From a virus, in the IMG/VR virus record IMGVR_UViG_3300035698_003810, positions 1 to 64,000 of that record: DNA of 64,000 nt; one strand, written 5' to 3'. The notes beneath the pieces are model-generated. The model had not been told where the DNA came from and made no database searches. It worked only from the letters and a program-made list of their open reading frames with translations. Within the stretch, counting starts at the first letter, position 1; every line of letters starts with the position of its first letter. Shown piece after piece: positions 1 through 64,000 of the stretch. A program made the position numbers and the translations under genes.

Positions 1-50
1 AGGTTTTGAAATTGATGATGAAATACAAGGTCATACATTAATGACATACA

Positions 51-470
51 ATGGAGAATAAGATGGAAAAATTATATGAAAACTTTTTAGATGAAATAAC
101 AACTTTCTTAGGAAAGGATTTGGATGACGCTAAAGATAGAATAAATGTAAAGCCAGTGGAGAAGCGTCAAGATAAAGAACGTGATGACATTGACGTTCAC
201 GATACAGGTTCTAATTACAATGATGGTAAGATGGGATTACCACCTGAATTTGTAAATAGACTTGTTCTTTATATTGATAATTTTTTCCCAAATGAAACTA
301 AGATTAGTAATAGTCTTGGTAATGAATTACGTAAAGTGATTGTTGTTAGTGATGGAAAAGAACTGGACAAAACAAAAAAGAAAGTTAGAGATATTGTGTA
401 TAAAGAGAAAATGAAAATGCTCGATAGAATTAATAAGAGATGTTGTGCTGTATTGACGGAGCCTAAATAA
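51..470 (+). CDS. hypothetical protein
   Basis: 139-aa ORF with phage-like codon usage; no recognisable motif. Confidence 0.6.
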   Translation: MENKMEKLYENFLDEITTFLGKDLDDAKDRINVKPVEKRQDKERDDIDVHDTGSNYNDGKMGLPPEFVNRLVLYIDNFFPNETKISNSLGNELRKVIVVSDGKELDKTKKKVRDIVYKEKMKMLDRINKRCCAVLTEPK

Positions 471-480
471 TGATGGTTTT

Positions 481-648
481 ATGAAAATTATAGTATGTGA
501 AAAATGTGGTGCTATTATAGCAAAGATAAATAAGGGTGAAGTAAGAAAAAATATAAAAGTGTATTGTGGTAATTGTGTTGATGCTATGATGCCTAAAGCA
601 GATTTACCACCGGGATTTGAAGAATTGTTTGGTGGATTTAAAAAATAA
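481..648 (+). CDS. small Zn-ribbon-like protein (55 aa, not in ORF track)
   Basis: Translates MKIIVCEKCGAIIAKINKGEVRKNIKVYCGNCVDAMMPKADLPPGFEELFGGFKK*; two CxxC pairs; fills the gap between neighbours. Confidence 0.7.
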   Translation: MKIIVCEKCGAIIAKINKGEVRKNIKVYCGNCVDAMMPKADLPPGFEELFGGFKK

Positions 649-667
649 ATTTTGGAGTTTTGTAAAT

Positions 668-1090
668 ATGAGTAATCAAAGAGAAAATGTAGATAATATA
701 ATTTCTTATATATTAATTAAAAAACTTGTTACGCCGATTACTCGCACGAAAAGTTATCAACTTGGGTTAATAAATAATGCAGGAAGAGTGATAAAACAAC
801 CAGAAACAAATGCAGAAAGACATGCTTTGACTGTGTTGGATAGATTAATATTTAAACTGAAAAGATTACTTGGTAGTAAATTAATTAATCTAAATAGTTT
901 TTTATATCTCTCTACATTGTCAAATGATTTTTATAATAAAATTGTAGTAAAGGGAAGTATTGAATCACGAGCGGAAATTATTAGAATTAAAAATGATATT
1001 CAAAAACTTTCTGAGAAATACAACAGAGAAGATTTTCAAGGGGTGCTTCAAACACTCATGGTTGAAGATATACAAAATAAGAATGAGTAG
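668..1090 (+). CDS. T4-like phage hypothetical protein
   Basis: GGAG upstream of ATG 668; LVTP..T..Y.LG.I...G...K and LDRLIFKLKRLL resemble a hypothetical family recalled from T4-like phages. Confidence 0.65.
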   Translation: MSNQRENVDNIISYILIKKLVTPITRTKSYQLGLINNAGRVIKQPETNAERHALTVLDRLIFKLKRLLGSKLINLNSFLYLSTLSNDFYNKIVVKGSIESRAEIIRIKNDIQKLSEKYNREDFQGVLQTLMVEDIQNKNE

Positions 1091-1165
1091 TGTTCACTGC
1101 TTTATGGTGAGTACGTAAAAATCACTCACTAATTTTATAATTTATAAAACTGAATGGAGAAGGTG

Positions 1166-1366
1166 ATGTCTTATAAAAATTATTTAGATGGTTTTGGTAA
1201 AGAAAAAAAGATTGAAACATTCAAAGAGAACATTGTTAATTCAAAAGAATTTGTAAATGCATTTTTGGATTTAACAACTGACACCGAAGATGCTGAAAGA
1301 AATTCCCTTTTCGAAAGTATAATGGAAAATATTGAGGATGTTTGTAAAGACAATCTTAAAAAATAG
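1166..1366 (+). CDS. hypothetical protein, possible internal head protein
   Basis: GGAGA before ATG 1166; N-terminus MSYKNYLD loosely resembles a T4 capsid-targeting sequence. Confidence 0.55.
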   Translation: MSYKNYLDGFGKEKKIETFKENIVNSKEFVNAFLDLTTDTEDAERNSLFESIMENIEDVCKDNLKK

Positions 1367-1374
1367 GAGTTATC

Positions 1375-1692
1375 ATGGCTGATATAGAACAAATGGAAAT
1401 GAAAGTTACAAATCTCAAATTAAAAAGAGATGGTATACAAGAAAAAATAGATAAGCATCAAACAGCAATTACAAAGTTGACTGATGATAAAAAGAAAATT
1501 CAAGATAATATTGACAACATCACTGGTGTTCAGGAAGAAGCTGATGCAGCTATTACTACTTCAACTGCTGGTAATATTTCTGTACCGGGTGGTAGTGGTA
1601 ATTATTCACCAAAGATGAGTATGGTGTCAAGAAAGAAAAAGAAAAAGAATAAAAATGAAGCAATTGATTATTTGGATTCATTACTTAGTTAA
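1375..1692 (+). CDS. coiled-coil hypothetical protein
   Basis: AGGAG RBS; heptad-like N-half, lysine-rich tail. Confidence 0.65.
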   Translation: MADIEQMEMKVTNLKLKRDGIQEKIDKHQTAITKLTDDKKKIQDNIDNITGVQEEADAAITTSTAGNISVPGGSGNYSPKMSMVSRKKKKKNKNEAIDYLDSLLS

Positions 1693-1705
1693 TTAGGAGA
1701 TTATA

Positions 1706-3595
1706 ATGGGACTCGGAGATTTTTTTGATTTAAATAAATATGGAAAATACTTTAAGGTTGGTCGTATGTCTGAAGACCTTAAAGATAGAGAAGCAACAGA
1801 AAACAGTCAGGGTTTTTCTCAAGAGCAATTTGACTTGGGGATGACAACACCAACTGGTTCTAATTATAATTCCGGTGGTTATGCTCATGGTATGACTTCT
1901 ATCAATATACAATTTGACCAGTACTTTGGAAATAAGGCTCAGAGAATTTCTACATATCGTGAAATGGCAAGATATCCAGAAATTACAGATGCTCTTGATA
2001 ATATTTGTGATGCAGCTATGGCTGAATCATCAAAGGGTGTTATGCTTGAACTTGATATTAAAGAAGAATTACCATCTCATATTGAAGAGGAAGTTAAAAA
2101 ACAATGGCTATATTTGTTAGATGAAGTTTATAATTTTGATAATGTAGCATGGGATTTATTTAGAAAGTGGTTAGTTGATGGTGAATTATATATCGAACTG
2201 ATTCTTAATAATGAAGGTGATGATATTATTGGTTTCAAAATTTTACCTGCACATACTATGGTTCCTGTTTACGAAGAGAATAATATTGTTGGTTTTGTAC
2301 AATCAGTTAAGCCAATTAATATTGATGCGGGACAAAGTTATGGAGCACCAAATGGTACGGGAGAAGATAAAAATATTTATTTCGATAAAGACCAAATCAT
2401 TTATATCAATTATGGTGACATTGGTAGAAATAGATATGATGTGAAAGGATTCCTTGATGCATCAATCAGAACATATAATCAACTTAAGAATCTTGAAGAT
2501 GCTGTTGTTATTTACAGATTGGTAAGAGCACCTGAAAGAAGAGTTTGGAATATTAATGTTGGTAGAATGCCTAAGACACGTGCAGATGAATACATGCGTG
2601 GTGTTATGCAACGATATAGAAAAAGAATTAAATATGATACACGTACAGGTGCAATGGATAGTGCCGGGAACATTCAAGCAATGGTTGAAGATTTCTGGTT
2701 TCCAAAGAATGCAGACGGTGAAGGTACGACGGTAGATACTTTGGGTGCCGGACAAAATCTTGGTGAAATGCAAGACGTTGAATATTTCTTGAAGAAACTT
2801 TACAAAACATTAAAACTCCCTTCTTCTCGTTGGGGCGATGTTGGTGGAGATGGTGGAGCCAATATGTTTAGTAGTGGTAAAACTGGAGAAATTACAAGAG
2901 AAGAAATACAATTCTCAAATTTCATAAGCAGATTACAAAAGAAATTCAAACCGATGCTTCTTGATGCATTTATTACTTTATTGAGACTTAGAGGGATTGT
3001 TGACAAAAGATATATTGATTATTCATTGTATAATGTGATTTTCACTGAACAAAATGAATACAAAGAATATAAAGATTTGGAATTGTTGGAAAGTCGATTT
3101 GTTTTGCTTGGTTCAATTGAAGCATATATTTACAAACCAGAAGAAAATGAAAATGGGTATTTCTCTCAAGAATTTGTATTACGTAATTGGTTTATGATGA
3201 CTGATGATGAGTATAACAAAAATAAAGATATGTTGGAAAGTGAAAAGAAGATAGCTGACCAAAAACGTGAACAAGCTGGATTTGGTGGAGAAGCTGGAGA
3301 TGAAGAATTTGGTGGTGATGAAAGTGGTGGAGATTCTGGATTTGGTGGAGGCGGTGGCGGTGGTGTCGTTGGTACTGATGATTTTGGTGATGGGAGTGGT
3401 GGTGATGAAGATGCAGGAGAATCCACAGGTGGAGAATTTCAAGCTGGTGGTGGGGCAACTCCCGCAAGTGAATTCAATGTCGGTGCTGAAGAAAGTTTTA
3501 AAATGAAAAATAATAAAGATAATAAAATTCTTAATGAATTCATTGAGATGGATAAGCGAATTATCAATAAGAAAAAGAAAGGTGGAGGTGAATAA
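1706..3595 (+). CDS. gp20: portal protein (T4 gp20-like)
   Basis: YREMA.YPEI..A, FRKWLVDG, NQLKNLEDAVVIYRLVRAPERR, VEDFWFP, EITREE motifs of T4 gp20. Confidence 0.97.
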   Translation: MGLGDFFDLNKYGKYFKVGRMSEDLKDREATENSQGFSQEQFDLGMTTPTGSNYNSGGYAHGMTSINIQFDQYFGNKAQRISTYREMARYPEITDALDNICDAAMAESSKGVMLELDIKEELPSHIEEEVKKQWLYLLDEVYNFDNVAWDLFRKWLVDGELYIELILNNEGDDIIGFKILPAHTMVPVYEENNIVGFVQSVKPINIDAGQSYGAPNGTGEDKNIYFDKDQIIYINYGDIGRNRYDVKGFLDASIRTYNQLKNLEDAVVIYRLVRAPERRVWNINVGRMPKTRADEYMRGVMQRYRKRIKYDTRTGAMDSAGNIQAMVEDFWFPKNADGEGTTVDTLGAGQNLGEMQDVEYFLKKLYKTLKLPSSRWGDVGGDGGANMFSSGKTGEITREEIQFSNFISRLQKKFKPMLLDAFITLLRLRGIVDKRYIDYSLYNVIFTEQNEYKEYKDLELLESRFVLLGSIEAYIYKPEENENGYFSQEFVLRNWFMMTDDEYNKNKDMLESEKKIADQKREQAGFGGEAGDEEFGGDESGGDSGFGGGGGGGVVGTDDFGDGSGGDEDAGESTGGEFQAGGGATPASEFNVGAEESFKMKNNKDNKILNEFIEMDKRIINKKKKGGGE

Positions 3596-3597
3596 AT

Positions 3598-3789
3598 ATG
3601 GCAGTGTCAGCAACATTAGAAGGTGAATTAGTAACTATTGTAGAAATACAAGGTGAAGGTAGTAGTGTTATTGTCTCATATGTAAATAGTTCAAGTGAAC
3701 TCAGAGTTAAGAAACTTGGATGGCCTATGGGTGGTAATAACACAAACGATAAGTCATTGTATATTGCATCGGCTGCGACAGTAGTATAA
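3598..3789 (+). CDS. small hypothetical protein, possible virion surface protein
   Basis: 63-aa ORF directly after portal, GGAGGT upstream; carries VSAT and IASAA motifs. Confidence 0.6.
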   Translation: MAVSATLEGELVTIVEIQGEGSSVIVSYVNSSSELRVKKLGWPMGGNNTNDKSLYIASAATVV

Positions 3790-3818
3790 GTCAATTTACA
3801 TATACTAATAAGAAATTG

Positions 3819-3826
3819 TATAAATA
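3819..3826 (+). promoter_or_regulatory. T4-type late promoter
   Basis: Intergenic TATAAATA upstream of prohead core genes. Confidence 0.8.
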
Positions 3827-3861
3827 ATAATATAAGGAATGAATTTATTAAGGAGGAATAT

Positions 3862-4050
3862 ATGAAATCAGTTATTAAAACGGTTTTAGATGGTGATTGG
3901 TCTGAGTTGAAACAGCACATCGAAGGCAAGGCTGCGACAATGATTAAAGCTAAAGTTGACGAAAAGAAAATTGATGTACTATCTAATCTGAATGGAATTG
4001 CAAGAGAACAAATGGAAGAAGTTTTAGCTATTACATCTGAAGAAAAATAA
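3862..4050 (+). CDS. prohead core protein (gp67/gp68-like position)
   Basis: Small ORF between portal and protease; AAGGAGG RBS; synteny with T4. Confidence 0.6.
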   Translation: MKSVIKTVLDGDWSELKQHIEGKAATMIKAKVDEKKIDVLSNLNGIAREQMEEVLAITSEEK

Positions 4051-4062
4051 TGGAGGTTGCTA

Positions 4063-4740
4063 ATGAAACTACTGTGTGAATTTATCGACTTTAGTAACAT
4101 TGATTTAATAAAAGAGGATGTTGAGGTTGACGGAGAGAAAAAGAAACAATATTTTCTCAAAGGGCCATTTCTGGAATCTGGTACATTAAATAGGAACGGA
4201 CGCAAATACATGCACGAGACATTACTGCGTGAAGTGAAAAAGTTCCACGATGTCAAGATTAAACATAATCGCTCTTTAGGTGAACTTGACCATCCACCTG
4301 ACCCAACAGTTAATTTGGATAGGGTTTCTCATCTCATTACCTCTTTGGAAATGAAGGAAAATATTGGCTATGGTGTGGCAAGACTTATAGATACACCTAA
4401 AGGTCGTATTGCAAAAACTTTGATTGACGAAGGTGTAGTTGTCGGAATGTCAACACGTGGTGTTGGTTCACTTGATGGTGAATTCGTAAAGGATGATTAT
4501 AATTTAATTACAATCGATATTGTTGCTGACCCATCAGCACCATCTGCATTCGTAGAGGGTATACTCGAAAATAGAGAATTTATTATTGGTAAAGATGGGA
4601 AAATAGTTGAACAGGCTGTAAAAATGTTACAAAAAAAGGTCGAAGAAAAATATAATAAGTATACACGTAAGGATATGTCTTCACACACTTTACAATACTT
4701 AACTGAATTTCTTATTGACTTAGAAAAAAATATAATTTAA
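4063..4740 (+). CDS. gp21: prohead core protease (T4 gp21-like)
   Basis: NRNGRKY, LGELDHP, VSHLI, TPKG.I, GMSTRGVGS, DIVADPSAPSAFV; GGAGG before ATG 4063. Confidence 0.97.
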   Translation: MKLLCEFIDFSNIDLIKEDVEVDGEKKKQYFLKGPFLESGTLNRNGRKYMHETLLREVKKFHDVKIKHNRSLGELDHPPDPTVNLDRVSHLITSLEMKENIGYGVARLIDTPKGRIAKTLIDEGVVVGMSTRGVGSLDGEFVKDDYNLITIDIVADPSAPSAFVEGILENREFIIGKDGKIVEQAVKMLQKKVEEKYNKYTRKDMSSHTLQYLTEFLIDLEKNII

Positions 4741-4768
4741 AAAAAATATGAATTTTAAATATATAAAT

Positions 4769-4776
4769 TATAAATA
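4769..4776 (+). promoter_or_regulatory. T4-type late promoter
   Basis: Intergenic TATAAATA upstream of scaffold gene. Confidence 0.8.
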
Positions 4777-4809
4777 CTTATGTGAATAATTATTAGGAGG
4801 AAATTTAAT

Positions 4810-5667
4810 ATGTCAAAAAAGATTACTCAAAAGATTAGAGAGCTTCTAACTCCTGAAGACTTAAAGGTTTTTGAGGGTGCAATAGAGCAAATGATTAGTG
4901 GCCGTGTTACATCAAAGGTTAACGAACAAGTTGCTCTTAGAGAAGATGCGATGAAAAAAGAGTATTCTACTCTTTCAGAAGAATTTTGCAATAAAGAAGT
5001 TGGAAAACGTCTGGAAGAAGAGAAAGCTAAACTGGTTGAAACTTATGATGGTAAACTTGTTAATTTGGAAACTAAGATTGTTTCAAGGTTGGATTCATTC
5101 CTTGAAAGTACAATCAACGAACAGATTTCAGATTCAATGCTTGAAAAAGTTGCAATTAACGAAACTTTACTTCCACTTGTAAATACTCTTAAGGAAGCGT
5201 TTGCTAAACATCACGTAGAACTTGATTCAACTGGTGAAAAAGCAATCAAAGAACTTAAAGAAGATAAAGACAAGAAAGAAACAGAATTAACAGAATCAAT
5301 TGCTAAGAATATGCAATATGAAGAAAGATTGGAAAAAGCTGGCGTATTTCTTTTGATATCTGAAAAATCAAATGGTCTTACTAAAACTGAAAAAGAATAT
5401 GTCATTAAAACATTTAAAGACAGAAAATTCAAAGAAGTGGATGGAAAGATTGATGACTATATTAAGGTTATTAAAGAAGGTGTTAAAAAAGGCACAAAGA
5501 AAAAGAAACTTATTAAAGAATCAGACACAAAGAAAAAAACTGTTGATAAAGTGATTACAGAAGATGAAGGTCTTGACGCACCTAAAAAGACGGTTGTTAA
5601 CGACGAAGAAATTAATGAGAACAATGAGTTATCAATGAGTGAGATAGCTAATTCATATATTTTCTAA
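4810..5667 (+). CDS. gp22: prohead scaffolding protein (T4 gp22-like)
   Basis: Charged helical protein between protease and major capsid; LDSFL-type motif; synteny. Confidence 0.85.
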   Translation: MSKKITQKIRELLTPEDLKVFEGAIEQMISGRVTSKVNEQVALREDAMKKEYSTLSEEFCNKEVGKRLEEEKAKLVETYDGKLVNLETKIVSRLDSFLESTINEQISDSMLEKVAINETLLPLVNTLKEAFAKHHVELDSTGEKAIKELKEDKDKKETELTESIAKNMQYEERLEKAGVFLLISEKSNGLTKTEKEYVIKTFKDRKFKEVDGKIDDYIKVIKEGVKKGTKKKKLIKESDTKKKTVDKVITEDEGLDAPKKTVVNDEEINENNELSMSEIANSYIF

Positions 5668-5674
5668 GAAAATA

Positions 5675-5682
5675 TATAAATA
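5675..5682 (+). promoter_or_regulatory. T4-type late promoter
   Basis: TATAAATA upstream of major capsid gene. Confidence 0.85.
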
Positions 5683-5741
5683 CTATTAACGAATACAAAA
5701 GATAAGAAAAAATTTTTAATTATATAGGAGGATATTTAATT

Positions 5742-7052
5742 ATGTCTAAAAGAGAACTTATAAAAAAATGGTCTGACGTAACTGGCCCAATGAGCATTAA
5801 GAACATTGCTGACCCATATGTTAGAGAAAATTTAGCACAGCTTCTTGAGAACCAAGAATCTAAAGATATGAACGGTCGTGAGTTGTTTACTGAAGCATCA
5901 GACGGTACTGTTAACACAACTAACCTTGATGCATCAAACGCAAACTGGAGATTCCGTCCGGTAGCTCTTGCTCTTATGAGAAGAACTTTCCCTGACCTTT
6001 TCGCTAATAAAACAGTTGGTGTTCAAGCTATGAATACTCCGGTTGGTTTGTCTTATGCGTTAAGATTTACTTACAACAAAGCTGGTACAGGTGAAGAAGC
6101 TGCTTGGGATGGCCCTGATTATTACGGTGCTTACACAGGTGCAACAGGTACATCTGCTGCATTAGCACAAATTTTTGGTGCAGGTGCATTGTCAGCACAG
6201 AATGCTGGTATTTATGATTCATCTGGTATTGGTCTTGCAACAAGTGCTGGTGAAGCTCTTCAGATTTTTGAAGGCTGTCTTGGCCCATGTTCAGCAGAAC
6301 CAGAATGGAGACAATTAGGTCTTAGAATTGACAGAACAGCTATTGAAGCTGAAACAAGAAAAGTTGCAACATCATTCTCTCTTGAAGCAGCACAAGACAT
6401 CAAAGCGATGCATGGTGTTGAAATTGAAAGAGAAATGGTTAATGTTCTTCAGTATGAAATTACTGCTGAACTTGACAGACAATTACTTTACAGAATGAAA
6501 ATTGCTTCTGTTAACGTAGCTAACGGTGGTGCATCTATCACATCTATCAACTGTGCAACAGGTGGAGATATTGATGGTAGATGGTCTGGTGAAAAATACA
6601 TGAATATCGTTGCTTCAATTATTCACCAAGCAAATGTTATTGCTATCTCAACAAGACGTGGGCCGGGTAACTTTGTTATCGTATCTCCTGCGATTGCATC
6701 TTGCTTACAAGCAGCGGGACACCAATTCGTACAGTACGATTCAAAAGTAAACCCAACTACAGTTATGGCAGCAATCGGTAGACTTAACGGTTCTATCGAA
6801 GTATATAGAGACCAATACGCAAGAGCAGATTATGCACTTGTTGGATATAAAGGCCCAGGTATCTCAGATTCTGGTATTATCTTTAGTCCATATATCATGG
6901 GTCTTCAAAACAGAGCTATTAGTCCTGATGACTTCTCACCAAGAATTGGCGTAATGTCAAGATATGCTATCACAGATAGTTTACTTGGTAGTGGTAGATA
7001 TTACAGACTTCTTAGTTTCTATAATGTAAATCAAATCATAGCTGGTGCGTAA
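5742..7052 (+). CDS. gp23: major capsid protein (T4 gp23-like)
   Basis: LLENQ, GVQAMNTPVGL, EAAQDIKAMHG, EITAELDR, TRRGPGNF, VGYKG, FSPRIGVMSRY. Confidence 0.98.
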   Translation: MSKRELIKKWSDVTGPMSIKNIADPYVRENLAQLLENQESKDMNGRELFTEASDGTVNTTNLDASNANWRFRPVALALMRRTFPDLFANKTVGVQAMNTPVGLSYALRFTYNKAGTGEEAAWDGPDYYGAYTGATGTSAALAQIFGAGALSAQNAGIYDSSGIGLATSAGEALQIFEGCLGPCSAEPEWRQLGLRIDRTAIEAETRKVATSFSLEAAQDIKAMHGVEIEREMVNVLQYEITAELDRQLLYRMKIASVNVANGGASITSINCATGGDIDGRWSGEKYMNIVASIIHQANVIAISTRRGPGNFVIVSPAIASCLQAAGHQFVQYDSKVNPTTVMAAIGRLNGSIEVYRDQYARADYALVGYKGPGISDSGIIFSPYIMGLQNRAISPDDFSPRIGVMSRYAITDSLLGSGRYYRLLSFYNVNQIIAGA

Positions 7053-7091
7053 GCATAAGTTAGATTGAAAATAGCATTACAGTCGAAATAG

Positions 7092-7130
7092 AAAGGGTGG
7101 GTGAAAAATAATTCATCCACCCTTTTTTTT
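7092..7130 (+). terminator. rho-independent terminator after capsid gene
   Basis: AAAGGGTGGGTGAA / TTCATCCACCCTTT stem (one G-U) running into a T8 tract. Confidence 0.9.
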
Positions 7131-7136
7131 GTTATG

Positions 7137-7144
7137 TATAAATA
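7137..7144 (+). promoter_or_regulatory. T4-type late promoter
   Basis: TATAAATA just downstream of the terminator. Confidence 0.75.
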
Positions 7145-7195
7145 CAATAGAAGAGTGGTTTAATGAAATTATGAATTTTTTGTTTGGAGGTTTTT

Positions 7196-7546
7196 ATGTT
7201 AGTTGCAAATATTATTGGGTATGATTTTTCATTTAATTACAAAGGTAGTGCTGGAGAAGGTGTTATTAAAATTCCCTTTGATGGTAGACCTTATAAAGTG
7301 CCAGATGATATACCTACATTTAAAGAGTTAAAAAAAGTTGAAGTTGTTGATAAATTGGAAACTATTAAAAAAGAAGAACCAGAAATAAAAGACTATATCG
7401 AAAAGTCAATGTATGCAGATGATGTTAATAATTTTCCAAAAATGCAGATTGAAAAAGAAACTATTGTTGAAAAGAAAAAACCATTGGCTGGTGTAAAAAT
7501 TAAAAAGAAAAAGAAAGCACAGATTCTTAAAAAGTCAATCAAATAA
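7196..7546 (+). CDS. hypothetical protein with lysine-rich C-terminus
   Basis: GGAGG before ATG 7196. Confidence 0.65.
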   Translation: MLVANIIGYDFSFNYKGSAGEGVIKIPFDGRPYKVPDDIPTFKELKKVEVVDKLETIKKEEPEIKDYIEKSMYADDVNNFPKMQIEKETIVEKKKPLAGVKIKKKKKAQILKKSIK

Positions 7547-7557
7547 GGTAAATAACA

Positions 7558-8322
7558 ATGGCAAAGATAACATCATTAGCGGGATTGAAAAGTTATATAA
7601 TGCATATGCTTGGGTTTCCAGTGATGCAAGTGGAATTAGATGCCACTGAAGATGGACAAATGGATATGATTATAGAGACTACAATTCAGGATTTTCAGGA
7701 ATTGAATTCTTCTGAAGGTAATTATTTACATTATACAAGTATCCTTGTTTCTGCTGGTGTTTCAGAGTATAATTTATCGGGTCATAATATAGAAGCAGTT
7801 TACGATATGGATTTGGCTATGGATTTATACGGTATTAATGTATTATTCAGTCCTGAACATATCTTGCTTTATGACCAATGGGTAAATAAAGGTAACTATC
7901 CGGGAGGGCCGGGTTCTCGTTCGACAAGTAATACAGGATTGGTGTTGGCAGAATATCAAATTGCTATGCAGTATATCGAACAGGTTAAAGTTATGTTTGG
8001 TAAACAGTATACGGCAAAGTGGCACAAAGAGAGGGAAGTATTACAAATAACCCCTCCACCACAACAATGTGGAATTGGAATGGTTGCGCTATATAAAAGA
8101 ACAGAAGCAATATATCTTTACAATAATAGATTAGTAAAGAAATTGGCAATTGCACGTTGTAAAGAATTGTTAGGTAGACATATCAGAAAGTATGCTGCAA
8201 CATTACCTGATGGGATTACTATTCAGGGTGATGGGTTAATTTCTGAAGGTCGAGAAGATGAAGAAAAGTGGTACAACAGAATGTATGAAGAATCACAACC
8301 ACCAGATTTTTTCGTGGGGTAA
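7558..8322 (+). CDS. gp13: neck protein (T4 gp13-like)
   Basis: LKSYI...LGFPV.QVEL N-terminus; C-terminal A.CKE.LG....KY...LPDG....G and PPDFFVG typical of gp13. Confidence 0.9.
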   Translation: MAKITSLAGLKSYIMHMLGFPVMQVELDATEDGQMDMIIETTIQDFQELNSSEGNYLHYTSILVSAGVSEYNLSGHNIEAVYDMDLAMDLYGINVLFSPEHILLYDQWVNKGNYPGGPGSRSTSNTGLVLAEYQIAMQYIEQVKVMFGKQYTAKWHKEREVLQITPPPQQCGIGMVALYKRTEAIYLYNNRLVKKLAIARCKELLGRHIRKYAATLPDGITIQGDGLISEGREDEEKWYNRMYEESQPPDFFVG

Positions 8323-8324
8323 AT

Positions 8325-8696
8325 ATGATATTAGAAGATTTGGAAAAATATATAAGTGAAGATGAAGATTTCAATTACTATAATTTTGGTTTTGATGTGT
8401 CAATGAATGATATATTAATCCCGAAAAATGGAATTGATAAATTATCAACAGATTTATCAGGAGAAATTGAAGGGACTGTGGGTGTGTTAGAGGATGTTAA
8501 GAGCATTATAGTTGGTGACATGCTAAATGTCAATGGACAACTTAAACTACCTTCAGACGTGTCCTATGCTTCTTATGACAAGAGTCCTGCTGAATTAGCA
8601 TTAGATGTCTACAATGAAGCATTACAAAATACATTTGATATATTAATATCTGATGTTGACGTTCGATATGATGAAGAAACAGAGAAATTTGAATAA
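8325..8696 (+). CDS. acidic hypothetical protein
   Basis: 123-aa ORF abutting gp13; LEKYISE near N-terminus. Confidence 0.65.
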   Translation: MILEDLEKYISEDEDFNYYNFGFDVSMNDILIPKNGIDKLSTDLSGEIEGTVGVLEDVKSIIVGDMLNVNGQLKLPSDVSYASYDKSPAELALDVYNEALQNTFDILISDVDVRYDEETEKFE

Positions 8697-8726
8697 ATAT
8701 TAATTTTAATTTTAAGGAGTATACAA

Positions 8727-9020
8727 ATGAGTACATTCAAAGAGTTTTTAAAAGAAAAAGAAGAAGAAGTGATGAACCAAGAATCTGATGATGTAAAGGC
8801 AAAGGTTATTGCAATGTTCACAGAAGGTGAACCTGTAACAGTTGAAACTATTACAGCAAAAGCTGAAGAGTATGAAATGGAAAAAGAAGAACTTGAAGCT
8901 GAAGTTTACTCAGTTCTTTTTGATATGCTTAATGCAGAAGAAGACGAAGAAGATGTACCAGCCGAAGGTGAAGAAGATGTTGGTGGAGAAATGGATAATG
9001 AAGAAGAACAAGTAGCTTAA
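8727..9020 (+). CDS. acidic putative internal head protein
   Basis: AAGGAG RBS; MSTFKEFLKE resembles the T4 IPIII capsid-targeting sequence MKTYQEFIAE. Confidence 0.7.
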   Translation: MSTFKEFLKEKEEEVMNQESDDVKAKVIAMFTEGEPVTVETITAKAEEYEMEKEELEAEVYSVLFDMLNAEEDEEDVPAEGEEDVGGEMDNEEEQVA

Positions 9021-9035
9021 TTTTTGGAGGTTACA

Positions 9036-9551
9036 ATGGGAATTTTAGGAGAACAAAATATTCTTACTCGATTGGGTGAATACATATCTGAAAAATATTT
9101 ATATGAAGAATATTCATTCATACCTGTTGGTGGTGAATATGATGCAGAAACAAATGTATCATTTAAAGTTCAAGACGATGATAATCATATTGCATCAGTA
9201 AAGGTAGTTAAACTTGATGGTGAACCGGTTAATGCTGTTGGTGATACGTATGATTATAATGATGTCTTTGCCGATGTAACATTAGAACTTGAAGGCAAAG
9301 AAGATGAGTATGACACAGAAGCAGTAAAGAAATGGGTATTAGGAAAACTTGCCACAATGGGATACGATAAAAACCCCGCTAAAGTTGACGGTGAAGAATA
9401 TGATGTTTCTGAATACAAAGATGAAATATCAGATGAACCGGATGAACTTGACGATGTAAAGGGTGATGTTGAAGACATTGACGGTGATAACGAGTTTTCT
9501 CTTTCTGATATAGAAGGCGAAGACGATATCGAAGATAAAGAAGAGGAATAA
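9036..9551 (+). CDS. acidic hypothetical protein
   Basis: GGAGG before ATG 9036; D/E-rich C-terminus. Confidence 0.65.
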   Translation: MGILGEQNILTRLGEYISEKYLYEEYSFIPVGGEYDAETNVSFKVQDDDNHIASVKVVKLDGEPVNAVGDTYDYNDVFADVTLELEGKEDEYDTEAVKKWVLGKLATMGYDKNPAKVDGEEYDVSEYKDEISDEPDELDDVKGDVEDIDGDNEFSLSDIEGEDDIEDKEEE

Positions 9552-9557
9552 TTTTTA

Positions 9558-10451
9558 ATGTTAACATATTACTATCCAAGAACATTAAAACAAATTAGCG
9601 TTGCCATTCTGAACATGTTTAATGATATGAAAGTTATTAAGTATGATAAGGATGGCAATGCCATAATTGAGAGAAAGATTCCAATAACATGGGGGCCGGT
9701 AGAGAAATATCATCAAGATAGAATCGAAGACCATTATGTTGATAAGGATGGCGTTCAGCATAATTTTAAATATTACCCTTCATTACCACGGATGGCCTTG
9801 GTATTGAATGGTATTGTTCATAATCCTGATAGAGCCACGGGTGTAAACCAATGGAGAAATTGGTTTAAGGAATCGTTAGCAATTAGTGGTACTGGTGCTG
9901 AAATCGATACTGTTATTACCGATTATCAACCAGCACCATACGATTACAATTTTACATTGTATATTAAAACAGATTCAACAGATTATTTAGCACAAATACT
10001 TGAAAATATACTCCCATATTTTAATCCTTCATTACAATTACGTGTAAAGGAATTTTCATTTTTAAATATCGAAAGAGATTTACAAGTGACAATGGATGGT
10101 GTTAATCCAGAGTTTGTTGATGATATGGGTGAAACTGATACGAAATTTGTAAATGCGTCAATCAATCTCACTGTTAAGGGGTGGGCGTATAGAAAATTTT
10201 TATATTCTAAGATTATTAAAATTATTAATACAAAATATTGGCTTCAAGACACTGGAGTATATCTTGAAGGTTTTAGTGTTAGTGGTGTTCAGACATCTGG
10301 TGCAACGGCAACAACATCAGGAACTCCAATTGATGTGGGTGCAATTCCATTATCAGGAACATATTATGTGAGTGCATCATATCTTGACCAAAGTAAAGAA
10401 TTTGATTGGTTCCAAACATATCGTAGTACGAGTGGTTTTGGGTTATTGTAA
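9558..10451 (+). CDS. gp15: tail sheath stabiliser/terminator (T4 gp15-like)
   Basis: MLTYYY...K......FND, IPITWGP.EK, LPRM, PAPYD..F.L, QILENILPYFNP. Confidence 0.93.
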   Translation: MLTYYYPRTLKQISVAILNMFNDMKVIKYDKDGNAIIERKIPITWGPVEKYHQDRIEDHYVDKDGVQHNFKYYPSLPRMALVLNGIVHNPDRATGVNQWRNWFKESLAISGTGAEIDTVITDYQPAPYDYNFTLYIKTDSTDYLAQILENILPYFNPSLQLRVKEFSFLNIERDLQVTMDGVNPEFVDDMGETDTKFVNASINLTVKGWAYRKFLYSKIIKIINTKYWLQDTGVYLEGFSVSGVQTSGATATTSGTPIDVGAIPLSGTYYVSASYLDQSKEFDWFQTYRSTSGFGLL

Positions 10452-10460
10452 GGAGAATTT

Positions 10461-11012
10461 ATGTTAGATTTAAGTGGTGCATTCGAAGGATTAGATGAAG
10501 CGTTTGATACTGTATATGAAGAAAACACACAGTTTACAGATACAATACCATCAGATGATATGATATCAAACACTGCTGTTGCGTTACGTGATAGACCTGA
10601 CGTGCCGATGGAAGTGACCGATGATAACGAAACACTGAGAGATACTGATTTTGTTTCTCACGAAATAAAAGGGTTATTGGAATCAAGTAAATCTGTTTTA
10701 GATAGATTGGATGCAGATATAGTAATTGGAAGTCAACCGAGAATGTATGAAGTTTATTCTCAATTGACAAATTCTATAACTGCTCAATTAAAAGAATTGA
10801 GGCAGTTGCATGAATCAGTTGCTAAAATAAAATTAGACAAAGGTAAGACGAAATTAGCCGATGTGGGTTCAACTAATAATATTTCATTATCATCTGAGCA
10901 ATTAATTGATATTGTGAATGCTGCAAAAAAGGATAGTGAAATAAATCAAATTGATGCAGATTTTGAAATTAGTGATGAAGATATATTGCCAACAATAGAT
11001 GATGAAGAATAA
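10461..11012 (+). CDS. gp16: terminase small subunit (T4 gp16-like)
   Basis: PRMYEV..QL and TNNI...S.EQL motifs; position upstream of terL. Confidence 0.85.
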   Translation: MLDLSGAFEGLDEAFDTVYEENTQFTDTIPSDDMISNTAVALRDRPDVPMEVTDDNETLRDTDFVSHEIKGLLESSKSVLDRLDADIVIGSQPRMYEVYSQLTNSITAQLKELRQLHESVAKIKLDKGKTKLADVGSTNNISLSSEQLIDIVNAAKKDSEINQIDADFEISDEDILPTIDDEE

Positions 11013-11523
11013 AATATGGACATCGTATGATGCAATTAAGCATCGGTGGTTTAAAAAAGAATTTCAAGTTGATGGTATTAAATTTATTTTAAATTTAGAT
11101 AATTTTGTTGTTGATAAAATCGATAAGATTTTCAATATCGATTTTGTAAAGATTGTTGATAATAAAATGATAAGAGATATAACAAACACAGGTAGACCAT
11201 TTAAAATATTAAATGAAGTAACCAACCTTATTGAAACCTGTTTAATACAAAATAAAAATATTGACCCTAATGGTTTTTTCTTTATAGCGAAGGAACCAAG
11301 TAGACAAAGAGTGTATAAAAGATATGCACAAACTATTGTTGATAAGTATGGTGATGAATTTATAAAAGTTGAAGATTATTCTAATTTTAAATTATTAAAA
11401 GATTATGATGATGGTGAGCTTTTTCTTTTTATTAAACGAGATATTTACAATAGGAAATATAATGAGAATAGGGAAAGAAAATATTATAACAATGAGGAAA
11501 AAAGGTGTGGGGGAAGATTGTAA
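10999..11523 (+). CDS. hypothetical protein between terS and terL
   Basis: 174-aa ORF; TG..FKI...V and F.AK..SR...Y pattern recalled from T4-like hypotheticals. Confidence 0.6.
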   Translation: MMKNKIWTSYDAIKHRWFKKEFQVDGIKFILNLDNFVVDKIDKIFNIDFVKIVDNKMIRDITNTGRPFKILNEVTNLIETCLIQNKNIDPNGFFFIAKEPSRQRVYKRYAQTIVDKYGDEFIKVEDYSNFKLLKDYDDGELFLFIKRDIYNRKYNENRERKYYNNEEKRCGGRL

Positions 11524-11999
11524 GAACACATGTTAATGATTTTTATAATTTGGTTTTCAGTGAATCTGATAAGTCAAAAAATAATTTAAAAGTTAAAGAT
11601 TATGAAATAATGACAGACATTGGCTGGATTGACATAACAAGTATCAGGGAAGATATTATAAAAGAAAAAATAACAACAGTGACAACTGAAAATTTCATAT
11701 TACATGCGGTACCTGAACAAATCTTTATTGTAGATGAATCAAAGAAAAAAGAGAAGTTAGATAAAATAAAGAACGGTGATTTCATTTCAACAGAATTGGG
11801 ATTAGAAGAAGTTCTTGATGTTACAAAGAAAACTCAAGATGTTGAAGTGTATGATTTGAAAGTTAAAATGGGAAACCCATCAGTTTTTATTGCTGGATTT
11901 GAATTGGCTGAAGGTGATGATGGGGAATTTTCTATTCATGCACCAATTATTGTAGATGTCGTTAGTGAAGATGATAAAATTAAAATTAAAAAACAATAG
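11462..11999 (+). pseudogene. stand-alone degenerate Hint/intein-like domain, apparently split by a +1 frameshift
   Basis: ORF 11505-11999 has intein-like blocks (YEIMTDIGW, IKNGDFISTELGLEEV, VYDLKV); a block-A-like N-terminus MRIGKENIITMRKKGV starts at ATG 11462 in another frame and joins at the G5 run 11509-11513. Confidence 0.65.
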
Positions 12000-12007
12000 G
12001 ATAGTTT

Positions 12008-13537
12008 ATGTTTCAAGGTAATAAGGGTTTACGGTCAGAAGGTGAAAAGATAACTTACACCAGAGAATTGATTGATGAGTATATTAGATGTAAAGAAGAT
12101 ATAATTTATTTTGCTGAACATTATTTTTTCATTACAACGATTGATAAAGGAAAAATTAAAATCCCTTTATGGGATTTTCAGAAGAAAATTTTAAAAGCAT
12201 TTATCAGTCCACCGGAAAAACGTAAACACGTATGTATGATGATGCCGAGACAACAGGGTAAGACAACAATTTCAACTGTTTATCTCTTACACTTTATGCT
12301 TTTTAATAAAGATAAAAATGTTGCTGTGATTGCCAATAAAGAAAAAACTGCATTAGAAATTATGCAGAGAATCAAAATGGCATTTGAGTTGTTACCAACA
12401 TGGTTGCAACAAGGTATCAAAGAAGGTGGATGGAATAAGTCATCAATCAGATTAGAAAATGGTATGACTGCTAAAGCGGCAACAACATCATCTGATTCTA
12501 TTTCTGGTGATACAGTTTCTCTTCTTTACATGGAAGAGTTTGCAAAGGTAAAACCACACATTGCAGAAGAATTCATTACTGCGACATACCCGGTAGTATC
12601 ATCTGGTAAATCTTCAAAGATTATCATGGTGTCAACTCCAGTGGGTATGAATCATTTCTATGAGTTTTGGGCTGGTGCTGTTAGAGGGCCAGATAAAGGT
12701 GGTAATAACTTCTTCCCTATTAAGGTTGGCTGGTGGGAACATCCTGACCGTGATGATGAGTGGAAAGAAGAAATGATTAGAGATATTGGCCCGGTTCGAT
12801 TTAATCAAGAATTTGGGTGTAAATTTCTTGGTTCATCAAATACATTGATAGATGGTGATGTACTTGAAAGAGTGGTATATATACCACCAGTTGCAACAAA
12901 GTGGAATGGTTTATTTACAATCTTTGAAAAACCACAAAAAGAAAAACTTTACATGTTGGGAATTGATACAGGAAAAGGCACAGGGCGTGATAATTCTGTT
13001 ATTCAGGTATTAAGAATCGACAATGAACAGTCGGTGGAACAGGTTGCAATATATAAATATAATAGAATTGATACCCATGAGTTTGCTGAAGTTTGTATTG
13101 CCGTAAGTAAATATTATAATAGTGCTTACATGATGATTGAAAATAATGGTGAGGGTGGTGAAACAGCACAAACTATTTGGTATGAATATGAAAATGAATA
13201 TATTTTGAATTGCGACAAAAAGGGAATTGGCATAAGGTCTACTAAAAAAAGTAAATTAGCTGCCAATTTAAATTTGAAAAGATACCTTGAAAATAAATGG
13301 TTGAAATTAAATGATAGGGATACTGTTGTTGAATTATCTAAATATATAGAGACAACACCAAATGTGTTTAAAGCAGAAACAAGAACTACACACGATGATT
13401 GTGTAACTTCTTTAATTTGGGGGATGTATTTCTTAAAAACACAATTCTTTGATGATAAAGATGTTAGTGTAAAATCTATTGATGATAAGTATGATTTGAG
13501 TGATGGTGATGACACACCATTAATACTTTTCTCATAA
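12008..13537 (+). CDS. gp17: terminase large subunit (T4 gp17-like)
   Basis: Walker A PRQQGKTT, Walker B LLYMEEF, STPVG.NHFY, FNQEFGC.F, nuclease GIDTG.G.G.D, HDDCV. Confidence 0.98.
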   Translation: MFQGNKGLRSEGEKITYTRELIDEYIRCKEDIIYFAEHYFFITTIDKGKIKIPLWDFQKKILKAFISPPEKRKHVCMMMPRQQGKTTISTVYLLHFMLFNKDKNVAVIANKEKTALEIMQRIKMAFELLPTWLQQGIKEGGWNKSSIRLENGMTAKAATTSSDSISGDTVSLLYMEEFAKVKPHIAEEFITATYPVVSSGKSSKIIMVSTPVGMNHFYEFWAGAVRGPDKGGNNFFPIKVGWWEHPDRDDEWKEEMIRDIGPVRFNQEFGCKFLGSSNTLIDGDVLERVVYIPPVATKWNGLFTIFEKPQKEKLYMLGIDTGKGTGRDNSVIQVLRIDNEQSVEQVAIYKYNRIDTHEFAEVCIAVSKYYNSAYMMIENNGEGGETAQTIWYEYENEYILNCDKKGIGIRSTKKSKLAANLNLKRYLENKWLKLNDRDTVVELSKYIETTPNVFKAETRTTHDDCVTSLIWGMYFLKTQFFDDKDVSVKSIDDKYDLSDGDDTPLILFS

Positions 13538-13572
13538 ATATGTGAAATTAAAAGTTTATTAATTAAAAAATA

Positions 13573-13592
13573 TATAAATAATTATATAAATA
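13573..13592 (+). promoter_or_regulatory. two tandem T4-type late promoters
   Basis: TATAAATA at 13573-13580 and 13585-13592 upstream of sheath gene. Confidence 0.85.
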
Positions 13593-13632
13593 GATTATAA
13601 GAATTTTTTGATATTAAAATTAGGAGGTTAAA

Positions 13633-15534
13633 ATGCCAAGAGTATTTTCAACACCGGGTGTATATAGACGTGAGATTGACTTAAGTGAAATTCTTGTTGC
13701 GACAGGTATTTCAAACGGTGCTATAGTGGTAAGAGCACCTAAAGGGCCAATAAGAAGACCAGTACTGATATCTAATGATAAAGAATATGTGGAACTTTTT
13801 GGTAATCCTGTATTTACATCAGGTGCAGGTCTATCAGGTACAGATGCATTAACACCAGAATATGGTTATGGCTCATATGGAGCACTTGAATTTTTAAAAG
13901 AATCATCAACATTGTATGTTGTTAGAGCGTTTGATATATTTGATAGATTTGCTGCAATTCAAGTAGATAATGACGCGACAAGTATTACTACTGATGTATC
14001 TAATGGTATATCAGCATTGACAACTACGCCAGATGTATTCGACACAGCAGATTTAAATTCAAGTGTTGATGATGTTGCAGAATATGCCGTAGAACCTTTA
14101 CTTGTTTCTTTTGTAAGTCCGGGTAAAGAAGGTAATGAATATGCTGTTACAGTAGAAACATTACACCCTGATGCTGATTGGCTTTACAGATATGATGAAT
14201 ATCCAACAGATTCATCAGCAACAACAACAGGACCGGGTTCAATTTGGACAAGTGGTACTTCTGCTGATATTGCAACACATTTCCCTATTGCAAGTAGAGT
14301 ATTTAAAATGAAACTCTATAAGAGACCAACAGCTAAAACATGGGATGAATTGTATTCAAACTCTGCTGATAGAGTAGCAACAAAAATTAGATTGACAGAA
14401 ATAGAATCTTATTATGGAACATTATATCCACAATTAGATGGTGAAGGTAAATCATTATATATTAATGATGTTGTGAATGGAAATTCAAAAATTTTATATG
14501 TTAAAGCTAATGTTGGACAAGCATTCGACTACTCATATGATTTCAGTGCTACAGGTGGGTTGTCTGGTACTCCAGACTTGCCGGGTGGTGTTGATTCTGG
14601 TGGAAACTATGTATTGAATGGAACAAGACTGTGTAAATTACAAAGTGGTGCAACAAATCAAGAAACTGGTTTGGGTAATACTGATAATGAATTCTGGACA
14701 TATTTCAATGACAGAGAAGAATTACCAGTACAGATTTTAATTGGTACATCATATAATACAACAACAAAACAAGCTATGGGTGAACTTGCAGGTAGAAGAT
14801 TTGATTGTATTGGTACTTGTCAAGCAGGTCAATTAAGCGATATCACATACCAACAAGTTCTTGATGCAGAAAGTTATGGATACATTTCACCTTCATACAT
14901 GGCAATCTATGCTGGATATTCAAAAATTTATGATAGCACAAATGATAAATTTGTATATCTCCCAAATAGCATTTATGGTGCAGGATTGTTTGCAAGAGTT
15001 GATAATATTTCTGACCATTGGAATGCCCCTGCTGGTATTGACAGAGCAACACTTGCTGTAGTAGACCAACGTAAGGTTTACAGCCACGACCATATTGGTA
15101 AAATGTATGATAAGAATATTAATACAGTTAAATTTATCAGAGGTACAGGATTTGTGATGTGGGGTCAAAAGACAGCACAACTTAAGAAATCTGCTCTTGA
15201 TAGAATTAATGTAAGAAGAAATTTACTATTCATTGAGAATAACATTGAAATTGCATTGTTACCATTTACATTTGAGAACAATACAGAACAAACAAGATTG
15301 AGAGTTTGGTCATTAGTTGACAACTTCCTTGCAGGGGTTCAAGCTGGTGGTGGATTGACAGACTACGAAGTAGTATGTGATGAAACAAACAATACAGGAA
15401 ACGTAATTGATAATAATCAGATGAATGTGGATATTTATGTACAACCGGTTAGAACTGCGGAATTCATACAGTTTACAACAGTTGTTACAAGAACTGGTAT
15501 CTCATTCAGTGATGTTAAACTCAAGTACGCATAA
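13633..15534 (+). CDS. gp18: tail sheath protein (T4 gp18-like)
   Basis: STPGVY.REID, W.APAG..R, WGQKT, SALDRINVRR, FENN...TR, VVCDETNN, EFI. Confidence 0.97.
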   Translation: MPRVFSTPGVYRREIDLSEILVATGISNGAIVVRAPKGPIRRPVLISNDKEYVELFGNPVFTSGAGLSGTDALTPEYGYGSYGALEFLKESSTLYVVRAFDIFDRFAAIQVDNDATSITTDVSNGISALTTTPDVFDTADLNSSVDDVAEYAVEPLLVSFVSPGKEGNEYAVTVETLHPDADWLYRYDEYPTDSSATTTGPGSIWTSGTSADIATHFPIASRVFKMKLYKRPTAKTWDELYSNSADRVATKIRLTEIESYYGTLYPQLDGEGKSLYINDVVNGNSKILYVKANVGQAFDYSYDFSATGGLSGTPDLPGGVDSGGNYVLNGTRLCKLQSGATNQETGLGNTDNEFWTYFNDREELPVQILIGTSYNTTTKQAMGELAGRRFDCIGTCQAGQLSDITYQQVLDAESYGYISPSYMAIYAGYSKIYDSTNDKFVYLPNSIYGAGLFARVDNISDHWNAPAGIDRATLAVVDQRKVYSHDHIGKMYDKNINTVKFIRGTGFVMWGQKTAQLKKSALDRINVRRNLLFIENNIEIALLPFTFENNTEQTRLRVWSLVDNFLAGVQAGGGLTDYEVVCDETNNTGNVIDNNQMNVDIYVQPVRTAEFIQFTTVVTRTGISFSDVKLKYA

Positions 15535-15535
15535 A

Positions 15536-15543
15536 TATAAATA
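15536..15543 (+). promoter_or_regulatory. T4-type late promoter
   Basis: TATAAATA immediately after sheath stop. Confidence 0.8.
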
Positions 15544-15546
15544 ATA

Positions 15547-15628
15547 GAGAGGGACAGTGGGTTCGAAACCATTTCCTGAAACCTTATCGAGTAAGGATTA
15601 CCTCTCATTTAAAAATTCTGATAAGGAG
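15547..15628 (+). ncRNA. candidate structured cis-regulatory RNA (three-way junction with anti-SD pairing)
   Basis: GAGAGG/CCTCTC closing stem, AGTGG/CCATT hairpin with GTTCGAAA loop, CCTTA/TAAGG hairpin; CCTTATC can alternatively pair with GATAAGG overlapping the downstream SD. Confidence 0.55.
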
Positions 15629-15684
15629 ATTAAAATGAAAGAAGAAAAGAAAGATAACTCTTAAAATATAACAAGGAGATTAAT

Positions 15685-16269
15685 ATGCCGGGCAATCCAT
15701 TAAATTTTAGTATAGAAGGTAGAATGAAGTCATTACCAGATGTCCAAAGAAATTGGATGTGGCAACTGTTAATTCCGGGAATAATCAGTGTAGCACCAAC
15801 TACAGCATTACTTGACATGGAAGATTTACTTATCCGTTGTAGAAGTATAAGTATTCCACCCCGTTCGAATACAGTGACACAATCTGACTTTATGGGAATG
15901 AAACAATTCTTTCCGGGTAAACCCGATGTTGGTGGTGTGGTGGCTGCGACATTTGAAGAAACAGAAGACATGGCAGTAAGAAAAATATTTTGGGAATGGG
16001 AACAAAACATATTCAATGTTAATCCTCAAAGTCCATTGACTGCTGGTAAGTCAAGAAGACCGCTTAAAAGATTATTGACAAGAGACCTCTATTTGGTGAT
16101 GTATGGTTATAATGGTCAACCATTAGACAAATCTATCAGATTTCATAACGCATTCGTACAAAATGTAGCTGATGTTGCATTAGATTATGGTGCAGGTGCT
16201 GCGGTTCAATACACAGTTTCTTTCCAATATGATTTCTGGACATTGTTCCCTGACACTACAACACCCTAA
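15685..16269 (+). CDS. gp19: tail tube protein (T4 gp19-like)
   Basis: Follows sheath; CRS.SIP, F.G.....PG, V.F.YD.W pattern. Confidence 0.88.
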   Translation: MPGNPLNFSIEGRMKSLPDVQRNWMWQLLIPGIISVAPTTALLDMEDLLIRCRSISIPPRSNTVTQSDFMGMKQFFPGKPDVGGVVAATFEETEDMAVRKIFWEWEQNIFNVNPQSPLTAGKSRRPLKRLLTRDLYLVMYGYNGQPLDKSIRFHNAFVQNVADVALDYGAGAAVQYTVSFQYDFWTLFPDTTTP

Positions 16270-16283
16270 TAAGGAGTAGTGTT

Positions 16284-16982
16284 ATGCCACAAATTCCAGC
16301 AACAGCAGGTGAAAGCGGAGTAGGGTTATTTGGTGCAGGAATGACAAATTTCTATGCTAATAAATCTGTACTACCGTCGTGGAAATTTGTAACATACGTA
16401 ACTACAGATAATGACGTATTTAAAGCAGGAGAAAATGCAGGTAAAACAATTGACCCAAAGGTCAAACTTGCATTTTCTCGTATGCGTTACCATCATGTAG
16501 TTGATGTTTCAATTCCAATGTATACATTTGAAAAAGAAGTAACAAGGTATGGCCCTGTAGCAAAAACATACCCAGTATTAAAACACGATGGATTTTCAAT
16601 TAAAATTACATATGAAGATGACCGGAATGGTTATGTTCTTGGTTTAATACATGAGTTGCAAAAAACAATTGTTCATGAAGATGGGTATTATAAAAAATTG
16701 AATGAAAATAAAGTTGGTGATATAAACATTCATTTATACAATCATTTTGGTATTAATGTAGCACAATGGATAGGGAAGAATGCATATTTTCTTGGTGCAG
16801 AAGACTTGACATTAAGTTATGGAAATGACAGCATAATAAAACATGGTGTTACTTTTGGTTGTGATACAATAACATTTAGAAAAAATATTTCAATACCATC
16901 AAATGTACAAAATGCTATAGGTGTCGGGCTAAGTGTAGCCAACGATGTTGCTGCATTAGCTGTACCACGTTTTGGAAGATAA
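16284..16982 (+). CDS. tube-fold baseplate protein (gp54/gp19-like)
   Basis: Tube-like pattern (VSIP, ITYED, LSY....I....VTF..D); position. Confidence 0.6.
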   Translation: MPQIPATAGESGVGLFGAGMTNFYANKSVLPSWKFVTYVTTDNDVFKAGENAGKTIDPKVKLAFSRMRYHHVVDVSIPMYTFEKEVTRYGPVAKTYPVLKHDGFSIKITYEDDRNGYVLGLIHELQKTIVHEDGYYKKLNENKVGDINIHLYNHFGINVAQWIGKNAYFLGAEDLTLSYGNDSIIKHGVTFGCDTITFRKNISIPSNVQNAIGVGLSVANDVAALAVPRFGR

Positions 16983-16993
16983 AAAATACATTA

Positions 16994-17001
16994 TATAAAT
17001 A
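16994..17001 (+). promoter_or_regulatory. T4-type late promoter
   Basis: Intergenic TATAAATA. Confidence 0.8.
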
Positions 17002-17040
17002 TTTATGATAATGTTGAATTAATTTTATAAAGGAGATTTT

Positions 17041-17973
17041 ATGAATATGAGTACGTTACCAGAAAATGGTAATCTTGAAGATGCTGTAAATAAAAATGTA
17101 GACCCTGATGGACAAAAGGTTCTAAAAATGATGGCTCGGATGCAACAGGAAGCTGAACAGAATGTTGATAAACCAGAGTTTAACTCAGCGGTTAATTCTC
17201 CACAGACGATGCATCAAAATAGAAAAGTTGACAATGCAAATTATTGGGAAATAAAAGGATTGCCATCAGGCGGTAGATTGTATCCACCAAATACGTTGAT
17301 TGAAGCGAGACCATTAAAAGTTATTGAAGTAAAAAAATTAGCATCTATCAATGAGACAAATGCTGATTATGTTATTAATGATATAATTAGAAGATGTGTT
17401 AGAGTCAGTGGTGGTATTACAGATGTTGGTGATATTTTATTAGCAGACAAGTTGTTTATTGTTTTCTGGTTGAGAGGTACAACATATAGAGACAGTTCAT
17501 ATATAGTTGATTTTCCATGTCCTAAATGTGAAAAAAACTCAAAGTACCATTTTCAAATTAAAAATTTGGATGTTAGTTATCTTAAAGATGATTATGACCC
17601 TGAAAAATTAATTGAATTAGAAAGTGGTGATGCAATTAAATTAAGATTTTTGAAAATTACAGATGAATTTGAAATTGAAAGATTTGTAGAAATTAATCAA
17701 AAACTGTTGGGTGAAATTGATACTGAATTATTAGCATTGGCATGTATGATTGTTAGCATTAATGGTAATACGGTATCAACATTAGCAGAAAAATATAATT
17801 ACGTATTGGAATTTTCACCAAGGGATTTGTCATACGTGACAACATATCTTGATGAGTATGGAATTGGAATTGAATCAAACATGAATATCGAATGCACTGA
17901 GTGCGGAGGTGTAGTCCCAATGGGCGTAACGTTTCGTGCCGACTTCTTTCTTCCCAAATGTTCCATTAGATGA
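17041..17973 (+). CDS. baseplate hub assembly protein / tail chaperone (gp26-like)
   Basis: LPSGG.LYP, D..F....LR, two CxxC (CPKC, CTEC), ends ..DFFLP. Confidence 0.8.
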   Translation: MNMSTLPENGNLEDAVNKNVDPDGQKVLKMMARMQQEAEQNVDKPEFNSAVNSPQTMHQNRKVDNANYWEIKGLPSGGRLYPPNTLIEARPLKVIEVKKLASINETNADYVINDIIRRCVRVSGGITDVGDILLADKLFIVFWLRGTTYRDSSYIVDFPCPKCEKNSKYHFQIKNLDVSYLKDDYDPEKLIELESGDAIKLRFLKITDEFEIERFVEINQKLLGEIDTELLALACMIVSINGNTVSTLAEKYNYVLEFSPRDLSYVTTYLDEYGIGIESNMNIECTECGGVVPMGVTFRADFFLPKCSIR

Positions 17974-18178
17974 GTTGTGGGAAATCGAATTCCAACTCAA
18001 TATTAATTTCAAATCGTTTGCAAATTACAACAATTTGGAATACTTTGAATTAATATGGCATTATGAGCGATTAGTCGAGTTCCGTAAAAAGGAAAATGAA
18101 CAGACGAGAAACTCCGAAGGTAGAATGTCTCTTAGTAATTTAAGTTCGGGTGTATTCCAAGATATGAATAAAAAATAA
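17936..18178 (+). CDS. gp51-like small protein, probably a frameshift extension of the upstream gene
   Basis: Overlaps gp26-like gene in the +1 frame, no usable SD/ATG, lies immediately before the tape-measure-like gene. Confidence 0.6.
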   Translation: MPTSFFPNVPLDELWEIEFQLNINFKSFANYNNLEYFELIWHYERLVEFRKKENEQTRNSEGRMSLSNLSSGVFQDMNKK

Positions 18179-18199
18179 GAGTAGGAGTATATTTTACTT

Positions 18200-20251
18200 A
18201 TGCCAGAAAATAAACCAAGAGAAAACGACTTCTTAAAACAAAATCAGGCTGCTCAATTTGTAAAGAGCAGTACTGATATGATTCAAAGAAAAATAGGCGG
18301 TGTTTTTAATAACACAGCAAAAGCGTTTAGTGAAAGTGCGGGTATTCAATTAGAAAATTCGAACACATTAAAACGTATTGACACATCTTTATCTACACTC
18401 AATAAAACATTATTTGAGCAACAAAAGTTATTATCAAAAAGTAATGCTGAAACATTACGTTTACACACAAAAACTACACAATTCATAAAAGAATCATCAA
18501 CTCAAAAATATCAGAAAGCAACAACTGCTACAGATTTTGTTAGAAGACAAGACCCTAATGAAGGAATGAGAGAAAACATTCTTGATATGGAAAATTTACT
18601 TAGAGATATTAAAGAAGGCGACAAAGAAGAAAGACGTAAGAAGGGTGGCCTTATGGGTTTACTTGGTGGTATTGGTACGGCTTTTGCCGGTGCTGGTCTT
18701 ATGGGATATTTAATGACAGGTAAAAAAGAATTCCTATTTAGTATGGTTAAGGGGTTTACAAAATATATTGGTAAAGGGTTAACTGGTTTATTTAAAATAG
18801 GAAAGATAGGTAATAGTCTTAAAAGTTTTTTGAATGTTGGTAAAGTATTTAAACAAGTGGGTACAATGTTCAAATCGATTGGTACGATAACTAAATCGAT
18901 TGGTAAAATATTTGGAAAGGGATTTGGTAAGAGTGTTGGGAAAGGTGCTGTTAAAGGTTTAGGTAAATCTGGTGGAAAAGCATTCCTGAAAAAAATTCCT
19001 GTTGTTGGTGGCCTGATGGGATTATTTTTTGGTATACAACGATTCCGAAAAGGTGATTGGGTTGGTGGATTAATGGAAGTTGCTTCTGGTATTGCGTCAA
19101 TTGTTCCGGGTGTTGGTACTGCATTGTCAATTGGTATTGATGCTCTATTATTGTTTAGAGATTTTAAAGGTGTTGATGTTGGTAAGGGTAGCATGAATCA
19201 AAAAGTAGGAACTGGTTTAAAGACAGCATTATCACTTAGAAACCTTCCGGGTATTGGTGCGGTAATTAGATTGAAAGAAGGGATGGATGCATGGAAATCT
19301 GGAAATAAGATGGATGCACTTAAATCTATTGGTGGTGCAGTTGCATCTATGTTTCCAATGGGTGGACAATTATTTGATAATGCAGGAGAAATTTTTTCTG
19401 CGTTCAAAGATGGTGGATTCAAGAGTGGAATGAAGAGTGTGCTTGGTTCTATTACAGGAGGCTCAGAGACACCCCATAAAGACGGTGGAGGATATTCTCG
19501 TGCGAGAGCAAGAACAACACCGGGTAAAAATGCTTTTGGGTATCTAATGGGCTTCTCAGATAAAATGAAAGCACCACATATGAAAGATGATGGATTTTCA
19601 CCAACAAGTTCAATTTCAGACTTATTGAAAGGACATAAACAAGGCCATTATGATGGTATTAGTTTGTATAGACCTTGGAGTCCAGATTTTGAAGGTATAC
19701 AGCCAGACATGAAACTTAATTTTACAAACATGGCTAAAGATTATTATGATGCTACTGGAAAAAATATTCAAGTTAATTCAGCAAAACGTAATGGTGTGGG
19801 TGATTCAGTTCATGATTATGGATTTGCTATTGATGTAAATTCGTCTGATGCAAATAAACTTGAGAGTATGGGGTTGTTACAAAGTTATGGTTTTCACAGA
19901 CCACTAATTAACTGGTGGAAGAAAAAAGAACCTTGGCATATAGAACCTTATCCGGGTGAATCATATGGCCCAAGGGATACAATTAATAATGAGTTCAGAG
20001 TTGGTACTTTACAGGGTAAGAGAAAATATATACAACCGCAACAAGGTGCTCCGGCTGGTGGTGGTTTTGATTTTAATACACCACAAGGGCATATAGAAAG
20101 TAAATTTGCTTCAGACAAACCAATGCAAGTTGTGTTGGCTGGTGATGATATTGACAGATTGGCACAAGCGTTTGGTAGACAATTAGAAAAGAATAATCAG
20201 AGACAAGCACCATCAGCTTCTTCACAAGTGGTGTCTGGAAGAAAATTTTAA
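18200..20251 (+). CDS. tape-measure/hub-like protein with C-terminal M15 peptidase domain
   Basis: Gly/Lys amphipathic repeats (LKKIPVVG); Zn-peptidase motifs NSAKR, SVHDYGFAID, EPWHIE. Confidence 0.8.
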   Translation: MPENKPRENDFLKQNQAAQFVKSSTDMIQRKIGGVFNNTAKAFSESAGIQLENSNTLKRIDTSLSTLNKTLFEQQKLLSKSNAETLRLHTKTTQFIKESSTQKYQKATTATDFVRRQDPNEGMRENILDMENLLRDIKEGDKEERRKKGGLMGLLGGIGTAFAGAGLMGYLMTGKKEFLFSMVKGFTKYIGKGLTGLFKIGKIGNSLKSFLNVGKVFKQVGTMFKSIGTITKSIGKIFGKGFGKSVGKGAVKGLGKSGGKAFLKKIPVVGGLMGLFFGIQRFRKGDWVGGLMEVASGIASIVPGVGTALSIGIDALLLFRDFKGVDVGKGSMNQKVGTGLKTALSLRNLPGIGAVIRLKEGMDAWKSGNKMDALKSIGGAVASMFPMGGQLFDNAGEIFSAFKDGGFKSGMKSVLGSITGGSETPHKDGGGYSRARARTTPGKNAFGYLMGFSDKMKAPHMKDDGFSPTSSISDLLKGHKQGHYDGISLYRPWSPDFEGIQPDMKLNFTNMAKDYYDATGKNIQVNSAKRNGVGDSVHDYGFAIDVNSSDANKLESMGLLQSYGFHRPLINWWKKKEPWHIEPYPGESYGPRDTINNEFRVGTLQGKRKYIQPQQGAPAGGGFDFNTPQGHIESKFASDKPMQVVLAGDDIDRLAQAFGRQLEKNNQRQAPSASSQVVSGRKF

Positions 20252-20265
20252 AAAGGAAGTAAACA

Positions 20266-21243
20266 ATGCCTTTCGAAGAAATTACATTATTTAATCCACA
20301 GTCATGGCAAGGTGCAGGATTAACAAAAGAGAATGAAGAAAGTGAATCTAAATTTGCTAAAGGTCATAGTGTAATAAAAATTACACCAAACCATTATTTT
20401 TATGCAAGAAATAGAAATGATTTAGTGCCGGTGATTGGTGTTACAACAGAGGGAGTTTCTATTGGTATTGAAAGTGAATGGAATGCTTTAGATTGGCCTT
20501 CTGTTCCCGCTATTGTAGGTAGAGGTGCGTTGTTGGCTGGTGGTGGTGCATTGGGTTCTGTTTATATGTCAAAGAAATTATGGCACAAAAATGGTTATCT
20601 TAGAATGGCTCCGAAATTTAGAATTGTTGATTGGGATGGTACTGGTAAACCAATTTTCGCAGCATATCAACTTGCTAAGTTTGCTCTTCCGGGAAAACAA
20701 AATGCATGGGGTGAATCACTTGAAAAGGGTAAATATGGTGAAAAAGCTGCAACTGGTGGCGGTGAAAAGTTGGCATTAGCAACACAAGAAAAAATGAAAA
20801 AATTAAATAATGGTTTGAAGAATATAACAGAAGGTGGGATGTTTGAAAGCGTTGCTGGATTGCTTGGTAACAGTGTTGAGTCGCTTACAAGGGCTGTAAC
20901 TAATCGTGCAAGTACAGTCAACACAAATGTAATTGAAGATGCGCATGATTATATAACATTAAAAAATGCACCACCTCCAGTGATGATTCAAATTGGTCAA
21001 TTTTTTTATCATCCTGATATGATTATTACAAATGTTAATTTTGATTTCTCATTGGACATGAGTGAAATGGGGCCGTTGTATGTTGACATTACTTTGGAGT
21101 TGTCATCACGAAAAATAATGAGTGGTATTGATGATATTGGATTTACACAAAAGACAGGTTTTAGTAGAGGTACAATTGATAATACACCACAAATAGGGGA
21201 ACTAAATCAAGAGCAATTACAAACTATAGCAGGTGTGGGATAG
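20266..21243 (+). CDS. baseplate tail-tube cap (gp48-like)
   Basis: PPPV.IQIG, IITNVNFDFS, P.YVDITL pattern; precedes gp53. Confidence 0.6.
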   Translation: MPFEEITLFNPQSWQGAGLTKENEESESKFAKGHSVIKITPNHYFYARNRNDLVPVIGVTTEGVSIGIESEWNALDWPSVPAIVGRGALLAGGGALGSVYMSKKLWHKNGYLRMAPKFRIVDWDGTGKPIFAAYQLAKFALPGKQNAWGESLEKGKYGEKAATGGGEKLALATQEKMKKLNNGLKNITEGGMFESVAGLLGNSVESLTRAVTNRASTVNTNVIEDAHDYITLKNAPPPVMIQIGQFFYHPDMIITNVNFDFSLDMSEMGPLYVDITLELSSRKIMSGIDDIGFTQKTGFSRGTIDNTPQIGELNQEQLQTIAGVG

Positions 21244-21252
21244 GAATAAATT

Positions 21253-21588
21253 ATGATTAATAAATATAGTAGACAGAACTTTGTGCCGACGGTATCAGCC
21301 GGAGATTATTTAGAAAAGGATTTAATTCTTAACAATTGGGATTTGTTTGAAATAAACAGACCAATTAGATTTGATACTATACACAGACAAGATTTACAAA
21401 GACCAGATTTATTATCATTGAGAGTGTATTCAAAAATGAGTTATTTCTGGATATTGCTTAAAGTAAATATGATTGACAGTGTGTGGAATGATATGGAAAT
21501 TGGTCAAGATATAATAGTACCAGATGTTGAAGATATTGTTGATTTTGTTTTGGCTGTTAAAAAAAGAATAAGAGCTTTAAATACATAA
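21253..21588 (+). CDS. gp53: baseplate wedge protein (gp53-like, LysM-like)
   Basis: RPDLLS..VY....FWILL..N ... G..I.VP. Confidence 0.85.
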   Translation: MINKYSRQNFVPTVSAGDYLEKDLILNNWDLFEINRPIRFDTIHRQDLQRPDLLSLRVYSKMSYFWILLKVNMIDSVWNDMEIGQDIIVPDVEDIVDFVLAVKKRIRALNT

Positions 21589-21598
21589 GGGATAATAT

Positions 21599-22813
21599 AT
21601 GTCAATACCAGCACAACATTTTTATTTAAGTTTACGATTGAAAAACAAAAGCTCAGTAAACACCGGAGTTACTGATATAATTATACCTCGTGAAAATATA
21701 GAATCGTTGACAATAACAGAAGACATTCTTTCAGTATTGCCAAAGATTGAATGTGTTATGCATGATGTTGGTAGTTTTGTTGATAGATATGTATTTCTTG
21801 ATGATGATATTGTTAGTGTTATTATATCTCAAGATGAGGAAATTGAACCAACAATCGATATGGAATTTGTAGTTAGTGATTATGTTTTTGAATCAGATAA
21901 TCAAACAAATAATTCTAATACAGTTAAATTCATTGGGTATATGTCGGCAAAACAATTATTTGTTCCATATAGAAATAGAAGTTTCAATGATAATAGTGAA
22001 GATATATTAAAAAAAATTGCAAAAGAAACTGAAATTAAATTTGACAATCCTCATAATATTACTCCGAGTGATAAAATGATATGGTATCAAAATCAGAACA
22101 ATTATAATTTTATAAAACATATGTTGAAACGAGGATTTATTGCAGATGATGCCTTGTTCTTTTATGCAAACACTAAAAATAAATTTGTATATACATCACT
22201 AAAAGTAGAGATGGAAAAGGAACTTAATTTTAAAGCAACATACAATTCGAATCGTGTTTATAATTATTTATTATTAAGTGATGAGAATGATAAAATGTTT
22301 TTTAATTCTTATGATGTTATGAACTTGACAGGTGTATTTAATAAGATGAGTAATTATTCTGCAACATTTGGATACTATAATTTGAAGGGTAAGTACATCG
22401 GTGGTACGGTGGATAAAATTACTAAGATGACAGATTTGTATAATAAAAGTAAAGACTATGATGGCAAACCATCAATATTTTGTAATGTAGGAATGTTTGG
22501 AAATAATAATGTCTTTGAAGAATTCCCAAGGGGTATTGTTCAGAATATGTTTATGAAATATAATTTATTCACAACAACACTTCTTCTAAATATTAATTCA
22601 ATGACTAATGTAAAATTGTTTGATAAAGTCAATGTTGGTATTCCAGAAATTCTTGACGATAAGGAATCATTCAATGAGGCATATTCTGGAAATTATCTTG
22701 TCGGAGCAATAACTCATAACATAACACAAGATGGTGTTTATCAAAAGAAAACATTGTTATGTAGAAATGGAATAAATAAATCAGATGATTTGAAAGATTA
22801 TAATGTTAATTAG
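21599..22813 (+). CDS. baseplate hub protein (gp27-like)
   Basis: I.SLTITEDI N-terminus, YSGNYLV.AITH C-terminus; between gp53 and gp5. Confidence 0.75.
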   Translation: MSIPAQHFYLSLRLKNKSSVNTGVTDIIIPRENIESLTITEDILSVLPKIECVMHDVGSFVDRYVFLDDDIVSVIISQDEEIEPTIDMEFVVSDYVFESDNQTNNSNTVKFIGYMSAKQLFVPYRNRSFNDNSEDILKKIAKETEIKFDNPHNITPSDKMIWYQNQNNYNFIKHMLKRGFIADDALFFYANTKNKFVYTSLKVEMEKELNFKATYNSNRVYNYLLLSDENDKMFFNSYDVMNLTGVFNKMSNYSATFGYYNLKGKYIGGTVDKITKMTDLYNKSKDYDGKPSIFCNVGMFGNNNVFEEFPRGIVQNMFMKYNLFTTTLLLNINSMTNVKLFDKVNVGIPEILDDKESFNEAYSGNYLVGAITHNITQDGVYQKKTLLCRNGINKSDDLKDYNVN

Positions 22814-22821
22814 GAGATGGT

Positions 22822-23538
22822 ATGCATAAAAATAATGAAAGTATAAAAGCAATGTTGTCACAAGATATTACTGATTCATTAAATGATTTTTTAAATGATG
22901 ATGAGTATGAAGGTAAATATGAAGGGAATTTTACTGGAATTATTGTTGACAATAAAGACCCGGACAAAGTTGGAAAATGTAAAATAAGAGTGTTTGGTGT
23001 TCATGGTGATGACATTCAGGATAAGGATTTGCCGTGGGCATTTCCAGATTTTAATTTCAGGGGTGGGTTGAAAGGTTCATTCATTGTTCCTCCGGTTGAC
23101 TGTTTTGTCAATGTATATTTTGAACGTGGTGAAATTTATATTCCAAGATACTCAAATAAAGTTATTGATGAAAATAGTTTACCAACTAATAAAGATACTG
23201 ATTATCCTGACAACATGGTGTTCTTTGAAACTGACAACGGTGATAAGTTTGAGATTAACAGAAAGAAAAAGACAACAATGTTTGAACATGCAAGTGGAAC
23301 AAAGATTACACATACAATGAAGGAAACTGAATTTGAACATCATTCAGGTGCAAAGATTACAATTGATACTTTGGGGAATGTGACAATAGATTCTCCTTTG
23401 ACAATAAAAACAAAACATGGTTTATTTTTAGAAGACACTGGAAGTACTGTAGTGCCAACTGGTTTGGGGCCATATTGCGCTCTTCCTGTTTGTGCAGTAA
23501 CAGGTGTCACACAAACCGGAAACCGATGTACTCCATAA
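22822..23538 (+). CDS. gp5: baseplate central spike (gp5 OB-fold, no lysozyme domain)
   Basis: GIIVDNKDPDKVGKCKIRVFGVH, LPWA, VPP....V.V.F..G, H.SGT repeats. Confidence 0.88.
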   Translation: MHKNNESIKAMLSQDITDSLNDFLNDDEYEGKYEGNFTGIIVDNKDPDKVGKCKIRVFGVHGDDIQDKDLPWAFPDFNFRGGLKGSFIVPPVDCFVNVYFERGEIYIPRYSNKVIDENSLPTNKDTDYPDNMVFFETDNGDKFEINRKKKTTMFEHASGTKITHTMKETEFEHHSGAKITIDTLGNVTIDSPLTIKTKHGLFLEDTGSTVVPTGLGPYCALPVCAVTGVTQTGNRCTP

Positions 23539-23551
23539 AAGGATTTGAATA

Positions 23552-24046
23552 ATGGCAATTAAAAGTAATACAGACGGGTTGAAAACAAAAATTGTTAATG
23601 CATTAAAAAAAGCAAAAATTAATGTACCAGTTAGTGCCGACCCTGATACAGGTAAAGTTAAGTATGATGATGTTCCTTTTATCAGTACGAAAAAAGAAGG
23701 GAAGGTTGTAAATATTAAAGATGCAACTAAACCATTATATGGTGAAAATTATTCATTAGATAAAGAAACTGGCATAGAGAAGATTGCAGAAGCAATTGCT
23801 AATGAGGTATTGAGTTATATTGCCGAACATGCAGAGGTCAATATGAAAGAAAGAATGGATGCTCTTGAGAGTGATTATAATGCCCTTATAATTTCTTTAC
23901 AAAGTGGTGGGGCAAGTTTGTCTGTTGCACCACTCACACCTGTTGGTGCTGTTTTAACGGCTGCTGCCAGTGCAGGTGGGACTCCGGCAAGGGTTGGTAT
24001 ATCAAATACACTTAAAGCAACAAATGAAATAACTGACATAGGATAA
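23552..24046 (+). CDS. hypothetical baseplate-associated protein
   Basis: 164-aa ORF between gp5 and gp25. Confidence 0.6.
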   Translation: MAIKSNTDGLKTKIVNALKKAKINVPVSADPDTGKVKYDDVPFISTKKEGKVVNIKDATKPLYGENYSLDKETGIEKIAEAIANEVLSYIAEHAEVNMKERMDALESDYNALIISLQSGGASLSVAPLTPVGAVLTAAASAGGTPARVGISNTLKATNEITDIG

Positions 24047-24050
24047 TTTA

Positions 24051-24058
24051 TATAAATA
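24051..24058 (+). promoter_or_regulatory. T4-type late promoter
   Basis: Intergenic TATAAATA before gp25. Confidence 0.75.
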
Positions 24059-24075
24059 TACATAAAGGTGTTGTT

Positions 24076-24468
24076 ATGAATTTCGAAAAAATTAAAAAGT
24101 ATGCTGATGATTGGGCTTATGATTTAGAAATCCAATTAAGAAAGAGTGGTGAAATAAAAAATGTTAATGTTATCAACCAAAGTATTGAGTTGATATTAAT
24201 GACATTACCGGGTGAACGATTATTTAATCCATCATTTGGTTCTTATTTTCAATTAAGACTTTTTGATGTGATAACTGAGGATTTTCTGGAAAAATTAATT
24301 GATGATACTGTTGTTGCTATACAGAGATGGGAAGATAGAATAACAATCATAGAACCGGAAGTTAGATTACGGGTTTCTCCTGATGCTAACCAAGCATACA
24401 TTTCTATACCATATGTTATCAAAGAAAGACAACTGAAGGCTTCTTTTCAAAGAAAAATTACACAATAA
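24076..24468 (+). CDS. gp25: baseplate wedge subunit (gp25-like)
   Basis: I.QSI..IL.T.PGERLFNPSFG, I.RWE.RI. Confidence 0.93.
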   Translation: MNFEKIKKYADDWAYDLEIQLRKSGEIKNVNVINQSIELILMTLPGERLFNPSFGSYFQLRLFDVITEDFLEKLIDDTVVAIQRWEDRITIIEPEVRLRVSPDANQAYISIPYVIKERQLKASFQRKITQ

Positions 24469-24480
24469 GGGATTGATATA

Positions 24481-27330
24481 ATGGCTGAGAATTTTTTAAA
24501 ATATACTGAGTTGACATACGATACAATTGATGCTCAAATAAGAGATAAGATTAATGCTGATACGAGATTTGATAATCCTCGTGAGTCTGCTATATTTCAA
24601 ACAATAACAGAAATATTTTCTGGTACGGCAGATTTAGTTAATTATTATATTCAACGTAGAGCAGAAGAATGTTATTTTGATACCGCACAATTAAAATCAT
24701 CAATCATTCTCCTTGCACGTCAATTAGGTTATGTGGTAACACGCCCTCAACCGGCAAAGGCCAAACTTAAAATTGTTTTAGATGGTGATTTTACTGGCGT
24801 ATTTGATACAACAACAGGAGCGGACAATAAAATTCAATTACCATACTATTCTAAATTTTCTCACGGTGGAAATGATTTTGTTTTGATTGACACATTTACA
24901 TATAATGTATCGGATGCGCTTGTTACTGAAATGATTGCCAGTGCTGGTGAATTTGAAAAGAATATAACTAAAGATTCATTTGGAAATGACATTACAATCG
25001 CACAGGGAACTATTAGAGAGAAGACTGTTATTGGTAATAGTAATGTACAAGTGGGTAGTAATTTCCAATCATATAAATTTGAGGATAGAGAATTTTCAAA
25101 TGTTTATGGATATGAGGATTATTTCTTTAATGATGTTACACAAGTGTATGTTGGTAATACAAAAGATGCAACAACAAAATTTCAAATTGATAGACGTTCA
25201 TTGATTAATTGGGAATCATTAGAAAGTAATGATTTGTCAACAGCATCGAAGGTGTGTCTTATTAGAACAACACCGGATGAATATGTTGAACTTATTTTTG
25301 GTGATGGTGCATTTGCAGCCAAAGGTGCATTAACACGAGAAGATAACATATATCTTCAATACTTGGCAACTGATGCTAAAGACGCAAATAAAGTTGGTGT
25401 TATTGATGAGAAAGTAAATTTCTCTGGTAAAGTATTTACAAACACTGGTGTTGAAGTTACAGATATAGTTAAATTTAAATTAAATTCAAACATTACTGGT
25501 GGTGCTGACATAGAAAGTAATGATAGTATTAAATTTTCTGCACCACAGATTTATTATTCATTGGATAGATTGGTTACAAAATCAGATTATATAAACTATC
25601 TGAAGAGCCTTAAATCGCCTATCGATGTTCAGAATGCCATTGCATGGGGTGAACAGGAAGAACGCGACCTTGCGGGCGTATTTGCTGATATAAAGATGTT
25701 TAATGTGTCTCTCTTCTCTGTAGTAGGTAGTCTTTACAATTTGGATGGTAATATCTATACAGTAAGAACACGATATACAGGTCTTAATGAATCAGTTCTT
25801 GATTTAGATTATGACCCGTATTCGATTCACGTACAAAGTTATTTTAATGTATACACACGTCAAGCGATTGCTCATCAATTGAAAAAGTATGAAGTGTTGT
25901 ATTATTATAAACGATTGGTTGGTGGTCAACCGTTAAGTGCATCTCCGGCATATTACAGAGATGGTTATGGTGATAATGGTATTTTTAATTTTCATTATGC
26001 ATCGGATATTGTTGCTAATGCAAGTAATATTTCAACATCTGGAACGGTTACAGTAGACTTTTCATCATTGACAAACGCATCAACAATGAGTGATGTTGCA
26101 GGAAAAATTAATGATGAGATTGCATCATTCAATGATGTTAGAGCAAATACATTTGATAATGCTAATTATAATGCTGTTGCATTTGATAATGGAAGTGATG
26201 CTATTGTTGGGTGGGATAATACAAATGAACGATTTGTATTTACATTTGGTGTAGATTCTCAGAATTATATAACATCTGCGTTTGACCCATTGGCAGGTGA
26301 TTTAAATTTATCACAAACAATTGATACTATTGCCAGTTTAGAAAGTGAAGAGATGAGTGGAGATATAACTGAGGTTATAGGAAATTTAGATACAAGAGCA
26401 CAAATGAATATTAAAAATATTTATGTCTCTCCTATCATTCATAATTTTAATCTTGAAGGTACTGTATATGCTAAACCATTATATGATAAGGAAGCATTAA
26501 GAACTGAGATTAATAATTCTATTTACAGTTGGTTGAATATAAATGCAGATTATAATGAACCAATAAGAATATCAAATATTATTGAGATAATAGAAAGACA
26601 CCCGGGTATTGTTCATGCTAATTTAAAAATCACACCGGAAGATATAACTGCTGGTGTTAATAATAAAAATAATAAATATTATTATGGATGGCAAGACCAA
26701 ACAGTAAATCCATATGGTGGAGAAATCGGAACTATAATTCTTTTATATTTACATAATTTTTTAAATAACACAAGTACATTCAAATCTATTGATGAAGTTA
26801 GAACATTTTATAATATGGGAACGGTTACATTATTATGGAACGGACTTCCAATACAAATACCAGTTGGTGAAGCATACACATTGGAAAATAAAAAATACTA
26901 TTTACACAATTATATAAATGAAAGAAATTTCATGAATAAATTTTTAAAAGATTTATTTGATTTTTTGTTAAATAAAGCAGAAACTCAACCAAATCCTGCG
27001 GTTGGTCAAGACGCGAATGGTTATACATATATGAGTGTTAATGGTTCAATTGTAGTTAACTATAGAAGATTTATTGGATATAATAGTTCACAAAGTTTAT
27101 TCAATTCATTTAATAGATTTTATGCTGTGACAGCAGATAGTGATTTTATAAAATCAGTAACAAAAATTCATAAGGACTTATCTTACATTATAAAATTAAA
27201 TATGATTGACAGTCATGGAAATATTGATGTTGAATATGATGATGAAGATAATTTTGTACGAGGTGGGTATTCTCTTGGTTCTGAAATTGTGAAACTGAAT
27301 TTACAACCACTTAAATATGAATACAAATAA
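24481..27330 (+). CDS. gp6: baseplate wedge subunit (gp6-like)
   Basis: E.YFDTAQL..S...LA..LGY, FGDG, GGADIES..SIK..AP, RLVT..DY. Confidence 0.92.
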   Translation: MAENFLKYTELTYDTIDAQIRDKINADTRFDNPRESAIFQTITEIFSGTADLVNYYIQRRAEECYFDTAQLKSSIILLARQLGYVVTRPQPAKAKLKIVLDGDFTGVFDTTTGADNKIQLPYYSKFSHGGNDFVLIDTFTYNVSDALVTEMIASAGEFEKNITKDSFGNDITIAQGTIREKTVIGNSNVQVGSNFQSYKFEDREFSNVYGYEDYFFNDVTQVYVGNTKDATTKFQIDRRSLINWESLESNDLSTASKVCLIRTTPDEYVELIFGDGAFAAKGALTREDNIYLQYLATDAKDANKVGVIDEKVNFSGKVFTNTGVEVTDIVKFKLNSNITGGADIESNDSIKFSAPQIYYSLDRLVTKSDYINYLKSLKSPIDVQNAIAWGEQEERDLAGVFADIKMFNVSLFSVVGSLYNLDGNIYTVRTRYTGLNESVLDLDYDPYSIHVQSYFNVYTRQAIAHQLKKYEVLYYYKRLVGGQPLSASPAYYRDGYGDNGIFNFHYASDIVANASNISTSGTVTVDFSSLTNASTMSDVAGKINDEIASFNDVRANTFDNANYNAVAFDNGSDAIVGWDNTNERFVFTFGVDSQNYITSAFDPLAGDLNLSQTIDTIASLESEEMSGDITEVIGNLDTRAQMNIKNIYVSPIIHNFNLEGTVYAKPLYDKEALRTEINNSIYSWLNINADYNEPIRISNIIEIIERHPGIVHANLKITPEDITAGVNNKNNKYYYGWQDQTVNPYGGEIGTIILLYLHNFLNNTSTFKSIDEVRTFYNMGTVTLLWNGLPIQIPVGEAYTLENKKYYLHNYINERNFMNKFLKDLFDFLLNKAETQPNPAVGQDANGYTYMSVNGSIVVNYRRFIGYNSSQSLFNSFNRFYAVTADSDFIKSVTKIHKDLSYIIKLNMIDSHGNIDVEYDDEDNFVRGGYSLGSEIVKLNLQPLKYEYK

Positions 27331-27342
27331 TTGGAGTTATAA

Positions 27343-30339
27343 ATGGCAATAGATTTTATAAACATATATGTTGATTTGGAACGGGCAACGGATGCATCTG
27401 GTATCACCGATTCATTGGGATTTATCCAATGTAACAGTGATAGTCCTGCGGGTACAACAACAAACCCATTGACTCTGGAACAATTCAGAACATATTTAAA
27501 ATATAATCATGTTAGAAAAACTCAAAACTTTTTTCTTAAAGGTAAAGTTGTTATTAATTTTTCTACAGGTGAACATAAAAATTCACATTTAAATACTGGT
27601 GTTTTATTTGAAACACCACATCATGGTGGAGATATACAAATAACAAATTGGGTAAATCCTGTGGATGATTTAGATTATCCTTGGAGTGTTATTGTGAGTG
27701 CATCTGAAGATGAAATTGATTATTGTAGTGTTATTACGAATAATGATAATGTTGAATTTAAAAATGGTGAAATAGAAATCACAGATACATATAAAAGACT
27801 TCAATTTGGAACATATTATAATGGTTTTGATGAAGATTTAGATAATGATAATAATACGTTAGCACTTGCCAATATGAAATTATACACAGAGGCTCTGGCA
27901 GATTTGTATGGCTATTGGTCATTAACATTTGCAAATTACAAATCATTAATTGTTGTTGGTTCTATTTTAAGTAATAAAACATTAATTGGTAGTATTATTG
28001 TAGAAAATAATTTCACCAATGATATGATTTGTTATTTTATCAATGATGTGTTTTATAATTTTAAATATATGATTGGTAATCCTGTTGATGATAATACACC
28101 TAAAATAAATGCAAAGGTAAAACAATCATCATTTACAAGTTCATTGAGTACGTTTTCTACAATAAATATACCTAAATGGATGTATAATATTTTTGATTTG
28201 GAAGATATGGTTGAAACTAACAATATTCAATTTGATTGGGGTGGAGCGAGTGCATGTGAAGAATCATTTGTAAATTTAAGTCAATCGGCAAACTTTAATT
28301 ATTTAGACCCGGAGGGTTGGGTTGATATATCTGTATCAGGTGTGATGAACACACGTAATTATGATGGTGTTATTACAAAAGAATATGCCACACCACAACT
28401 AACTACGTTTACAAAAGTTAGAGATGGTATAGGTGCATTGACATTTGGTTTGATGACTACACCATATATATCAGCAACAATGGATGGGACATTAGCAACG
28501 GTTGGTGATTTGAGTGGTTCTGTTTACGATTCTTTATATTTACCATCTTATTATAAGTGGTATTGGGGTGAATTATATGGAGATTTTAATGTAGAATTAA
28601 CATCAGCAACTGATGAATTTAGTGCAACACATGATTATTTAAGTCCGGGAAGTCATATTATTAATGTTGGTGCTATTTCTCATAATAATTGGTATGATAT
28701 AGGGTCATCTATATCTGTTAGTGTATTATTTACGTCGGCAAGTTACGATTATATATTGTTAAGAACATCGGCTTCATGTTTTGATGGTAACACCGATATA
28801 CAATCATATGAAATTATACAAGGAAATAATGTTTTATCGGCATATACATTTGATGATATCATAGTGTCAGCGGTAAATACAAGTCCATATGATAATAATA
28901 CTAAAATTTATAAATATGCTGGTGTTGATTGGAATGAGGGTTTAGGGTTTATTCAGTTATATTATTGGGAAGATACAGTTATTGGAGATTTTGTGTACCC
29001 GGATGGATATTTTGTAGAAAAAAATAAATACATATCTTCTGGACATCATCACGTATATTTTGGAACAAGATTGGATGATGATACTTTGAGTGGGTCATAC
29101 TTACCACTTAAACTTTATGATAGACCTCAAACCACATACTATGTAGATTTGGATGAATATTATGAAACTAATGGTAATAAATGGATTTACAAACAAACTG
29201 GAATATATGATACATTTGAAAATGGTTCTATTGATACTGGGTGGAGTGTTTCATTTAAAGGTGTTTATACTGTAGTTGATATGTGGGGAAGTAATTGTGC
29301 ATCAAATGGTATTGTGGATTTAATATCAGACCCGGTGTATTGGAATTTTGATTATGAATGGGAATTTGCAAGAACAGAAAAAGATAATATTCCACATTTT
29401 CTTATAAAGTCAATATCAAATGATGTATTGAAAGTAGCGTGGGATTTTGAAAATGATGTTATACAACTATTTCATTATGGTACTCAATATAATATAAAAT
29501 ACAATATGTCAAAGTTGGGGTATGTGAAGGATTTGAGGTGTCCTAATTCGTTAAGATTTTTACCAATTAGAGTTGTGCATTTACCAGAAAGTGATTTTGG
29601 TGATGGGTTATTGCATATATATGTTAAGTTTGGTGATGAATGGGTTGATTACACTGGAGTGCTCAATGGTGCAGGTATTGAAGAAGAAGATAAACGATTG
29701 TTTATGGAAGTATCTACTGACACAACAACGGGATTTAGGTATATCAAATTACAATCACAATGTGGTCTTCCATATTTAAATGGTTCGGAAGATTTACCAT
29801 TGACATATATAGAATTTTATAGAATGACTACATTTGATGATTTGGGTGATTTTGATAATGCAATACCAACGGCAGATTATAAATCTATATTTAAAATGAA
29901 AAATTATAGAAGGGTGTTAAGACCGTATGATATATTGGAATATAAATATTTTGAAATTGATGCATGGGATATGGCTATATATGGCCCGTGGATGTTGATG
30001 TATGATATCCATTTTAGTAATCCTATGAGGGGTACACTCACTAAGGTATCATGGCAAAATACAAAATTGTCAAATGGTATTATTTATAATATAAAAGAAG
30101 AAACATCGGAAGGTAAATATGTCCCGAATATTGAATTATCATTTATGTATGATATGTATATTGTGTGGAATTCTCCTTTTATATGTCCAACGTGTGATAA
30201 TAATTCAATATATCATGGATTTATCAGAATAATGACAGATGAAGTTCCAAATAGACCATATAGAAGTTTATTTGTAGATAATATTGGTGGGACTATAAAA
30301 TCAGAACGTGGTTTTGTAATGTACAACGAAGATGGATAA
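27343..30339 (+). CDS. large virion/tail protein with two beta-helix-cap-like modules
   Basis: IYVD...NPLT and internal TYYVD...GS...PLT motifs; beta-rich; tail module context. Confidence 0.6.
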   Translation: MAIDFINIYVDLERATDASGITDSLGFIQCNSDSPAGTTTNPLTLEQFRTYLKYNHVRKTQNFFLKGKVVINFSTGEHKNSHLNTGVLFETPHHGGDIQITNWVNPVDDLDYPWSVIVSASEDEIDYCSVITNNDNVEFKNGEIEITDTYKRLQFGTYYNGFDEDLDNDNNTLALANMKLYTEALADLYGYWSLTFANYKSLIVVGSILSNKTLIGSIIVENNFTNDMICYFINDVFYNFKYMIGNPVDDNTPKINAKVKQSSFTSSLSTFSTINIPKWMYNIFDLEDMVETNNIQFDWGGASACEESFVNLSQSANFNYLDPEGWVDISVSGVMNTRNYDGVITKEYATPQLTTFTKVRDGIGALTFGLMTTPYISATMDGTLATVGDLSGSVYDSLYLPSYYKWYWGELYGDFNVELTSATDEFSATHDYLSPGSHIINVGAISHNNWYDIGSSISVSVLFTSASYDYILLRTSASCFDGNTDIQSYEIIQGNNVLSAYTFDDIIVSAVNTSPYDNNTKIYKYAGVDWNEGLGFIQLYYWEDTVIGDFVYPDGYFVEKNKYISSGHHHVYFGTRLDDDTLSGSYLPLKLYDRPQTTYYVDLDEYYETNGNKWIYKQTGIYDTFENGSIDTGWSVSFKGVYTVVDMWGSNCASNGIVDLISDPVYWNFDYEWEFARTEKDNIPHFLIKSISNDVLKVAWDFENDVIQLFHYGTQYNIKYNMSKLGYVKDLRCPNSLRFLPIRVVHLPESDFGDGLLHIYVKFGDEWVDYTGVLNGAGIEEEDKRLFMEVSTDTTTGFRYIKLQSQCGLPYLNGSEDLPLTYIEFYRMTTFDDLGDFDNAIPTADYKSIFKMKNYRRVLRPYDILEYKYFEIDAWDMAIYGPWMLMYDIHFSNPMRGTLTKVSWQNTKLSNGIIYNIKEETSEGKYVPNIELSFMYDMYIVWNSPFICPTCDNNSIYHGFIRIMTDEVPNRPYRSLFVDNIGGTIKSERGFVMYNEDG

Positions 30340-30351
30340 GAGGGGAAATAA

Positions 30352-32130
30352 ATGTCAGTATATTATATAAATAAATTCAATAGTGTTGGTGGTATATATC
30401 CATATACACGACCAGAAGATGGCGCAAAAAATTTTTATGAGTTGGTGAAAAACCCAAACACAAAAGTTAATTATCAACATGGTGATAGTATTAGAGTGTA
30501 TAATCCGTGTGGTGGTGGTATTTGTGAAGTTGATGACACGGCTAATGATATTGAATTCAATAAAGAAGTTTCAATACTTCCTCACTCACCAAATAATGGT
30601 GTTATCATAAAATTAAAAAGTGATGGACAAGGATTAAAATTTTATAGAGGTGCATCAAAATCTGTTATAAGTGGATTAAGATTTACAAAGGAAACATTTA
30701 ATGGTGGTTCATTGATATATGGTGATGACGTTATATCTCTTTTGATAACTGATTGTGAGTTTGTTGCATCAACGGTTACTAATAATGGTATTTCTATTAA
30801 TTTGAATAATTGTCAACATGCATTAATTACTCGTTCATATATTGAAGCACCGATATATTCACTTGGTTATGCTGTGACATTGGATAATTGTCATAATTGT
30901 ACTGTATCATTTAATGGGATTAATTTGAATGCCGGAGCTGGTATTGGTGTTAATTGTATTACTAATGTAGAATCAGTTGGTAATTATATTGGTGCGAATG
31001 TTGTTTACAATATGGGTGCGGGGTCAATTGCTATTAATTTAGATGGAAAATTTAATAGCACTGGTTTAATGTATAATGTACTACGTCTTGCTGGAACAAA
31101 TTCATATGGTGTTATTGCCTCTATTCCTGTAAACTATGGTAATGATATTGGAATAAAAAATAATGTTTTTATTTTTGAAGAAGATTCAAGTGCATTGTTT
31201 GGATTATATATACCTGATTTTGGTGTTAATGCTACGTCAATGTATGATATTACAAATAATATATTTTATAATGAAACTACTTCAAATATAAAATTTGCAT
31301 ATGCATTGAGTGTTAGTGTCGATGTAGGAAGAAGTGTGGTGAATTATAATGTATTTGATAGATTCGATTCAAATAATATATATTTTTGGGGTGGTAATCC
31401 AAATACGCTATCAGCAATGGGAAGTAGAACATATACTGATATAGACCCACAATTATTGTATTATTATGATGATTCACCACCACAACCATATTCAATCACT
31501 GCGGTAGAATCATATCAATGTTCTGCATCATCTCAAACTCTTGGTTTGGGGCATTACCATGAACACATTGGAATGTTTGGTCAATTTTATAATGTTGGAT
31601 ATCCATATTGTAATTTTATTGATACGGTGACACATGAACTTGGGTCGGTAAGATTGGAAGCTGATAGCGCACACTTTACGTTTTTTAATAGTACATTTAC
31701 AGAATCAAAGGAAAATGTCAATTTAAATTATAGAAAATTTTATACGAGTGGTGACGTTTATGAAAATCAATATTCTTGGGAGTCAAGTGCAGCGGGTGAT
31801 TTTCCATTCACATCACAGAATCATTTATATAATAAAGATTTAATATATGTAATAACAAATAAAGATGAGCTTGAACCGTTCGATGGTATCTTTTGTCCAG
31901 CTAATCCGGGGTATGATTTTAGTGCTTATTCTGGATATGAAACTGGAATTTTTGGATTCTCAAGAGCAGAATATATAAATACTTGTATAAGTGAACCATG
32001 TATCATTATAGATGATATATACGCAGAATTTATATGGATTGATGAAATCAATGCAGCATATGTATTCCAAGATGCAATAAACCCACCGTGTGTTGATGAT
32101 GCACCGGTTTCTGCACCTATGGAATATTAA
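30352..32130 (+). CDS. right-handed beta-helix (pectin-lyase-like) tailspike protein
   Basis: Periodic N/G/I ladders (I.NN.F, ITNNIF, NYNVF). Confidence 0.7.
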   Translation: MSVYYINKFNSVGGIYPYTRPEDGAKNFYELVKNPNTKVNYQHGDSIRVYNPCGGGICEVDDTANDIEFNKEVSILPHSPNNGVIIKLKSDGQGLKFYRGASKSVISGLRFTKETFNGGSLIYGDDVISLLITDCEFVASTVTNNGISINLNNCQHALITRSYIEAPIYSLGYAVTLDNCHNCTVSFNGINLNAGAGIGVNCITNVESVGNYIGANVVYNMGAGSIAINLDGKFNSTGLMYNVLRLAGTNSYGVIASIPVNYGNDIGIKNNVFIFEEDSSALFGLYIPDFGVNATSMYDITNNIFYNETTSNIKFAYALSVSVDVGRSVVNYNVFDRFDSNNIYFWGGNPNTLSAMGSRTYTDIDPQLLYYYDDSPPQPYSITAVESYQCSASSQTLGLGHYHEHIGMFGQFYNVGYPYCNFIDTVTHELGSVRLEADSAHFTFFNSTFTESKENVNLNYRKFYTSGDVYENQYSWESSAAGDFPFTSQNHLYNKDLIYVITNKDELEPFDGIFCPANPGYDFSAYSGYETGIFGFSRAEYINTCISEPCIIIDDIYAEFIWIDEINAAYVFQDAINPPCVDDAPVSAPMEY

Positions 32131-32149
32131 ATTAACTGGAGGACTAATA

Positions 32150-34066
32150 ATGTCAACAAGTGCAACAAGACGAATTTTACATATAGCAACTGATAATCTT
32201 TCAGATTTGAAAGATAAACAATTTGGTAATGCATTAAGTGCATTTTCATATTACAAGACTCCAACTTTACCATCACATTGGGGTGCTAAAGATATATATA
32301 GTCAAGTGCAACATTTTGCATCATGGGATAAGAGTGTCGTATTTGACAAATTATATCTTGGTGGGGATGGTGTATCGAATGGCCCGATAACAATAGCCCG
32401 TGGTGCATCTGATGATGAACCTGTGGAGGGTACAACAAGAGCGGATAATTCTATTAATATTGGTAGGGGTTCTGGTATTAATATGGTAGACTCTGCTGGT
32501 CATATCAACATCGGTGATTTCACAGGTGCGGAGTCAAGAGGTGGTTCTGGTATATATGCTCAAAATGTTAATATTGGTTATTACACTGCTTTGTTTACAA
32601 ATGGTCAAGGTAATGTTAACATTGGAAGCACGGTTGCACATCAGATGATAGGTAATTATAATGTTTATGTTGGAATCAATGCCGGTATATACACGTCGGG
32701 GGATAGTAATTCTTTAATTGGAAATGGTGCTGCAAATTATTTTGATGGTAGCAATAATGTTGGTATTGGTAAAGATATTCTTTTTTATGCTAAAGGTAAC
32801 AATAATGCGGCATTTGGTGAAGGGAGTCTGTCATTTTCAGATACAAATTACACTGTGTCAATTGGGTATAGTGCTGGTTATTTTATGGAGTCTACATCTG
32901 GTTCGGTATTAATAGGGCGTGGTTCTGGTATGTATACATCAGGGAATTGTAATACTATTATTGGTGTTGATTCAGGTTCAACGGTATCTGGTGATGATAA
33001 TTTAGTGATTGGTAGAGGTATGGGTTTTAATATTGTTGGTCAAGATAATATTTATGTTGGTAGAGATGGTGTGTTTGCTACAAGTGGTAGTGGAAATATT
33101 GTATTTGGACATGGAGCATTTGTTCCAGTTTTGCCTCAACCTGATGTTGGTAAAGTTAAACGTGAAACTTGTGTTGTTATTGGACGATACGCAGCGGAAG
33201 TAGTTTCTAACGATTCAATAGATTCTATTTGTATTGGGAACCATGCATGTGCATCTGCATCAACGATGGATAGAGTGGTTGGTATTGGTAAAGATGTATT
33301 TGGAAATGGTGGTGTAATAACTGACAATGTGGCAATAGGAACAAGTGCCGGATATTACTCATCTCATTATAATAGTGTTTTGGTTGGATTGAATGCTGGT
33401 GCTGAAGGTGGGCATATATCTGGGGAATTAATTGCTATTGGGTCAAGAGCCGGATACAAATCAAATTCATATAGAACGATTGCTATTGGTGAAGATGCCG
33501 GTGCAAATTGTCCTTCTGGCCTTGCTGTTGGTACATTCATTGGTAGTGAAGCAGGTAGATACGGACAAATGAATGACTGTTTGGCAATTGGGGAACAAGC
33601 CGGATATGGTGCCTCTGCGGTTGACAGTATGTTTATTGGTGAGCTTGCAGGAAAAAATTCTACTGGTGGGAATTGCGTTTTCATTGGTGAGACTGCCGGA
33701 GAAAATAATACTGAAAATAATAAATTTGCAATTACAAATGGAAGTGCCATTTTATTGAGTGGTGACTTTACAACTAAAGAAGTTATTATTGACCACGTAA
33801 AATTTCCAAGAACTAATGAACCAACGGTTGTAGATGGACATGCATATATATTTGCATCAGCAGCTGGGGCATTTGGTTCACAAACAGAATTGTATGTTGA
33901 AGATAGTCAATCTAACATAACAAGAATTTCTCCCCATAATGATGAAGGGGATTGGGAATATTTTTCTCGTAATAGAAATACAGGAAAAACAATTAAAATT
34001 AATATGGAAAAATTTATCCGTAAGATGGAAGATTTTACTGGTGAAAAATTTATAGAGGAATTATAA
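32150..34066 (+). CDS. tail fibre with YadA-head-like repeats
   Basis: Many ~14-aa repeats of the N(V/I)xIGxx(A/S)G type; GGAGG before ATG 32150. Confidence 0.8.
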   Translation: MSTSATRRILHIATDNLSDLKDKQFGNALSAFSYYKTPTLPSHWGAKDIYSQVQHFASWDKSVVFDKLYLGGDGVSNGPITIARGASDDEPVEGTTRADNSINIGRGSGINMVDSAGHINIGDFTGAESRGGSGIYAQNVNIGYYTALFTNGQGNVNIGSTVAHQMIGNYNVYVGINAGIYTSGDSNSLIGNGAANYFDGSNNVGIGKDILFYAKGNNNAAFGEGSLSFSDTNYTVSIGYSAGYFMESTSGSVLIGRGSGMYTSGNCNTIIGVDSGSTVSGDDNLVIGRGMGFNIVGQDNIYVGRDGVFATSGSGNIVFGHGAFVPVLPQPDVGKVKRETCVVIGRYAAEVVSNDSIDSICIGNHACASASTMDRVVGIGKDVFGNGGVITDNVAIGTSAGYYSSHYNSVLVGLNAGAEGGHISGELIAIGSRAGYKSNSYRTIAIGEDAGANCPSGLAVGTFIGSEAGRYGQMNDCLAIGEQAGYGASAVDSMFIGELAGKNSTGGNCVFIGETAGENNTENNKFAITNGSAILLSGDFTTKEVIIDHVKFPRTNEPTVVDGHAYIFASAAGAFGSQTELYVEDSQSNITRISPHNDEGDWEYFSRNRNTGKTIKINMEKFIRKMEDFTGEKFIEEL

Positions 34067-34515
34067 TGGCTGGTTTAATTGATGATAAAGATAAAAATAG
34101 ATTTACAAGACAATTGGAGATAAATCCAAGTGGTACTAACGGATTGTATTTTATGTTATCTGCTGGAGATACATACGGTGCTGATATTTATGGGGATGTT
34201 CAAATATTTTCATTTGTTAGTATTAATTCAGTAGCTATAGCCGTTGGCAGTAGATATGAAGGTGGTTCATACTTTTTAAGTGCTAATGGGCAATTGACTA
34301 ATAGTGATTTTGGTACGACAAGTGCATCTGTACATGAGAATGGTTCGCAGTTAACAGTAACGGTTCAATCATATAGTATGTATGGTATTATGGAAATTTT
34401 ATTTACAAATGCTAATGCGACTGATATTATGACGGTGGTTACTAATATAGAATTTCAAAATGTTATGTATGATGCTTACATGGTTGAAGTTCCAGACCCA
34501 CCATCATTACCATAG
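34066..34515 (+). CDS. small fibre-associated beta protein, paralog 1
   Basis: IDDKDKNRFT ... NIEF shared with next two ORFs. Confidence 0.7.
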   Translation: MAGLIDDKDKNRFTRQLEINPSGTNGLYFMLSAGDTYGADIYGDVQIFSFVSINSVAIAVGSRYEGGSYFLSANGQLTNSDFGTTSASVHENGSQLTVTVQSYSMYGIMEILFTNANATDIMTVVTNIEFQNVMYDAYMVEVPDPPSLP

Positions 34516-34523
34516 GAGAAATA

Positions 34524-34943
34524 ATGGCAATAGGAAGTCGTATAGATGATATATTATTGAGTAGATTTACAAAGAGAATGGCGATAGCAAATGCATCGGC
34601 ATATACTCTTACATTTACTAATACATGGGGATTCACAACGTGGGCTGCTGGTGTTGAGGTGAAAGTTGCTTTACATAGACCAAGTGTTAGTGCTACAAAT
34701 CTTGGTTCTTATTGGATTGGTGGTACATTTGTTATTAGTGGTGGTGTTTTTATAGAATCTGATATTACAATAAGAAGAGAAAGTTGTACATTGAGTGGTG
34801 ATTTTGATGCAATTTTTGCTGTGAATAGTACTGATAACAAATCAATAGATATTGCATTGACAAATGGTGGTGCTGATTGTAGTGCCGTGTGTAATGTAGA
34901 ATTTTATACAGCTTATGGATATACTATAAGCGCATCACCATAG
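34524..34943 (+). CDS. small fibre-associated beta protein, paralog 2
   Basis: IDDILLSRFT ... NVEF; AGGAG RBS. Confidence 0.7.
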   Translation: MAIGSRIDDILLSRFTKRMAIANASAYTLTFTNTWGFTTWAAGVEVKVALHRPSVSATNLGSYWIGGTFVISGGVFIESDITIRRESCTLSGDFDAIFAVNSTDNKSIDIALTNGGADCSAVCNVEFYTAYGYTISASP

Positions 34944-34952
34944 GAGAAAATA

Positions 34953-35357
34953 ATGCCTAAATATGTAGATGATATGAAGAAGAATAGATTTACAATTGCA
35001 GCTAATGGGTTACCTGTTGGTAGTACATATTATAAATTTGACCACAAAAGTGGACAATCGGTATATCGTGGTGCAATGATGGTAACTATGACATCTCTTG
35101 ATAATTCACAAATATCAAACATGGGATGTGTTAGAGTTATAAATACATTTGAGGTTGATGCTGGAGTTTTACAAAATGTAGGTGCATTTGTTCCGGTTTA
35201 TACTAATGGTGCCGTTGGTCTTACACTTGCTATGGGTATTGTTACTAACGATTTAGCAATACAAGTATTTAATGATGGTATTATACGAGATATTATATTG
35301 AATTTTGAATTTTTAATGCCTGATGATGATTTTATGATATTTACAGGAGCTGTTTAA
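34953..35357 (+). CDS. small fibre-associated beta protein, paralog 3
   Basis: VDDMKKNRFT ... NFEF; AGGAG RBS. Confidence 0.7.
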   Translation: MPKYVDDMKKNRFTIAANGLPVGSTYYKFDHKSGQSVYRGAMMVTMTSLDNSQISNMGCVRVINTFEVDAGVLQNVGAFVPVYTNGAVGLTLAMGIVTNDLAIQVFNDGIIRDIILNFEFLMPDDDFMIFTGAV

Positions 35358-35374
35358 ATTGAAAGGAATTAATT

Positions 35375-36217
35375 ATGGAAATTGATATTAAAGAATTGAG
35401 AAGTCGTGATATAAAAAAAAGAGAAAAAAATATTAAAGATATTGAGACATTTAAAAAATATGATATTAAAATATTGACACCATTTTATAATGTGATTGAT
35501 ACAAAGACTGAAAGGGCAATTTTAAAATTATTAGATTCAAAGACATTGAATTGTGCATGGTTATCATTACAAGGTACAGCGATTGCATATATTAGAAATA
35601 AACTTGTTAATGATGGTAACTCAGATTTACAATATCAGAAATTAAATGATGGGTTTACTCATTATTTATTTATAGATTCAGATACAGTTGTTAATGAAAA
35701 TACAGTTAAAAAATTATTATCATATGATTTGGATATAGTTGCCGGAGCATATGTTAGTAGAGAATCTGAACACTGTTATGTTGGTGGACATTTTAAATAT
35801 GAAGATGATAATATAATTGATTTTGTAAATATAGAAAAAACAACTAAAGGCTTAATTGAAGTTGATTGGATTGGTGCAGGATGTTTACTTATAAAGAAAG
35901 AAGTATTTGAAAATCTTCCATATCCTTGGTTTCATTACCCTATTATTGAAAAAATGTATAATGGGGAAAAACACACACAAATGGTATTTGAAGATGTGGG
36001 TTTTTCAATGTTAGCAAAAAAGTATGGTTATAAAATTTTTATGGATTGTGATGTTGAAGTAACACATTATGCAAGAAACTATCAAAGAGAAAATGTAACA
36101 GATTTTGAATTGCTATTTACAAATGTTAGTGATGATATGAATAAGGTATTTCAATTAATGAGAATGATGAGTTATAGAATAAATGATTTGGAAAAAAAGA
36201 AAGAGGACGATAAATAA
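35375..36217 (+). CDS. GT-A fold glycosyltransferase (GT2-like)
   Basis: RN.L, YLFIDSD (DxD), GAGCLLIKKEVFE, EDVGF, G.KI..D......H. Confidence 0.88.
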   Translation: MEIDIKELRSRDIKKREKNIKDIETFKKYDIKILTPFYNVIDTKTERAILKLLDSKTLNCAWLSLQGTAIAYIRNKLVNDGNSDLQYQKLNDGFTHYLFIDSDTVVNENTVKKLLSYDLDIVAGAYVSRESEHCYVGGHFKYEDDNIIDFVNIEKTTKGLIEVDWIGAGCLLIKKEVFENLPYPWFHYPIIEKMYNGEKHTQMVFEDVGFSMLAKKYGYKIFMDCDVEVTHYARNYQRENVTDFELLFTNVSDDMNKVFQLMRMMSYRINDLEKKKEDDK

Positions 36218-37674
36218 TGTCAACTTATTATGTAAATATAAGCAACGCAATTGCAATTGGTGATGGTTCAATTGGTTCACCATTAAATTATAATCAGTTA
36301 GTAAACTTTTTTAATCCTGAGTATATAATTGGTGGTGAGGTTATTGCAACGTCTGCTCAAGCTGGTGATGTTATAAAAGTTAAAGGTTCAAAAACTGAAG
36401 ATTATGCACCGTCTGATAATACTTATGTTGATATGTTTGTTAGTTTTCATGAATCATTGAGTGGTTCTTTTAGTATTGAAGGGTGGGATGTACTAACAGA
36501 AGGTTCTCCAATTTTATATAATGAGGAGACTCAATTTAGTTTATTTGGTAGAGCAAATGAGTATAAAACAAGTGCGATTGATTCAACATTAGATATAACA
36601 TTAAAAAATATCATAGTTGATAATTATGGTATTAATGACGGAGGTACATTTTCCGTATCATTATTTGATTATGGGTGGGCTTCACCAAGTAGACAAATTA
36701 ATATTGATTTTAAAACTGTTGCAATTAAAACTAATACACTCGGTCAATTTCATTTATCTGAAACTGCCGTTGGGACGAGCGGGTATTCTAATGTGAGTTT
36801 TTATGGGTGTACATTAGATTGTGATGATATGACTCAATTTAGTAGAATTAATACATTTGGGTTATATGATTGTATTTTATTACATGATAGTATGACTTTA
36901 GATTTACAATCATATTCTACACTTAAAGCATCAAATAATTTAACGACATTAGCAAGTTATACATCATATGTTGGTTCACCGGGTGATGTATCTCAATATA
37001 TAGCACCTACATTTAATGATAGTTTGATAAGTTATTCTGTTGAGTCAAATGCCGCAAATCAAATTGCGTATTATCAAAATAAAACAACATTAGAATATTC
37101 AAATTTTAATATACCCGAAGGTGGAGCAACAGATACATTTAGAACAACAAATGATTATGCAACGGGTTTGTTTGGTGAGACTCGTGTTGCTTATGGTGCA
37201 TATGTATTTGAAATCACAGTAAGTGATTTTGGGAAAGGTCATATCGGTTCATTTTATTTTGGTGGTGACTTTGAAAATGTTATAGTAACGGTTGACCCCG
37301 GAATAATTGAATTTAATCCTGTAACCTGTGCCGGTGTAAATACATCTGGTCTTGGTGCATCAATTATCAATCTTGTTGTTCCCAGTATTAGAACATTTGG
37401 TTTTAATTCATTTCCATTTGATTTTAGTGGAACACCTGTTGAAGGTGCATCACCATTGTATGTTAAATACCACGTTTACAATTACGAACCAAGGGGGCAA
37501 TTTGCTGGTAGATGGGAAGCATATGAATTCAGATGGTGGTTTGATTATGATACATCTGGTGGAACAACTGATTATATTGCATATGCTGTAGATAAAGTAA
37601 ATTGGTTATATTGTGGTGTTTATGGGCAAACATATGATGTTCGTTGTTGTGTAATGTATAGACCTATAGAATAA
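36217..37674 (+). CDS. virion protein with beta-helix cap and C-terminal PKD-like domain
   Basis: STYYVN...GDGS...P N-terminus; FSGTP.EG.SPL.V and W.FD at C-terminus. Confidence 0.65.
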   Translation: MSTYYVNISNAIAIGDGSIGSPLNYNQLVNFFNPEYIIGGEVIATSAQAGDVIKVKGSKTEDYAPSDNTYVDMFVSFHESLSGSFSIEGWDVLTEGSPILYNEETQFSLFGRANEYKTSAIDSTLDITLKNIIVDNYGINDGGTFSVSLFDYGWASPSRQINIDFKTVAIKTNTLGQFHLSETAVGTSGYSNVSFYGCTLDCDDMTQFSRINTFGLYDCILLHDSMTLDLQSYSTLKASNNLTTLASYTSYVGSPGDVSQYIAPTFNDSLISYSVESNAANQIAYYQNKTTLEYSNFNIPEGGATDTFRTTNDYATGLFGETRVAYGAYVFEITVSDFGKGHIGSFYFGGDFENVIVTVDPGIIEFNPVTCAGVNTSGLGASIINLVVPSIRTFGFNSFPFDFSGTPVEGASPLYVKYHVYNYEPRGQFAGRWEAYEFRWWFDYDTSGGTTDYIAYAVDKVNWLYCGVYGQTYDVRCCVMYRPIE

Positions 37675-37675
37675 A

Positions 37676-37683
37676 TATAAATA
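37676..37683 (+). promoter_or_regulatory. T4-type late promoter
   Basis: Intergenic TATAAATA. Confidence 0.8.
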
Positions 37684-37714
37684 ATTAAAAAGATGATTAA
37701 TTTTTGGAGTATAA

Positions 37715-40700
37715 ATGGCTAATTTTTTTGAAGATTTTGTTGCATCAACTGGAAATTTTTTCTATGCTGCACAGGTTGGATACCCATCATACCGATATTG
37801 GTATATCGATTATGTTAAGTTAATACCAACTGATGCTGTTGCATATCAACCGGGATTCCTTCTTGTTGAAACACAACCAGAATTGAATGGTAGCTTGTCG
37901 GCTTCATATGTAAATCTTGACCCATATAATGGTTGTGATAACTTTATAATTATTAGATATCAAAGTCCAACTGAATTTATGGGTTTGCGTGTTAATCCGG
38001 GGACTCTTGACCAAAAGGGAATTTATGTTTCTCATTCTAACCCAAGTGAATGGCAGGGTGAGGGTAATGCATTATCTCAAGGTGATACAAAACTTAATCT
38101 TATAAACTCAGCAGGTGTTGCGATTAGTGCTGAAACGTGGCCTAATAAAACTGCGTTTCCTCTTGATGGTTTAATTACAGTTGATATTACAAGTAATAAT
38201 AATTATTCTCTTGAATGGTGGGATTCAGACCACACAATATTATATGCCTCTGCTACATTTATTGATAACCATATTATATCATCGGCAGGACACCACGGGT
38301 TCTTCCACACTACAAAATGGGATGCAAACATTGACGGGTGGGATTATATCATGTGGGTTGATGGTGTATCTGCGGTTACACCACCGACAATAGAATCATT
38401 CAGTGCAACTGATTATGTAATAACTGATGGAGATAGTACTACTTTAGGGTGGTTTGTTTTAAGTGGTGATAATGATACAATAGTTACGATTGACAATGGG
38501 GTTGGTGATGTAGATTTATTTGGAACATCAGCTATAACTCCGGGGCTTGGTAGCCACACATATACAATATCAGCTTATAATGATGGTGGTTCAGTAAGTG
38601 CAGATTTTGGTTTGACAGTACTGGCAAATGCACCGACAATTGAGATATTTTCTGCATCTAATACTCCAGTGTCTGCTGGAGAAAATTCAACATTGGGGTG
38701 GATTACATCTGGTTCTTCTGTATCAGCTTTCATTGATAATGGTGTTGGTTGGATAACTCCTATTTGGGAAGTTAGTGCAGGTACGTATGAAGTTTCTGCA
38801 TTGACAGCAACAACAACATACACAATGTCAGCGTTTGATGTTAGTGATAACTTTGTTACCGACTCAACAACAGTTGAAGTTACTCCACCAATAATATCAG
38901 TATTTTCTGCCGACACACCAATATCTGCTGGTGGTAATTCAACATTGACATGGGAGACATCGGGTAGTTCTGTATCAGCATTTATTGATAATGATATTGG
39001 TTGGGTGACTCCAGTTAGTGCAGGTACATATGAAGTTTCTGCATTAACAGCAACAACAATATACACATTGTCAGCATTTGATTTTGTTGGTAATTATGTA
39101 ACAGACACTGCATTGGTTGTGGTGTCAGCGGTACCACAAATAGTTGGTGGTACATTTTCGGCAACACCAAATCCAGTTTGTTCAGGGTCTGATTATTTAA
39201 TTAGTTGGGAAACATTGGGAGCAACATCAGCATTCATTGATAATGGTGTTGGTTGGATTGCTTCATCTGCTGTAACTTCTGGTTCATATGGAACATCAGC
39301 TTCACTACCGACAACATATTCATTGTCTGCGTGGAATGACCTTGGAAATATTACAAGTGCGAGTTATATTCAACAGGTTTATTATAGAGACCCTGTTGCA
39401 GATGCAGGAAGTGATTTAGTATTTTCTGCAACGGATACCAGTGGGGTATCGGTAACATTTAATTCAAGTGCCAGTTATGACCCTGATGGTCAAGCTATTG
39501 CAACATATTTATGGACATCAGCAGGTACGGTAATATCAACATCAGAATATTTTACTCTTGTATTATCTGCTGGAGACTATGTATTTGATTTATTGATTAC
39601 CGATGGATGTAATCAATCGGGAACTGATAGTGTAAGTGCTTCTGTTGTGAATTTAATTCCTCCGGTTGCTATTGCAAGTGCAACTCCATATTTTGTAAAT
39701 GCTGGTGAAAGTTTTATTTTATCTGGTCAAGATAGTTATGACCCCGACGGAGCAATAGATAGTTACTTATGGGATTTAAGCGGAACATTCCTTTCAGCGA
39801 CTGACGTAGCGGTACACACACAAAATACAGTGGGTGATTATACATATACATTGACAGTAACAGACACAAGTGGATTATCTGCTTCTGATACAACGTTAGT
39901 TCATGTGAATGGTATATACGCTCCAAGTGCTAATGCTGGTGACGACCAATCACATTGTATGGTTTCTGGTGATTCGGTGGATGTAACACTTAATGGTAGT
40001 GATAGTTTTCCTTCTGAAACTGGTGGTACAATAGTTTGGTATGAGTGGGAATTAAGTGCGTTTGGTGTGTCTAATGTATCTGCCGATGTATCTGCGGTAT
40101 ATGAGATTTCAGCAACTGTAAGTGATGTTTCTGCATTTGGTACATATGAAGTTGGTTTGGTAGTTTCGGCATCAAATGGTATTATTGATAATGACATAAT
40201 GAGTGTAACTATTAATCGTCAAGCAATTGTATCTGCTGGTGATGACCAAACACATAATCTATCGTGTAGTGCTTCATTTATTAATATTGGGTTAAGTGGC
40301 AGCTCTGATTTATCTGGTACGTATATTTGGTATTTTAAAGATGGTGAAGTCACACAACAAGGACAAAATGTTACAAGAGAATATTCAGTAGGAACATACA
40401 GTGCCGGATTAGAAATTGTAACAACAGCAGCCAATGGTGCTGTATGTACATCAGACCAAGATATTATTAATATTGTTATAAGTGCCAACCCAATGTCAAT
40501 TGAAACATTTGAGTTTAGCCCTAATTTTATAAATGGAACGTCTGCATATGTGTGGACAACATTGTCATGGGAAACATCTGGTGCAGTAAGTGCAACTATT
40601 GATAATAATGTTGGGTGGTTAGATACATCAGCAATTAGTGCGGGTAGCATTGCGGTTTCAGCAACAAGTAGTATAACATATGCGATTTCAGCATTTGATG

Positions 40701-42013
40701 TTAGTGGTTGTATGATAACAGCAACAACAACAGCTATAATAAATTTAGGAACGATTTCAGCTTGTTTACTTAAAGTAAATTATATTTCTCTATTTGGCCC
40801 GGAACATATACGATGGGGTGAATGTCGAGATATTAATTTGGTTGACATGTTACCATCAACATTGAATGGTACAGATACAGAAACATATCTTAAAGTTTAT
40901 CAAGATTATTTAAATGAAATGTATGCGGGAAGTTGTGGGTATACCCTTGGTGCATCAGCATTAGATACATGTGCGTGTGAAGTTTCAGCATGTCTATTAT
41001 CTGCTGTTAATAATTTTTATGAACATCAAACATATTTGAGTGGTGGAATTTCAGCGAACACTTTATACACCCCTACTGATGATGTTGAGAAAGTATTCCT
41101 TAGTAATTTTTGTCAAATACCAAAAGATAATATATCTGTTCTTGAAAAGACATATAGATTGACAGAATTGTTTGACCCGGATTTAATTCCGATTGAGTTA
41201 ATTCAATTCTATGCATCTAATCTTGGATATAAAGTTGGATTGAGTCGTGATAATGTTGGGTTAGATTTTTCTGCTGCTCAAACAACATCAGAAGAGTCAA
41301 TAAATCAAAAGAAATATTTACGTTTCATGATTAGAAATTTACCAACATGGTACAAAATTAAAACAACAAGAAACTCAGTTAAGATGATGTTGTACTCATT
41401 TGGGTTAGTTGGTGATTTTATTTATTACTTTACAAGAAATTATAGAGACCCCGATACAGGAATTGGTTTAAATAGCTTAGAATATAATGCAACTAATGGA
41501 ATCACAGTAAACACTCCAAGTGGTGGTACAGACACTTCTGGTTTTAATAACTATGTTATTAATGATAACATGACATATAGAGAACTTCAGAAATTGAAAT
41601 GTGATACATCACAATGGGAAGAATTTAAGAACAATAAAAAAGCATATTTCAATATGTTGAACGATTTACAACCGACAGGAAATAATGATTGGTTATTGAC
41701 TGATGTAAATCCTATATCGGTACAGGAAGATATTTCAAATATCCCGGATGCTTTCTTCTCATCACCCCATTTTAGATTGTGGTTTGATATTTTAGAAAGT
41801 TTAACAAATGGAAATTATACAACTGATTTACATAGACAGAAATTAATATCAGAATCAATAAAGGCAATCAAGCCAATCAATACAGTTTTTGAGGGTGTTA
41901 CAGGTGTATTTAGAACTGTAGTTGATTTATACTACTTAGCATATCCGAGAATTAGAAAACACATTTCATTATTCTCTGATGGTTATGCGGATTGGTATAT
42001 GCCTGATGTTTAA
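37715..42013 (+). CDS. Ig/PKD-repeat protein fused to a gp7/P2-gpI-like baseplate wedge domain
   Basis: Repeats PTI..FSA...STL.W...IDNGVG; PKD-like PVADAG.D and SYDPDG.I..YLW; C-terminal DPD.IP...I...A..LG and IRNLP.WYKIK.T. Confidence 0.8.
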   Translation: MANFFEDFVASTGNFFYAAQVGYPSYRYWYIDYVKLIPTDAVAYQPGFLLVETQPELNGSLSASYVNLDPYNGCDNFIIIRYQSPTEFMGLRVNPGTLDQKGIYVSHSNPSEWQGEGNALSQGDTKLNLINSAGVAISAETWPNKTAFPLDGLITVDITSNNNYSLEWWDSDHTILYASATFIDNHIISSAGHHGFFHTTKWDANIDGWDYIMWVDGVSAVTPPTIESFSATDYVITDGDSTTLGWFVLSGDNDTIVTIDNGVGDVDLFGTSAITPGLGSHTYTISAYNDGGSVSADFGLTVLANAPTIEIFSASNTPVSAGENSTLGWITSGSSVSAFIDNGVGWITPIWEVSAGTYEVSALTATTTYTMSAFDVSDNFVTDSTTVEVTPPIISVFSADTPISAGGNSTLTWETSGSSVSAFIDNDIGWVTPVSAGTYEVSALTATTIYTLSAFDFVGNYVTDTALVVVSAVPQIVGGTFSATPNPVCSGSDYLISWETLGATSAFIDNGVGWIASSAVTSGSYGTSASLPTTYSLSAWNDLGNITSASYIQQVYYRDPVADAGSDLVFSATDTSGVSVTFNSSASYDPDGQAIATYLWTSAGTVISTSEYFTLVLSAGDYVFDLLITDGCNQSGTDSVSASVVNLIPPVAIASATPYFVNAGESFILSGQDSYDPDGAIDSYLWDLSGTFLSATDVAVHTQNTVGDYTYTLTVTDTSGLSASDTTLVHVNGIYAPSANAGDDQSHCMVSGDSVDVTLNGSDSFPSETGGTIVWYEWELSAFGVSNVSADVSAVYEISATVSDVSAFGTYEVGLVVSASNGIIDNDIMSVTINRQAIVSAGDDQTHNLSCSASFINIGLSGSSDLSGTYIWYFKDGEVTQQGQNVTREYSVGTYSAGLEIVTTAANGAVCTSDQDIINIVISANPMSIETFEFSPNFINGTSAYVWTTLSWETSGAVSATIDNNVGWLDTSAISAGSIAVSATSSITYAISAFDVSGCMITATTTAIINLGTISACLLKVNYISLFGPEHIRWGECRDINLVDMLPSTLNGTDTETYLKVYQDYLNEMYAGSCGYTLGASALDTCACEVSACLLSAVNNFYEHQTYLSGGISANTLYTPTDDVEKVFLSNFCQIPKDNISVLEKTYRLTELFDPDLIPIELIQFYASNLGYKVGLSRDNVGLDFSAAQTTSEESINQKKYLRFMIRNLPTWYKIKTTRNSVKMMLYSFGLVGDFIYYFTRNYRDPDTGIGLNSLEYNATNGITVNTPSGGTDTSGFNNYVINDNMTYRELQKLKCDTSQWEEFKNNKKAYFNMLNDLQPTGNNDWLLTDVNPISVQEDISNIPDAFFSSPHFRLWFDILESLTNGNYTTDLHRQKLISESIKAIKPINTVFEGVTGVFRTVVDLYYLAYPRIRKHISLFSDGYADWYMPDV
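38771..39082 (+). repeat. near-identical 69-nt direct repeat within tandem Ig domains
   Basis: 38771-38839 vs 39014-39082 (GTTAGTGCAGGTAC...TTTGAT), about 5 mismatches, in frame. Confidence 0.85.
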
Positions 42014-42019
42014 GAAAAA

Positions 42020-42033
42020 TATAAATATAAATA
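42020..42033 (+). promoter_or_regulatory. overlapping T4-type late promoters
   Basis: TATAAATATAAATA. Confidence 0.8.
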
Positions 42034-42067
42034 GATATATAGTTAATATATTAAGGAGAAATTATTA

Positions 42068-44977
42068 ATGGCACAATATGCAATGATTACAGAAACTGGT
42101 CTGAACGAGATAGATAATGCTCATCCATTGGGACAATATATTGAAATAGCATATTACTTACCAGTTTACGATTATAGAATAGACCCAAATATTTTACCAA
42201 CAGATACTTCTATAAGTGGAACTGAAATCAGAACGTGTACAAGTTCTGCTGACACTGTACCACAAGGAGAAATTCTATGGAATGTTTCTGGAGATTCCTA
42301 TACATTATCACCAGAACAATTATATTTGATACGTACAGGGGATGAACTTGTAACTACAAGTGGTACAAATAAACAGATAACTAATTTTGCACATAGAGAA
42401 GTGTTCTCTATAAATAAATTTAAAACAAGTGCTATTGGTGATTACTATACAGGTGATACAGTATCATCTCCGGGAACGGCTGGTGCATCATGGTTTATAT
42501 CTAATGCAGGGTATGGTTTGTTATCAGCACCAACATCTGCCGAGGGATTTGGCCCGGAAGACCCGGACAGTCCAGCAGCGAGTTTTCTTTACAAAGGTGT
42601 AACATATCAACATGTTATTACATCTGCTAATGATAGTAGAGCTAATTTCAAAGTTACTATGAGAGCAGAACATGGACAAATCAAATTTAATAAAGTTGGT
42701 TTGTATGGTGTTAAGAGAACAGCAGATGGTGTTATTGCTACCGACCCATTTTTATTTGGACAAGTAATTATTCCTGAACCACAAATTCTTTATTCAAGAG
42801 ATGTTGGTAGCACGGGTAAAGTAACGGAAATTACATTAGATTATCAAATTGAATCAAAAACACTAAGTGCTGGTTTATTTGAAGATGTATTTTATTCAAC
42901 ATCTGGTGACTATTGGGTAAGAACAACTAATGAAGAAAATGGCAATTATGGTCTATCATATGATGGTAGTGTATATATTTCAAATACATTAGGCATAGAC
43001 GAAACAGGACAGGTGTTACCGGGTGATGACGATAGAAGTGTAGCCAAACTACTGGTTAGTACATTTGAGTACGTTAATAAGCCTGTAACGAGTGCTGAGA
43101 GAGAAATGCCTCAACTTTGCTTACAATATGTTGCAAGTCAAGGTATAGAATCAAAACGTATCAGAACAACAATGAAAACTAATGTGAGTGGTGATTGTGA
43201 ATTTGATATGTATGGTGCATGTTTAAGTGCTCATCCTGATAACTATTCATTGATTCCTGCTATTGACAAAGGTTATGGTTTGGGGTTAGAAGGTAAAAGG
43301 TGGAGTCATGCATATATATCAAACACATTTGAAATGTTTAATGACTCTTGGGCTGATGTTACATCCGGTTCAAACTTTCTTGATTCATATATTAATTTTG
43401 ATAGTTCAAATGCACTGGCTCATTTTGGAAGCACAAATGTTTATGTTGGCCCATACCATAACACAAAACAAATTAAATTCGATGGGTCTACATTTTTAAA
43501 AAAAATTAACAATACAAGATATATGCATGGTAATATTTCATCATATCGTGCTTCGGCAACTGGTAATGATATTATTACTGGTGTTGAAAATATATACACG
43601 CAAGAATATGATTTACTTATAAGAGGATTAAATGATATTGCATTGGTTACATTATCAGCCGGAAGTGAATCATCATTCACTGCTGAAGAAATTATTGATA
43701 AAATTTGGACAACATATACAATAACCGAAGCTGAAATTGACAGATTAAAAAAACTTATAACTGCCAATGAAATAAGTATTGATGTAATAAATGGTGATAT
43801 TGCTCAGTTTACAACATCAACACCTGTTGGTTTAATACAAGAAAGAAATCAATTAACATTTGAAAATGAAAAATTAGCTTCACAAATTAAAACATTAGAA
43901 GAAAGTGGTGAGAATATTAACACATATCTTGGAGAATCTCAAGATATTCTTCTTGTTGCTGGAAGAAATATTCATACAAATGGAAATGTGATTCCGTTAA
44001 GAAATCTTGTAAATGATTTGGGTTGGTGGGATAATCAATTTGCTCATGTGTTTACAGAAAACATCACTGGGTGGAATAGGGATGATGGTAATGGTAGACA
44101 AGTGACATTCCAAGGACATATAGTTCCTGATGGTACTGGACATAAAATAAGAGAAAACAAATGGACAGGATGGGAATGGTCTGAAATTACTGCAAAGAAG
44201 TTTGGTCGAACTGATAAATATGTTGAAAAGGCATATTTAAGAAAAATATACACTCGTGATATTAGAATTGAAGAAAACGGTAGTCTTGAGTTTACTAATG
44301 GTATTAAAATGTCAAATAGTAGTATATGGGGAAATATTAACAATATAGGGACGGATACTAATCCAGTTAATATAATTTATGTTAATGATTTGGTATTGAA
44401 AAATCAATATAAAACATACACTGTTGGTGATTTATTAACACCAAAATCAACTTCTATTTATTCATCAAATTTTAAATCAGCGGGTGGGTCATTTAAATTT
44501 AAAAATGTAACAGCGAGATATAGTGCAATACAGCAGGGTGGTATTTTATATTTAACTTTTGAAAAAGACCAATCTATTGCAGATGCTTCTTCTAATTGGA
44601 ATCCAAATGATATACCAGGTAAAAAAGATATGGTTACTATACCATATTCTGGAATGATGCAAATATTTGGATTTAATACTATGCAGTATGTGGATAGTAC
44701 TCCTATTACATTACAACAATATGTTCATTCAAATGAAGATGGTATTGGTGGAAAAGATGAAGGTAATTTTAAATTTGCGGGTACTATATTTCAAGCCCCT
44801 GATGATATAGGATTTGTTGTGGCTGGTAAATATAGAACATTAACCAACCCAAGTGATGGTAGTTCTAAAAGGTTTTGGAAATTTTTAGCCGGTAATAAGG
44901 TTAGTATAAGGGATACCGACATCGTTCTTACATTTAAGTTTACAGGAGTATTGACTTCAGTATGGTCAGAACAATAA
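42068..44977 (+). CDS. tail collar/fibre protein (P2 gpH/DUF3751-like N-terminus)
   Basis: N-terminal IT..G...I..A and FNKVGLY...LFG resemble baseplate-attachment domains; follows gp7-like gene. Confidence 0.65.
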   Translation: MAQYAMITETGLNEIDNAHPLGQYIEIAYYLPVYDYRIDPNILPTDTSISGTEIRTCTSSADTVPQGEILWNVSGDSYTLSPEQLYLIRTGDELVTTSGTNKQITNFAHREVFSINKFKTSAIGDYYTGDTVSSPGTAGASWFISNAGYGLLSAPTSAEGFGPEDPDSPAASFLYKGVTYQHVITSANDSRANFKVTMRAEHGQIKFNKVGLYGVKRTADGVIATDPFLFGQVIIPEPQILYSRDVGSTGKVTEITLDYQIESKTLSAGLFEDVFYSTSGDYWVRTTNEENGNYGLSYDGSVYISNTLGIDETGQVLPGDDDRSVAKLLVSTFEYVNKPVTSAEREMPQLCLQYVASQGIESKRIRTTMKTNVSGDCEFDMYGACLSAHPDNYSLIPAIDKGYGLGLEGKRWSHAYISNTFEMFNDSWADVTSGSNFLDSYINFDSSNALAHFGSTNVYVGPYHNTKQIKFDGSTFLKKINNTRYMHGNISSYRASATGNDIITGVENIYTQEYDLLIRGLNDIALVTLSAGSESSFTAEEIIDKIWTTYTITEAEIDRLKKLITANEISIDVINGDIAQFTTSTPVGLIQERNQLTFENEKLASQIKTLEESGENINTYLGESQDILLVAGRNIHTNGNVIPLRNLVNDLGWWDNQFAHVFTENITGWNRDDGNGRQVTFQGHIVPDGTGHKIRENKWTGWEWSEITAKKFGRTDKYVEKAYLRKIYTRDIRIEENGSLEFTNGIKMSNSSIWGNINNIGTDTNPVNIIYVNDLVLKNQYKTYTVGDLLTPKSTSIYSSNFKSAGGSFKFKNVTARYSAIQQGGILYLTFEKDQSIADASSNWNPNDIPGKKDMVTIPYSGMMQIFGFNTMQYVDSTPITLQQYVHSNEDGIGGKDEGNFKFAGTIFQAPDDIGFVVAGKYRTLTNPSDGSSKRFWKFLAGNKVSIRDTDIVLTFKFTGVLTSVWSEQ

Positions 44978-45004
44978 TTTTTTATAAAAAAAGGAGATAT
45001 TGAA

Positions 45005-45511
45005 ATGGAAGTAACATTGAAAAATCGTGAATTGGTTGATTTGTTTGATGCAATGAAACAGATAAGTGAAACAGAGAAAAATAATAAATGGTTTACTTAT
45101 GCGGTGACATTAAATGAGCAAAATTTAATGCCGAAAGTTATTGCTATTATAGAATGTGGTAAACCTGCAAATGAATATAAATCATTTGAGGCTGAACGAG
45201 AAAAATTAATTGATGTGTATGTTGAACGTGATGAAGATGGTAATTATGTTGTTGATGAAAGCACACAAATGATTAAGATTAAAAATGAATTTATAGTAGA
45301 AGCAAAACAAAAATTTGATGAATTGGATAAAAATAATGAAAGTATTCGTATTCAAAGACAAAATGATATAAACGAATATTATGCATTATTGGATAAAGAA
45401 ACAACGGTTGATATTGAGCAAATATCATTAGATAATTTTCCTAATTATATGAATAAAATAATGATGAAATCATTACAACCATTAATAGCCAAAACAATTA
45501 TAGAGGATTAA
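45005..45511 (+). CDS. helical hypothetical protein, possible fibre chaperone
   Basis: AAGGAG RBS; follows fibre gene. Confidence 0.6.
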   Translation: MEVTLKNRELVDLFDAMKQISETEKNNKWFTYAVTLNEQNLMPKVIAIIECGKPANEYKSFEAEREKLIDVYVERDEDGNYVVDESTQMIKIKNEFIVEAKQKFDELDKNNESIRIQRQNDINEYYALLDKETTVDIEQISLDNFPNYMNKIMMKSLQPLIAKTIIED

Positions 45512-45513
45512 TA

Positions 45514-46146
45514 ATGGCGTACAACGCATTTCCAAATACGTTCCATAATGATAAGTGGGTATTGACATTTAGTAATTTACCTAATGTTGGTGACCTTTCT
45601 GATATGAGATATTTTCAAAGCTATATTAAAAATTTAATATTGCCGGATTATAATATGGGAGAAATAGCTGATGTTGGCCCATTTGGATTCCAAGTAAGAC
45701 ATCCGATTGCCGGGATGAAAAAGAATACAGAGTTAAGTCAATTACAAATTGAATTTAAATTGTCGGAAGATTTATTAAACTATATGTATTTTTTCCGTTG
45801 GATAAAGGATTTGAAATATGGTAATTTAAATGAAGGTGCGTATACTGATTTAATTAGAAAGTTTACAATCAAGAAGGCCATTCTTAGTATTTTGGATAAT
45901 CAAAAGAGAACAGTTGTTAATTTATTTTTTACAGAATTATTTTTGTTAAATTTAAGTTCTCTTCAATTGACAATGGGTAGTTCAGATGAAGTTACATTTA
46001 CGTGTAATTTTAGTTATGAAGAAATTGATTATGACATTAAAGACCCATCAATTGGAAGTTCTAATCCGACAACTCCGACACTTGTTAACCCATGTGGAAC
46101 GAGTGCAGTACCTGCTACTTCAGCATCAACTGATTGGGAGATATAA
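45514..46146 (+). CDS. tail tube terminator/completion protein (gp3-like)
   Basis: F...P, ..LP, L.IEF.L.EDL.NY....W, LSILDN, F..LF...LS.L, F.Y pattern of T4 gp3. Confidence 0.75.
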   Translation: MAYNAFPNTFHNDKWVLTFSNLPNVGDLSDMRYFQSYIKNLILPDYNMGEIADVGPFGFQVRHPIAGMKKNTELSQLQIEFKLSEDLLNYMYFFRWIKDLKYGNLNEGAYTDLIRKFTIKKAILSILDNQKRTVVNLFFTELFLLNLSSLQLTMGSSDEVTFTCNFSYEEIDYDIKDPSIGSSNPTTPTLVNPCGTSAVPATSASTDWEI

Positions 46147-46583
46147 TGTATTACATAGTGCAAGTATCAGAATTAAGTGATTTCTCTAACTTGGCATCTA
46201 ATAAGATTGTAGAGGAAGTTACCGAGGATGTTATTACATATGGATTAGATACAGGTACTCTATATTATTGGAGAGCGAAAAGTGTAAACAATCAAACAGG
46301 TAAGGAAAGTGTTTGGTCTGCTACATGTTGGTTTATAACTCAGTATGCTGATATTATAATAATCCAAGGAAGTCATACAGATGGTGTTGAGTTGAATAAT
46401 GTTATTTACTATGAGGCTGGAGTTAATAGAGCATCAACATGTTTTGCACCGGATGGAATTATTGCTGATAAGTTATGTCGTAGCTCTTCGGCATGTTGTG
46501 GTGCTATTGCTACAGATGTTCCAGTGGGTGATGATGGGCTTGGTAGTGGTTTGTGTGGTCAGAGTTGTTCTGAATTATTATAA
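46146..46583 (+). CDS. Fn3-like protein with Cys-rich C-terminus
   Basis: Y.VQVS...DFS, L..GT.YYWR.KS, S.WS; TAATG overlap with upstream gene. Confidence 0.7.
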   Translation: MYYIVQVSELSDFSNLASNKIVEEVTEDVITYGLDTGTLYYWRAKSVNNQTGKESVWSATCWFITQYADIIIIQGSHTDGVELNNVIYYEAGVNRASTCFAPDGIIADKLCRSSSACCGAIATDVPVGDDGLGSGLCGQSCSELL

Positions 46584-46586
46584 ATA
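46579..46586 (+). promoter_or_regulatory. T4-type late promoter upstream of regA
   Basis: TATAAATA overlapping the upstream stop codon. Confidence 0.6.
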
Positions 46587-46637
46587 TTTGAAAATTGACG
46601 GGTGAAGCTGAAAAAATTAAAAAGTTAGGAGTAAATT

Positions 46638-47009
46638 ATGGAACTATTAAAAGTTAAATTATTAACAGATAAGAAAGTGGTGCAGGAAACAACAAACAGA
46701 ATCGGAATTGCAAATAAAAGAAAACAAATTTTATATCCAAGTTGTTACATCTATGAAAAAGATGGTGAAACATATCTTGTTCATTTTAAACAATTGTTTG
46801 TTTTAAGAGATAATGGGTACAATAATGTGTGTGATGAAGATATTAAAAGAAGAAATGCTGTAGCTTTTTGTCTTAAAAATTGGGGATTAATTGATGTAGA
46901 AGATGAGGAAATTGAACCACATGATATATATGTTTTTGTTCTACCTCATAAAGAAAAACATGAATGGAAAATTTCTCATAAAGTCAACCTTTTTACTTTA
47001 AGCAGTTAA
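46638..47009 (+). CDS. regA: translational repressor RegA
   Basis: ET..RIGIAN....LY.SC, Y.VHFK, ED..RRN..A..L..WGLI, K.K.EW align with T4 RegA. Confidence 0.93.
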   Translation: MELLKVKLLTDKKVVQETTNRIGIANKRKQILYPSCYIYEKDGETYLVHFKQLFVLRDNGYNNVCDEDIKRRNAVAFCLKNWGLIDVEDEEIEPHDIYVFVLPHKEKHEWKISHKVNLFTLSS

Positions 47010-47015
47010 AAATTA

Positions 47016-47023
47016 TATAAATA
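47016..47023 (+). promoter_or_regulatory. T4-type late promoter
   Basis: Intergenic TATAAATA. Confidence 0.75.
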
Positions 47024-47043
47024 CTTAAGTAAGGAGATGTATT

Positions 47044-47169
47044 TTGAAGAAAGATAAATACAATTACAGCGTGGATGATGTCGAAGATTTTGAAGAATTT
47101 GAAAAATATTTCGGCTTTAGTGACGAAGAAAATGAAGATGGTGAACCGAAAGAACTTGATTTTGGATAA
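47044..47169 (+). CDS. 41-aa acidic mini-protein (not in ORF track)
   Basis: AAGGAG RBS, TTG start; MKKDKYNYSVDDVEDFEEFEKYFGFSDEENEDGEPKELDFG*. Confidence 0.65.
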   Translation: MKKDKYNYSVDDVEDFEEFEKYFGFSDEENEDGEPKELDFG

Positions 47170-47194
47170 AATATAAAAAATATAGGAGAATAAT

Positions 47195-48682
47195 ATGGAT
47201 TTTCTAAATTATTTAAGCAATTATGAAAAAGAAAATGTAACAAGTGTAAAACAGATTGTTAAAGAAAACAAATCAAAACTTGATGTTGTTTTAAAAGAAG
47301 CATTCTATGGTAAATTTGTTTCTAAGACCGAAGCAAAATTACTTATTTCTACTGGATTTACTGATGTTAATAAAGCACCAAAATCAGTTGATGTAAAATA
47401 TGTATCAGAAAACTTGGATGCCATCATTAATAAAGTTGAAAAACTTGATGAAGGGTCTATTAAAATTATAATCAATAATAATGAAAGTGATGCTAAATCT
47501 AAAGGTAAAGCTGGTGGTGGTGGTGTTCCTATTATTGTTCCTGATATTGAGTTTGAAGAATCTTGTAGTAAAATTAAAGATAAAAAGAAAATGAAATCTT
47601 CTGATTATTCTACAGAAACTAAAAAAGAATCAACTGACAAAGAAGTTCTTGACGAAACAGATGATGATGATGATGATTTGACTGGTATCGATAAAGATAA
47701 AAAGAAAAAGAAATTACCTAAAGGTAAACTTCCAAAAGACTTTAAAGCTATCGATGAAAAAGATGAAGAAGAAGAACTTGACGAAAAGAAAAAAGAAAAA
47801 GCTACTACATTATCTTATACTGAGTTTTGGAATAAAGCAGAGGCTAAACCTGACAAAGAAGATAAAGACGGTAAGAAAATCGTTGGTGAATCTGTAGAAC
47901 TTGACGAAAAGATAAAACCAAAAGATATGAGTCAGGAAGAATGGGATGCACATTTAGAGGATGAAAAGGATGCCAAGAAAGAAGATGCACCCGAAACGGA
48001 ATTAGATGAAGAAGATGATAAAGAAGAGTCTGGAGATGAAGAAGAAAAAGAAGATGACGATTCTGAGGGTGAAGATTCGGATGAGGAAGAACTTGATGTT
48101 AAATGGTCTGATATAGAAGACCATCTTGCAAGTATCGATGACAAACTTGACACATTGGTTGGTGATAAAGAGGGAGAAGATGGTGATGCTGAATACGGTG
48201 ATGTTGAGCCGGGTGATGTTGAAGCTGACCTTGAAGCTGATGCTGAAGAAATAGTTGTAGATGATGTGGAACTTGAGGAAGAAGATGGTGAAGAAAAAGA
48301 AATCGAACTTGAACTTGGTGATGATGAAATCGAGTTAAAAGTTGGTGATAAAGAAGTAGAAATTTCACTTGATGATGAAGAGGAAGAGGAAGAGCTTGAC
48401 GAAGGAAAAATTAAAAAAATTAAGGATGATGAATTTGGTGGATATAAATATAAAATTTCTCATGAGTTTGAATCTATGGAAGATTTAATTAATTTAATGG
48501 ATGATGAAGAAATAAAAAATCTGTTATATTCAATTGATAGTGGTGATTCAGTTGAAAGTAAAAACGGAGAAAATGCGTTTGCTGGTGCGGATATTTTCGA
48601 TTTTTTGCCTGAAAATATAGACGAATCGGACGTTGCAAAACATGGTTCAGAATATATAAACTATTTAATGGGAGATGAATAA
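47195..48682 (+). CDS. highly acidic low-complexity protein, putative prohead core/internal protein
   Basis: AGGAG RBS; very D/E-rich; repeated (L/I)DE. Confidence 0.7.
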   Translation: MDFLNYLSNYEKENVTSVKQIVKENKSKLDVVLKEAFYGKFVSKTEAKLLISTGFTDVNKAPKSVDVKYVSENLDAIINKVEKLDEGSIKIIINNNESDAKSKGKAGGGGVPIIVPDIEFEESCSKIKDKKKMKSSDYSTETKKESTDKEVLDETDDDDDDLTGIDKDKKKKKLPKGKLPKDFKAIDEKDEEEELDEKKKEKATTLSYTEFWNKAEAKPDKEDKDGKKIVGESVELDEKIKPKDMSQEEWDAHLEDEKDAKKEDAPETELDEEDDKEESGDEEEKEDDDSEGEDSDEEELDVKWSDIEDHLASIDDKLDTLVGDKEGEDGDAEYGDVEPGDVEADLEADAEEIVVDDVELEEEDGEEKEIELELGDDEIELKVGDKEVEISLDDEEEEEELDEGKIKKIKDDEFGGYKYKISHEFESMEDLINLMDDEEIKNLLYSIDSGDSVESKNGENAFAGADIFDFLPENIDESDVAKHGSEYINYLMGDE

Positions 48683-49089
48683 TGGAACTATTAAGGGATA
48701 GACAAGTATACAAAGGTAGTATGGTTGATGATGCTAATACATATTACAATGAAAATGTTAATGGCATCTACAAAGACTCATCTTCTAAAAAGATTGACGA
48801 AAGCAAGATGACAGAAAAAGGTAAAGAGTGGTTGTATCTTGAAGAAAAGGCAAAACCTATTGTTGAGGCAAAAACTGAAAAGGTTGTTGTTAAAAAAATG
48901 GAATACAAAGCCAAAGTATTTGATGATAAAGATGTCGCTAATAAGTGGATGGAAAAAAATAAAGGTTGGGGTGTTATCAAAACAGAGAAAGGCAAAGTAT
49001 ATGTTGCTAAAAATGATGACAAAGGTAAGAAGATTGATGAATCATTAAATCTTTCTGAAAACATTAAGAGTGCATCACAATGGTTATAA
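48682..49089 (+). CDS. hypothetical protein, putative internal head protein
   Basis: TAATG coupling; KKIDES twice. Confidence 0.65.
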   Translation: MELLRDRQVYKGSMVDDANTYYNENVNGIYKDSSSKKIDESKMTEKGKEWLYLEEKAKPIVEAKTEKVVVKKMEYKAKVFDDKDVANKWMEKNKGWGVIKTEKGKVYVAKNDDKGKKIDESLNLSENIKSASQWL

Positions 49090-49108
49090 AATAGTATTTT
49101 GTTATAAG

Positions 49109-49116
49109 TATAAATA
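49109..49116 (+). promoter_or_regulatory. T4-type late promoter
   Basis: TATAAATA abutting terminator stem. Confidence 0.7.
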
Positions 49117-49143
49117 AAGGGGAAGAGTCAATCTTCCCTTTTT
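49116..49143 (+). terminator. rho-independent terminator
   Basis: AAAGGGGAAGA-GTCAA-TCTTCCCTTTTT hairpin. Confidence 0.75.
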
Positions 49144-49163
49144 GATTTTTGAACGGAGTATAA

Positions 49164-49868
49164 ATGATAACTACAAAAGAAAATGATGTAATCGCAATGA
49201 CAGAAGAATTTTGGTTTGGTCAAGATAAACCACTTGTGTCATGTCTAATGTTGACATACAATAGATTTGGCCCATTTAAAAAAGCACTTGAGTGTTTCCT
49301 TAAACAAATATATACCAATAAGCAATTAATAATTGTCAATTCTGGTAATAAAAGTTATAACAAAAAAGTACATAAACTTGTGACAAGATGTATGTCAGTT
49401 TGTAAAATAAAATATATACCACATGCTCCTGTGATGTCCATCGGTGAATTAAGAAATTTTGCATTGAAATATTGTGATGGTGAATACGTGATATGTTTTG
49501 ATGATGATGATATTCATCACCCAATGAGAATAGCACGTCAAATTGATTTGTGTTTAAAATCAAACATCCAAGGAACAATACTTAAGAATTTTACAGCAAA
49601 AATTGGATGGAAAGAACACAAATGTTCTATACTTCATGGGCTTGAGGGTTCACTACTATTCAAGAATCCAAAAGGTAAGATTCAGTACACTGATATGAAT
49701 CAAGGTGAGGACACCGATTTTATAAAAAAATTAAGAGATAATGAGTACAATATTGCTGTGATTGATGAAGATTTTGACACGTATAAATATATACATCACA
49801 GAACAAATACCGTGAGCAAAAAACACTTCAAAAATATGATTGAATTAAATGTTCCTGTACGAAGATAA
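49164..49868 (+). CDS. glycosyltransferase family 2
   Basis: PLVSC...TYNR, FL.Q.Y.N..LIIV, G.LRN, FDDDD, R...Q, GED. Confidence 0.93.
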   Translation: MITTKENDVIAMTEEFWFGQDKPLVSCLMLTYNRFGPFKKALECFLKQIYTNKQLIIVNSGNKSYNKKVHKLVTRCMSVCKIKYIPHAPVMSIGELRNFALKYCDGEYVICFDDDDIHHPMRIARQIDLCLKSNIQGTILKNFTAKIGWKEHKCSILHGLEGSLLFKNPKGKIQYTDMNQGEDTDFIKKLRDNEYNIAVIDEDFDTYKYIHHRTNTVSKKHFKNMIELNVPVRR

Positions 49869-49871
49869 TTA

Positions 49872-49900
49872 TTGACTTTTGAATAAGAATTTATTATATT
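49872..49900 (+). promoter_or_regulatory. sigma70-type promoter
   Basis: TTGACT-N17-TATATT in the gap before the large GT gene. Confidence 0.65.
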
Positions 49901-49926
49901 GTTATAGTATATTATTAGCATATTGA

Positions 49927-52900
49927 ATGGAGGTAAAATTGAAAAAGATTGTAGTTTACACAGCGATTTTTGGGGCATATGATTCCCAATTAGTTGAGGT
50001 TGAATTTGACCGTGAAAAATTTGACTTTATTTGTTTTACAAACCAGAAGAGATTGAAGTCTAATAGTTGGGATATTAGAGTTGTTGAAGACCCTGTACCC
50101 AATGATAATCCCCGCAGTTCTTACTACTTTAAAACTAATCCTCATGATGTGTGGGAAGACCAATATGACATGTCTATTTGGATGGATTCATCTTGTAACA
50201 GAATAGATACATATAAGTTATATGAGATGGTTGAAAAATTTGATAAATTAGGCACTGCCCTTTACATCGAGAAACATCCCGGAAGAACATGTATCTATAA
50301 AGAACTCGAAGCAAACATTCATTTCAAAAAAGATGATGAAGCTGCTATGAGAGCACATGTTGAATCATATCGTAAAGAGGGTATGCCTAAAGATTTTGGT
50401 ATGGTTGAAACTGGTTTACAACTTCGTAAACATAATGCACCGGACGTTATTGAATTTCAAGAAATGCTTTGGGATGAGATGATGACCAAGACTCGTAGAG
50501 ACCAATTATCATGGACATATTGTCAATGGAAATTGGGGTTTACTAATTTTTCTTTCTTTACGTTTCAAGAAAAGATTGATGTGCTTTGGTTCCAAGACCA
50601 TCCACATAAAGTTAATCACACAGAAAAGGTTTTATTAATTGGGCCTTGGTATGGAGAGGAAAAGTACGAGCAACAATGGTCTGATTATGCAAATGGCTTT
50701 GTTGGTATGTCTCCGTTTGATACAGTCATCGTGGGATGTAGACCGGGAAGAAAAGATATTTATAAAGACATTGGGCCGGATAGATTTCTTTATGCAGACC
50801 CTGAAGGTGAAAAGAAATTAAATTTACTTAATGGTAGCCTTCCAAGATTTAATGTTAAGTCAACAGGTGAAAAAGAAATCACACAATTAAATCCTAAAGA
50901 TGAACTTTTTAATAGATTTAAATTGTATGGTGGTTCTGTTCATTTTAAAATTCATATCATTGGATGGAAAGCTGGAAGATATATTGAGAGGGCATTGAAA
51001 TCTTTACTTAGCCAGAATCATAAAAATTGGCAAGCACAGATTGTATTAGACCCGGATGATACAAATGAAACATATGAAATTGCAAAACAATATGAATCAG
51101 ATAAGATAAAGGTTCATCTTAACAAAGAGAGACAAGGTCCAACTCAGAACCACATTGACTGTGTTGCAATGATGAAACCTAATGATGATGATGTCTGTGT
51201 TACATTAGATGCAGATGATTGGTTTGCACATGATTACGCATTGACAGTAATAGAAAATGAATATTTAAAAGACCCGAAAACATTAATCACACACGGTAGT
51301 TGGATTGACTATCCGAAACCGGGTTCATTACAACCGAACAATTCACAACCATATTCACCAACTGAATTTGATAATATAAGAAAAACAATTTTCAAAGCCT
51401 CTCATGTTAGAACAGTAAAGTATAAAATTTGGAAACATATCACAAAAGATTATTTAACACACTCAGAAACTGGTAAATATTATGATAGTTGTGGTGATGT
51501 TGCTATTATGTTTACGGCATTAGAGATGGCGGGTTATGATAGAGTTAAATTTATTCCTGACATTCTTTATGTTTACAATAGAGAAACTGGTATGAATGAA
51601 GATAAGGTATCCCAATCACAACAGTCTAATATGATGGATATCATGAATAAGAAACCACACACATTATATAAAGAAACAGTTGATGATGGAATTGATTCTA
51701 TTGTGTTTAGTAAAGACCGTGCATGTCAGCTTGATGCATTTTTAAGAAGTATGAAAGAACACCATAATAATTTAGATGAATGTAGTGTAACAATTCTTTA
51801 TACATATTCTAATGATGAATTTAAAAGTGGGTATGATTTACTTATTAAAAAATTCCCTGAGTTTTCATTTGTAAAAGAAGACAATTTTAAAAGTGATTTG
51901 ATAAATATATTTGCCAACGGTGTTCATGAGTATGTTCAATTTTTTGTTGATGATAATGTATGGAAAAATGATTTTAGTTTTGATGATGTTGAATTCGATA
52001 TGTTTAAAATGAATGATAATATATTATCATTATCATTAAGACTGTATAAGGGAATAACATATTGTCATCCAATGAATAAAGAAACAACACCACCATCGAA
52101 TTTAAATAGCTTGAATAAATATAATATAAATGTGTGGGATTGGAATGGTGCAGATGGGGATTGGGGTTATCCAATGTCAGTTGATGGTAATATTTTTAGA
52201 AAGAAAAATATTGAATTATATGTAAATAGTTTTATGTATAATAATCCAAATACATTTGAAGCTACTATGGCTTCAAGTCCTCCGGTAACATTTTCAAAGA
52301 TGATTTGTTATTCTGATTCAAAGATTTTAAATATCCCAATGAATAGAGTTCAAAACACATTTCAAAATCCGTGTGGTGATGTTGATACAAAGATGTTGAA
52401 TGATAAATTACTGTCTGGTGAAGTTATAAATATTAGTAAAGTTGATGGTTTTCAAAACTCAGCATGTCATCAAGAAATTGAATTGGACTTTATGAAAAAT
52501 GTTAAATTAGTTATTAGACAGCCTTGGGGTGGTCTTGGAGATAATCTTCAGTTCTCAACTCTACCGGAAATGTTTTATAAAAAATATGGTATGAAGTGTG
52601 TATATATTCATAATGATAATGCATATAGAAATCCTGAGATTAAACAATTGGTTTGGGATATGAATCCATACATTGCCGGATTTACTTCTGATAACGATGG
52701 TGTGATTGACCTTAAAGCTGATAATGACCTTGATGGATTTTGGACGGAGAAAATTGAATCTCATTATGGAGTAGAGCCAACAAACAAATCACCTAAGATT
52801 TATTATGAATATGATGAATCAAAGAAAGAACAATTTAAAGATAAAGTGGTTATTGATGTTTCATTTGATTCTCGTAATAGTTCAATGACATCTGATACAG

Positions 52901-53232
52901 TTCGCAATAACATATTAAAATTTTTCTCAGAATTTAAAACAGACAAAGAAGTGTATTTAATTAAATTTGGTGAACAGGTTTCTTATTCTGAATTTGATAT
53001 TATAAGTCATATTAATTGTCCTAATGTCAAAGAGTATAAAGTAAAAGATATATATGATTATTGTGATTTGATGAAGTACTGTGATACACTGATTTGTACA
53101 TTCTCTGGACAAGCGGTACTTGCATCTGCTGTTAAAGGTGATAGTGAGACACCAAGGATTGTTACGTTCCCACGGGATGATTGTTATAATGGTAAATTGT
53201 ACATTTTTAATAATGCCGAATATATAGTTTAA
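49927..53232 (+). CDS. multidomain glycosyltransferase (DUF616-like + GT2 + GT-A-like + GT-B-like)
   Basis: VVYTAIFG.YD/HP.R.CIY.E/RDQLS; LDADDW/D......LE; IVFSKDRA.QL/FVDD; GGLGDNLQFS; likely true start TTG 49939. Confidence 0.88.
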   Translation: MEVKLKKIVVYTAIFGAYDSQLVEVEFDREKFDFICFTNQKRLKSNSWDIRVVEDPVPNDNPRSSYYFKTNPHDVWEDQYDMSIWMDSSCNRIDTYKLYEMVEKFDKLGTALYIEKHPGRTCIYKELEANIHFKKDDEAAMRAHVESYRKEGMPKDFGMVETGLQLRKHNAPDVIEFQEMLWDEMMTKTRRDQLSWTYCQWKLGFTNFSFFTFQEKIDVLWFQDHPHKVNHTEKVLLIGPWYGEEKYEQQWSDYANGFVGMSPFDTVIVGCRPGRKDIYKDIGPDRFLYADPEGEKKLNLLNGSLPRFNVKSTGEKEITQLNPKDELFNRFKLYGGSVHFKIHIIGWKAGRYIERALKSLLSQNHKNWQAQIVLDPDDTNETYEIAKQYESDKIKVHLNKERQGPTQNHIDCVAMMKPNDDDVCVTLDADDWFAHDYALTVIENEYLKDPKTLITHGSWIDYPKPGSLQPNNSQPYSPTEFDNIRKTIFKASHVRTVKYKIWKHITKDYLTHSETGKYYDSCGDVAIMFTALEMAGYDRVKFIPDILYVYNRETGMNEDKVSQSQQSNMMDIMNKKPHTLYKETVDDGIDSIVFSKDRACQLDAFLRSMKEHHNNLDECSVTILYTYSNDEFKSGYDLLIKKFPEFSFVKEDNFKSDLINIFANGVHEYVQFFVDDNVWKNDFSFDDVEFDMFKMNDNILSLSLRLYKGITYCHPMNKETTPPSNLNSLNKYNINVWDWNGADGDWGYPMSVDGNIFRKKNIELYVNSFMYNNPNTFEATMASSPPVTFSKMICYSDSKILNIPMNRVQNTFQNPCGDVDTKMLNDKLLSGEVINISKVDGFQNSACHQEIELDFMKNVKLVIRQPWGGLGDNLQFSTLPEMFYKKYGMKCVYIHNDNAYRNPEIKQLVWDMNPYIAGFTSDNDGVIDLKADNDLDGFWTEKIESHYGVEPTNKSPKIYYEYDESKKEQFKDKVVIDVSFDSRNSSMTSDTVRNNILKFFSEFKTDKEVYLIKFGEQVSYSEFDIISHINCPNVKEYKVKDIYDYCDLMKYCDTLICTFSGQAVLASAVKGDSETPRIVTFPRDDCYNGKLYIFNNAEYIV

Positions 53233-53243
53233 CGAGAGGTGTA

Positions 53244-53753
53244 ATGGATTTATTAGGTTATAAAGGCAGAACATACCCCAAGTTTCAAGAACAGGGGTAT
53301 GCTTCACAGTTCGCAATTCCCTTTGCAAAGCACTTTTGTAAAGGTATTGGGTATGACATAGGTTGTCATAAAATAGAATGGTCATTTCCGGGGTCAATTC
53401 CTGTAGATTTAATTTTGGATAATAATGAATATGATGCATTTAATTTGCCGGAAGAGCAGGTAGATTATATTTATTCAAGCCATTGTCTTGAACATTTGGA
53501 TTCATGGGTTAATGCTATTGACTATTGGAAAACTAAATTAAAAGATGGTGGTATTTTGTTTCTTTATCTTCCACATTATAATCAAGAATATTGGAGACCG
53601 TGGAATAATAAAAAACATAAACATGTAATGACATCGGAAGGTGTTGTTGATTTTATAATAGACAGAAGATTTATTCACACATTTAATAGTGAACGGGATT
53701 TAAATGATTCGTTTATGGTTGTATGTGAAAGGAGTTATGAAAATGAGTATTGA
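53244..53753 (+). CDS. class I SAM-dependent methyltransferase
   Basis: DIGC, DYIYSSHCLEH, LK.GG.L.LYLP. Confidence 0.9.
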   Translation: MDLLGYKGRTYPKFQEQGYASQFAIPFAKHFCKGIGYDIGCHKIEWSFPGSIPVDLILDNNEYDAFNLPEEQVDYIYSSHCLEHLDSWVNAIDYWKTKLKDGGILFLYLPHYNQEYWRPWNNKKHKHVMTSEGVVDFIIDRRFIHTFNSERDLNDSFMVVCERSYENEY

Positions 53754-54495
53754 TATTTTTATTACGTGTGCAAAAAAAGATTACATTAAATTACCATATT
53801 GTATTGCTTCAATTGAAAGAAACATAGCTGATATTGATGAAATTCATATTGCATCACCCACTGAAATTAAAATCGATGGTGTGATTTGGCATAATGAAAA
53901 TGATATTTTGCATGTTGATAAAACAAAAATAAAACACAGACCAAATTGGGTGTTTCAACAATTGATAAAATTATTTCAAACCGTAACTAAAAACGATTTC
54001 TATTTGACTATTGATTCTGATACTATAATTAATAGACCATTGAAATTGTTTACTGATGAAGGTAAGCCAATTTTATATGCCGGGATTCAACAATACCATG
54101 CCCCATATTTTAAATTTATGAAAGAAGTTTTTAATTTGGATAAAGTTATCAAAGAATCTTTTATTACAGATATGAATTTTTTTAATAGAAATATAATAAA
54201 TGAAATGCTCGTTAATAACAATTATACAGTTGAATCATTTTTAGAAAAATTATATGAAGTAACAAAACCAAGCGAATGTTATATTGGTGAGCCGGAACTG
54301 TATGGTAATTATGTTGTGGAACATCATATGGATATGTATACGATTAGACAATTGAAAATGAAAATGTCTGGTAAAGAAATTAATAATGCTAATGATGTAG
54401 TTTGGTGTAATCAAGAAATTGAAACTGGTATTAAAGTTATGAAAAATCTTGATTATGATACATTCTCTATGCACTCATGGGTATTGGGGGATTAA
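53743..54495 (+). CDS. GT-A-like protein (DUF6492-like)
   Basis: W..QQLIKL, YL.IDSD, E.ELYG. Confidence 0.7.
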   Translation: MSIDIFITCAKKDYIKLPYCIASIERNIADIDEIHIASPTEIKIDGVIWHNENDILHVDKTKIKHRPNWVFQQLIKLFQTVTKNDFYLTIDSDTIINRPLKLFTDEGKPILYAGIQQYHAPYFKFMKEVFNLDKVIKESFITDMNFFNRNIINEMLVNNNYTVESFLEKLYEVTKPSECYIGEPELYGNYVVEHHMDMYTIRQLKMKMSGKEINNANDVVWCNQEIETGIKVMKNLDYDTFSMHSWVLGD

Positions 54496-55350
54496 ATGAA
54501 TTTAGTTTTAATACACATTGGTGATACGTTGCCTTCGTATGTTAGTGATACAATAGAACAGGCAAGAAAGTTTTATGATGGTGATTTGTATTTTGTAAAA
54601 TCTAAAGATTGTAAAATTTCACATTGGGATAATATCATAGAGATTGATTATGAATCATTACTTGACCATCCGAGAGTAAAACAGTTTAAAGATATTTCTA
54701 CACTAAAAGGTTTTTGGGGTGTGACGTGTGAACGATTTATTATATTAGAAGCCTTGATGGAAAAATTAAATTTGGATACAGTTTTTCATATTGAAAATGA
54801 TGTTACTATTTACAATGACCCGAATAATTTGTTGCCATATGTTTCATCATTTTGTAAAGACGCGGTTGTTGTGAATCCTACTGGCCCTGAGATATCAACC
54901 GGGGCATTTGTATACGTTGATAATTTGAAAGCAATATCATTTGTAAATGAAAAATTTATTGAATTATTAAAAAACCCACAAGGGATATTAAATCGTTTGA
55001 CTGAAAAGTTTATAAGTGAAATGAAATTATTAAATATTCTTCAAACGGATTATCCAGATAAAGTAAAACATTTTCCTATATTACCACACACAGATGATTA
55101 CATTGATTTGATTTTTGATTGTGCAACATGGGGTCAATTACTTGGTGGAACACCTAATGGTGAGGTTGGTGCAGACCAACTTCAACATCATTGGATTGGT
55201 AAAGAAATGTACCCTGAAAGAAAATATAAATACTTGTGGGAAAATGATGAGAAAGGAAGACGTTGTATTTTTATTGTTGATAAATCGGGAAATAAATATA
55301 AGTTAAATAATTTACACGTTCATAGTAAACGTGTGAGGGAGTTTATGTAA
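54496..55350 (+). CDS. putative glycosyltransferase
   Basis: FW..T.ERF, FHIENDV, SEM..L, FD.A..GQ.LGG, NLHVHSK. Confidence 0.65.
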   Translation: MNLVLIHIGDTLPSYVSDTIEQARKFYDGDLYFVKSKDCKISHWDNIIEIDYESLLDHPRVKQFKDISTLKGFWGVTCERFIILEALMEKLNLDTVFHIENDVTIYNDPNNLLPYVSSFCKDAVVVNPTGPEISTGAFVYVDNLKAISFVNEKFIELLKNPQGILNRLTEKFISEMKLLNILQTDYPDKVKHFPILPHTDDYIDLIFDCATWGQLLGGTPNGEVGADQLQHHWIGKEMYPERKYKYLWENDEKGRRCIFIVDKSGNKYKLNNLHVHSKRVREFM

Positions 55351-55351
55351 G

Positions 55352-56707
55352 GTGAATAGCATATGTTTGATTAATCCTCCATCACCATTTTTAATTGATG
55401 AGAAGGTATTTGTTTCAATTGGTATTTTAAGAGTAGCAACGTCATTAATAGACCATTTGTATAATGCTGATATTTTAGATTTAGCGGGTATTAAAGATTG
55501 GAAAGATAAAATTGATAATATTATTTATAAATATGATATTGTTGGTATTTCATCAACTACTCCACAAATTCCTATAGTGACAAAGATTGCCGAATATATT
55601 AAATCCAAACATAATAAACAAGTTGTGTTAGGTGGCCCACATGCAACGGTTGTTCTTGGTGCATATAAAGAGAATCCGACAGGACGTGCGTTATTAGAAC
55701 TCGATAGATTACAGAGGATATTCGATTATATAGTTTGTGGTGATGGTGAATTCGTAATTTTAGATATAATGAGAGGACACAAGACAGGGATATTGGATAG
55801 TGAAACTAATCCTGATTGGTACTTGACAAATGAAAAATATGATTCATTATCGGTTCCTATTCGTAGTTTAATTGATATAGATTCATATCATTATAAAATT
55901 GATGGCGTTAAATCTACTAATTTGATATGTCAAATGGGATGCCCGTTTGGATGTAATTTTTGTGGTGGAAGAAAATCTAAAACATTTAGACAAATAAGAA
56001 CACGAAGTATTCCATTAGTTATTAAAGAAATAGATTATCTCTACCGTGGTTGGGGGTATACAGGATTTATGTTTTATGATGATGAATTGAATGTTAATGG
56101 AAAATTATTTCTTAATTTTTTAGATGAATTGATTAAATATCAAAATAACAACAATGTTAATTTTAATTTAAGAGGATTCACACGTGCGGATTTATTGACA
56201 CAAGAGCAAGCAGATAAAATGTATGAAGCAGGGTTTAAATGGCTTCTTACTGGTTTTGAATCCGGTTCAGATAGAATGTTGTTAAATATGAATAAGAGAA
56301 ATACCGTTGAAGATAATACAAATGCTTGTATGACTGCCAGATTTGCAGGACTTAAAGTAAAGGCATTGATGTCTATTGGTCACCCGGGTGAGTCAAGTGA
56401 AACAATAAAAGAAACTAAAGATTGGGTTAAGATGGTTAAACCAGATGATGTTGATGTTACAATAATATCAACATATCCCGGTACACCATATTATGATGAT
56501 GTAACATGGGATGAAAATAAAAAGGTATGGAAATATATTAGTCCTAAAACTGGAGATATTTTGTATTCTTTGGATGTAAATTATACAAAGGATTCTGTAT
56601 TCTATAAGAGTGACCCGGACAGTTATGAATCTTTTGTCTTTACTGATAATTTGTCATGTCAAGATTTAGTTGACGAAAGAAGGCAGTTGGAGAGGGAATT
56701 AAAATGA
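55352..56707 (+). CDS. cobalamin-binding radical SAM enzyme
   Basis: B12-binding domain (DIVGIS.TTP, VVLGGPHAT, GDGE); CxxxCxxC GCPFGCNFC; F.DD, GFESGS, IG.PGE, YPGTP. Confidence 0.93.
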   Translation: MNSICLINPPSPFLIDEKVFVSIGILRVATSLIDHLYNADILDLAGIKDWKDKIDNIIYKYDIVGISSTTPQIPIVTKIAEYIKSKHNKQVVLGGPHATVVLGAYKENPTGRALLELDRLQRIFDYIVCGDGEFVILDIMRGHKTGILDSETNPDWYLTNEKYDSLSVPIRSLIDIDSYHYKIDGVKSTNLICQMGCPFGCNFCGGRKSKTFRQIRTRSIPLVIKEIDYLYRGWGYTGFMFYDDELNVNGKLFLNFLDELIKYQNNNNVNFNLRGFTRADLLTQEQADKMYEAGFKWLLTGFESGSDRMLLNMNKRNTVEDNTNACMTARFAGLKVKALMSIGHPGESSETIKETKDWVKMVKPDDVDVTIISTYPGTPYYDDVTWDENKKVWKYISPKTGDILYSLDVNYTKDSVFYKSDPDSYESFVFTDNLSCQDLVDERRQLERELK

Positions 56708-57528
56708 ATAAAGATTGGGTAAAGTCATTTAGTCGAGATGATTTTGTTGATGGAGATGGGTTTGAAAATATTGCAAAAGACTTAGGAATAACATACACAG
56801 AAAGTCATAATTTAAAACATGTAATAGATAATGAAATTATTTTATCTCATAATGGGGATGCATGTGTATTGCCAGAGGGTGTTAATATAATAAGAACAGG
56901 CGAATCAAGAGTTGGTATTGATTTTAATTGGTTAAATATTCCTGAAAAATTAAAAGTATTATTCTCATTAAATGTTGACGTTAAGGATGATAGAATATAT
57001 TATTTGCCAGTTGGGTTAGAAAGAAAACGGTGGAATCCCCAACAGAAAAAGCAGGAAAATTTATTCAATATGATGAATACAGATATCGAACCATCTAAAT
57101 TGGTTTATTTGAATATAGCAGCGGGGACAAATATACAATCAAGACCTAAATTAATTGAAGTAATGAAAGATAAATCTTGGTGTACAAATGATAATCGTGG
57201 TAATGGTTCTGATTATATGAATTTTATAACTAATATAAAAGAACACAAATTTGTATTTTCACCTGATGGTAATTCATTAGAAGGTCATAGAACATGGGAA
57301 ACATTATATTTGGGTAGAATACCAATCATAGAACGTCATGTGTTTACGGAATATTTTGCTGAACGCTTACCGTTACTTATTGTTGATAATTGGGAAGATG
57401 TTACTGAAGAATTTCTTAATGATAAATATAATGAAATGATAAATAAAGAGTGGGATTGGGATTTGTTAAAAAATTCATATTGGAAAACATATATAAGCGG
57501 AGTTATTGATAATGTTAAACAAAAATAG
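56704..57528 (+). CDS. exostosin/GT47-like glycosyltransferase, paralog A
   Basis: HKFVFSP.GN....HRTWE.LYLG.IPI, LP.L.V..W. Confidence 0.85.
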   Translation: MNKDWVKSFSRDDFVDGDGFENIAKDLGITYTESHNLKHVIDNEIILSHNGDACVLPEGVNIIRTGESRVGIDFNWLNIPEKLKVLFSLNVDVKDDRIYYLPVGLERKRWNPQQKKQENLFNMMNTDIEPSKLVYLNIAAGTNIQSRPKLIEVMKDKSWCTNDNRGNGSDYMNFITNIKEHKFVFSPDGNSLEGHRTWETLYLGRIPIIERHVFTEYFAERLPLLIVDNWEDVTEEFLNDKYNEMINKEWDWDLLKNSYWKTYISGVIDNVKQK

Positions 57529-58177
57529 TATTGACGAAATTTATAAAAAACTCGATATTCCTAAATATGATAAACCACTATTAGAATATAATAATGGTAA
57601 TTGGAAATGGGAGAATAAAGATTTCTCAAGAGTACCAACTTTAATTGAATTTAGAAAAATGGTTGATGAATTAAAATTATCATCTGAAAAAATGTTAGTT
57701 ATAAATGGTACAGGAGACCCCGAATTAGAATTCATTCCAACTAAAGAAGTTAAACATGGTGTTTATATTCATGAACCGGAATTGTATGATTTGCATACAA
57801 TGGATTTGGATGAAAAGGATTATGATTTTTTAATGTGTAATCAAACATTAGAACATGTTTATAATCCTTTTGTTGCATTAAAAACTATGAATAAACATTT
57901 GAGGATGGGTGGCTATTGCTACATTACAGTTCCTTGTAATAATATTCCTCATGATACACCGATGCATTTTTATACAGGATTTACAGCCGTTGGATTAGGA
58001 ACCTTTTTTGTTGAAGGAGGATTTGAAATTATTAAGTTAGGACAATGGGGAAATTATAAGGCAGTTGAAACTATGTTTACAGATGATTGGGCAGACTATA
58101 GAAAATCAAGTTGGAATAATGAAGAGAAATGTCCCATAACAAGTTGGTGTTTAGGAAGAAAAATTGAGGAGGTATAA
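57512..58177 (+). CDS. class I SAM-dependent methyltransferase
   Basis: YDF...NQTLEHVYNP, L..GG....TVP, H..P..F. Confidence 0.85.
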   Translation: MLNKNSIDEIYKKLDIPKYDKPLLEYNNGNWKWENKDFSRVPTLIEFRKMVDELKLSSEKMLVINGTGDPELEFIPTKEVKHGVYIHEPELYDLHTMDLDEKDYDFLMCNQTLEHVYNPFVALKTMNKHLRMGGYCYITVPCNNIPHDTPMHFYTGFTAVGLGTFFVEGGFEIIKLGQWGNYKAVETMFTDDWADYRKSSWNNEEKCPITSWCLGRKIEEV

Positions 58178-58998
58178 TGGATTACAGGTGGTCAACATTT
58201 AGTCAAGATGATTTTATTGACGGTGATGGATTTGAAAATATTGCAAAGGAATTAGGAATTACATATTGTGAAGGTAGAGATATTAATGCTATAGATAACG
58301 AATATGTTTTATATCATAATGGTGATGCTTGTGTCTTACCTGTTGGTGTTGATAGAAGACCACTTGGTGAGCATCGAGGATATGATTTATTTTGGGAAAA
58401 TATACCGGATAAATTAAAATTATTCTTTTCACAAAATGTTGATGTTGACGATGACCGTATTGTGTGTTTACCTATCGGACTTGAAAGAAGCAGGTGGAAA
58501 CAAATGTTTCGTGTTGATAAACATGAACGATTACTTAATATGATGACACAAGATGTTGAAAAAAGTGGATTAGTTTATTTAAATGTCAACCCAACTACAA
58601 ATCGTATATCAAGACCTAAATTAATTGAAATAATGAAAGATAAACCTTGGTGTACAAACGAACTTCGCCCGAATGGGTTTGAATATGATAACTATCTACA
58701 TCAAATGAAATCACATAAATTTGTTTTCTGTCCAGATGGTAATGGAATAGATTGTCATAGAACATGGGAAGCACTTTATGTTGGTTCATATCCTATTGTA
58801 GAACGTCACGTGTATGCAGAAAAATTTGCAAAGTATCTTCCAATATTGGTAGTTGATAATTGGGACGATGTTACTGAAGAACTTCTTAATAAAACATATG
58901 GGGAGTTTTATAATACTTGGTGGGATTGGAATATGTTATCGATGTCTTATTGGAAAAAGTTTATTACAGAAAAGGTGGAAGGTAATGATACGAACTAA
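58177..58998 (+). CDS. exostosin/GT47-like glycosyltransferase, paralog B
   Basis: HKFVFCP.GNGIDCHRTWEALY.G; aligns along its length with 56704-57528. Confidence 0.87.
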   Translation: MDYRWSTFSQDDFIDGDGFENIAKELGITYCEGRDINAIDNEYVLYHNGDACVLPVGVDRRPLGEHRGYDLFWENIPDKLKLFFSQNVDVDDDRIVCLPIGLERSRWKQMFRVDKHERLLNMMTQDVEKSGLVYLNVNPTTNRISRPKLIEIMKDKPWCTNELRPNGFEYDNYLHQMKSHKFVFCPDGNGIDCHRTWEALYVGSYPIVERHVYAEKFAKYLPILVVDNWDDVTEELLNKTYGEFYNTWWDWNMLSMSYWKKFITEKVEGNDTN

Positions 58999-59692
58999 TT
59001 ATATTGGTAGAGTTGGAAACAATATGTTTCAGTATGTATTCAATAGAATGCTTGCTGAACGATGTAATCTTTACTTTGAAGAAACTATAACACATCCATA
59101 TTGGAAAGATTGTTCATCTAAAAATTTTCCTATTGAAGTTATTCCGTATAATAATGATGGAAAAGTTAAATTGAAACATGAAGATATGGTACAGACTGCC
59201 GGATATTATCAAGACCCCCGAATATATGATGCAAATACAAAACTAATACGGTCGTTTTTTAAATATGATATAAATAAAAGAAATCACCAATCAGTAACAG
59301 CGCACATTAGATTAAAAGATTATTATGAATTTGGTAAAGAGGGTGTTGTGATACACCCGGAGTGGTACACTAAGATTTTTAAAATGTTGGGTTGTGATGC
59401 TGACTATGTAACATTGTATATTGTTTCCGATAATATCAATGATGCATATATGGATAATTTTAAAGAGTTTAATCCTAAATTTATATCTGGAACACCAAAA
59501 GAAGATTTTCAATTTATTATGAATTCAGATATAACTGTTGTTGGGAATAGTTCTTTTTCTTGGTGGGCATCATGGCTTAGTGATGCATCACAGATATATA
59601 CATTCAAGCCTTGGATATATAGAGATGATAATAGAGAATATAATCTGTCTCGTATGGATAGGGCAATAAGAGTCGATGGAAAATTTTTATAA
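58985..59692 (+). CDS. GT11 alpha-1,2-fucosyltransferase-like
   Basis: GR.GN.MFQY, GYYQ, HIRL.DY, SD, NSSFSWWA.WL. Confidence 0.9.
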   Translation: MIRTNYIGRVGNNMFQYVFNRMLAERCNLYFEETITHPYWKDCSSKNFPIEVIPYNNDGKVKLKHEDMVQTAGYYQDPRIYDANTKLIRSFFKYDINKRNHQSVTAHIRLKDYYEFGKEGVVIHPEWYTKIFKMLGCDADYVTLYIVSDNINDAYMDNFKEFNPKFISGTPKEDFQFIMNSDITVVGNSSFSWWASWLSDASQIYTFKPWIYRDDNREYNLSRMDRAIRVDGKFL

Positions 59693-60275
59693 AGGAGTTA
59701 ATGTTGTGAGAGAACAAGTTGAGGTAAATTTTAATAGAAGTCATCAGTTAGGACAAATGGGTGCCGATGAACGTGAGGCAATGTATAATCTTGTTATGGG
59801 GGTTAATCCAAAACATATATTTGAAATTGGTACATGGATGGGTGGTGGTAGTACATACATACTTGCATCAGCACTTTACAATTTGGATTGTGGTGGTAAA
59901 TTACATACGGTTGAATCACATAAAGGTGCATTTAATCACGCAATACGTTTTTATGGTACATATGCCGATTTAATGCCGTTGGAACCATATGTTGATTTTA
60001 ATTTAGGAAGTAGTACTGACATTTATGGTAAGATGTTAAAGGATTATGAATCAATTGAGATGGTTCTTTTTGATGGTGCTGATGATGACCAGAGTACATT
60101 AGATGAATGGAATTTATTTAAAGATAAATTTAAAACTGGTACTATTGTTTTATGTCATGATTGGAAGACTAAAAAGGCTGATTTCATCAAGGATTTTTTA
60201 TTAAATGAAGATGAATGGCAAAATATATTCATTATGGATACACAAACTGGTTTTGCTGCATTTAAAAAGAAATAA
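59676..60275 (+). CDS. class I SAM-dependent methyltransferase (Methyltransf_24-like)
   Basis: FEIGT..GGGST, V.FDG, G....CHD. Confidence 0.88.
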   Translation: MENFYKGVNVVREQVEVNFNRSHQLGQMGADEREAMYNLVMGVNPKHIFEIGTWMGGGSTYILASALYNLDCGGKLHTVESHKGAFNHAIRFYGTYADLMPLEPYVDFNLGSSTDIYGKMLKDYESIEMVLFDGADDDQSTLDEWNLFKDKFKTGTIVLCHDWKTKKADFIKDFLLNEDEWQNIFIMDTQTGFAAFKKK

Positions 60276-60355
60276 CAGATTGATAGAAAATACATAAATA
60301 CTATTATATGTCAATTATGTAGTATTTAAATATTTCATCAGGGGGAGGATTTGTA

Positions 60356-60739
60356 ATGGACGCAACGATGATTTTTATTATTTGCACTATTATTACAGTG
60401 GTAGTATCTATTGTGGTGAGAGTAGTGTGGGATTGGGCTGGTAATAAAAATGGGAAGAAAGAAATTGACCAACTTAAAAAAGATGTGCATGATAAAATTA
60501 CAGAAAAATTTTCTATGGTGGAAAAAGTAAATGTTAATATTGAAAAACAACGAGAAGAATTTTCAGAATTAAAAGGTCTGATATTAACTTCTTATGTTAA
60601 AAAAGAGGAATTTGAAAAACACTTAGCACGATTTGAAACTGTCAGGGATAAGACACTTAGTAATGACAATACGATAACTATGATTAATGAGACCGTTCGC
60701 CAAAATGTGCAGAGAATGACACAGTTAGAAAACAGTTAA
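60356..60739 (+). CDS. N-terminal TM plus coiled-coil protein (holin-like topology)
   Basis: Hydrophobic residues ~5-24, then charged heptads; GGAGG RBS. Confidence 0.6.
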   Translation: MDATMIFIICTIITVVVSIVVRVVWDWAGNKNGKKEIDQLKKDVHDKITEKFSMVEKVNVNIEKQREEFSELKGLILTSYVKKEEFEKHLARFETVRDKTLSNDNTITMINETVRQNVQRMTQLENS

Positions 60740-60752
60740 TCGGAGATGTAAA

Positions 60753-61154
60753 ATGAAAGTTCTTATTGTAGAGGATAGTTTAGGGTTAGTTAATGTTTAC
60801 GAACATTTAATCGAAAATATTATTAATAAAATCACACCCGAAGAAGATTTACAAATTATATCAATAGTAAATTATAATGAATTTATTTATTTTAAAAATG
60901 TAGATTTTGATTTAGTTATACTGGATTGGAATATTATTGGTGGCACGTCAAGACAAATAATTGAAGAGGGATACACCAACATGAAGTGTGTTATTTTCAT
61001 TACTGGGTATGCAAACAATAAACAAGTTCAAATGATGTCAGAGAAATTTTCTATTCCAATTATATCAAAACCAACCACAGAATTTGAGATTTCATCAATG
61101 TTAGAAAAGGCAGTGGTGTCAATTCATTCTAATTTACCATATGCTATTGCATAA
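60753..61154 (+). CDS. single-domain response regulator receiver (CheY-like)
   Basis: KVLIVED, DLVILD (phosphoacceptor), IFITG, SKP. Confidence 0.88.
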   Translation: MKVLIVEDSLGLVNVYEHLIENIINKITPEEDLQIISIVNYNEFIYFKNVDFDLVILDWNIIGGTSRQIIEEGYTNMKCVIFITGYANNKQVQMMSEKFSIPIISKPTTEFEISSMLEKAVVSIHSNLPYAIA

Positions 61155-61171
61155 ATTTAAGAGGTAATAAT

Positions 61172-62077
61172 ATGGGTTTTTTAAATGAGTATTATGGTGA
61201 CACGTGGAGAGATAAAATAGTAACTCACAGAACACCAACTGGTAGAACGTCAAGGGTGAAAGTTAGAAGTCTTCCTCCAGATGAACAGCTTAAGTATAAT
61301 CCAAATAGATTTAAAAGAACTAAATCTGATACCAAAATGACAAAAGATGATTATGATAAAATTAAATCTTCTGATGATAAAATCAGAACGGTGGATTTTT
61401 ATATGGCATCACGGGATTTAGATGTTGTTGAAGATGTTAGAAATAATATTAAAGAAGGTAAATTGATAATGGCAACAACAGATAGTAAAAATGTTATTGA
61501 TTTATTCAATGATGATTTGGATGTTGTTAAGATGTTAAATGTTCCAGTAACGGCAATCAAAAAATATCTGGATGTTGATATTGAAGATGTTGAATCTATA
61601 AGTGATTTGGAATTTAAAGATGCTGGAACTGAGGATGAAGAAAAGTTATATGAACTTAGTACGTTTTCAGATGCAACAATATTCCTTATTGACTTATATC
61701 CATATGTAAAGGATATCGAAATCAAATTAGATAAACATGATGACGAAGAAGATAACTTTGATGAATTGAAAGCTGAAGGTAACGGTATGTTCAAAGGATT
61801 TTATATGAATGAAGATGCCGGAAGACTCATAACAGAGATGCCTCATCTTGTAATTGGTGATAACACATATGATTTTTATATGGAAAAAGATGGTTGGGTT
61901 GATAGATTAGTAAATATAATTAAAACCGGAAATCATAGTATTCATGATATATTAGAACCATTTTACGGTATTTATAAGGGATTTTTCCTAAAGAGATTTG
62001 AAAATTTGGAATCATGGGAACAAGATAAGTTGAAAAAGTACACACCACTCGAATTCAGATTAATCATGGGGATATAA
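61172..62077 (+). CDS. hypothetical protein
   Basis: GAGG RBS; 301 aa; no recognised domain. Confidence 0.7.
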   Translation: MGFLNEYYGDTWRDKIVTHRTPTGRTSRVKVRSLPPDEQLKYNPNRFKRTKSDTKMTKDDYDKIKSSDDKIRTVDFYMASRDLDVVEDVRNNIKEGKLIMATTDSKNVIDLFNDDLDVVKMLNVPVTAIKKYLDVDIEDVESISDLEFKDAGTEDEEKLYELSTFSDATIFLIDLYPYVKDIEIKLDKHDDEEDNFDELKAEGNGMFKGFYMNEDAGRLITEMPHLVIGDNTYDFYMEKDGWVDRLVNIIKTGNHSIHDILEPFYGIYKGFFLKRFENLESWEQDKLKKYTPLEFRLIMGI

Positions 62078-63082
62078 ATGAACTCATTTACAACACATTA
62101 TTTTAATGAAGACTTGATAAGTGAGATGCTTATCAAAGGAAAAAGAAAAGAAGATGGTCAACAAGAGATTATGGCATTCAATAAATGGATTTATTTTCTT
62201 GATGATGAACACCCACAATGGGAAGAAATGAAAAAAGAGATTGTTGATGCTTTAGAATTGGAAGAATATGATTATGAAGATGAAGATGCATATGAATTCA
62301 AAGCAAATATTAGTGAACGTGTGCCAGATATTTTAATAGGTAACATAGATGGTAATGATTTAAATATTGAAACACGTGGTTCATTTAAACTTGACCCACA
62401 ATCTTCTATTCTTGTAAAGAAAGTTGTTAATCAATTAGGAATTGACAACGTAGAATATATGTCGGGTGACGGTGAGTCTGAAAATGTTTCCAAATGGGAT
62501 GTTAAAGGTGAGATTCCAGATGTTGCATATCATGGAACAACAACTGAATATTTTGATGAAATAGTAAAACTTGGTATACGTCCGGGAAGTAAAGAATCTA
62601 ATTGGATTAAACAACGTATTAGTCATCCAGATAAAGTATTCTTTGCAACTAATTTTGATGAAGCAATGAACCATGCTATTATGACTGCAAATAAACAGGG
62701 TGGGTATCCACTGGTTATTGAGTTTAAGATTCCTAATAAAGATGCAATTATTCCTGATTATGATGTTGAAGTTCAAACTGGAGAGAAGGGTGATGATGTA
62801 TTGATTAATTTATATTATGATTACATTAATAAAAGATATGATGATGGTGTTAAAACTCATAAGAACAAACCAATGTCTGTAAGTAAAGAGTTTGGTGTAT
62901 ATGGATACATGGGTAACATAATGCCTAAGAATATACAATCAGTTTGGGTTGCAATGGAAGAACCATCAGAAGTATATAACAAAAGTCAATTTACAGAATA
63001 CGATGGCTCTGACATAGATGAACTAAAACGAGAATTAAATCCAGAAGACTATTGGGAAGATGAAGATGAAGATGAAGAATAA
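62078..63082 (+). CDS. ADP-ribosyltransferase/Tpt1-fold protein
   Basis: YHGT...I...GI.P, VFFAT...A...A, V.E..IP, Y.G.I.P..I. Confidence 0.65.
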   Translation: MNSFTTHYFNEDLISEMLIKGKRKEDGQQEIMAFNKWIYFLDDEHPQWEEMKKEIVDALELEEYDYEDEDAYEFKANISERVPDILIGNIDGNDLNIETRGSFKLDPQSSILVKKVVNQLGIDNVEYMSGDGESENVSKWDVKGEIPDVAYHGTTTEYFDEIVKLGIRPGSKESNWIKQRISHPDKVFFATNFDEAMNHAIMTANKQGGYPLVIEFKIPNKDAIIPDYDVEVQTGEKGDDVLINLYYDYINKRYDDGVKTHKNKPMSVSKEFGVYGYMGNIMPKNIQSVWVAMEEPSEVYNKSQFTEYDGSDIDELKRELNPEDYWEDEDEDEE

Positions 63083-63146
63083 TGAGATTTTTTATACAAT
63101 TTGTGACTTAAATTTTAATAATAGTGTCTATAGTTAGGAGTGTATA

Positions 63147-63848
63147 ATGTCAATTTTCAATGTGCTTAATTTATTATTAGAAACATCAGAAATTAAAGGT
63201 TATGATTTAAAAAAATATTATGATGATTTTAATAAAAAATATTTTGATGATGAATTACCAGAGATTCCCCTTGTATATGTTAATAGTAGAAAATCTGGTG
63301 GTTGGGTTGATGCCACTATAAATAGAAAGACAGATGAAATAACAATAAAAAGATTAGCAATATCAAAATATTTTAAACGTGATGAAGATAATTTCATTCA
63401 AATAATGCTTCACGAAATGATACATGTGTATTTATTTCATAAACATATAGTTGAACGAGAACAGCATGGGGTTGAGTTTAAAAGAAAATCCCGTGACATT
63501 GAAAAACGCAGTGGAGTGAAAATACCAGAAAGTGATAGTATTGCGTCTGTTGTATCCGATGATGTCAAGTCAAAAGAATTCGATGTTATTTTTATTGACA
63601 CTAAAAAATTAGAAAATAAATATAGTATTGGTGTATTTAAATCTGGATTTTTTGATAAGTTATTTAAATCAGGTGAACATAGTCTTGAAAGATTAAAACG
63701 TAGATATGAATATCCAATTTTTATACTAAAATCTGATGACAGAGTATTATTAAAATACCCAACTCAACGAAGTAAAAATAAAATTTCTTTTTATCATATG
63801 AATAATGAAGATGCTGAAAGAATAATTGATAATTATAAAAATAGTTAA
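63147..63848 (+). CDS. SprT-like zinc metalloprotease
   Basis: FN..YF...LP, LHEMIH, HG..F. Confidence 0.88.
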   Translation: MSIFNVLNLLLETSEIKGYDLKKYYDDFNKKYFDDELPEIPLVYVNSRKSGGWVDATINRKTDEITIKRLAISKYFKRDEDNFIQIMLHEMIHVYLFHKHIVEREQHGVEFKRKSRDIEKRSGVKIPESDSIASVVSDDVKSKEFDVIFIDTKKLENKYSIGVFKSGFFDKLFKSGEHSLERLKRRYEYPIFILKSDDRVLLKYPTQRSKNKISFYHMNNEDAERIIDNYKNS

Positions 63849-63921
63849 TGTATCAAAAATGATACATTAACGGTCAAAAAGGTGTGTAATGTATTAAAAA
63901 TGATACATTACACACCTTTTT
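63844..63921. repeat. two tandem palindromes (operator-like; second may also act as terminator)
   Basis: 12-bp inverted repeat 63844-63871 and 21-bp inverted repeat 63876-63921, both with core TAATGTAT(C/T)A-AAAA-TGATACATTA. Confidence 0.9.
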
Positions 63922-63931
63922 TATTTTTATC

Positions 63932-63960
63932 TTGACATCCCAAATGGCATGATATATTAT
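63932..63960 (+). promoter_or_regulatory. sigma70-type (early) promoter
   Basis: TTGACA-N17-TATTAT, then AAGGAG and ATG 63991 at the window edge. Confidence 0.75.
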
Positions 63961-64000
63961 TTGTGTATCAAAAAACAAAGGAGTTACATAATGAAATTGA

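What the first reader, a model, noticed from the sequence alone, without database searches (positions are those of the whole stretch)
5742..46583. Short x-Ser-Ala/x-Ser-Gly motif saturates outer virion proteins: candidate sequon for phage-encoded O-glycosylation
Seen: the 1432-aa Ig/PKD protein has about 60 SA dipeptides versus about 15 AS by manual count, e.g. LSAFGVSNVSADVSAVYEISATVSDVSAFG and DTSAISAGSIAVSATSS. The same (V/L/I/T/S/F/A)-S-(A/G) unit recurs in unrelated folds: capsid (GTSAA, ALSAQ, ATSAG, PCSAE), gp13 (VSAG, LSG), gp15 tail (VSG, TSG, LSG, VSAS), sheath (TSGAGLSG, ISA, SSA, TSGTSA, FSA), gp53 (VSAG), gp6, fibres 27343/32150/42068 (LLSAPTSAE) and the gp3-like tail (GTSAVPATSAS). 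It is nearly absent from scaffold, terminase, RegA, acidic internal proteins and the GT enzymes (about 2 SA in 1101 aa). Ser codons vary (TCA, TCT, AGT, TCG), so the signal is at protein level, not a DNA repeat. Known: virion protein glycosylation by phage GTs has been shown in some mycobacteriophages. Inference: a virion-wide acceptor sequon read by the phage GTs in this window, giving a dense glycan coat. I know of no described sequon-based system in T4-like phages.
Basis: partly seen in the sequence, partly recalled or inferred. Interest (0 to 1): 0.93.

Follow-up and report, generated by a model that had tools for sequence, protein, structure and literature searches.

The report
Ser-Ala tag on phage tail fibres
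The outer tail proteins of this uncultured marine T4-like phage and its close relatives carry far too many copies of a short hydrophobic/Thr-Ser-Ala motif, which looks like a tag read by some enzyme, possibly the phage's own sugar-adding genes next door, though no modification has been shown.

Summary
The count is exact: the 1432-aa Ig/PKD protein has 60 SA, 15 AS and 12.6 expected (z 14.8). The signal is in-frame only.

The bias is not virion-wide. Seven neighbouring distal-tail proteins are enriched (47 vs 20.6, rank 1 of 325 dipeptides). The other 27 structural proteins, capsid and sheath included, are not (28 vs 25.5). SG is not enriched.

The real unit is [V/I/L/T/F]-S-A: 49 vs 4.6 in the big protein and 0 vs 3.9 outside the virion module.

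It is clade-specific. Of 150 proteins sharing the Ig repeat, only the 7 orthologues are biased. Sites the fold family fills with Thr-Ala, Ser-Pro or Ser-Val have converged on Ser-Ala, while neighbouring Thr stays Thr. Sites turn over between orthologues while density holds.

A soluble GT/methyltransferase cluster lies downstream and is shared by all 4 biased genomes where that region is visible. This co-occurrence is confounded by phylogeny.

A Ser O-glycosylation tag is the best reading (about 0.4) but is unproven. This scan has noted similar motifs on other DNA.

The parts
37715..42013 (+). 1432-aa distal tail protein: N-terminal domain, about 800 aa of Ig-like and PKD repeats, and a conserved C-terminal domain of about 420 aa. 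It is the main carrier of the motif.
   Evidence: SA 60 vs 12.6, z 14.8. [VILTF]SA 49 vs 4.6, p 6e-33. PKD_4 / K319L-like PKD hits at aa 650-731. phrog_2155 'virion structural protein'. Orthologues in L001, L002, L005, L006, L049-L053 keep the bias.
27343..30339 (+). 998-aa distal tail/fibre-like protein carrying the motif. No family assignment.
   Evidence: SA 10 vs 2.6 (p 4e-4). [VILTF]SA 8 vs 0.9 (p 5e-6). No Pfam or PHROG hit. Its 40%-identical orthologue in L005 has 13 vs 3.3, with only 4 shared sites.
42068..44977 (+). 969-aa distal tail/fibre-like protein carrying the motif.
   Evidence: SA 12 vs 4.5 (p 2e-3). [VILTF]SA 8 vs 1.5 (p 2e-4). Orthologues: L001 8 vs 3.0, L002 10 vs 3.8, L005 7 vs 2.7, L049 14 vs 5.0, L052 9 vs 4.6.
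30352..32130 (+). 592-aa fibre-block protein with a weaker excess.
   Evidence: SA 7 vs 2.9 (p 0.03). [VILTF]SA 3 vs 0.94.
32090..34066 (+). 658-aa Gly-rich fibre-block protein with a marginal excess. The start codon is uncertain because the ORF overlaps the preceding gene.
   Evidence: SA 9 vs 4.9 (p 0.06). Weak PHROG tail-spike hit.
34066..34943 (+). Two small fibre-block proteins (149 and 139 aa) with small excesses.
   Evidence: SA 3 vs 1.0 and 4 vs 1.7. [VILTF]SA 3 vs 0.34 and 2 vs 0.65.
35375..36217 (+). 280-aa probable GT-A glycosyltransferase inside the fibre operon. It carries no SA itself.
   Evidence: Pfam Glyco_trans_2_3 only at E 0.066, below cut-off. 7 of 27 homologues carry precomputed PF03452 hits. 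phrog_1574, unknown function. Conserved in L001, L002, L052 and L053, but no tblastn match in the strongly biased G001 and L049, so it is not required for the bias.
49164..49868 (+). GT2 glycosyltransferase, 234 aa.
   Evidence: PF00535 at E 4e-15. Homologues in L046 and L052.
49927..53232 (+). 1101-aa multidomain soluble glycosyltransferase: TOD1/MUCI70-like domain (aa 46-215), GT2 (aa 351-474), and about 500 unassigned C-terminal residues. It is the GT-cluster protein most widely conserved among the relatives examined here.
   Evidence: Pfam. Homologues: G001 52% over 855 aa, L049 62% over 592 aa, L052 71% over 345 aa (to the locus end), G003 48% over 410 aa and G002 46% over 323 aa (N-terminal domain only), none in G004. 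No KD segment of 1.6 or more. SA 2 vs 2.3.
53244..60275 (+). Rest of the glycan assembly and tailoring cluster: methyltransferase, DUF6492, an unassigned 284-aa protein, B12-binding radical SAM enzyme, two GT47/RXYLT1-like proteins, methyltransferase, GT11, methyltransferase.
   Evidence: Pfam. All but the first methyltransferase and the radical SAM enzyme have 49-73% identical homologues in G001. No multi-pass membrane protein.

Best explanation
[V/I/L/T/F]-Ser-Ala is a clade-specific acceptor tag on the distal tail proteins of this phage lineage: the 1432-aa Ig/PKD protein and the fibre-like proteins around it.

Proposed mechanism. Late in infection, soluble phage glycosyltransferases act in the cytoplasm. 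The conserved 1101-aa TOD1/MUCI70+GT2 enzyme, with the neighbouring GT2, GT47-like, GT11 and methyltransferase genes building and tailoring the glycan, O-glycosylates the Ser. That Ser sits at a surface position of a beta-strand, next to a small core Ala. The result is glycan-decorated tail appendages, not a coated capsid.

Shown: the motif, its restriction to these proteins, its clade specificity, the convergence on Ser-Ala, the site turnover, and the presence and conservation of the enzymes. Inferred: that the Ser is modified at all, that the modification is a sugar, and which enzyme starts it.
For: (1) Size and order of the bias. SA z 14.8 in the big protein. SA ranks 1 of 325, 305 and 306 dipeptides in three fibre pools that exclude that protein (z 6.2, 9.1, 5.9). 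Top z in 16 comparison loci (13 without SA bias, plus L006, L007 and L009) is only 2.4-4.3. AS is far weaker (15 in the big protein).

(2) Not a trait of the fold. Over 150 proteins with the same Ig repeat, pooled SA O/E is 1.12 and the median is 1.09. Only 7 of 150 reach 2.4-4.9, and these are exactly the 7 that share the N- and C-terminal domains, i.e. the orthologues.

(3) Convergence on SA from different family states. At the strand-F site the family has TA in 427 of 730 and 436 of 675 instances, and SA in 31 and 31. The orthologues have SA in 12 of 15 and 15 of 16. Other sites come from SP, SV or variable pairs. The Thr-to-Ser change is specific to the pre-Ala position: flanking Thr-rich columns (74-86% Thr in the family) remain Thr in the window at 7 of 8 columns. 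Gaining Ala (GCN) from Val or Pro runs against the 32% GC drift.

(4) Turnover with maintained density. Protein 27343 and its 40%-identical orthologue have 10 and 13 SA, of which 4 are shared. The rest lie opposite unrelated dipeptides. Ser within SA is conserved at 0.60-0.68 against 0.35-0.36 for other Ser in the three longest window-L005 orthologue pairs.

(5) The -1 preference holds only in the tail proteins: 82%, 62% and 65% against 33-41% for other Ser. In the other window proteins it is 37% against 34%.

(6) Family columns under the Ser tolerate E, K, N and R, while the +1 column is 73-83% Ala at the two conserved sites. This is the pattern of an exposed strand residue beside a core residue.

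(7) Enzymes. A contiguous GT/methyltransferase/radical-SAM cluster lies 3-13 kb downstream, with no multi-pass membrane protein. All 4 of 4 biased genomes with that region in hand carry the 1101-aa homologue: window, G001, L049 and L052. G001 shares nearly the whole cluster. The complete genome G004 has no bias and no match to any protein encoded between 47195 and 63848, the GT cluster included.

(8) Precedent that an O-glycosylating enzyme can discriminate Ser from Thr about 500-fold and prefer Ala-flanked Ser (PMC8423747, passages read). Precedent for cytoplasmic O-glycosylation genetically linked to its substrate (PMC12645811, passages read).
Against: No chemistry of any kind exists; these phages are uncultured (no match to any isolated phage for the C-terminal domain).

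The co-occurrence of motif and GT cluster comes from one clade, so it may be shared ancestry only. No independent lineage was found: L046 is truncated before the fibre genes.

GT2 genes are present in all 5 of 5 relatives tested, including the 2 complete genomes without the bias. G002 and G003 keep the TOD1-like domain but have a weak or single-protein bias. Cellulophaga phage phi18:1 has a 28%-identical TOD1-like GT and no SA excess in any of 12 proteins tested.

The sites lie in conserved beta-strand columns of folded domains, unlike the disordered acceptor regions of PglL systems (PMC8423747). No known protein O-GT family was identified among the enzymes: no solved-structure sequence match for the 1101-aa or 280-aa proteins, and no GT9 profile match.

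The published reading of GT genes in the fibre region of marine T4-like phages is modification of the host O-chain (PMC7029224, passages read).
Confidence: 0.4

Rival explanations
1. The motif is a clade-specific structural or evolutionary idiosyncrasy with no modification. One version is a packing or folding preference for Ser-Ala at strand positions of beta-rich tail proteins, spread by recombination and domain duplication within the fibre module. In this reading the GT cluster serves another purpose, such as changing the host surface to block co-infection.
For: The Ala at +1 is already the fold family's core residue at two sites (73-83%) and the preceding column is already Thr/Ser-rich, so part of the motif is inherited architecture. 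O/E falls with divergence among orthologues, from 4.7 and 4.6 to 3.5, 3.2, 2.9 and 2.4. Fibre modules are mosaic. GT clusters in this genomic position are read as host O-chain modifiers in PMC7029224. GT2 genes occur in relatives without the bias.
Against: A structural need should appear across the fold family, but 143 of 143 non-orthologous homologues have O/E of 1.69 or less. It should also not select Ser over the beta-branched Thr that the family prefers in strands. The excess also occurs in unrelated, non-Ig proteins and in the non-repeat N- and C-terminal domains. Sites turn over at positions with unrelated ancestral residues.
Confidence: 0.3
2. The motif is a recognition tag for a different trans-acting factor. 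Candidates are another Ser modification (for example acylation, phosphorylation or a radical-SAM-dependent change), a fibre-specific chaperone or assembly factor, or a host factor.
For: The cluster also holds four SAM methyltransferase-type proteins and a B12-binding radical SAM enzyme. Long fibres commonly need dedicated chaperones (general knowledge, not tested here).
Against: No kinase, acyltransferase or chaperone candidate was identified next to these genes. Glycosyltransferases dominate the neighbourhood.
Confidence: 0.2
3. The excess is a statistical artefact of internal repeats or composition.
For: Two of the Ig repeats (aa 304-391 and 392-474) are near-copies, each with about 6 SA, so the sites are not all independent.
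Against: Shuffles preserve composition. The excess holds in the non-repeat N- and C-terminal domains (5 vs 1.4 and 6 vs 1.2), in unrelated proteins, and in diverged orthologues at different sites. The comparison loci calibrate the maximum chance z at about 4.
Confidence: 0.03

Closest known systems
Virion glycosylation of mycobacteriophages by phage-encoded glycosyltransferases (Freeman et al. 2023, Cell Host Microbe). I saw only the citation, in the reference list of PMC12801897. The paper itself is not held, so details are recalled.
   Same: Phage-encoded GTs, with a methyltransferase in some phages (recalled), lie next to structural genes and are proposed or shown to decorate virion proteins.
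   Different: There the substrates are, as I recall, capsid and tail-tube proteins of siphoviruses, and no short sequon is described. Here capsid and sheath are not tagged, the carriers are distal tail proteins of a T4-like myovirus, a defined three-residue motif is seen, and nothing has been shown chemically.
Cytoplasmic flagellin O-glycosylation (Maf and other flagellin GTs), as reviewed in PMC12645811 (passages read)
   Same: Soluble GTs are genetically linked to their substrate and modify many surface Ser/Thr of a folded, later-assembled filament protein in the cytoplasm. Local hydrophobicity is suggested to guide site choice.
   Different: No sequon is recognised for Mafs. Here the motif is ordered and Ser-only, and no Maf-type family was detected among the enzymes scanned.
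PglL-type general O-glycosylation (Burkholderia, Neisseria), PMC8423747 (abstract and passages read)
   Same: Strong Ser-over-Thr discrimination, about 500-fold, and a preference for Ala-flanked Ser. The glycotag listed in PMC12645811 contains Ser followed by Ala.
   Different: That system is a periplasmic, membrane-bound oligosaccharyltransferase acting on disordered Ala/Pro-rich regions, with Ala favoured at -1. Here the sites are in beta-strands, -1 is V/I/L/T/F (Ala at -1 in 3 of 60), the enzymes are soluble, and virions assemble in the cytoplasm.
Bacteroidota general O-glycosylation sequon D-(S/T)-(A/I/L/V/M/T). Recalled, and named in earlier scan notes.
   Same: A three-residue sequon with a methyl-bearing residue after the hydroxyl amino acid.
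   Different: Asp at -1 is defining there. Here it is 0 of 60, 2 of 47 and 1 of 40. Thr is not used here (TA 6 vs 9.3 in the repeat region).
'Host recognition cluster' of pelagimyophages and cyanomyophages, PMC7029224 (passages read)
   Same: Marine T4-like phages with a variable region that mixes tail-fibre genes and several glycosyltransferases.
   Different: That paper reads the GTs as host O-chain modifiers and reports no motif bias in the fibre proteins. Whether this phage belongs to that group was not tested.

Membership tests
Phage-encoded virion glycosylation (mycobacteriophage type) | Phage-encoded glycosyltransferases adjacent to structural genes | tested here: met
   GT2, TOD1/MUCI70+GT2, two GT47-like proteins and GT11 at 49164-59692. 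Probable GT-A at 35375-36217 inside the fibre operon.
Phage-encoded virion glycosylation (mycobacteriophage type) | Glycan demonstrably attached to virion proteins (glycostain or mass spectrometry) | not testable with these tools
   Uncultured phage; no proteomic data reachable.
Phage-encoded virion glycosylation (mycobacteriophage type) | Capsid and/or tail-tube protein as substrates (recalled from Freeman et al. 2023, not read) | tested here: not met
   Taking the motif as proxy: capsid SA 4 vs 4.1. The 27 non-fibre structural proteins give 28 vs 25.5.
Bacteroidota D-(S/T)-(A/I/L/V/M/T) O-glycosylation | Asp immediately before the acceptor | tested here: not met
   D at -1 in 0 of 60, 2 of 47 and 1 of 40 SA sites.
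Bacteroidota D-(S/T)-(A/I/L/V/M/T) O-glycosylation | Ser and Thr both used | tested here: not met
   TA is at or below expectation (6 vs 9.3 in the repeat region; 18 vs 21.5 in the fibre pool). Family Thr is replaced by Ser at pre-Ala sites.
PglL-type O-oligosaccharyltransferase systems | Ser strongly preferred over Thr | tested here: met
   At sequence level only: the strand-F site is 76-82% Thr in the family and 87-94% Ser in the orthologues.
PglL-type O-oligosaccharyltransferase systems | Acceptor sites in disordered Ala/Pro-rich regions, with Ala favoured at -1 | tested here: not met
   Sites fall in conserved strand columns of Ig-like repeats. Ala at -1 in 3 of 60.
PglL-type O-oligosaccharyltransferase systems | Multi-pass membrane OTase acting in the periplasm | tested here: not met
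   No protein with more than one hydrophobic segment in the window by a Kyte-Doolittle scan. No such Pfam family in the 20 proteins of 46134-63848 scanned.
Cytoplasmic flagellin-type O-glycosylation | Soluble GT genes genetically linked to the substrate genes | tested here: met
   Cluster 3-13 kb downstream of the tagged proteins, with one GT-like gene inside the fibre operon. No membrane-spanning segments in the GTs, apart from a borderline 1.64 in GT11.
Cytoplasmic flagellin-type O-glycosylation | Maf (DUF115) or another known flagellin GT family present | tested here: not met
   No such family among the Pfam hits for 46134-63848 and 35375-36217.
Autotransporter heptosyltransferase (AAH/TibC, GT9-related; relation recalled) | GT9-type domain detectable | tested here: not met
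   Atlas feature search places aa 590-1101 of the 1101-aa protein near viral clusters with PF01075 (score 0.92). Neither hmmscan at E up to 5 nor a PF01075 search of G000-G005 at E up to 1 finds it.

The most novel reading that the evidence does not exclude
Uncultured marine T4-like phages write clade-specific short Ser 'glyco-codes' into their distal tail proteins. Here the code is [V/I/L/T/F]-Ser-Ala on surface positions of folded beta-strands. The codes are read in the cytoplasm by phage-encoded soluble glycosyltransferase clusters that co-evolve with the code. The phage thereby builds glycan-decorated fibres, a sequon-based protein glycosylation system of a new enzymatic type that acts on folded domains. 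Earlier unchecked notes of this scan describe other motifs in other clades, which would make this a widespread and unrecognised layer of phage-host recognition.
Probability: 0.3. Interest if true: 0.85.

Novelty: new variant of a known kind. Interest (0 to 1): 0.62.

Why it matters
If the tagged serines are glycosylated, tail fibres of abundant marine T4-like phages would be glycoproteins made by the phage itself, with a readable sequence code. That would change three things: how fibre-receptor recognition and host range are modelled for these phages, how the many glycosyltransferase genes in their fibre regions are interpreted (currently read as host O-antigen modifiers), and which enzymes are available for site-specific Ser glycosylation of folded proteins.

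The motif also makes the question directly testable. A 180-aa Ig fragment with 13 SA sites (12 of them with V/I/L/T/F at -1), plus a defined set of soluble enzymes, can be co-expressed and weighed.

Even if no sugar is attached, a dipeptide bias this large, clade-specific and convergent (z about 15) needs an explanation.

Tried and rejected
DNA-level repeat or codon effect: rejected. The signal is in-frame only (60/0/0) and the codons are mixed.

Trait of the Ig/PKD fold: rejected. 143 of 150 homologues are unbiased.

Simple inheritance from one ancestor: weakened by site turnover and by convergence from TA, SP and SV.

An alternative motif in the comparison loci (for example Asp-Ser, as in earlier scan notes): not found. 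Top z is 2.4-4.3 and DS z is -0.7 to 1.7 in 16 loci.

Independent lineage carrying the TOD1/MUCI70-like GT:
- The viral-contig scan gave 4 loci. Three were already known and the fourth (L046) ends before the fibre genes, so it is uninformative.
- Among isolated phages, 11 records matched. I examined one, Cellulophaga phi18:1, which has no SA excess in 12 proteins. Synechococcus phage S-SCSM1 was not examined.

The embedded 280-aa GT as the initiating enzyme: unlikely to be required, because it has no match in the strongly biased G001 and L049.

GT9 (heptosyltransferase) identity for the C-terminal half of the 1101-aa protein: a feature-based lead only, not supported by profile searches.

Sequence matches to solved structures for the 280-aa and 1101-aa proteins: none.

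Isolated-phage match for the C-terminal domain of the 1432-aa protein: none.

Literature:
- (search listings only) returned no paper describing a sequon or glycosylated fibres in T4-like phages.
- The 2025 review PMC12645811 contains the word 'phage' 0 times.
- These three searches and this one review are the whole basis for saying I found nothing in print. Supplementary files were not requested.

Exposure of the tagged Ser: could not be modelled (see below). The statement that Ser is exposed rests only on family column patterns.

The metagenome scan returned 5 loci, all from the same clade. At most half of the CEPX record may be held, so I did not look for the rest of the L049 GT cluster.

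Full report
WHAT THE WINDOW IS. The window is the first 64 kb of an 84.5-kb viral contig. CheckV estimates it as 35% complete. It is 29-35% GC with all genes on the + strand. It is a distant T4-like myovirus:
- The capsid protein (5742-7052) is at most about 35% identical to gp23 of cyanomyophages.
- T4-type large terminase and sheath are present.
- A gp6-like baseplate wedge subunit lies at 24481.
- A RegA homologue lies at 46638.
The C-terminal domain of the 1432-aa protein has no match in 50,697 isolated-phage records, so this lineage has no cultured relative in that collection.

THE OBSERVATION. I translated 61 + strand ORFs and counted dipeptides against composition-based expectation and against shuffles.
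The 1432-aa protein has 60 SA and 15 AS, with 12.6 expected (sd 3.2, z 14.8). The next dipeptide reaches z 5.1.
- 60 of its 109 Ala follow Ser.
- Ser codons within SA are mixed, like other Ser codons. SA-coding hexamers occur 60, 0 and 0 times in the three frames. The signal therefore lies in the protein, not the DNA.
- It is not only the repeats. The N-terminal 210 aa have 5 vs 1.4 and the C-terminal 422 aa have 6 vs 1.2.

SCOPE. The claim that the motif saturates the outer virion does not hold.
- Eight proteins of the block 24481-44977, without the big protein, have 52 vs 24.7 (z 5.8).
- The remaining 27 structural proteins have 28 vs 25.5 (z 0.5). This set includes the capsid (4 vs 4.1) and the sheath (6 vs 3.3).
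- The 25 proteins outside the finding have 7 vs 13.2.
- SG is nowhere enriched.
- Dropping the unenriched gp6-like protein, seven distal-tail proteins give 47 vs 20.6, and SA ranks first of 325 testable dipeptides.

The unit is a tripeptide. V, I, L, T or F precedes SA as follows:
- 49 of 60 sites in the big protein, against 44 of 107 other Ser;
- 29 of 47 sites in the fibre pool, against 99 of 303 other Ser;
- 26 of 40 sites in the fibres of relative L005;
- only 13 of 35 SA sites in all other window proteins, which is background.

[VILTF]SA counts:
- 49 vs 4.6 in the big protein;
- 8 vs 0.9 in 27343;
- 8 vs 1.5 in 42068;
- 13 vs 7.9 in the core virion proteins;
- 0 vs 3.9 outside the virion module.

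NOT A PROPERTY OF THE FOLD. A two-repeat segment (aa 304-482) scored against 1.84 billion representative proteins found 1332 relatives at E of 0.001 or better. I analysed the 150 that were returned.
- Pooled SA O/E is 1.12 and the median is 1.09.
- The distribution is bimodal: 7 proteins lie at 2.4-4.9 and 143 lie at or below 1.69.
- The 7 are exactly those sharing the N- and C-terminal domains of the window protein, at 28-85% identity, i.e. its orthologues.

WHAT CHANGED IN THIS LINEAGE. I aligned 776 domain instances from the 143 other proteins to the query.
- The window's SA sites correspond to different family states.
- At the strand-F site (the family's 'Y-T-L-T-A-x-D'), TA occupies 427 of 730 and 436 of 675 instances, and SA only 31 and 31.
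- Other sites are F-[T/S]-A, S-P, S-V or variable.
- The orthologues have SA at the strand-F site in 12 of 15 and 15 of 16 instances.
- The Thr-to-Ser switch is specific to the position before Ala. Flanking columns with 74-86% Thr in the family remain Thr in the window at 7 of 8 columns.
- The columns under the Ser tolerate E, K, N and R in the family, and the following column is 73-83% Ala at the two conserved sites. By the usual in-out alternation of beta-strands (general knowledge), this puts Ser on the surface and Ala in the core.
- A structural model to test this could not be made.

RELATIVES. Scans of viral and metagenome contigs gave graded relatives.

Orthologues of the big protein keep the bias:
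- L001: 60 vs 12.9
- L002: 49 vs 11.1
- L005: 35 vs 7.7
- L049: 48 vs 12.9
- L050: 42 vs 9.4
- L052 (partial): 20 vs 4.1
- L006, at 37% identity: 23 vs 6.9

Their neighbouring large proteins are biased too. The L005 pool has 40 vs 11.9 (z 9.1, rank 1 of 305). The L049 pool has 40 vs 16.9 (z 5.9, rank 1 of 306).

In 13 more distant loci, which share only the C-terminal domain, 52 ORFs of 250 aa or more give 161 vs 183. I dropped L018 as a near-duplicate of L017. Over 16 comparison loci (these 13 minus L018, plus L006, L007 and L009), the top dipeptide z is 2.4-4.3, which calibrates chance, and no alternative motif such as Asp-Ser appears.

Sites turn over. Protein 27343 and its 40%-identical orthologue have 10 and 13 SA with 4 shared. 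The others face unrelated dipeptides. In the big protein against L005, 27 sites are shared of 56 and 34 aligned. The commonest replacement is SG (7 of 29). Ser within SA is conserved at 0.68 against 0.36 for other Ser.

THE ENZYMES. Downstream of RegA lies a contiguous cluster:
- GT2 (49164);
- a 1101-aa protein with TOD1/MUCI70-like and GT2 domains (49927);
- a methyltransferase, DUF6492 and an unassigned protein;
- a B12-binding radical SAM enzyme;
- two GT47/RXYLT1-like proteins and a methyltransferase;
- GT11 and a further methyltransferase.

None has more than a borderline hydrophobic segment. The window holds no multi-pass membrane protein.

A 280-aa protein inside the fibre operon (35375) is probably a GT-A enzyme. 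7 of its 27 homologues carry precomputed PF03452 hits, while Pfam itself gives only E 0.066.

Distribution across relatives:
- G001 shares nearly the whole cluster, and L049 and L052 share the 1101-aa enzyme. So 4 of 4 biased genomes with that region in hand have it. For L001, L002, L050, L051, L053 and L011 the region is beyond the contig end.
- G002 and G003 keep only the TOD1-like N-terminal domain. They have a weaker overall excess, 105 vs 90 and 61 vs 42.
- The complete genome G004 has none of these proteins and no excess (69 vs 68), although it has other GT2 genes.

This graded pattern fits the sequon idea, but it equally fits shared descent. The one independent check was negative. A Cellulophaga phage with a 28%-identical TOD1-like GT shows no SA excess. 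At that distance the enzyme may well do something else.

READING. The motif has the properties expected of the target of a trans-acting reader:
- it is ordered;
- it is Ser-specific;
- it has a flanking preference;
- it is restricted to one functional class of proteins;
- it is absent from relatives;
- it is gained convergently against mutational drift;
- it is maintained in density while individual sites move.

The adjacent soluble GT cluster is the obvious candidate reader and writer. Ser-over-Thr discrimination with Ala-flanked sites is documented for PglL (PMC8423747). Cytoplasmic, substrate-linked O-glycosylation is documented for flagellins (PMC12645811).

I therefore rank Ser O-glycosylation of distal tail proteins first, at about 0.4. 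A purely structural or evolutionary idiosyncrasy follows at about 0.3, with the GTs serving host-surface modification as proposed for pelagimyophages (PMC7029224). Another modification or an assembly factor follows at about 0.2.

It is not a member of the Bacteroidota sequon system (no Asp at -1) or of PglL-type systems (no membrane OTase, sites not disordered). No known protein O-GT family was recognised among the enzymes.

NOVELTY AND CONTEXT.
- I found no published description of a sequence tag or glycosylated fibres in T4-like phages in three literature searches (listings only) or in one recent review.
- I could not read Freeman et al. 2023.
- This scan has noted comparable clade-specific Ser motifs on outer tail proteins of other uncultured aquatic T4-like phages, including (T/V/I/L)-S-A and L-S-(A/G) cases. 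Those are unchecked notes on other DNA and I did not use them as evidence.
- No look-alike of this window's sequences is indexed among them.

VERDICT.

Noticed in passing
window 60356-60739: A 127-aa protein directly after the GT/methyltransferase cluster has one very hydrophobic segment (KD 2.89). It is the only clear membrane-type segment near the cluster, and it has a 55% identical homologue in G001.
   Followed up: no
window 13633-15534; G002 62619-64694: The sheath protein has SA 6 vs 3.3 with AS 1. Its 47%-identical homologue in G002 has 10 vs 3.8 (p 0.006 among 51 ORFs). This may be a mild excess in exposed sheath domains, but it is not significant after multiple testing.
   Followed up: partly
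window 1-5741 and 46638-63848: [VILTF]SA occurs 0 times where 3.9 are expected in the 25 proteins outside the virion module (Poisson p about 0.02). This may be avoidance of the tag in non-virion proteins.
   Followed up: no
L005 7367-9967; L049 7403-9883: In these relatives the homologue of the window's 485-aa protein (36217) is 340-380 aa longer and SA-rich (16 vs 4.0 and 13 vs 6.1). The 280-aa GT-like gene upstream of it in the window has no match there.
   Followed up: partly
L054 (NC_021790.1) 21056-22728: Cellulophaga phage phi18:1 carries a TOD1-like glycosyltransferase next to a PF13578-type methyltransferase (annotated as a DNA methyltransferase), between the head-morphogenesis and prohead-protease genes. 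This GT+MT pairing inside a virion module resembles the pairing in the window.
   Followed up: no
window 18200-20251: The 683-aa protein has peptidase and endolysin-type PHROG hits (aa 182-339 and 526-583). It sits where a gp5-like baseplate hub or cell-puncturing lysozyme would be expected.
   Followed up: no
window 49927-53232, aa 590-1101: The unassigned C-terminal half of the 1101-aa enzyme is placed by language-model features near viral clusters with GT9 and DUF5672 domains (score 0.92). Profile HMMs do not confirm this.
   Followed up: yes
The true start is uncertain. This does not affect the SA statistics materially.
   Followed up: no
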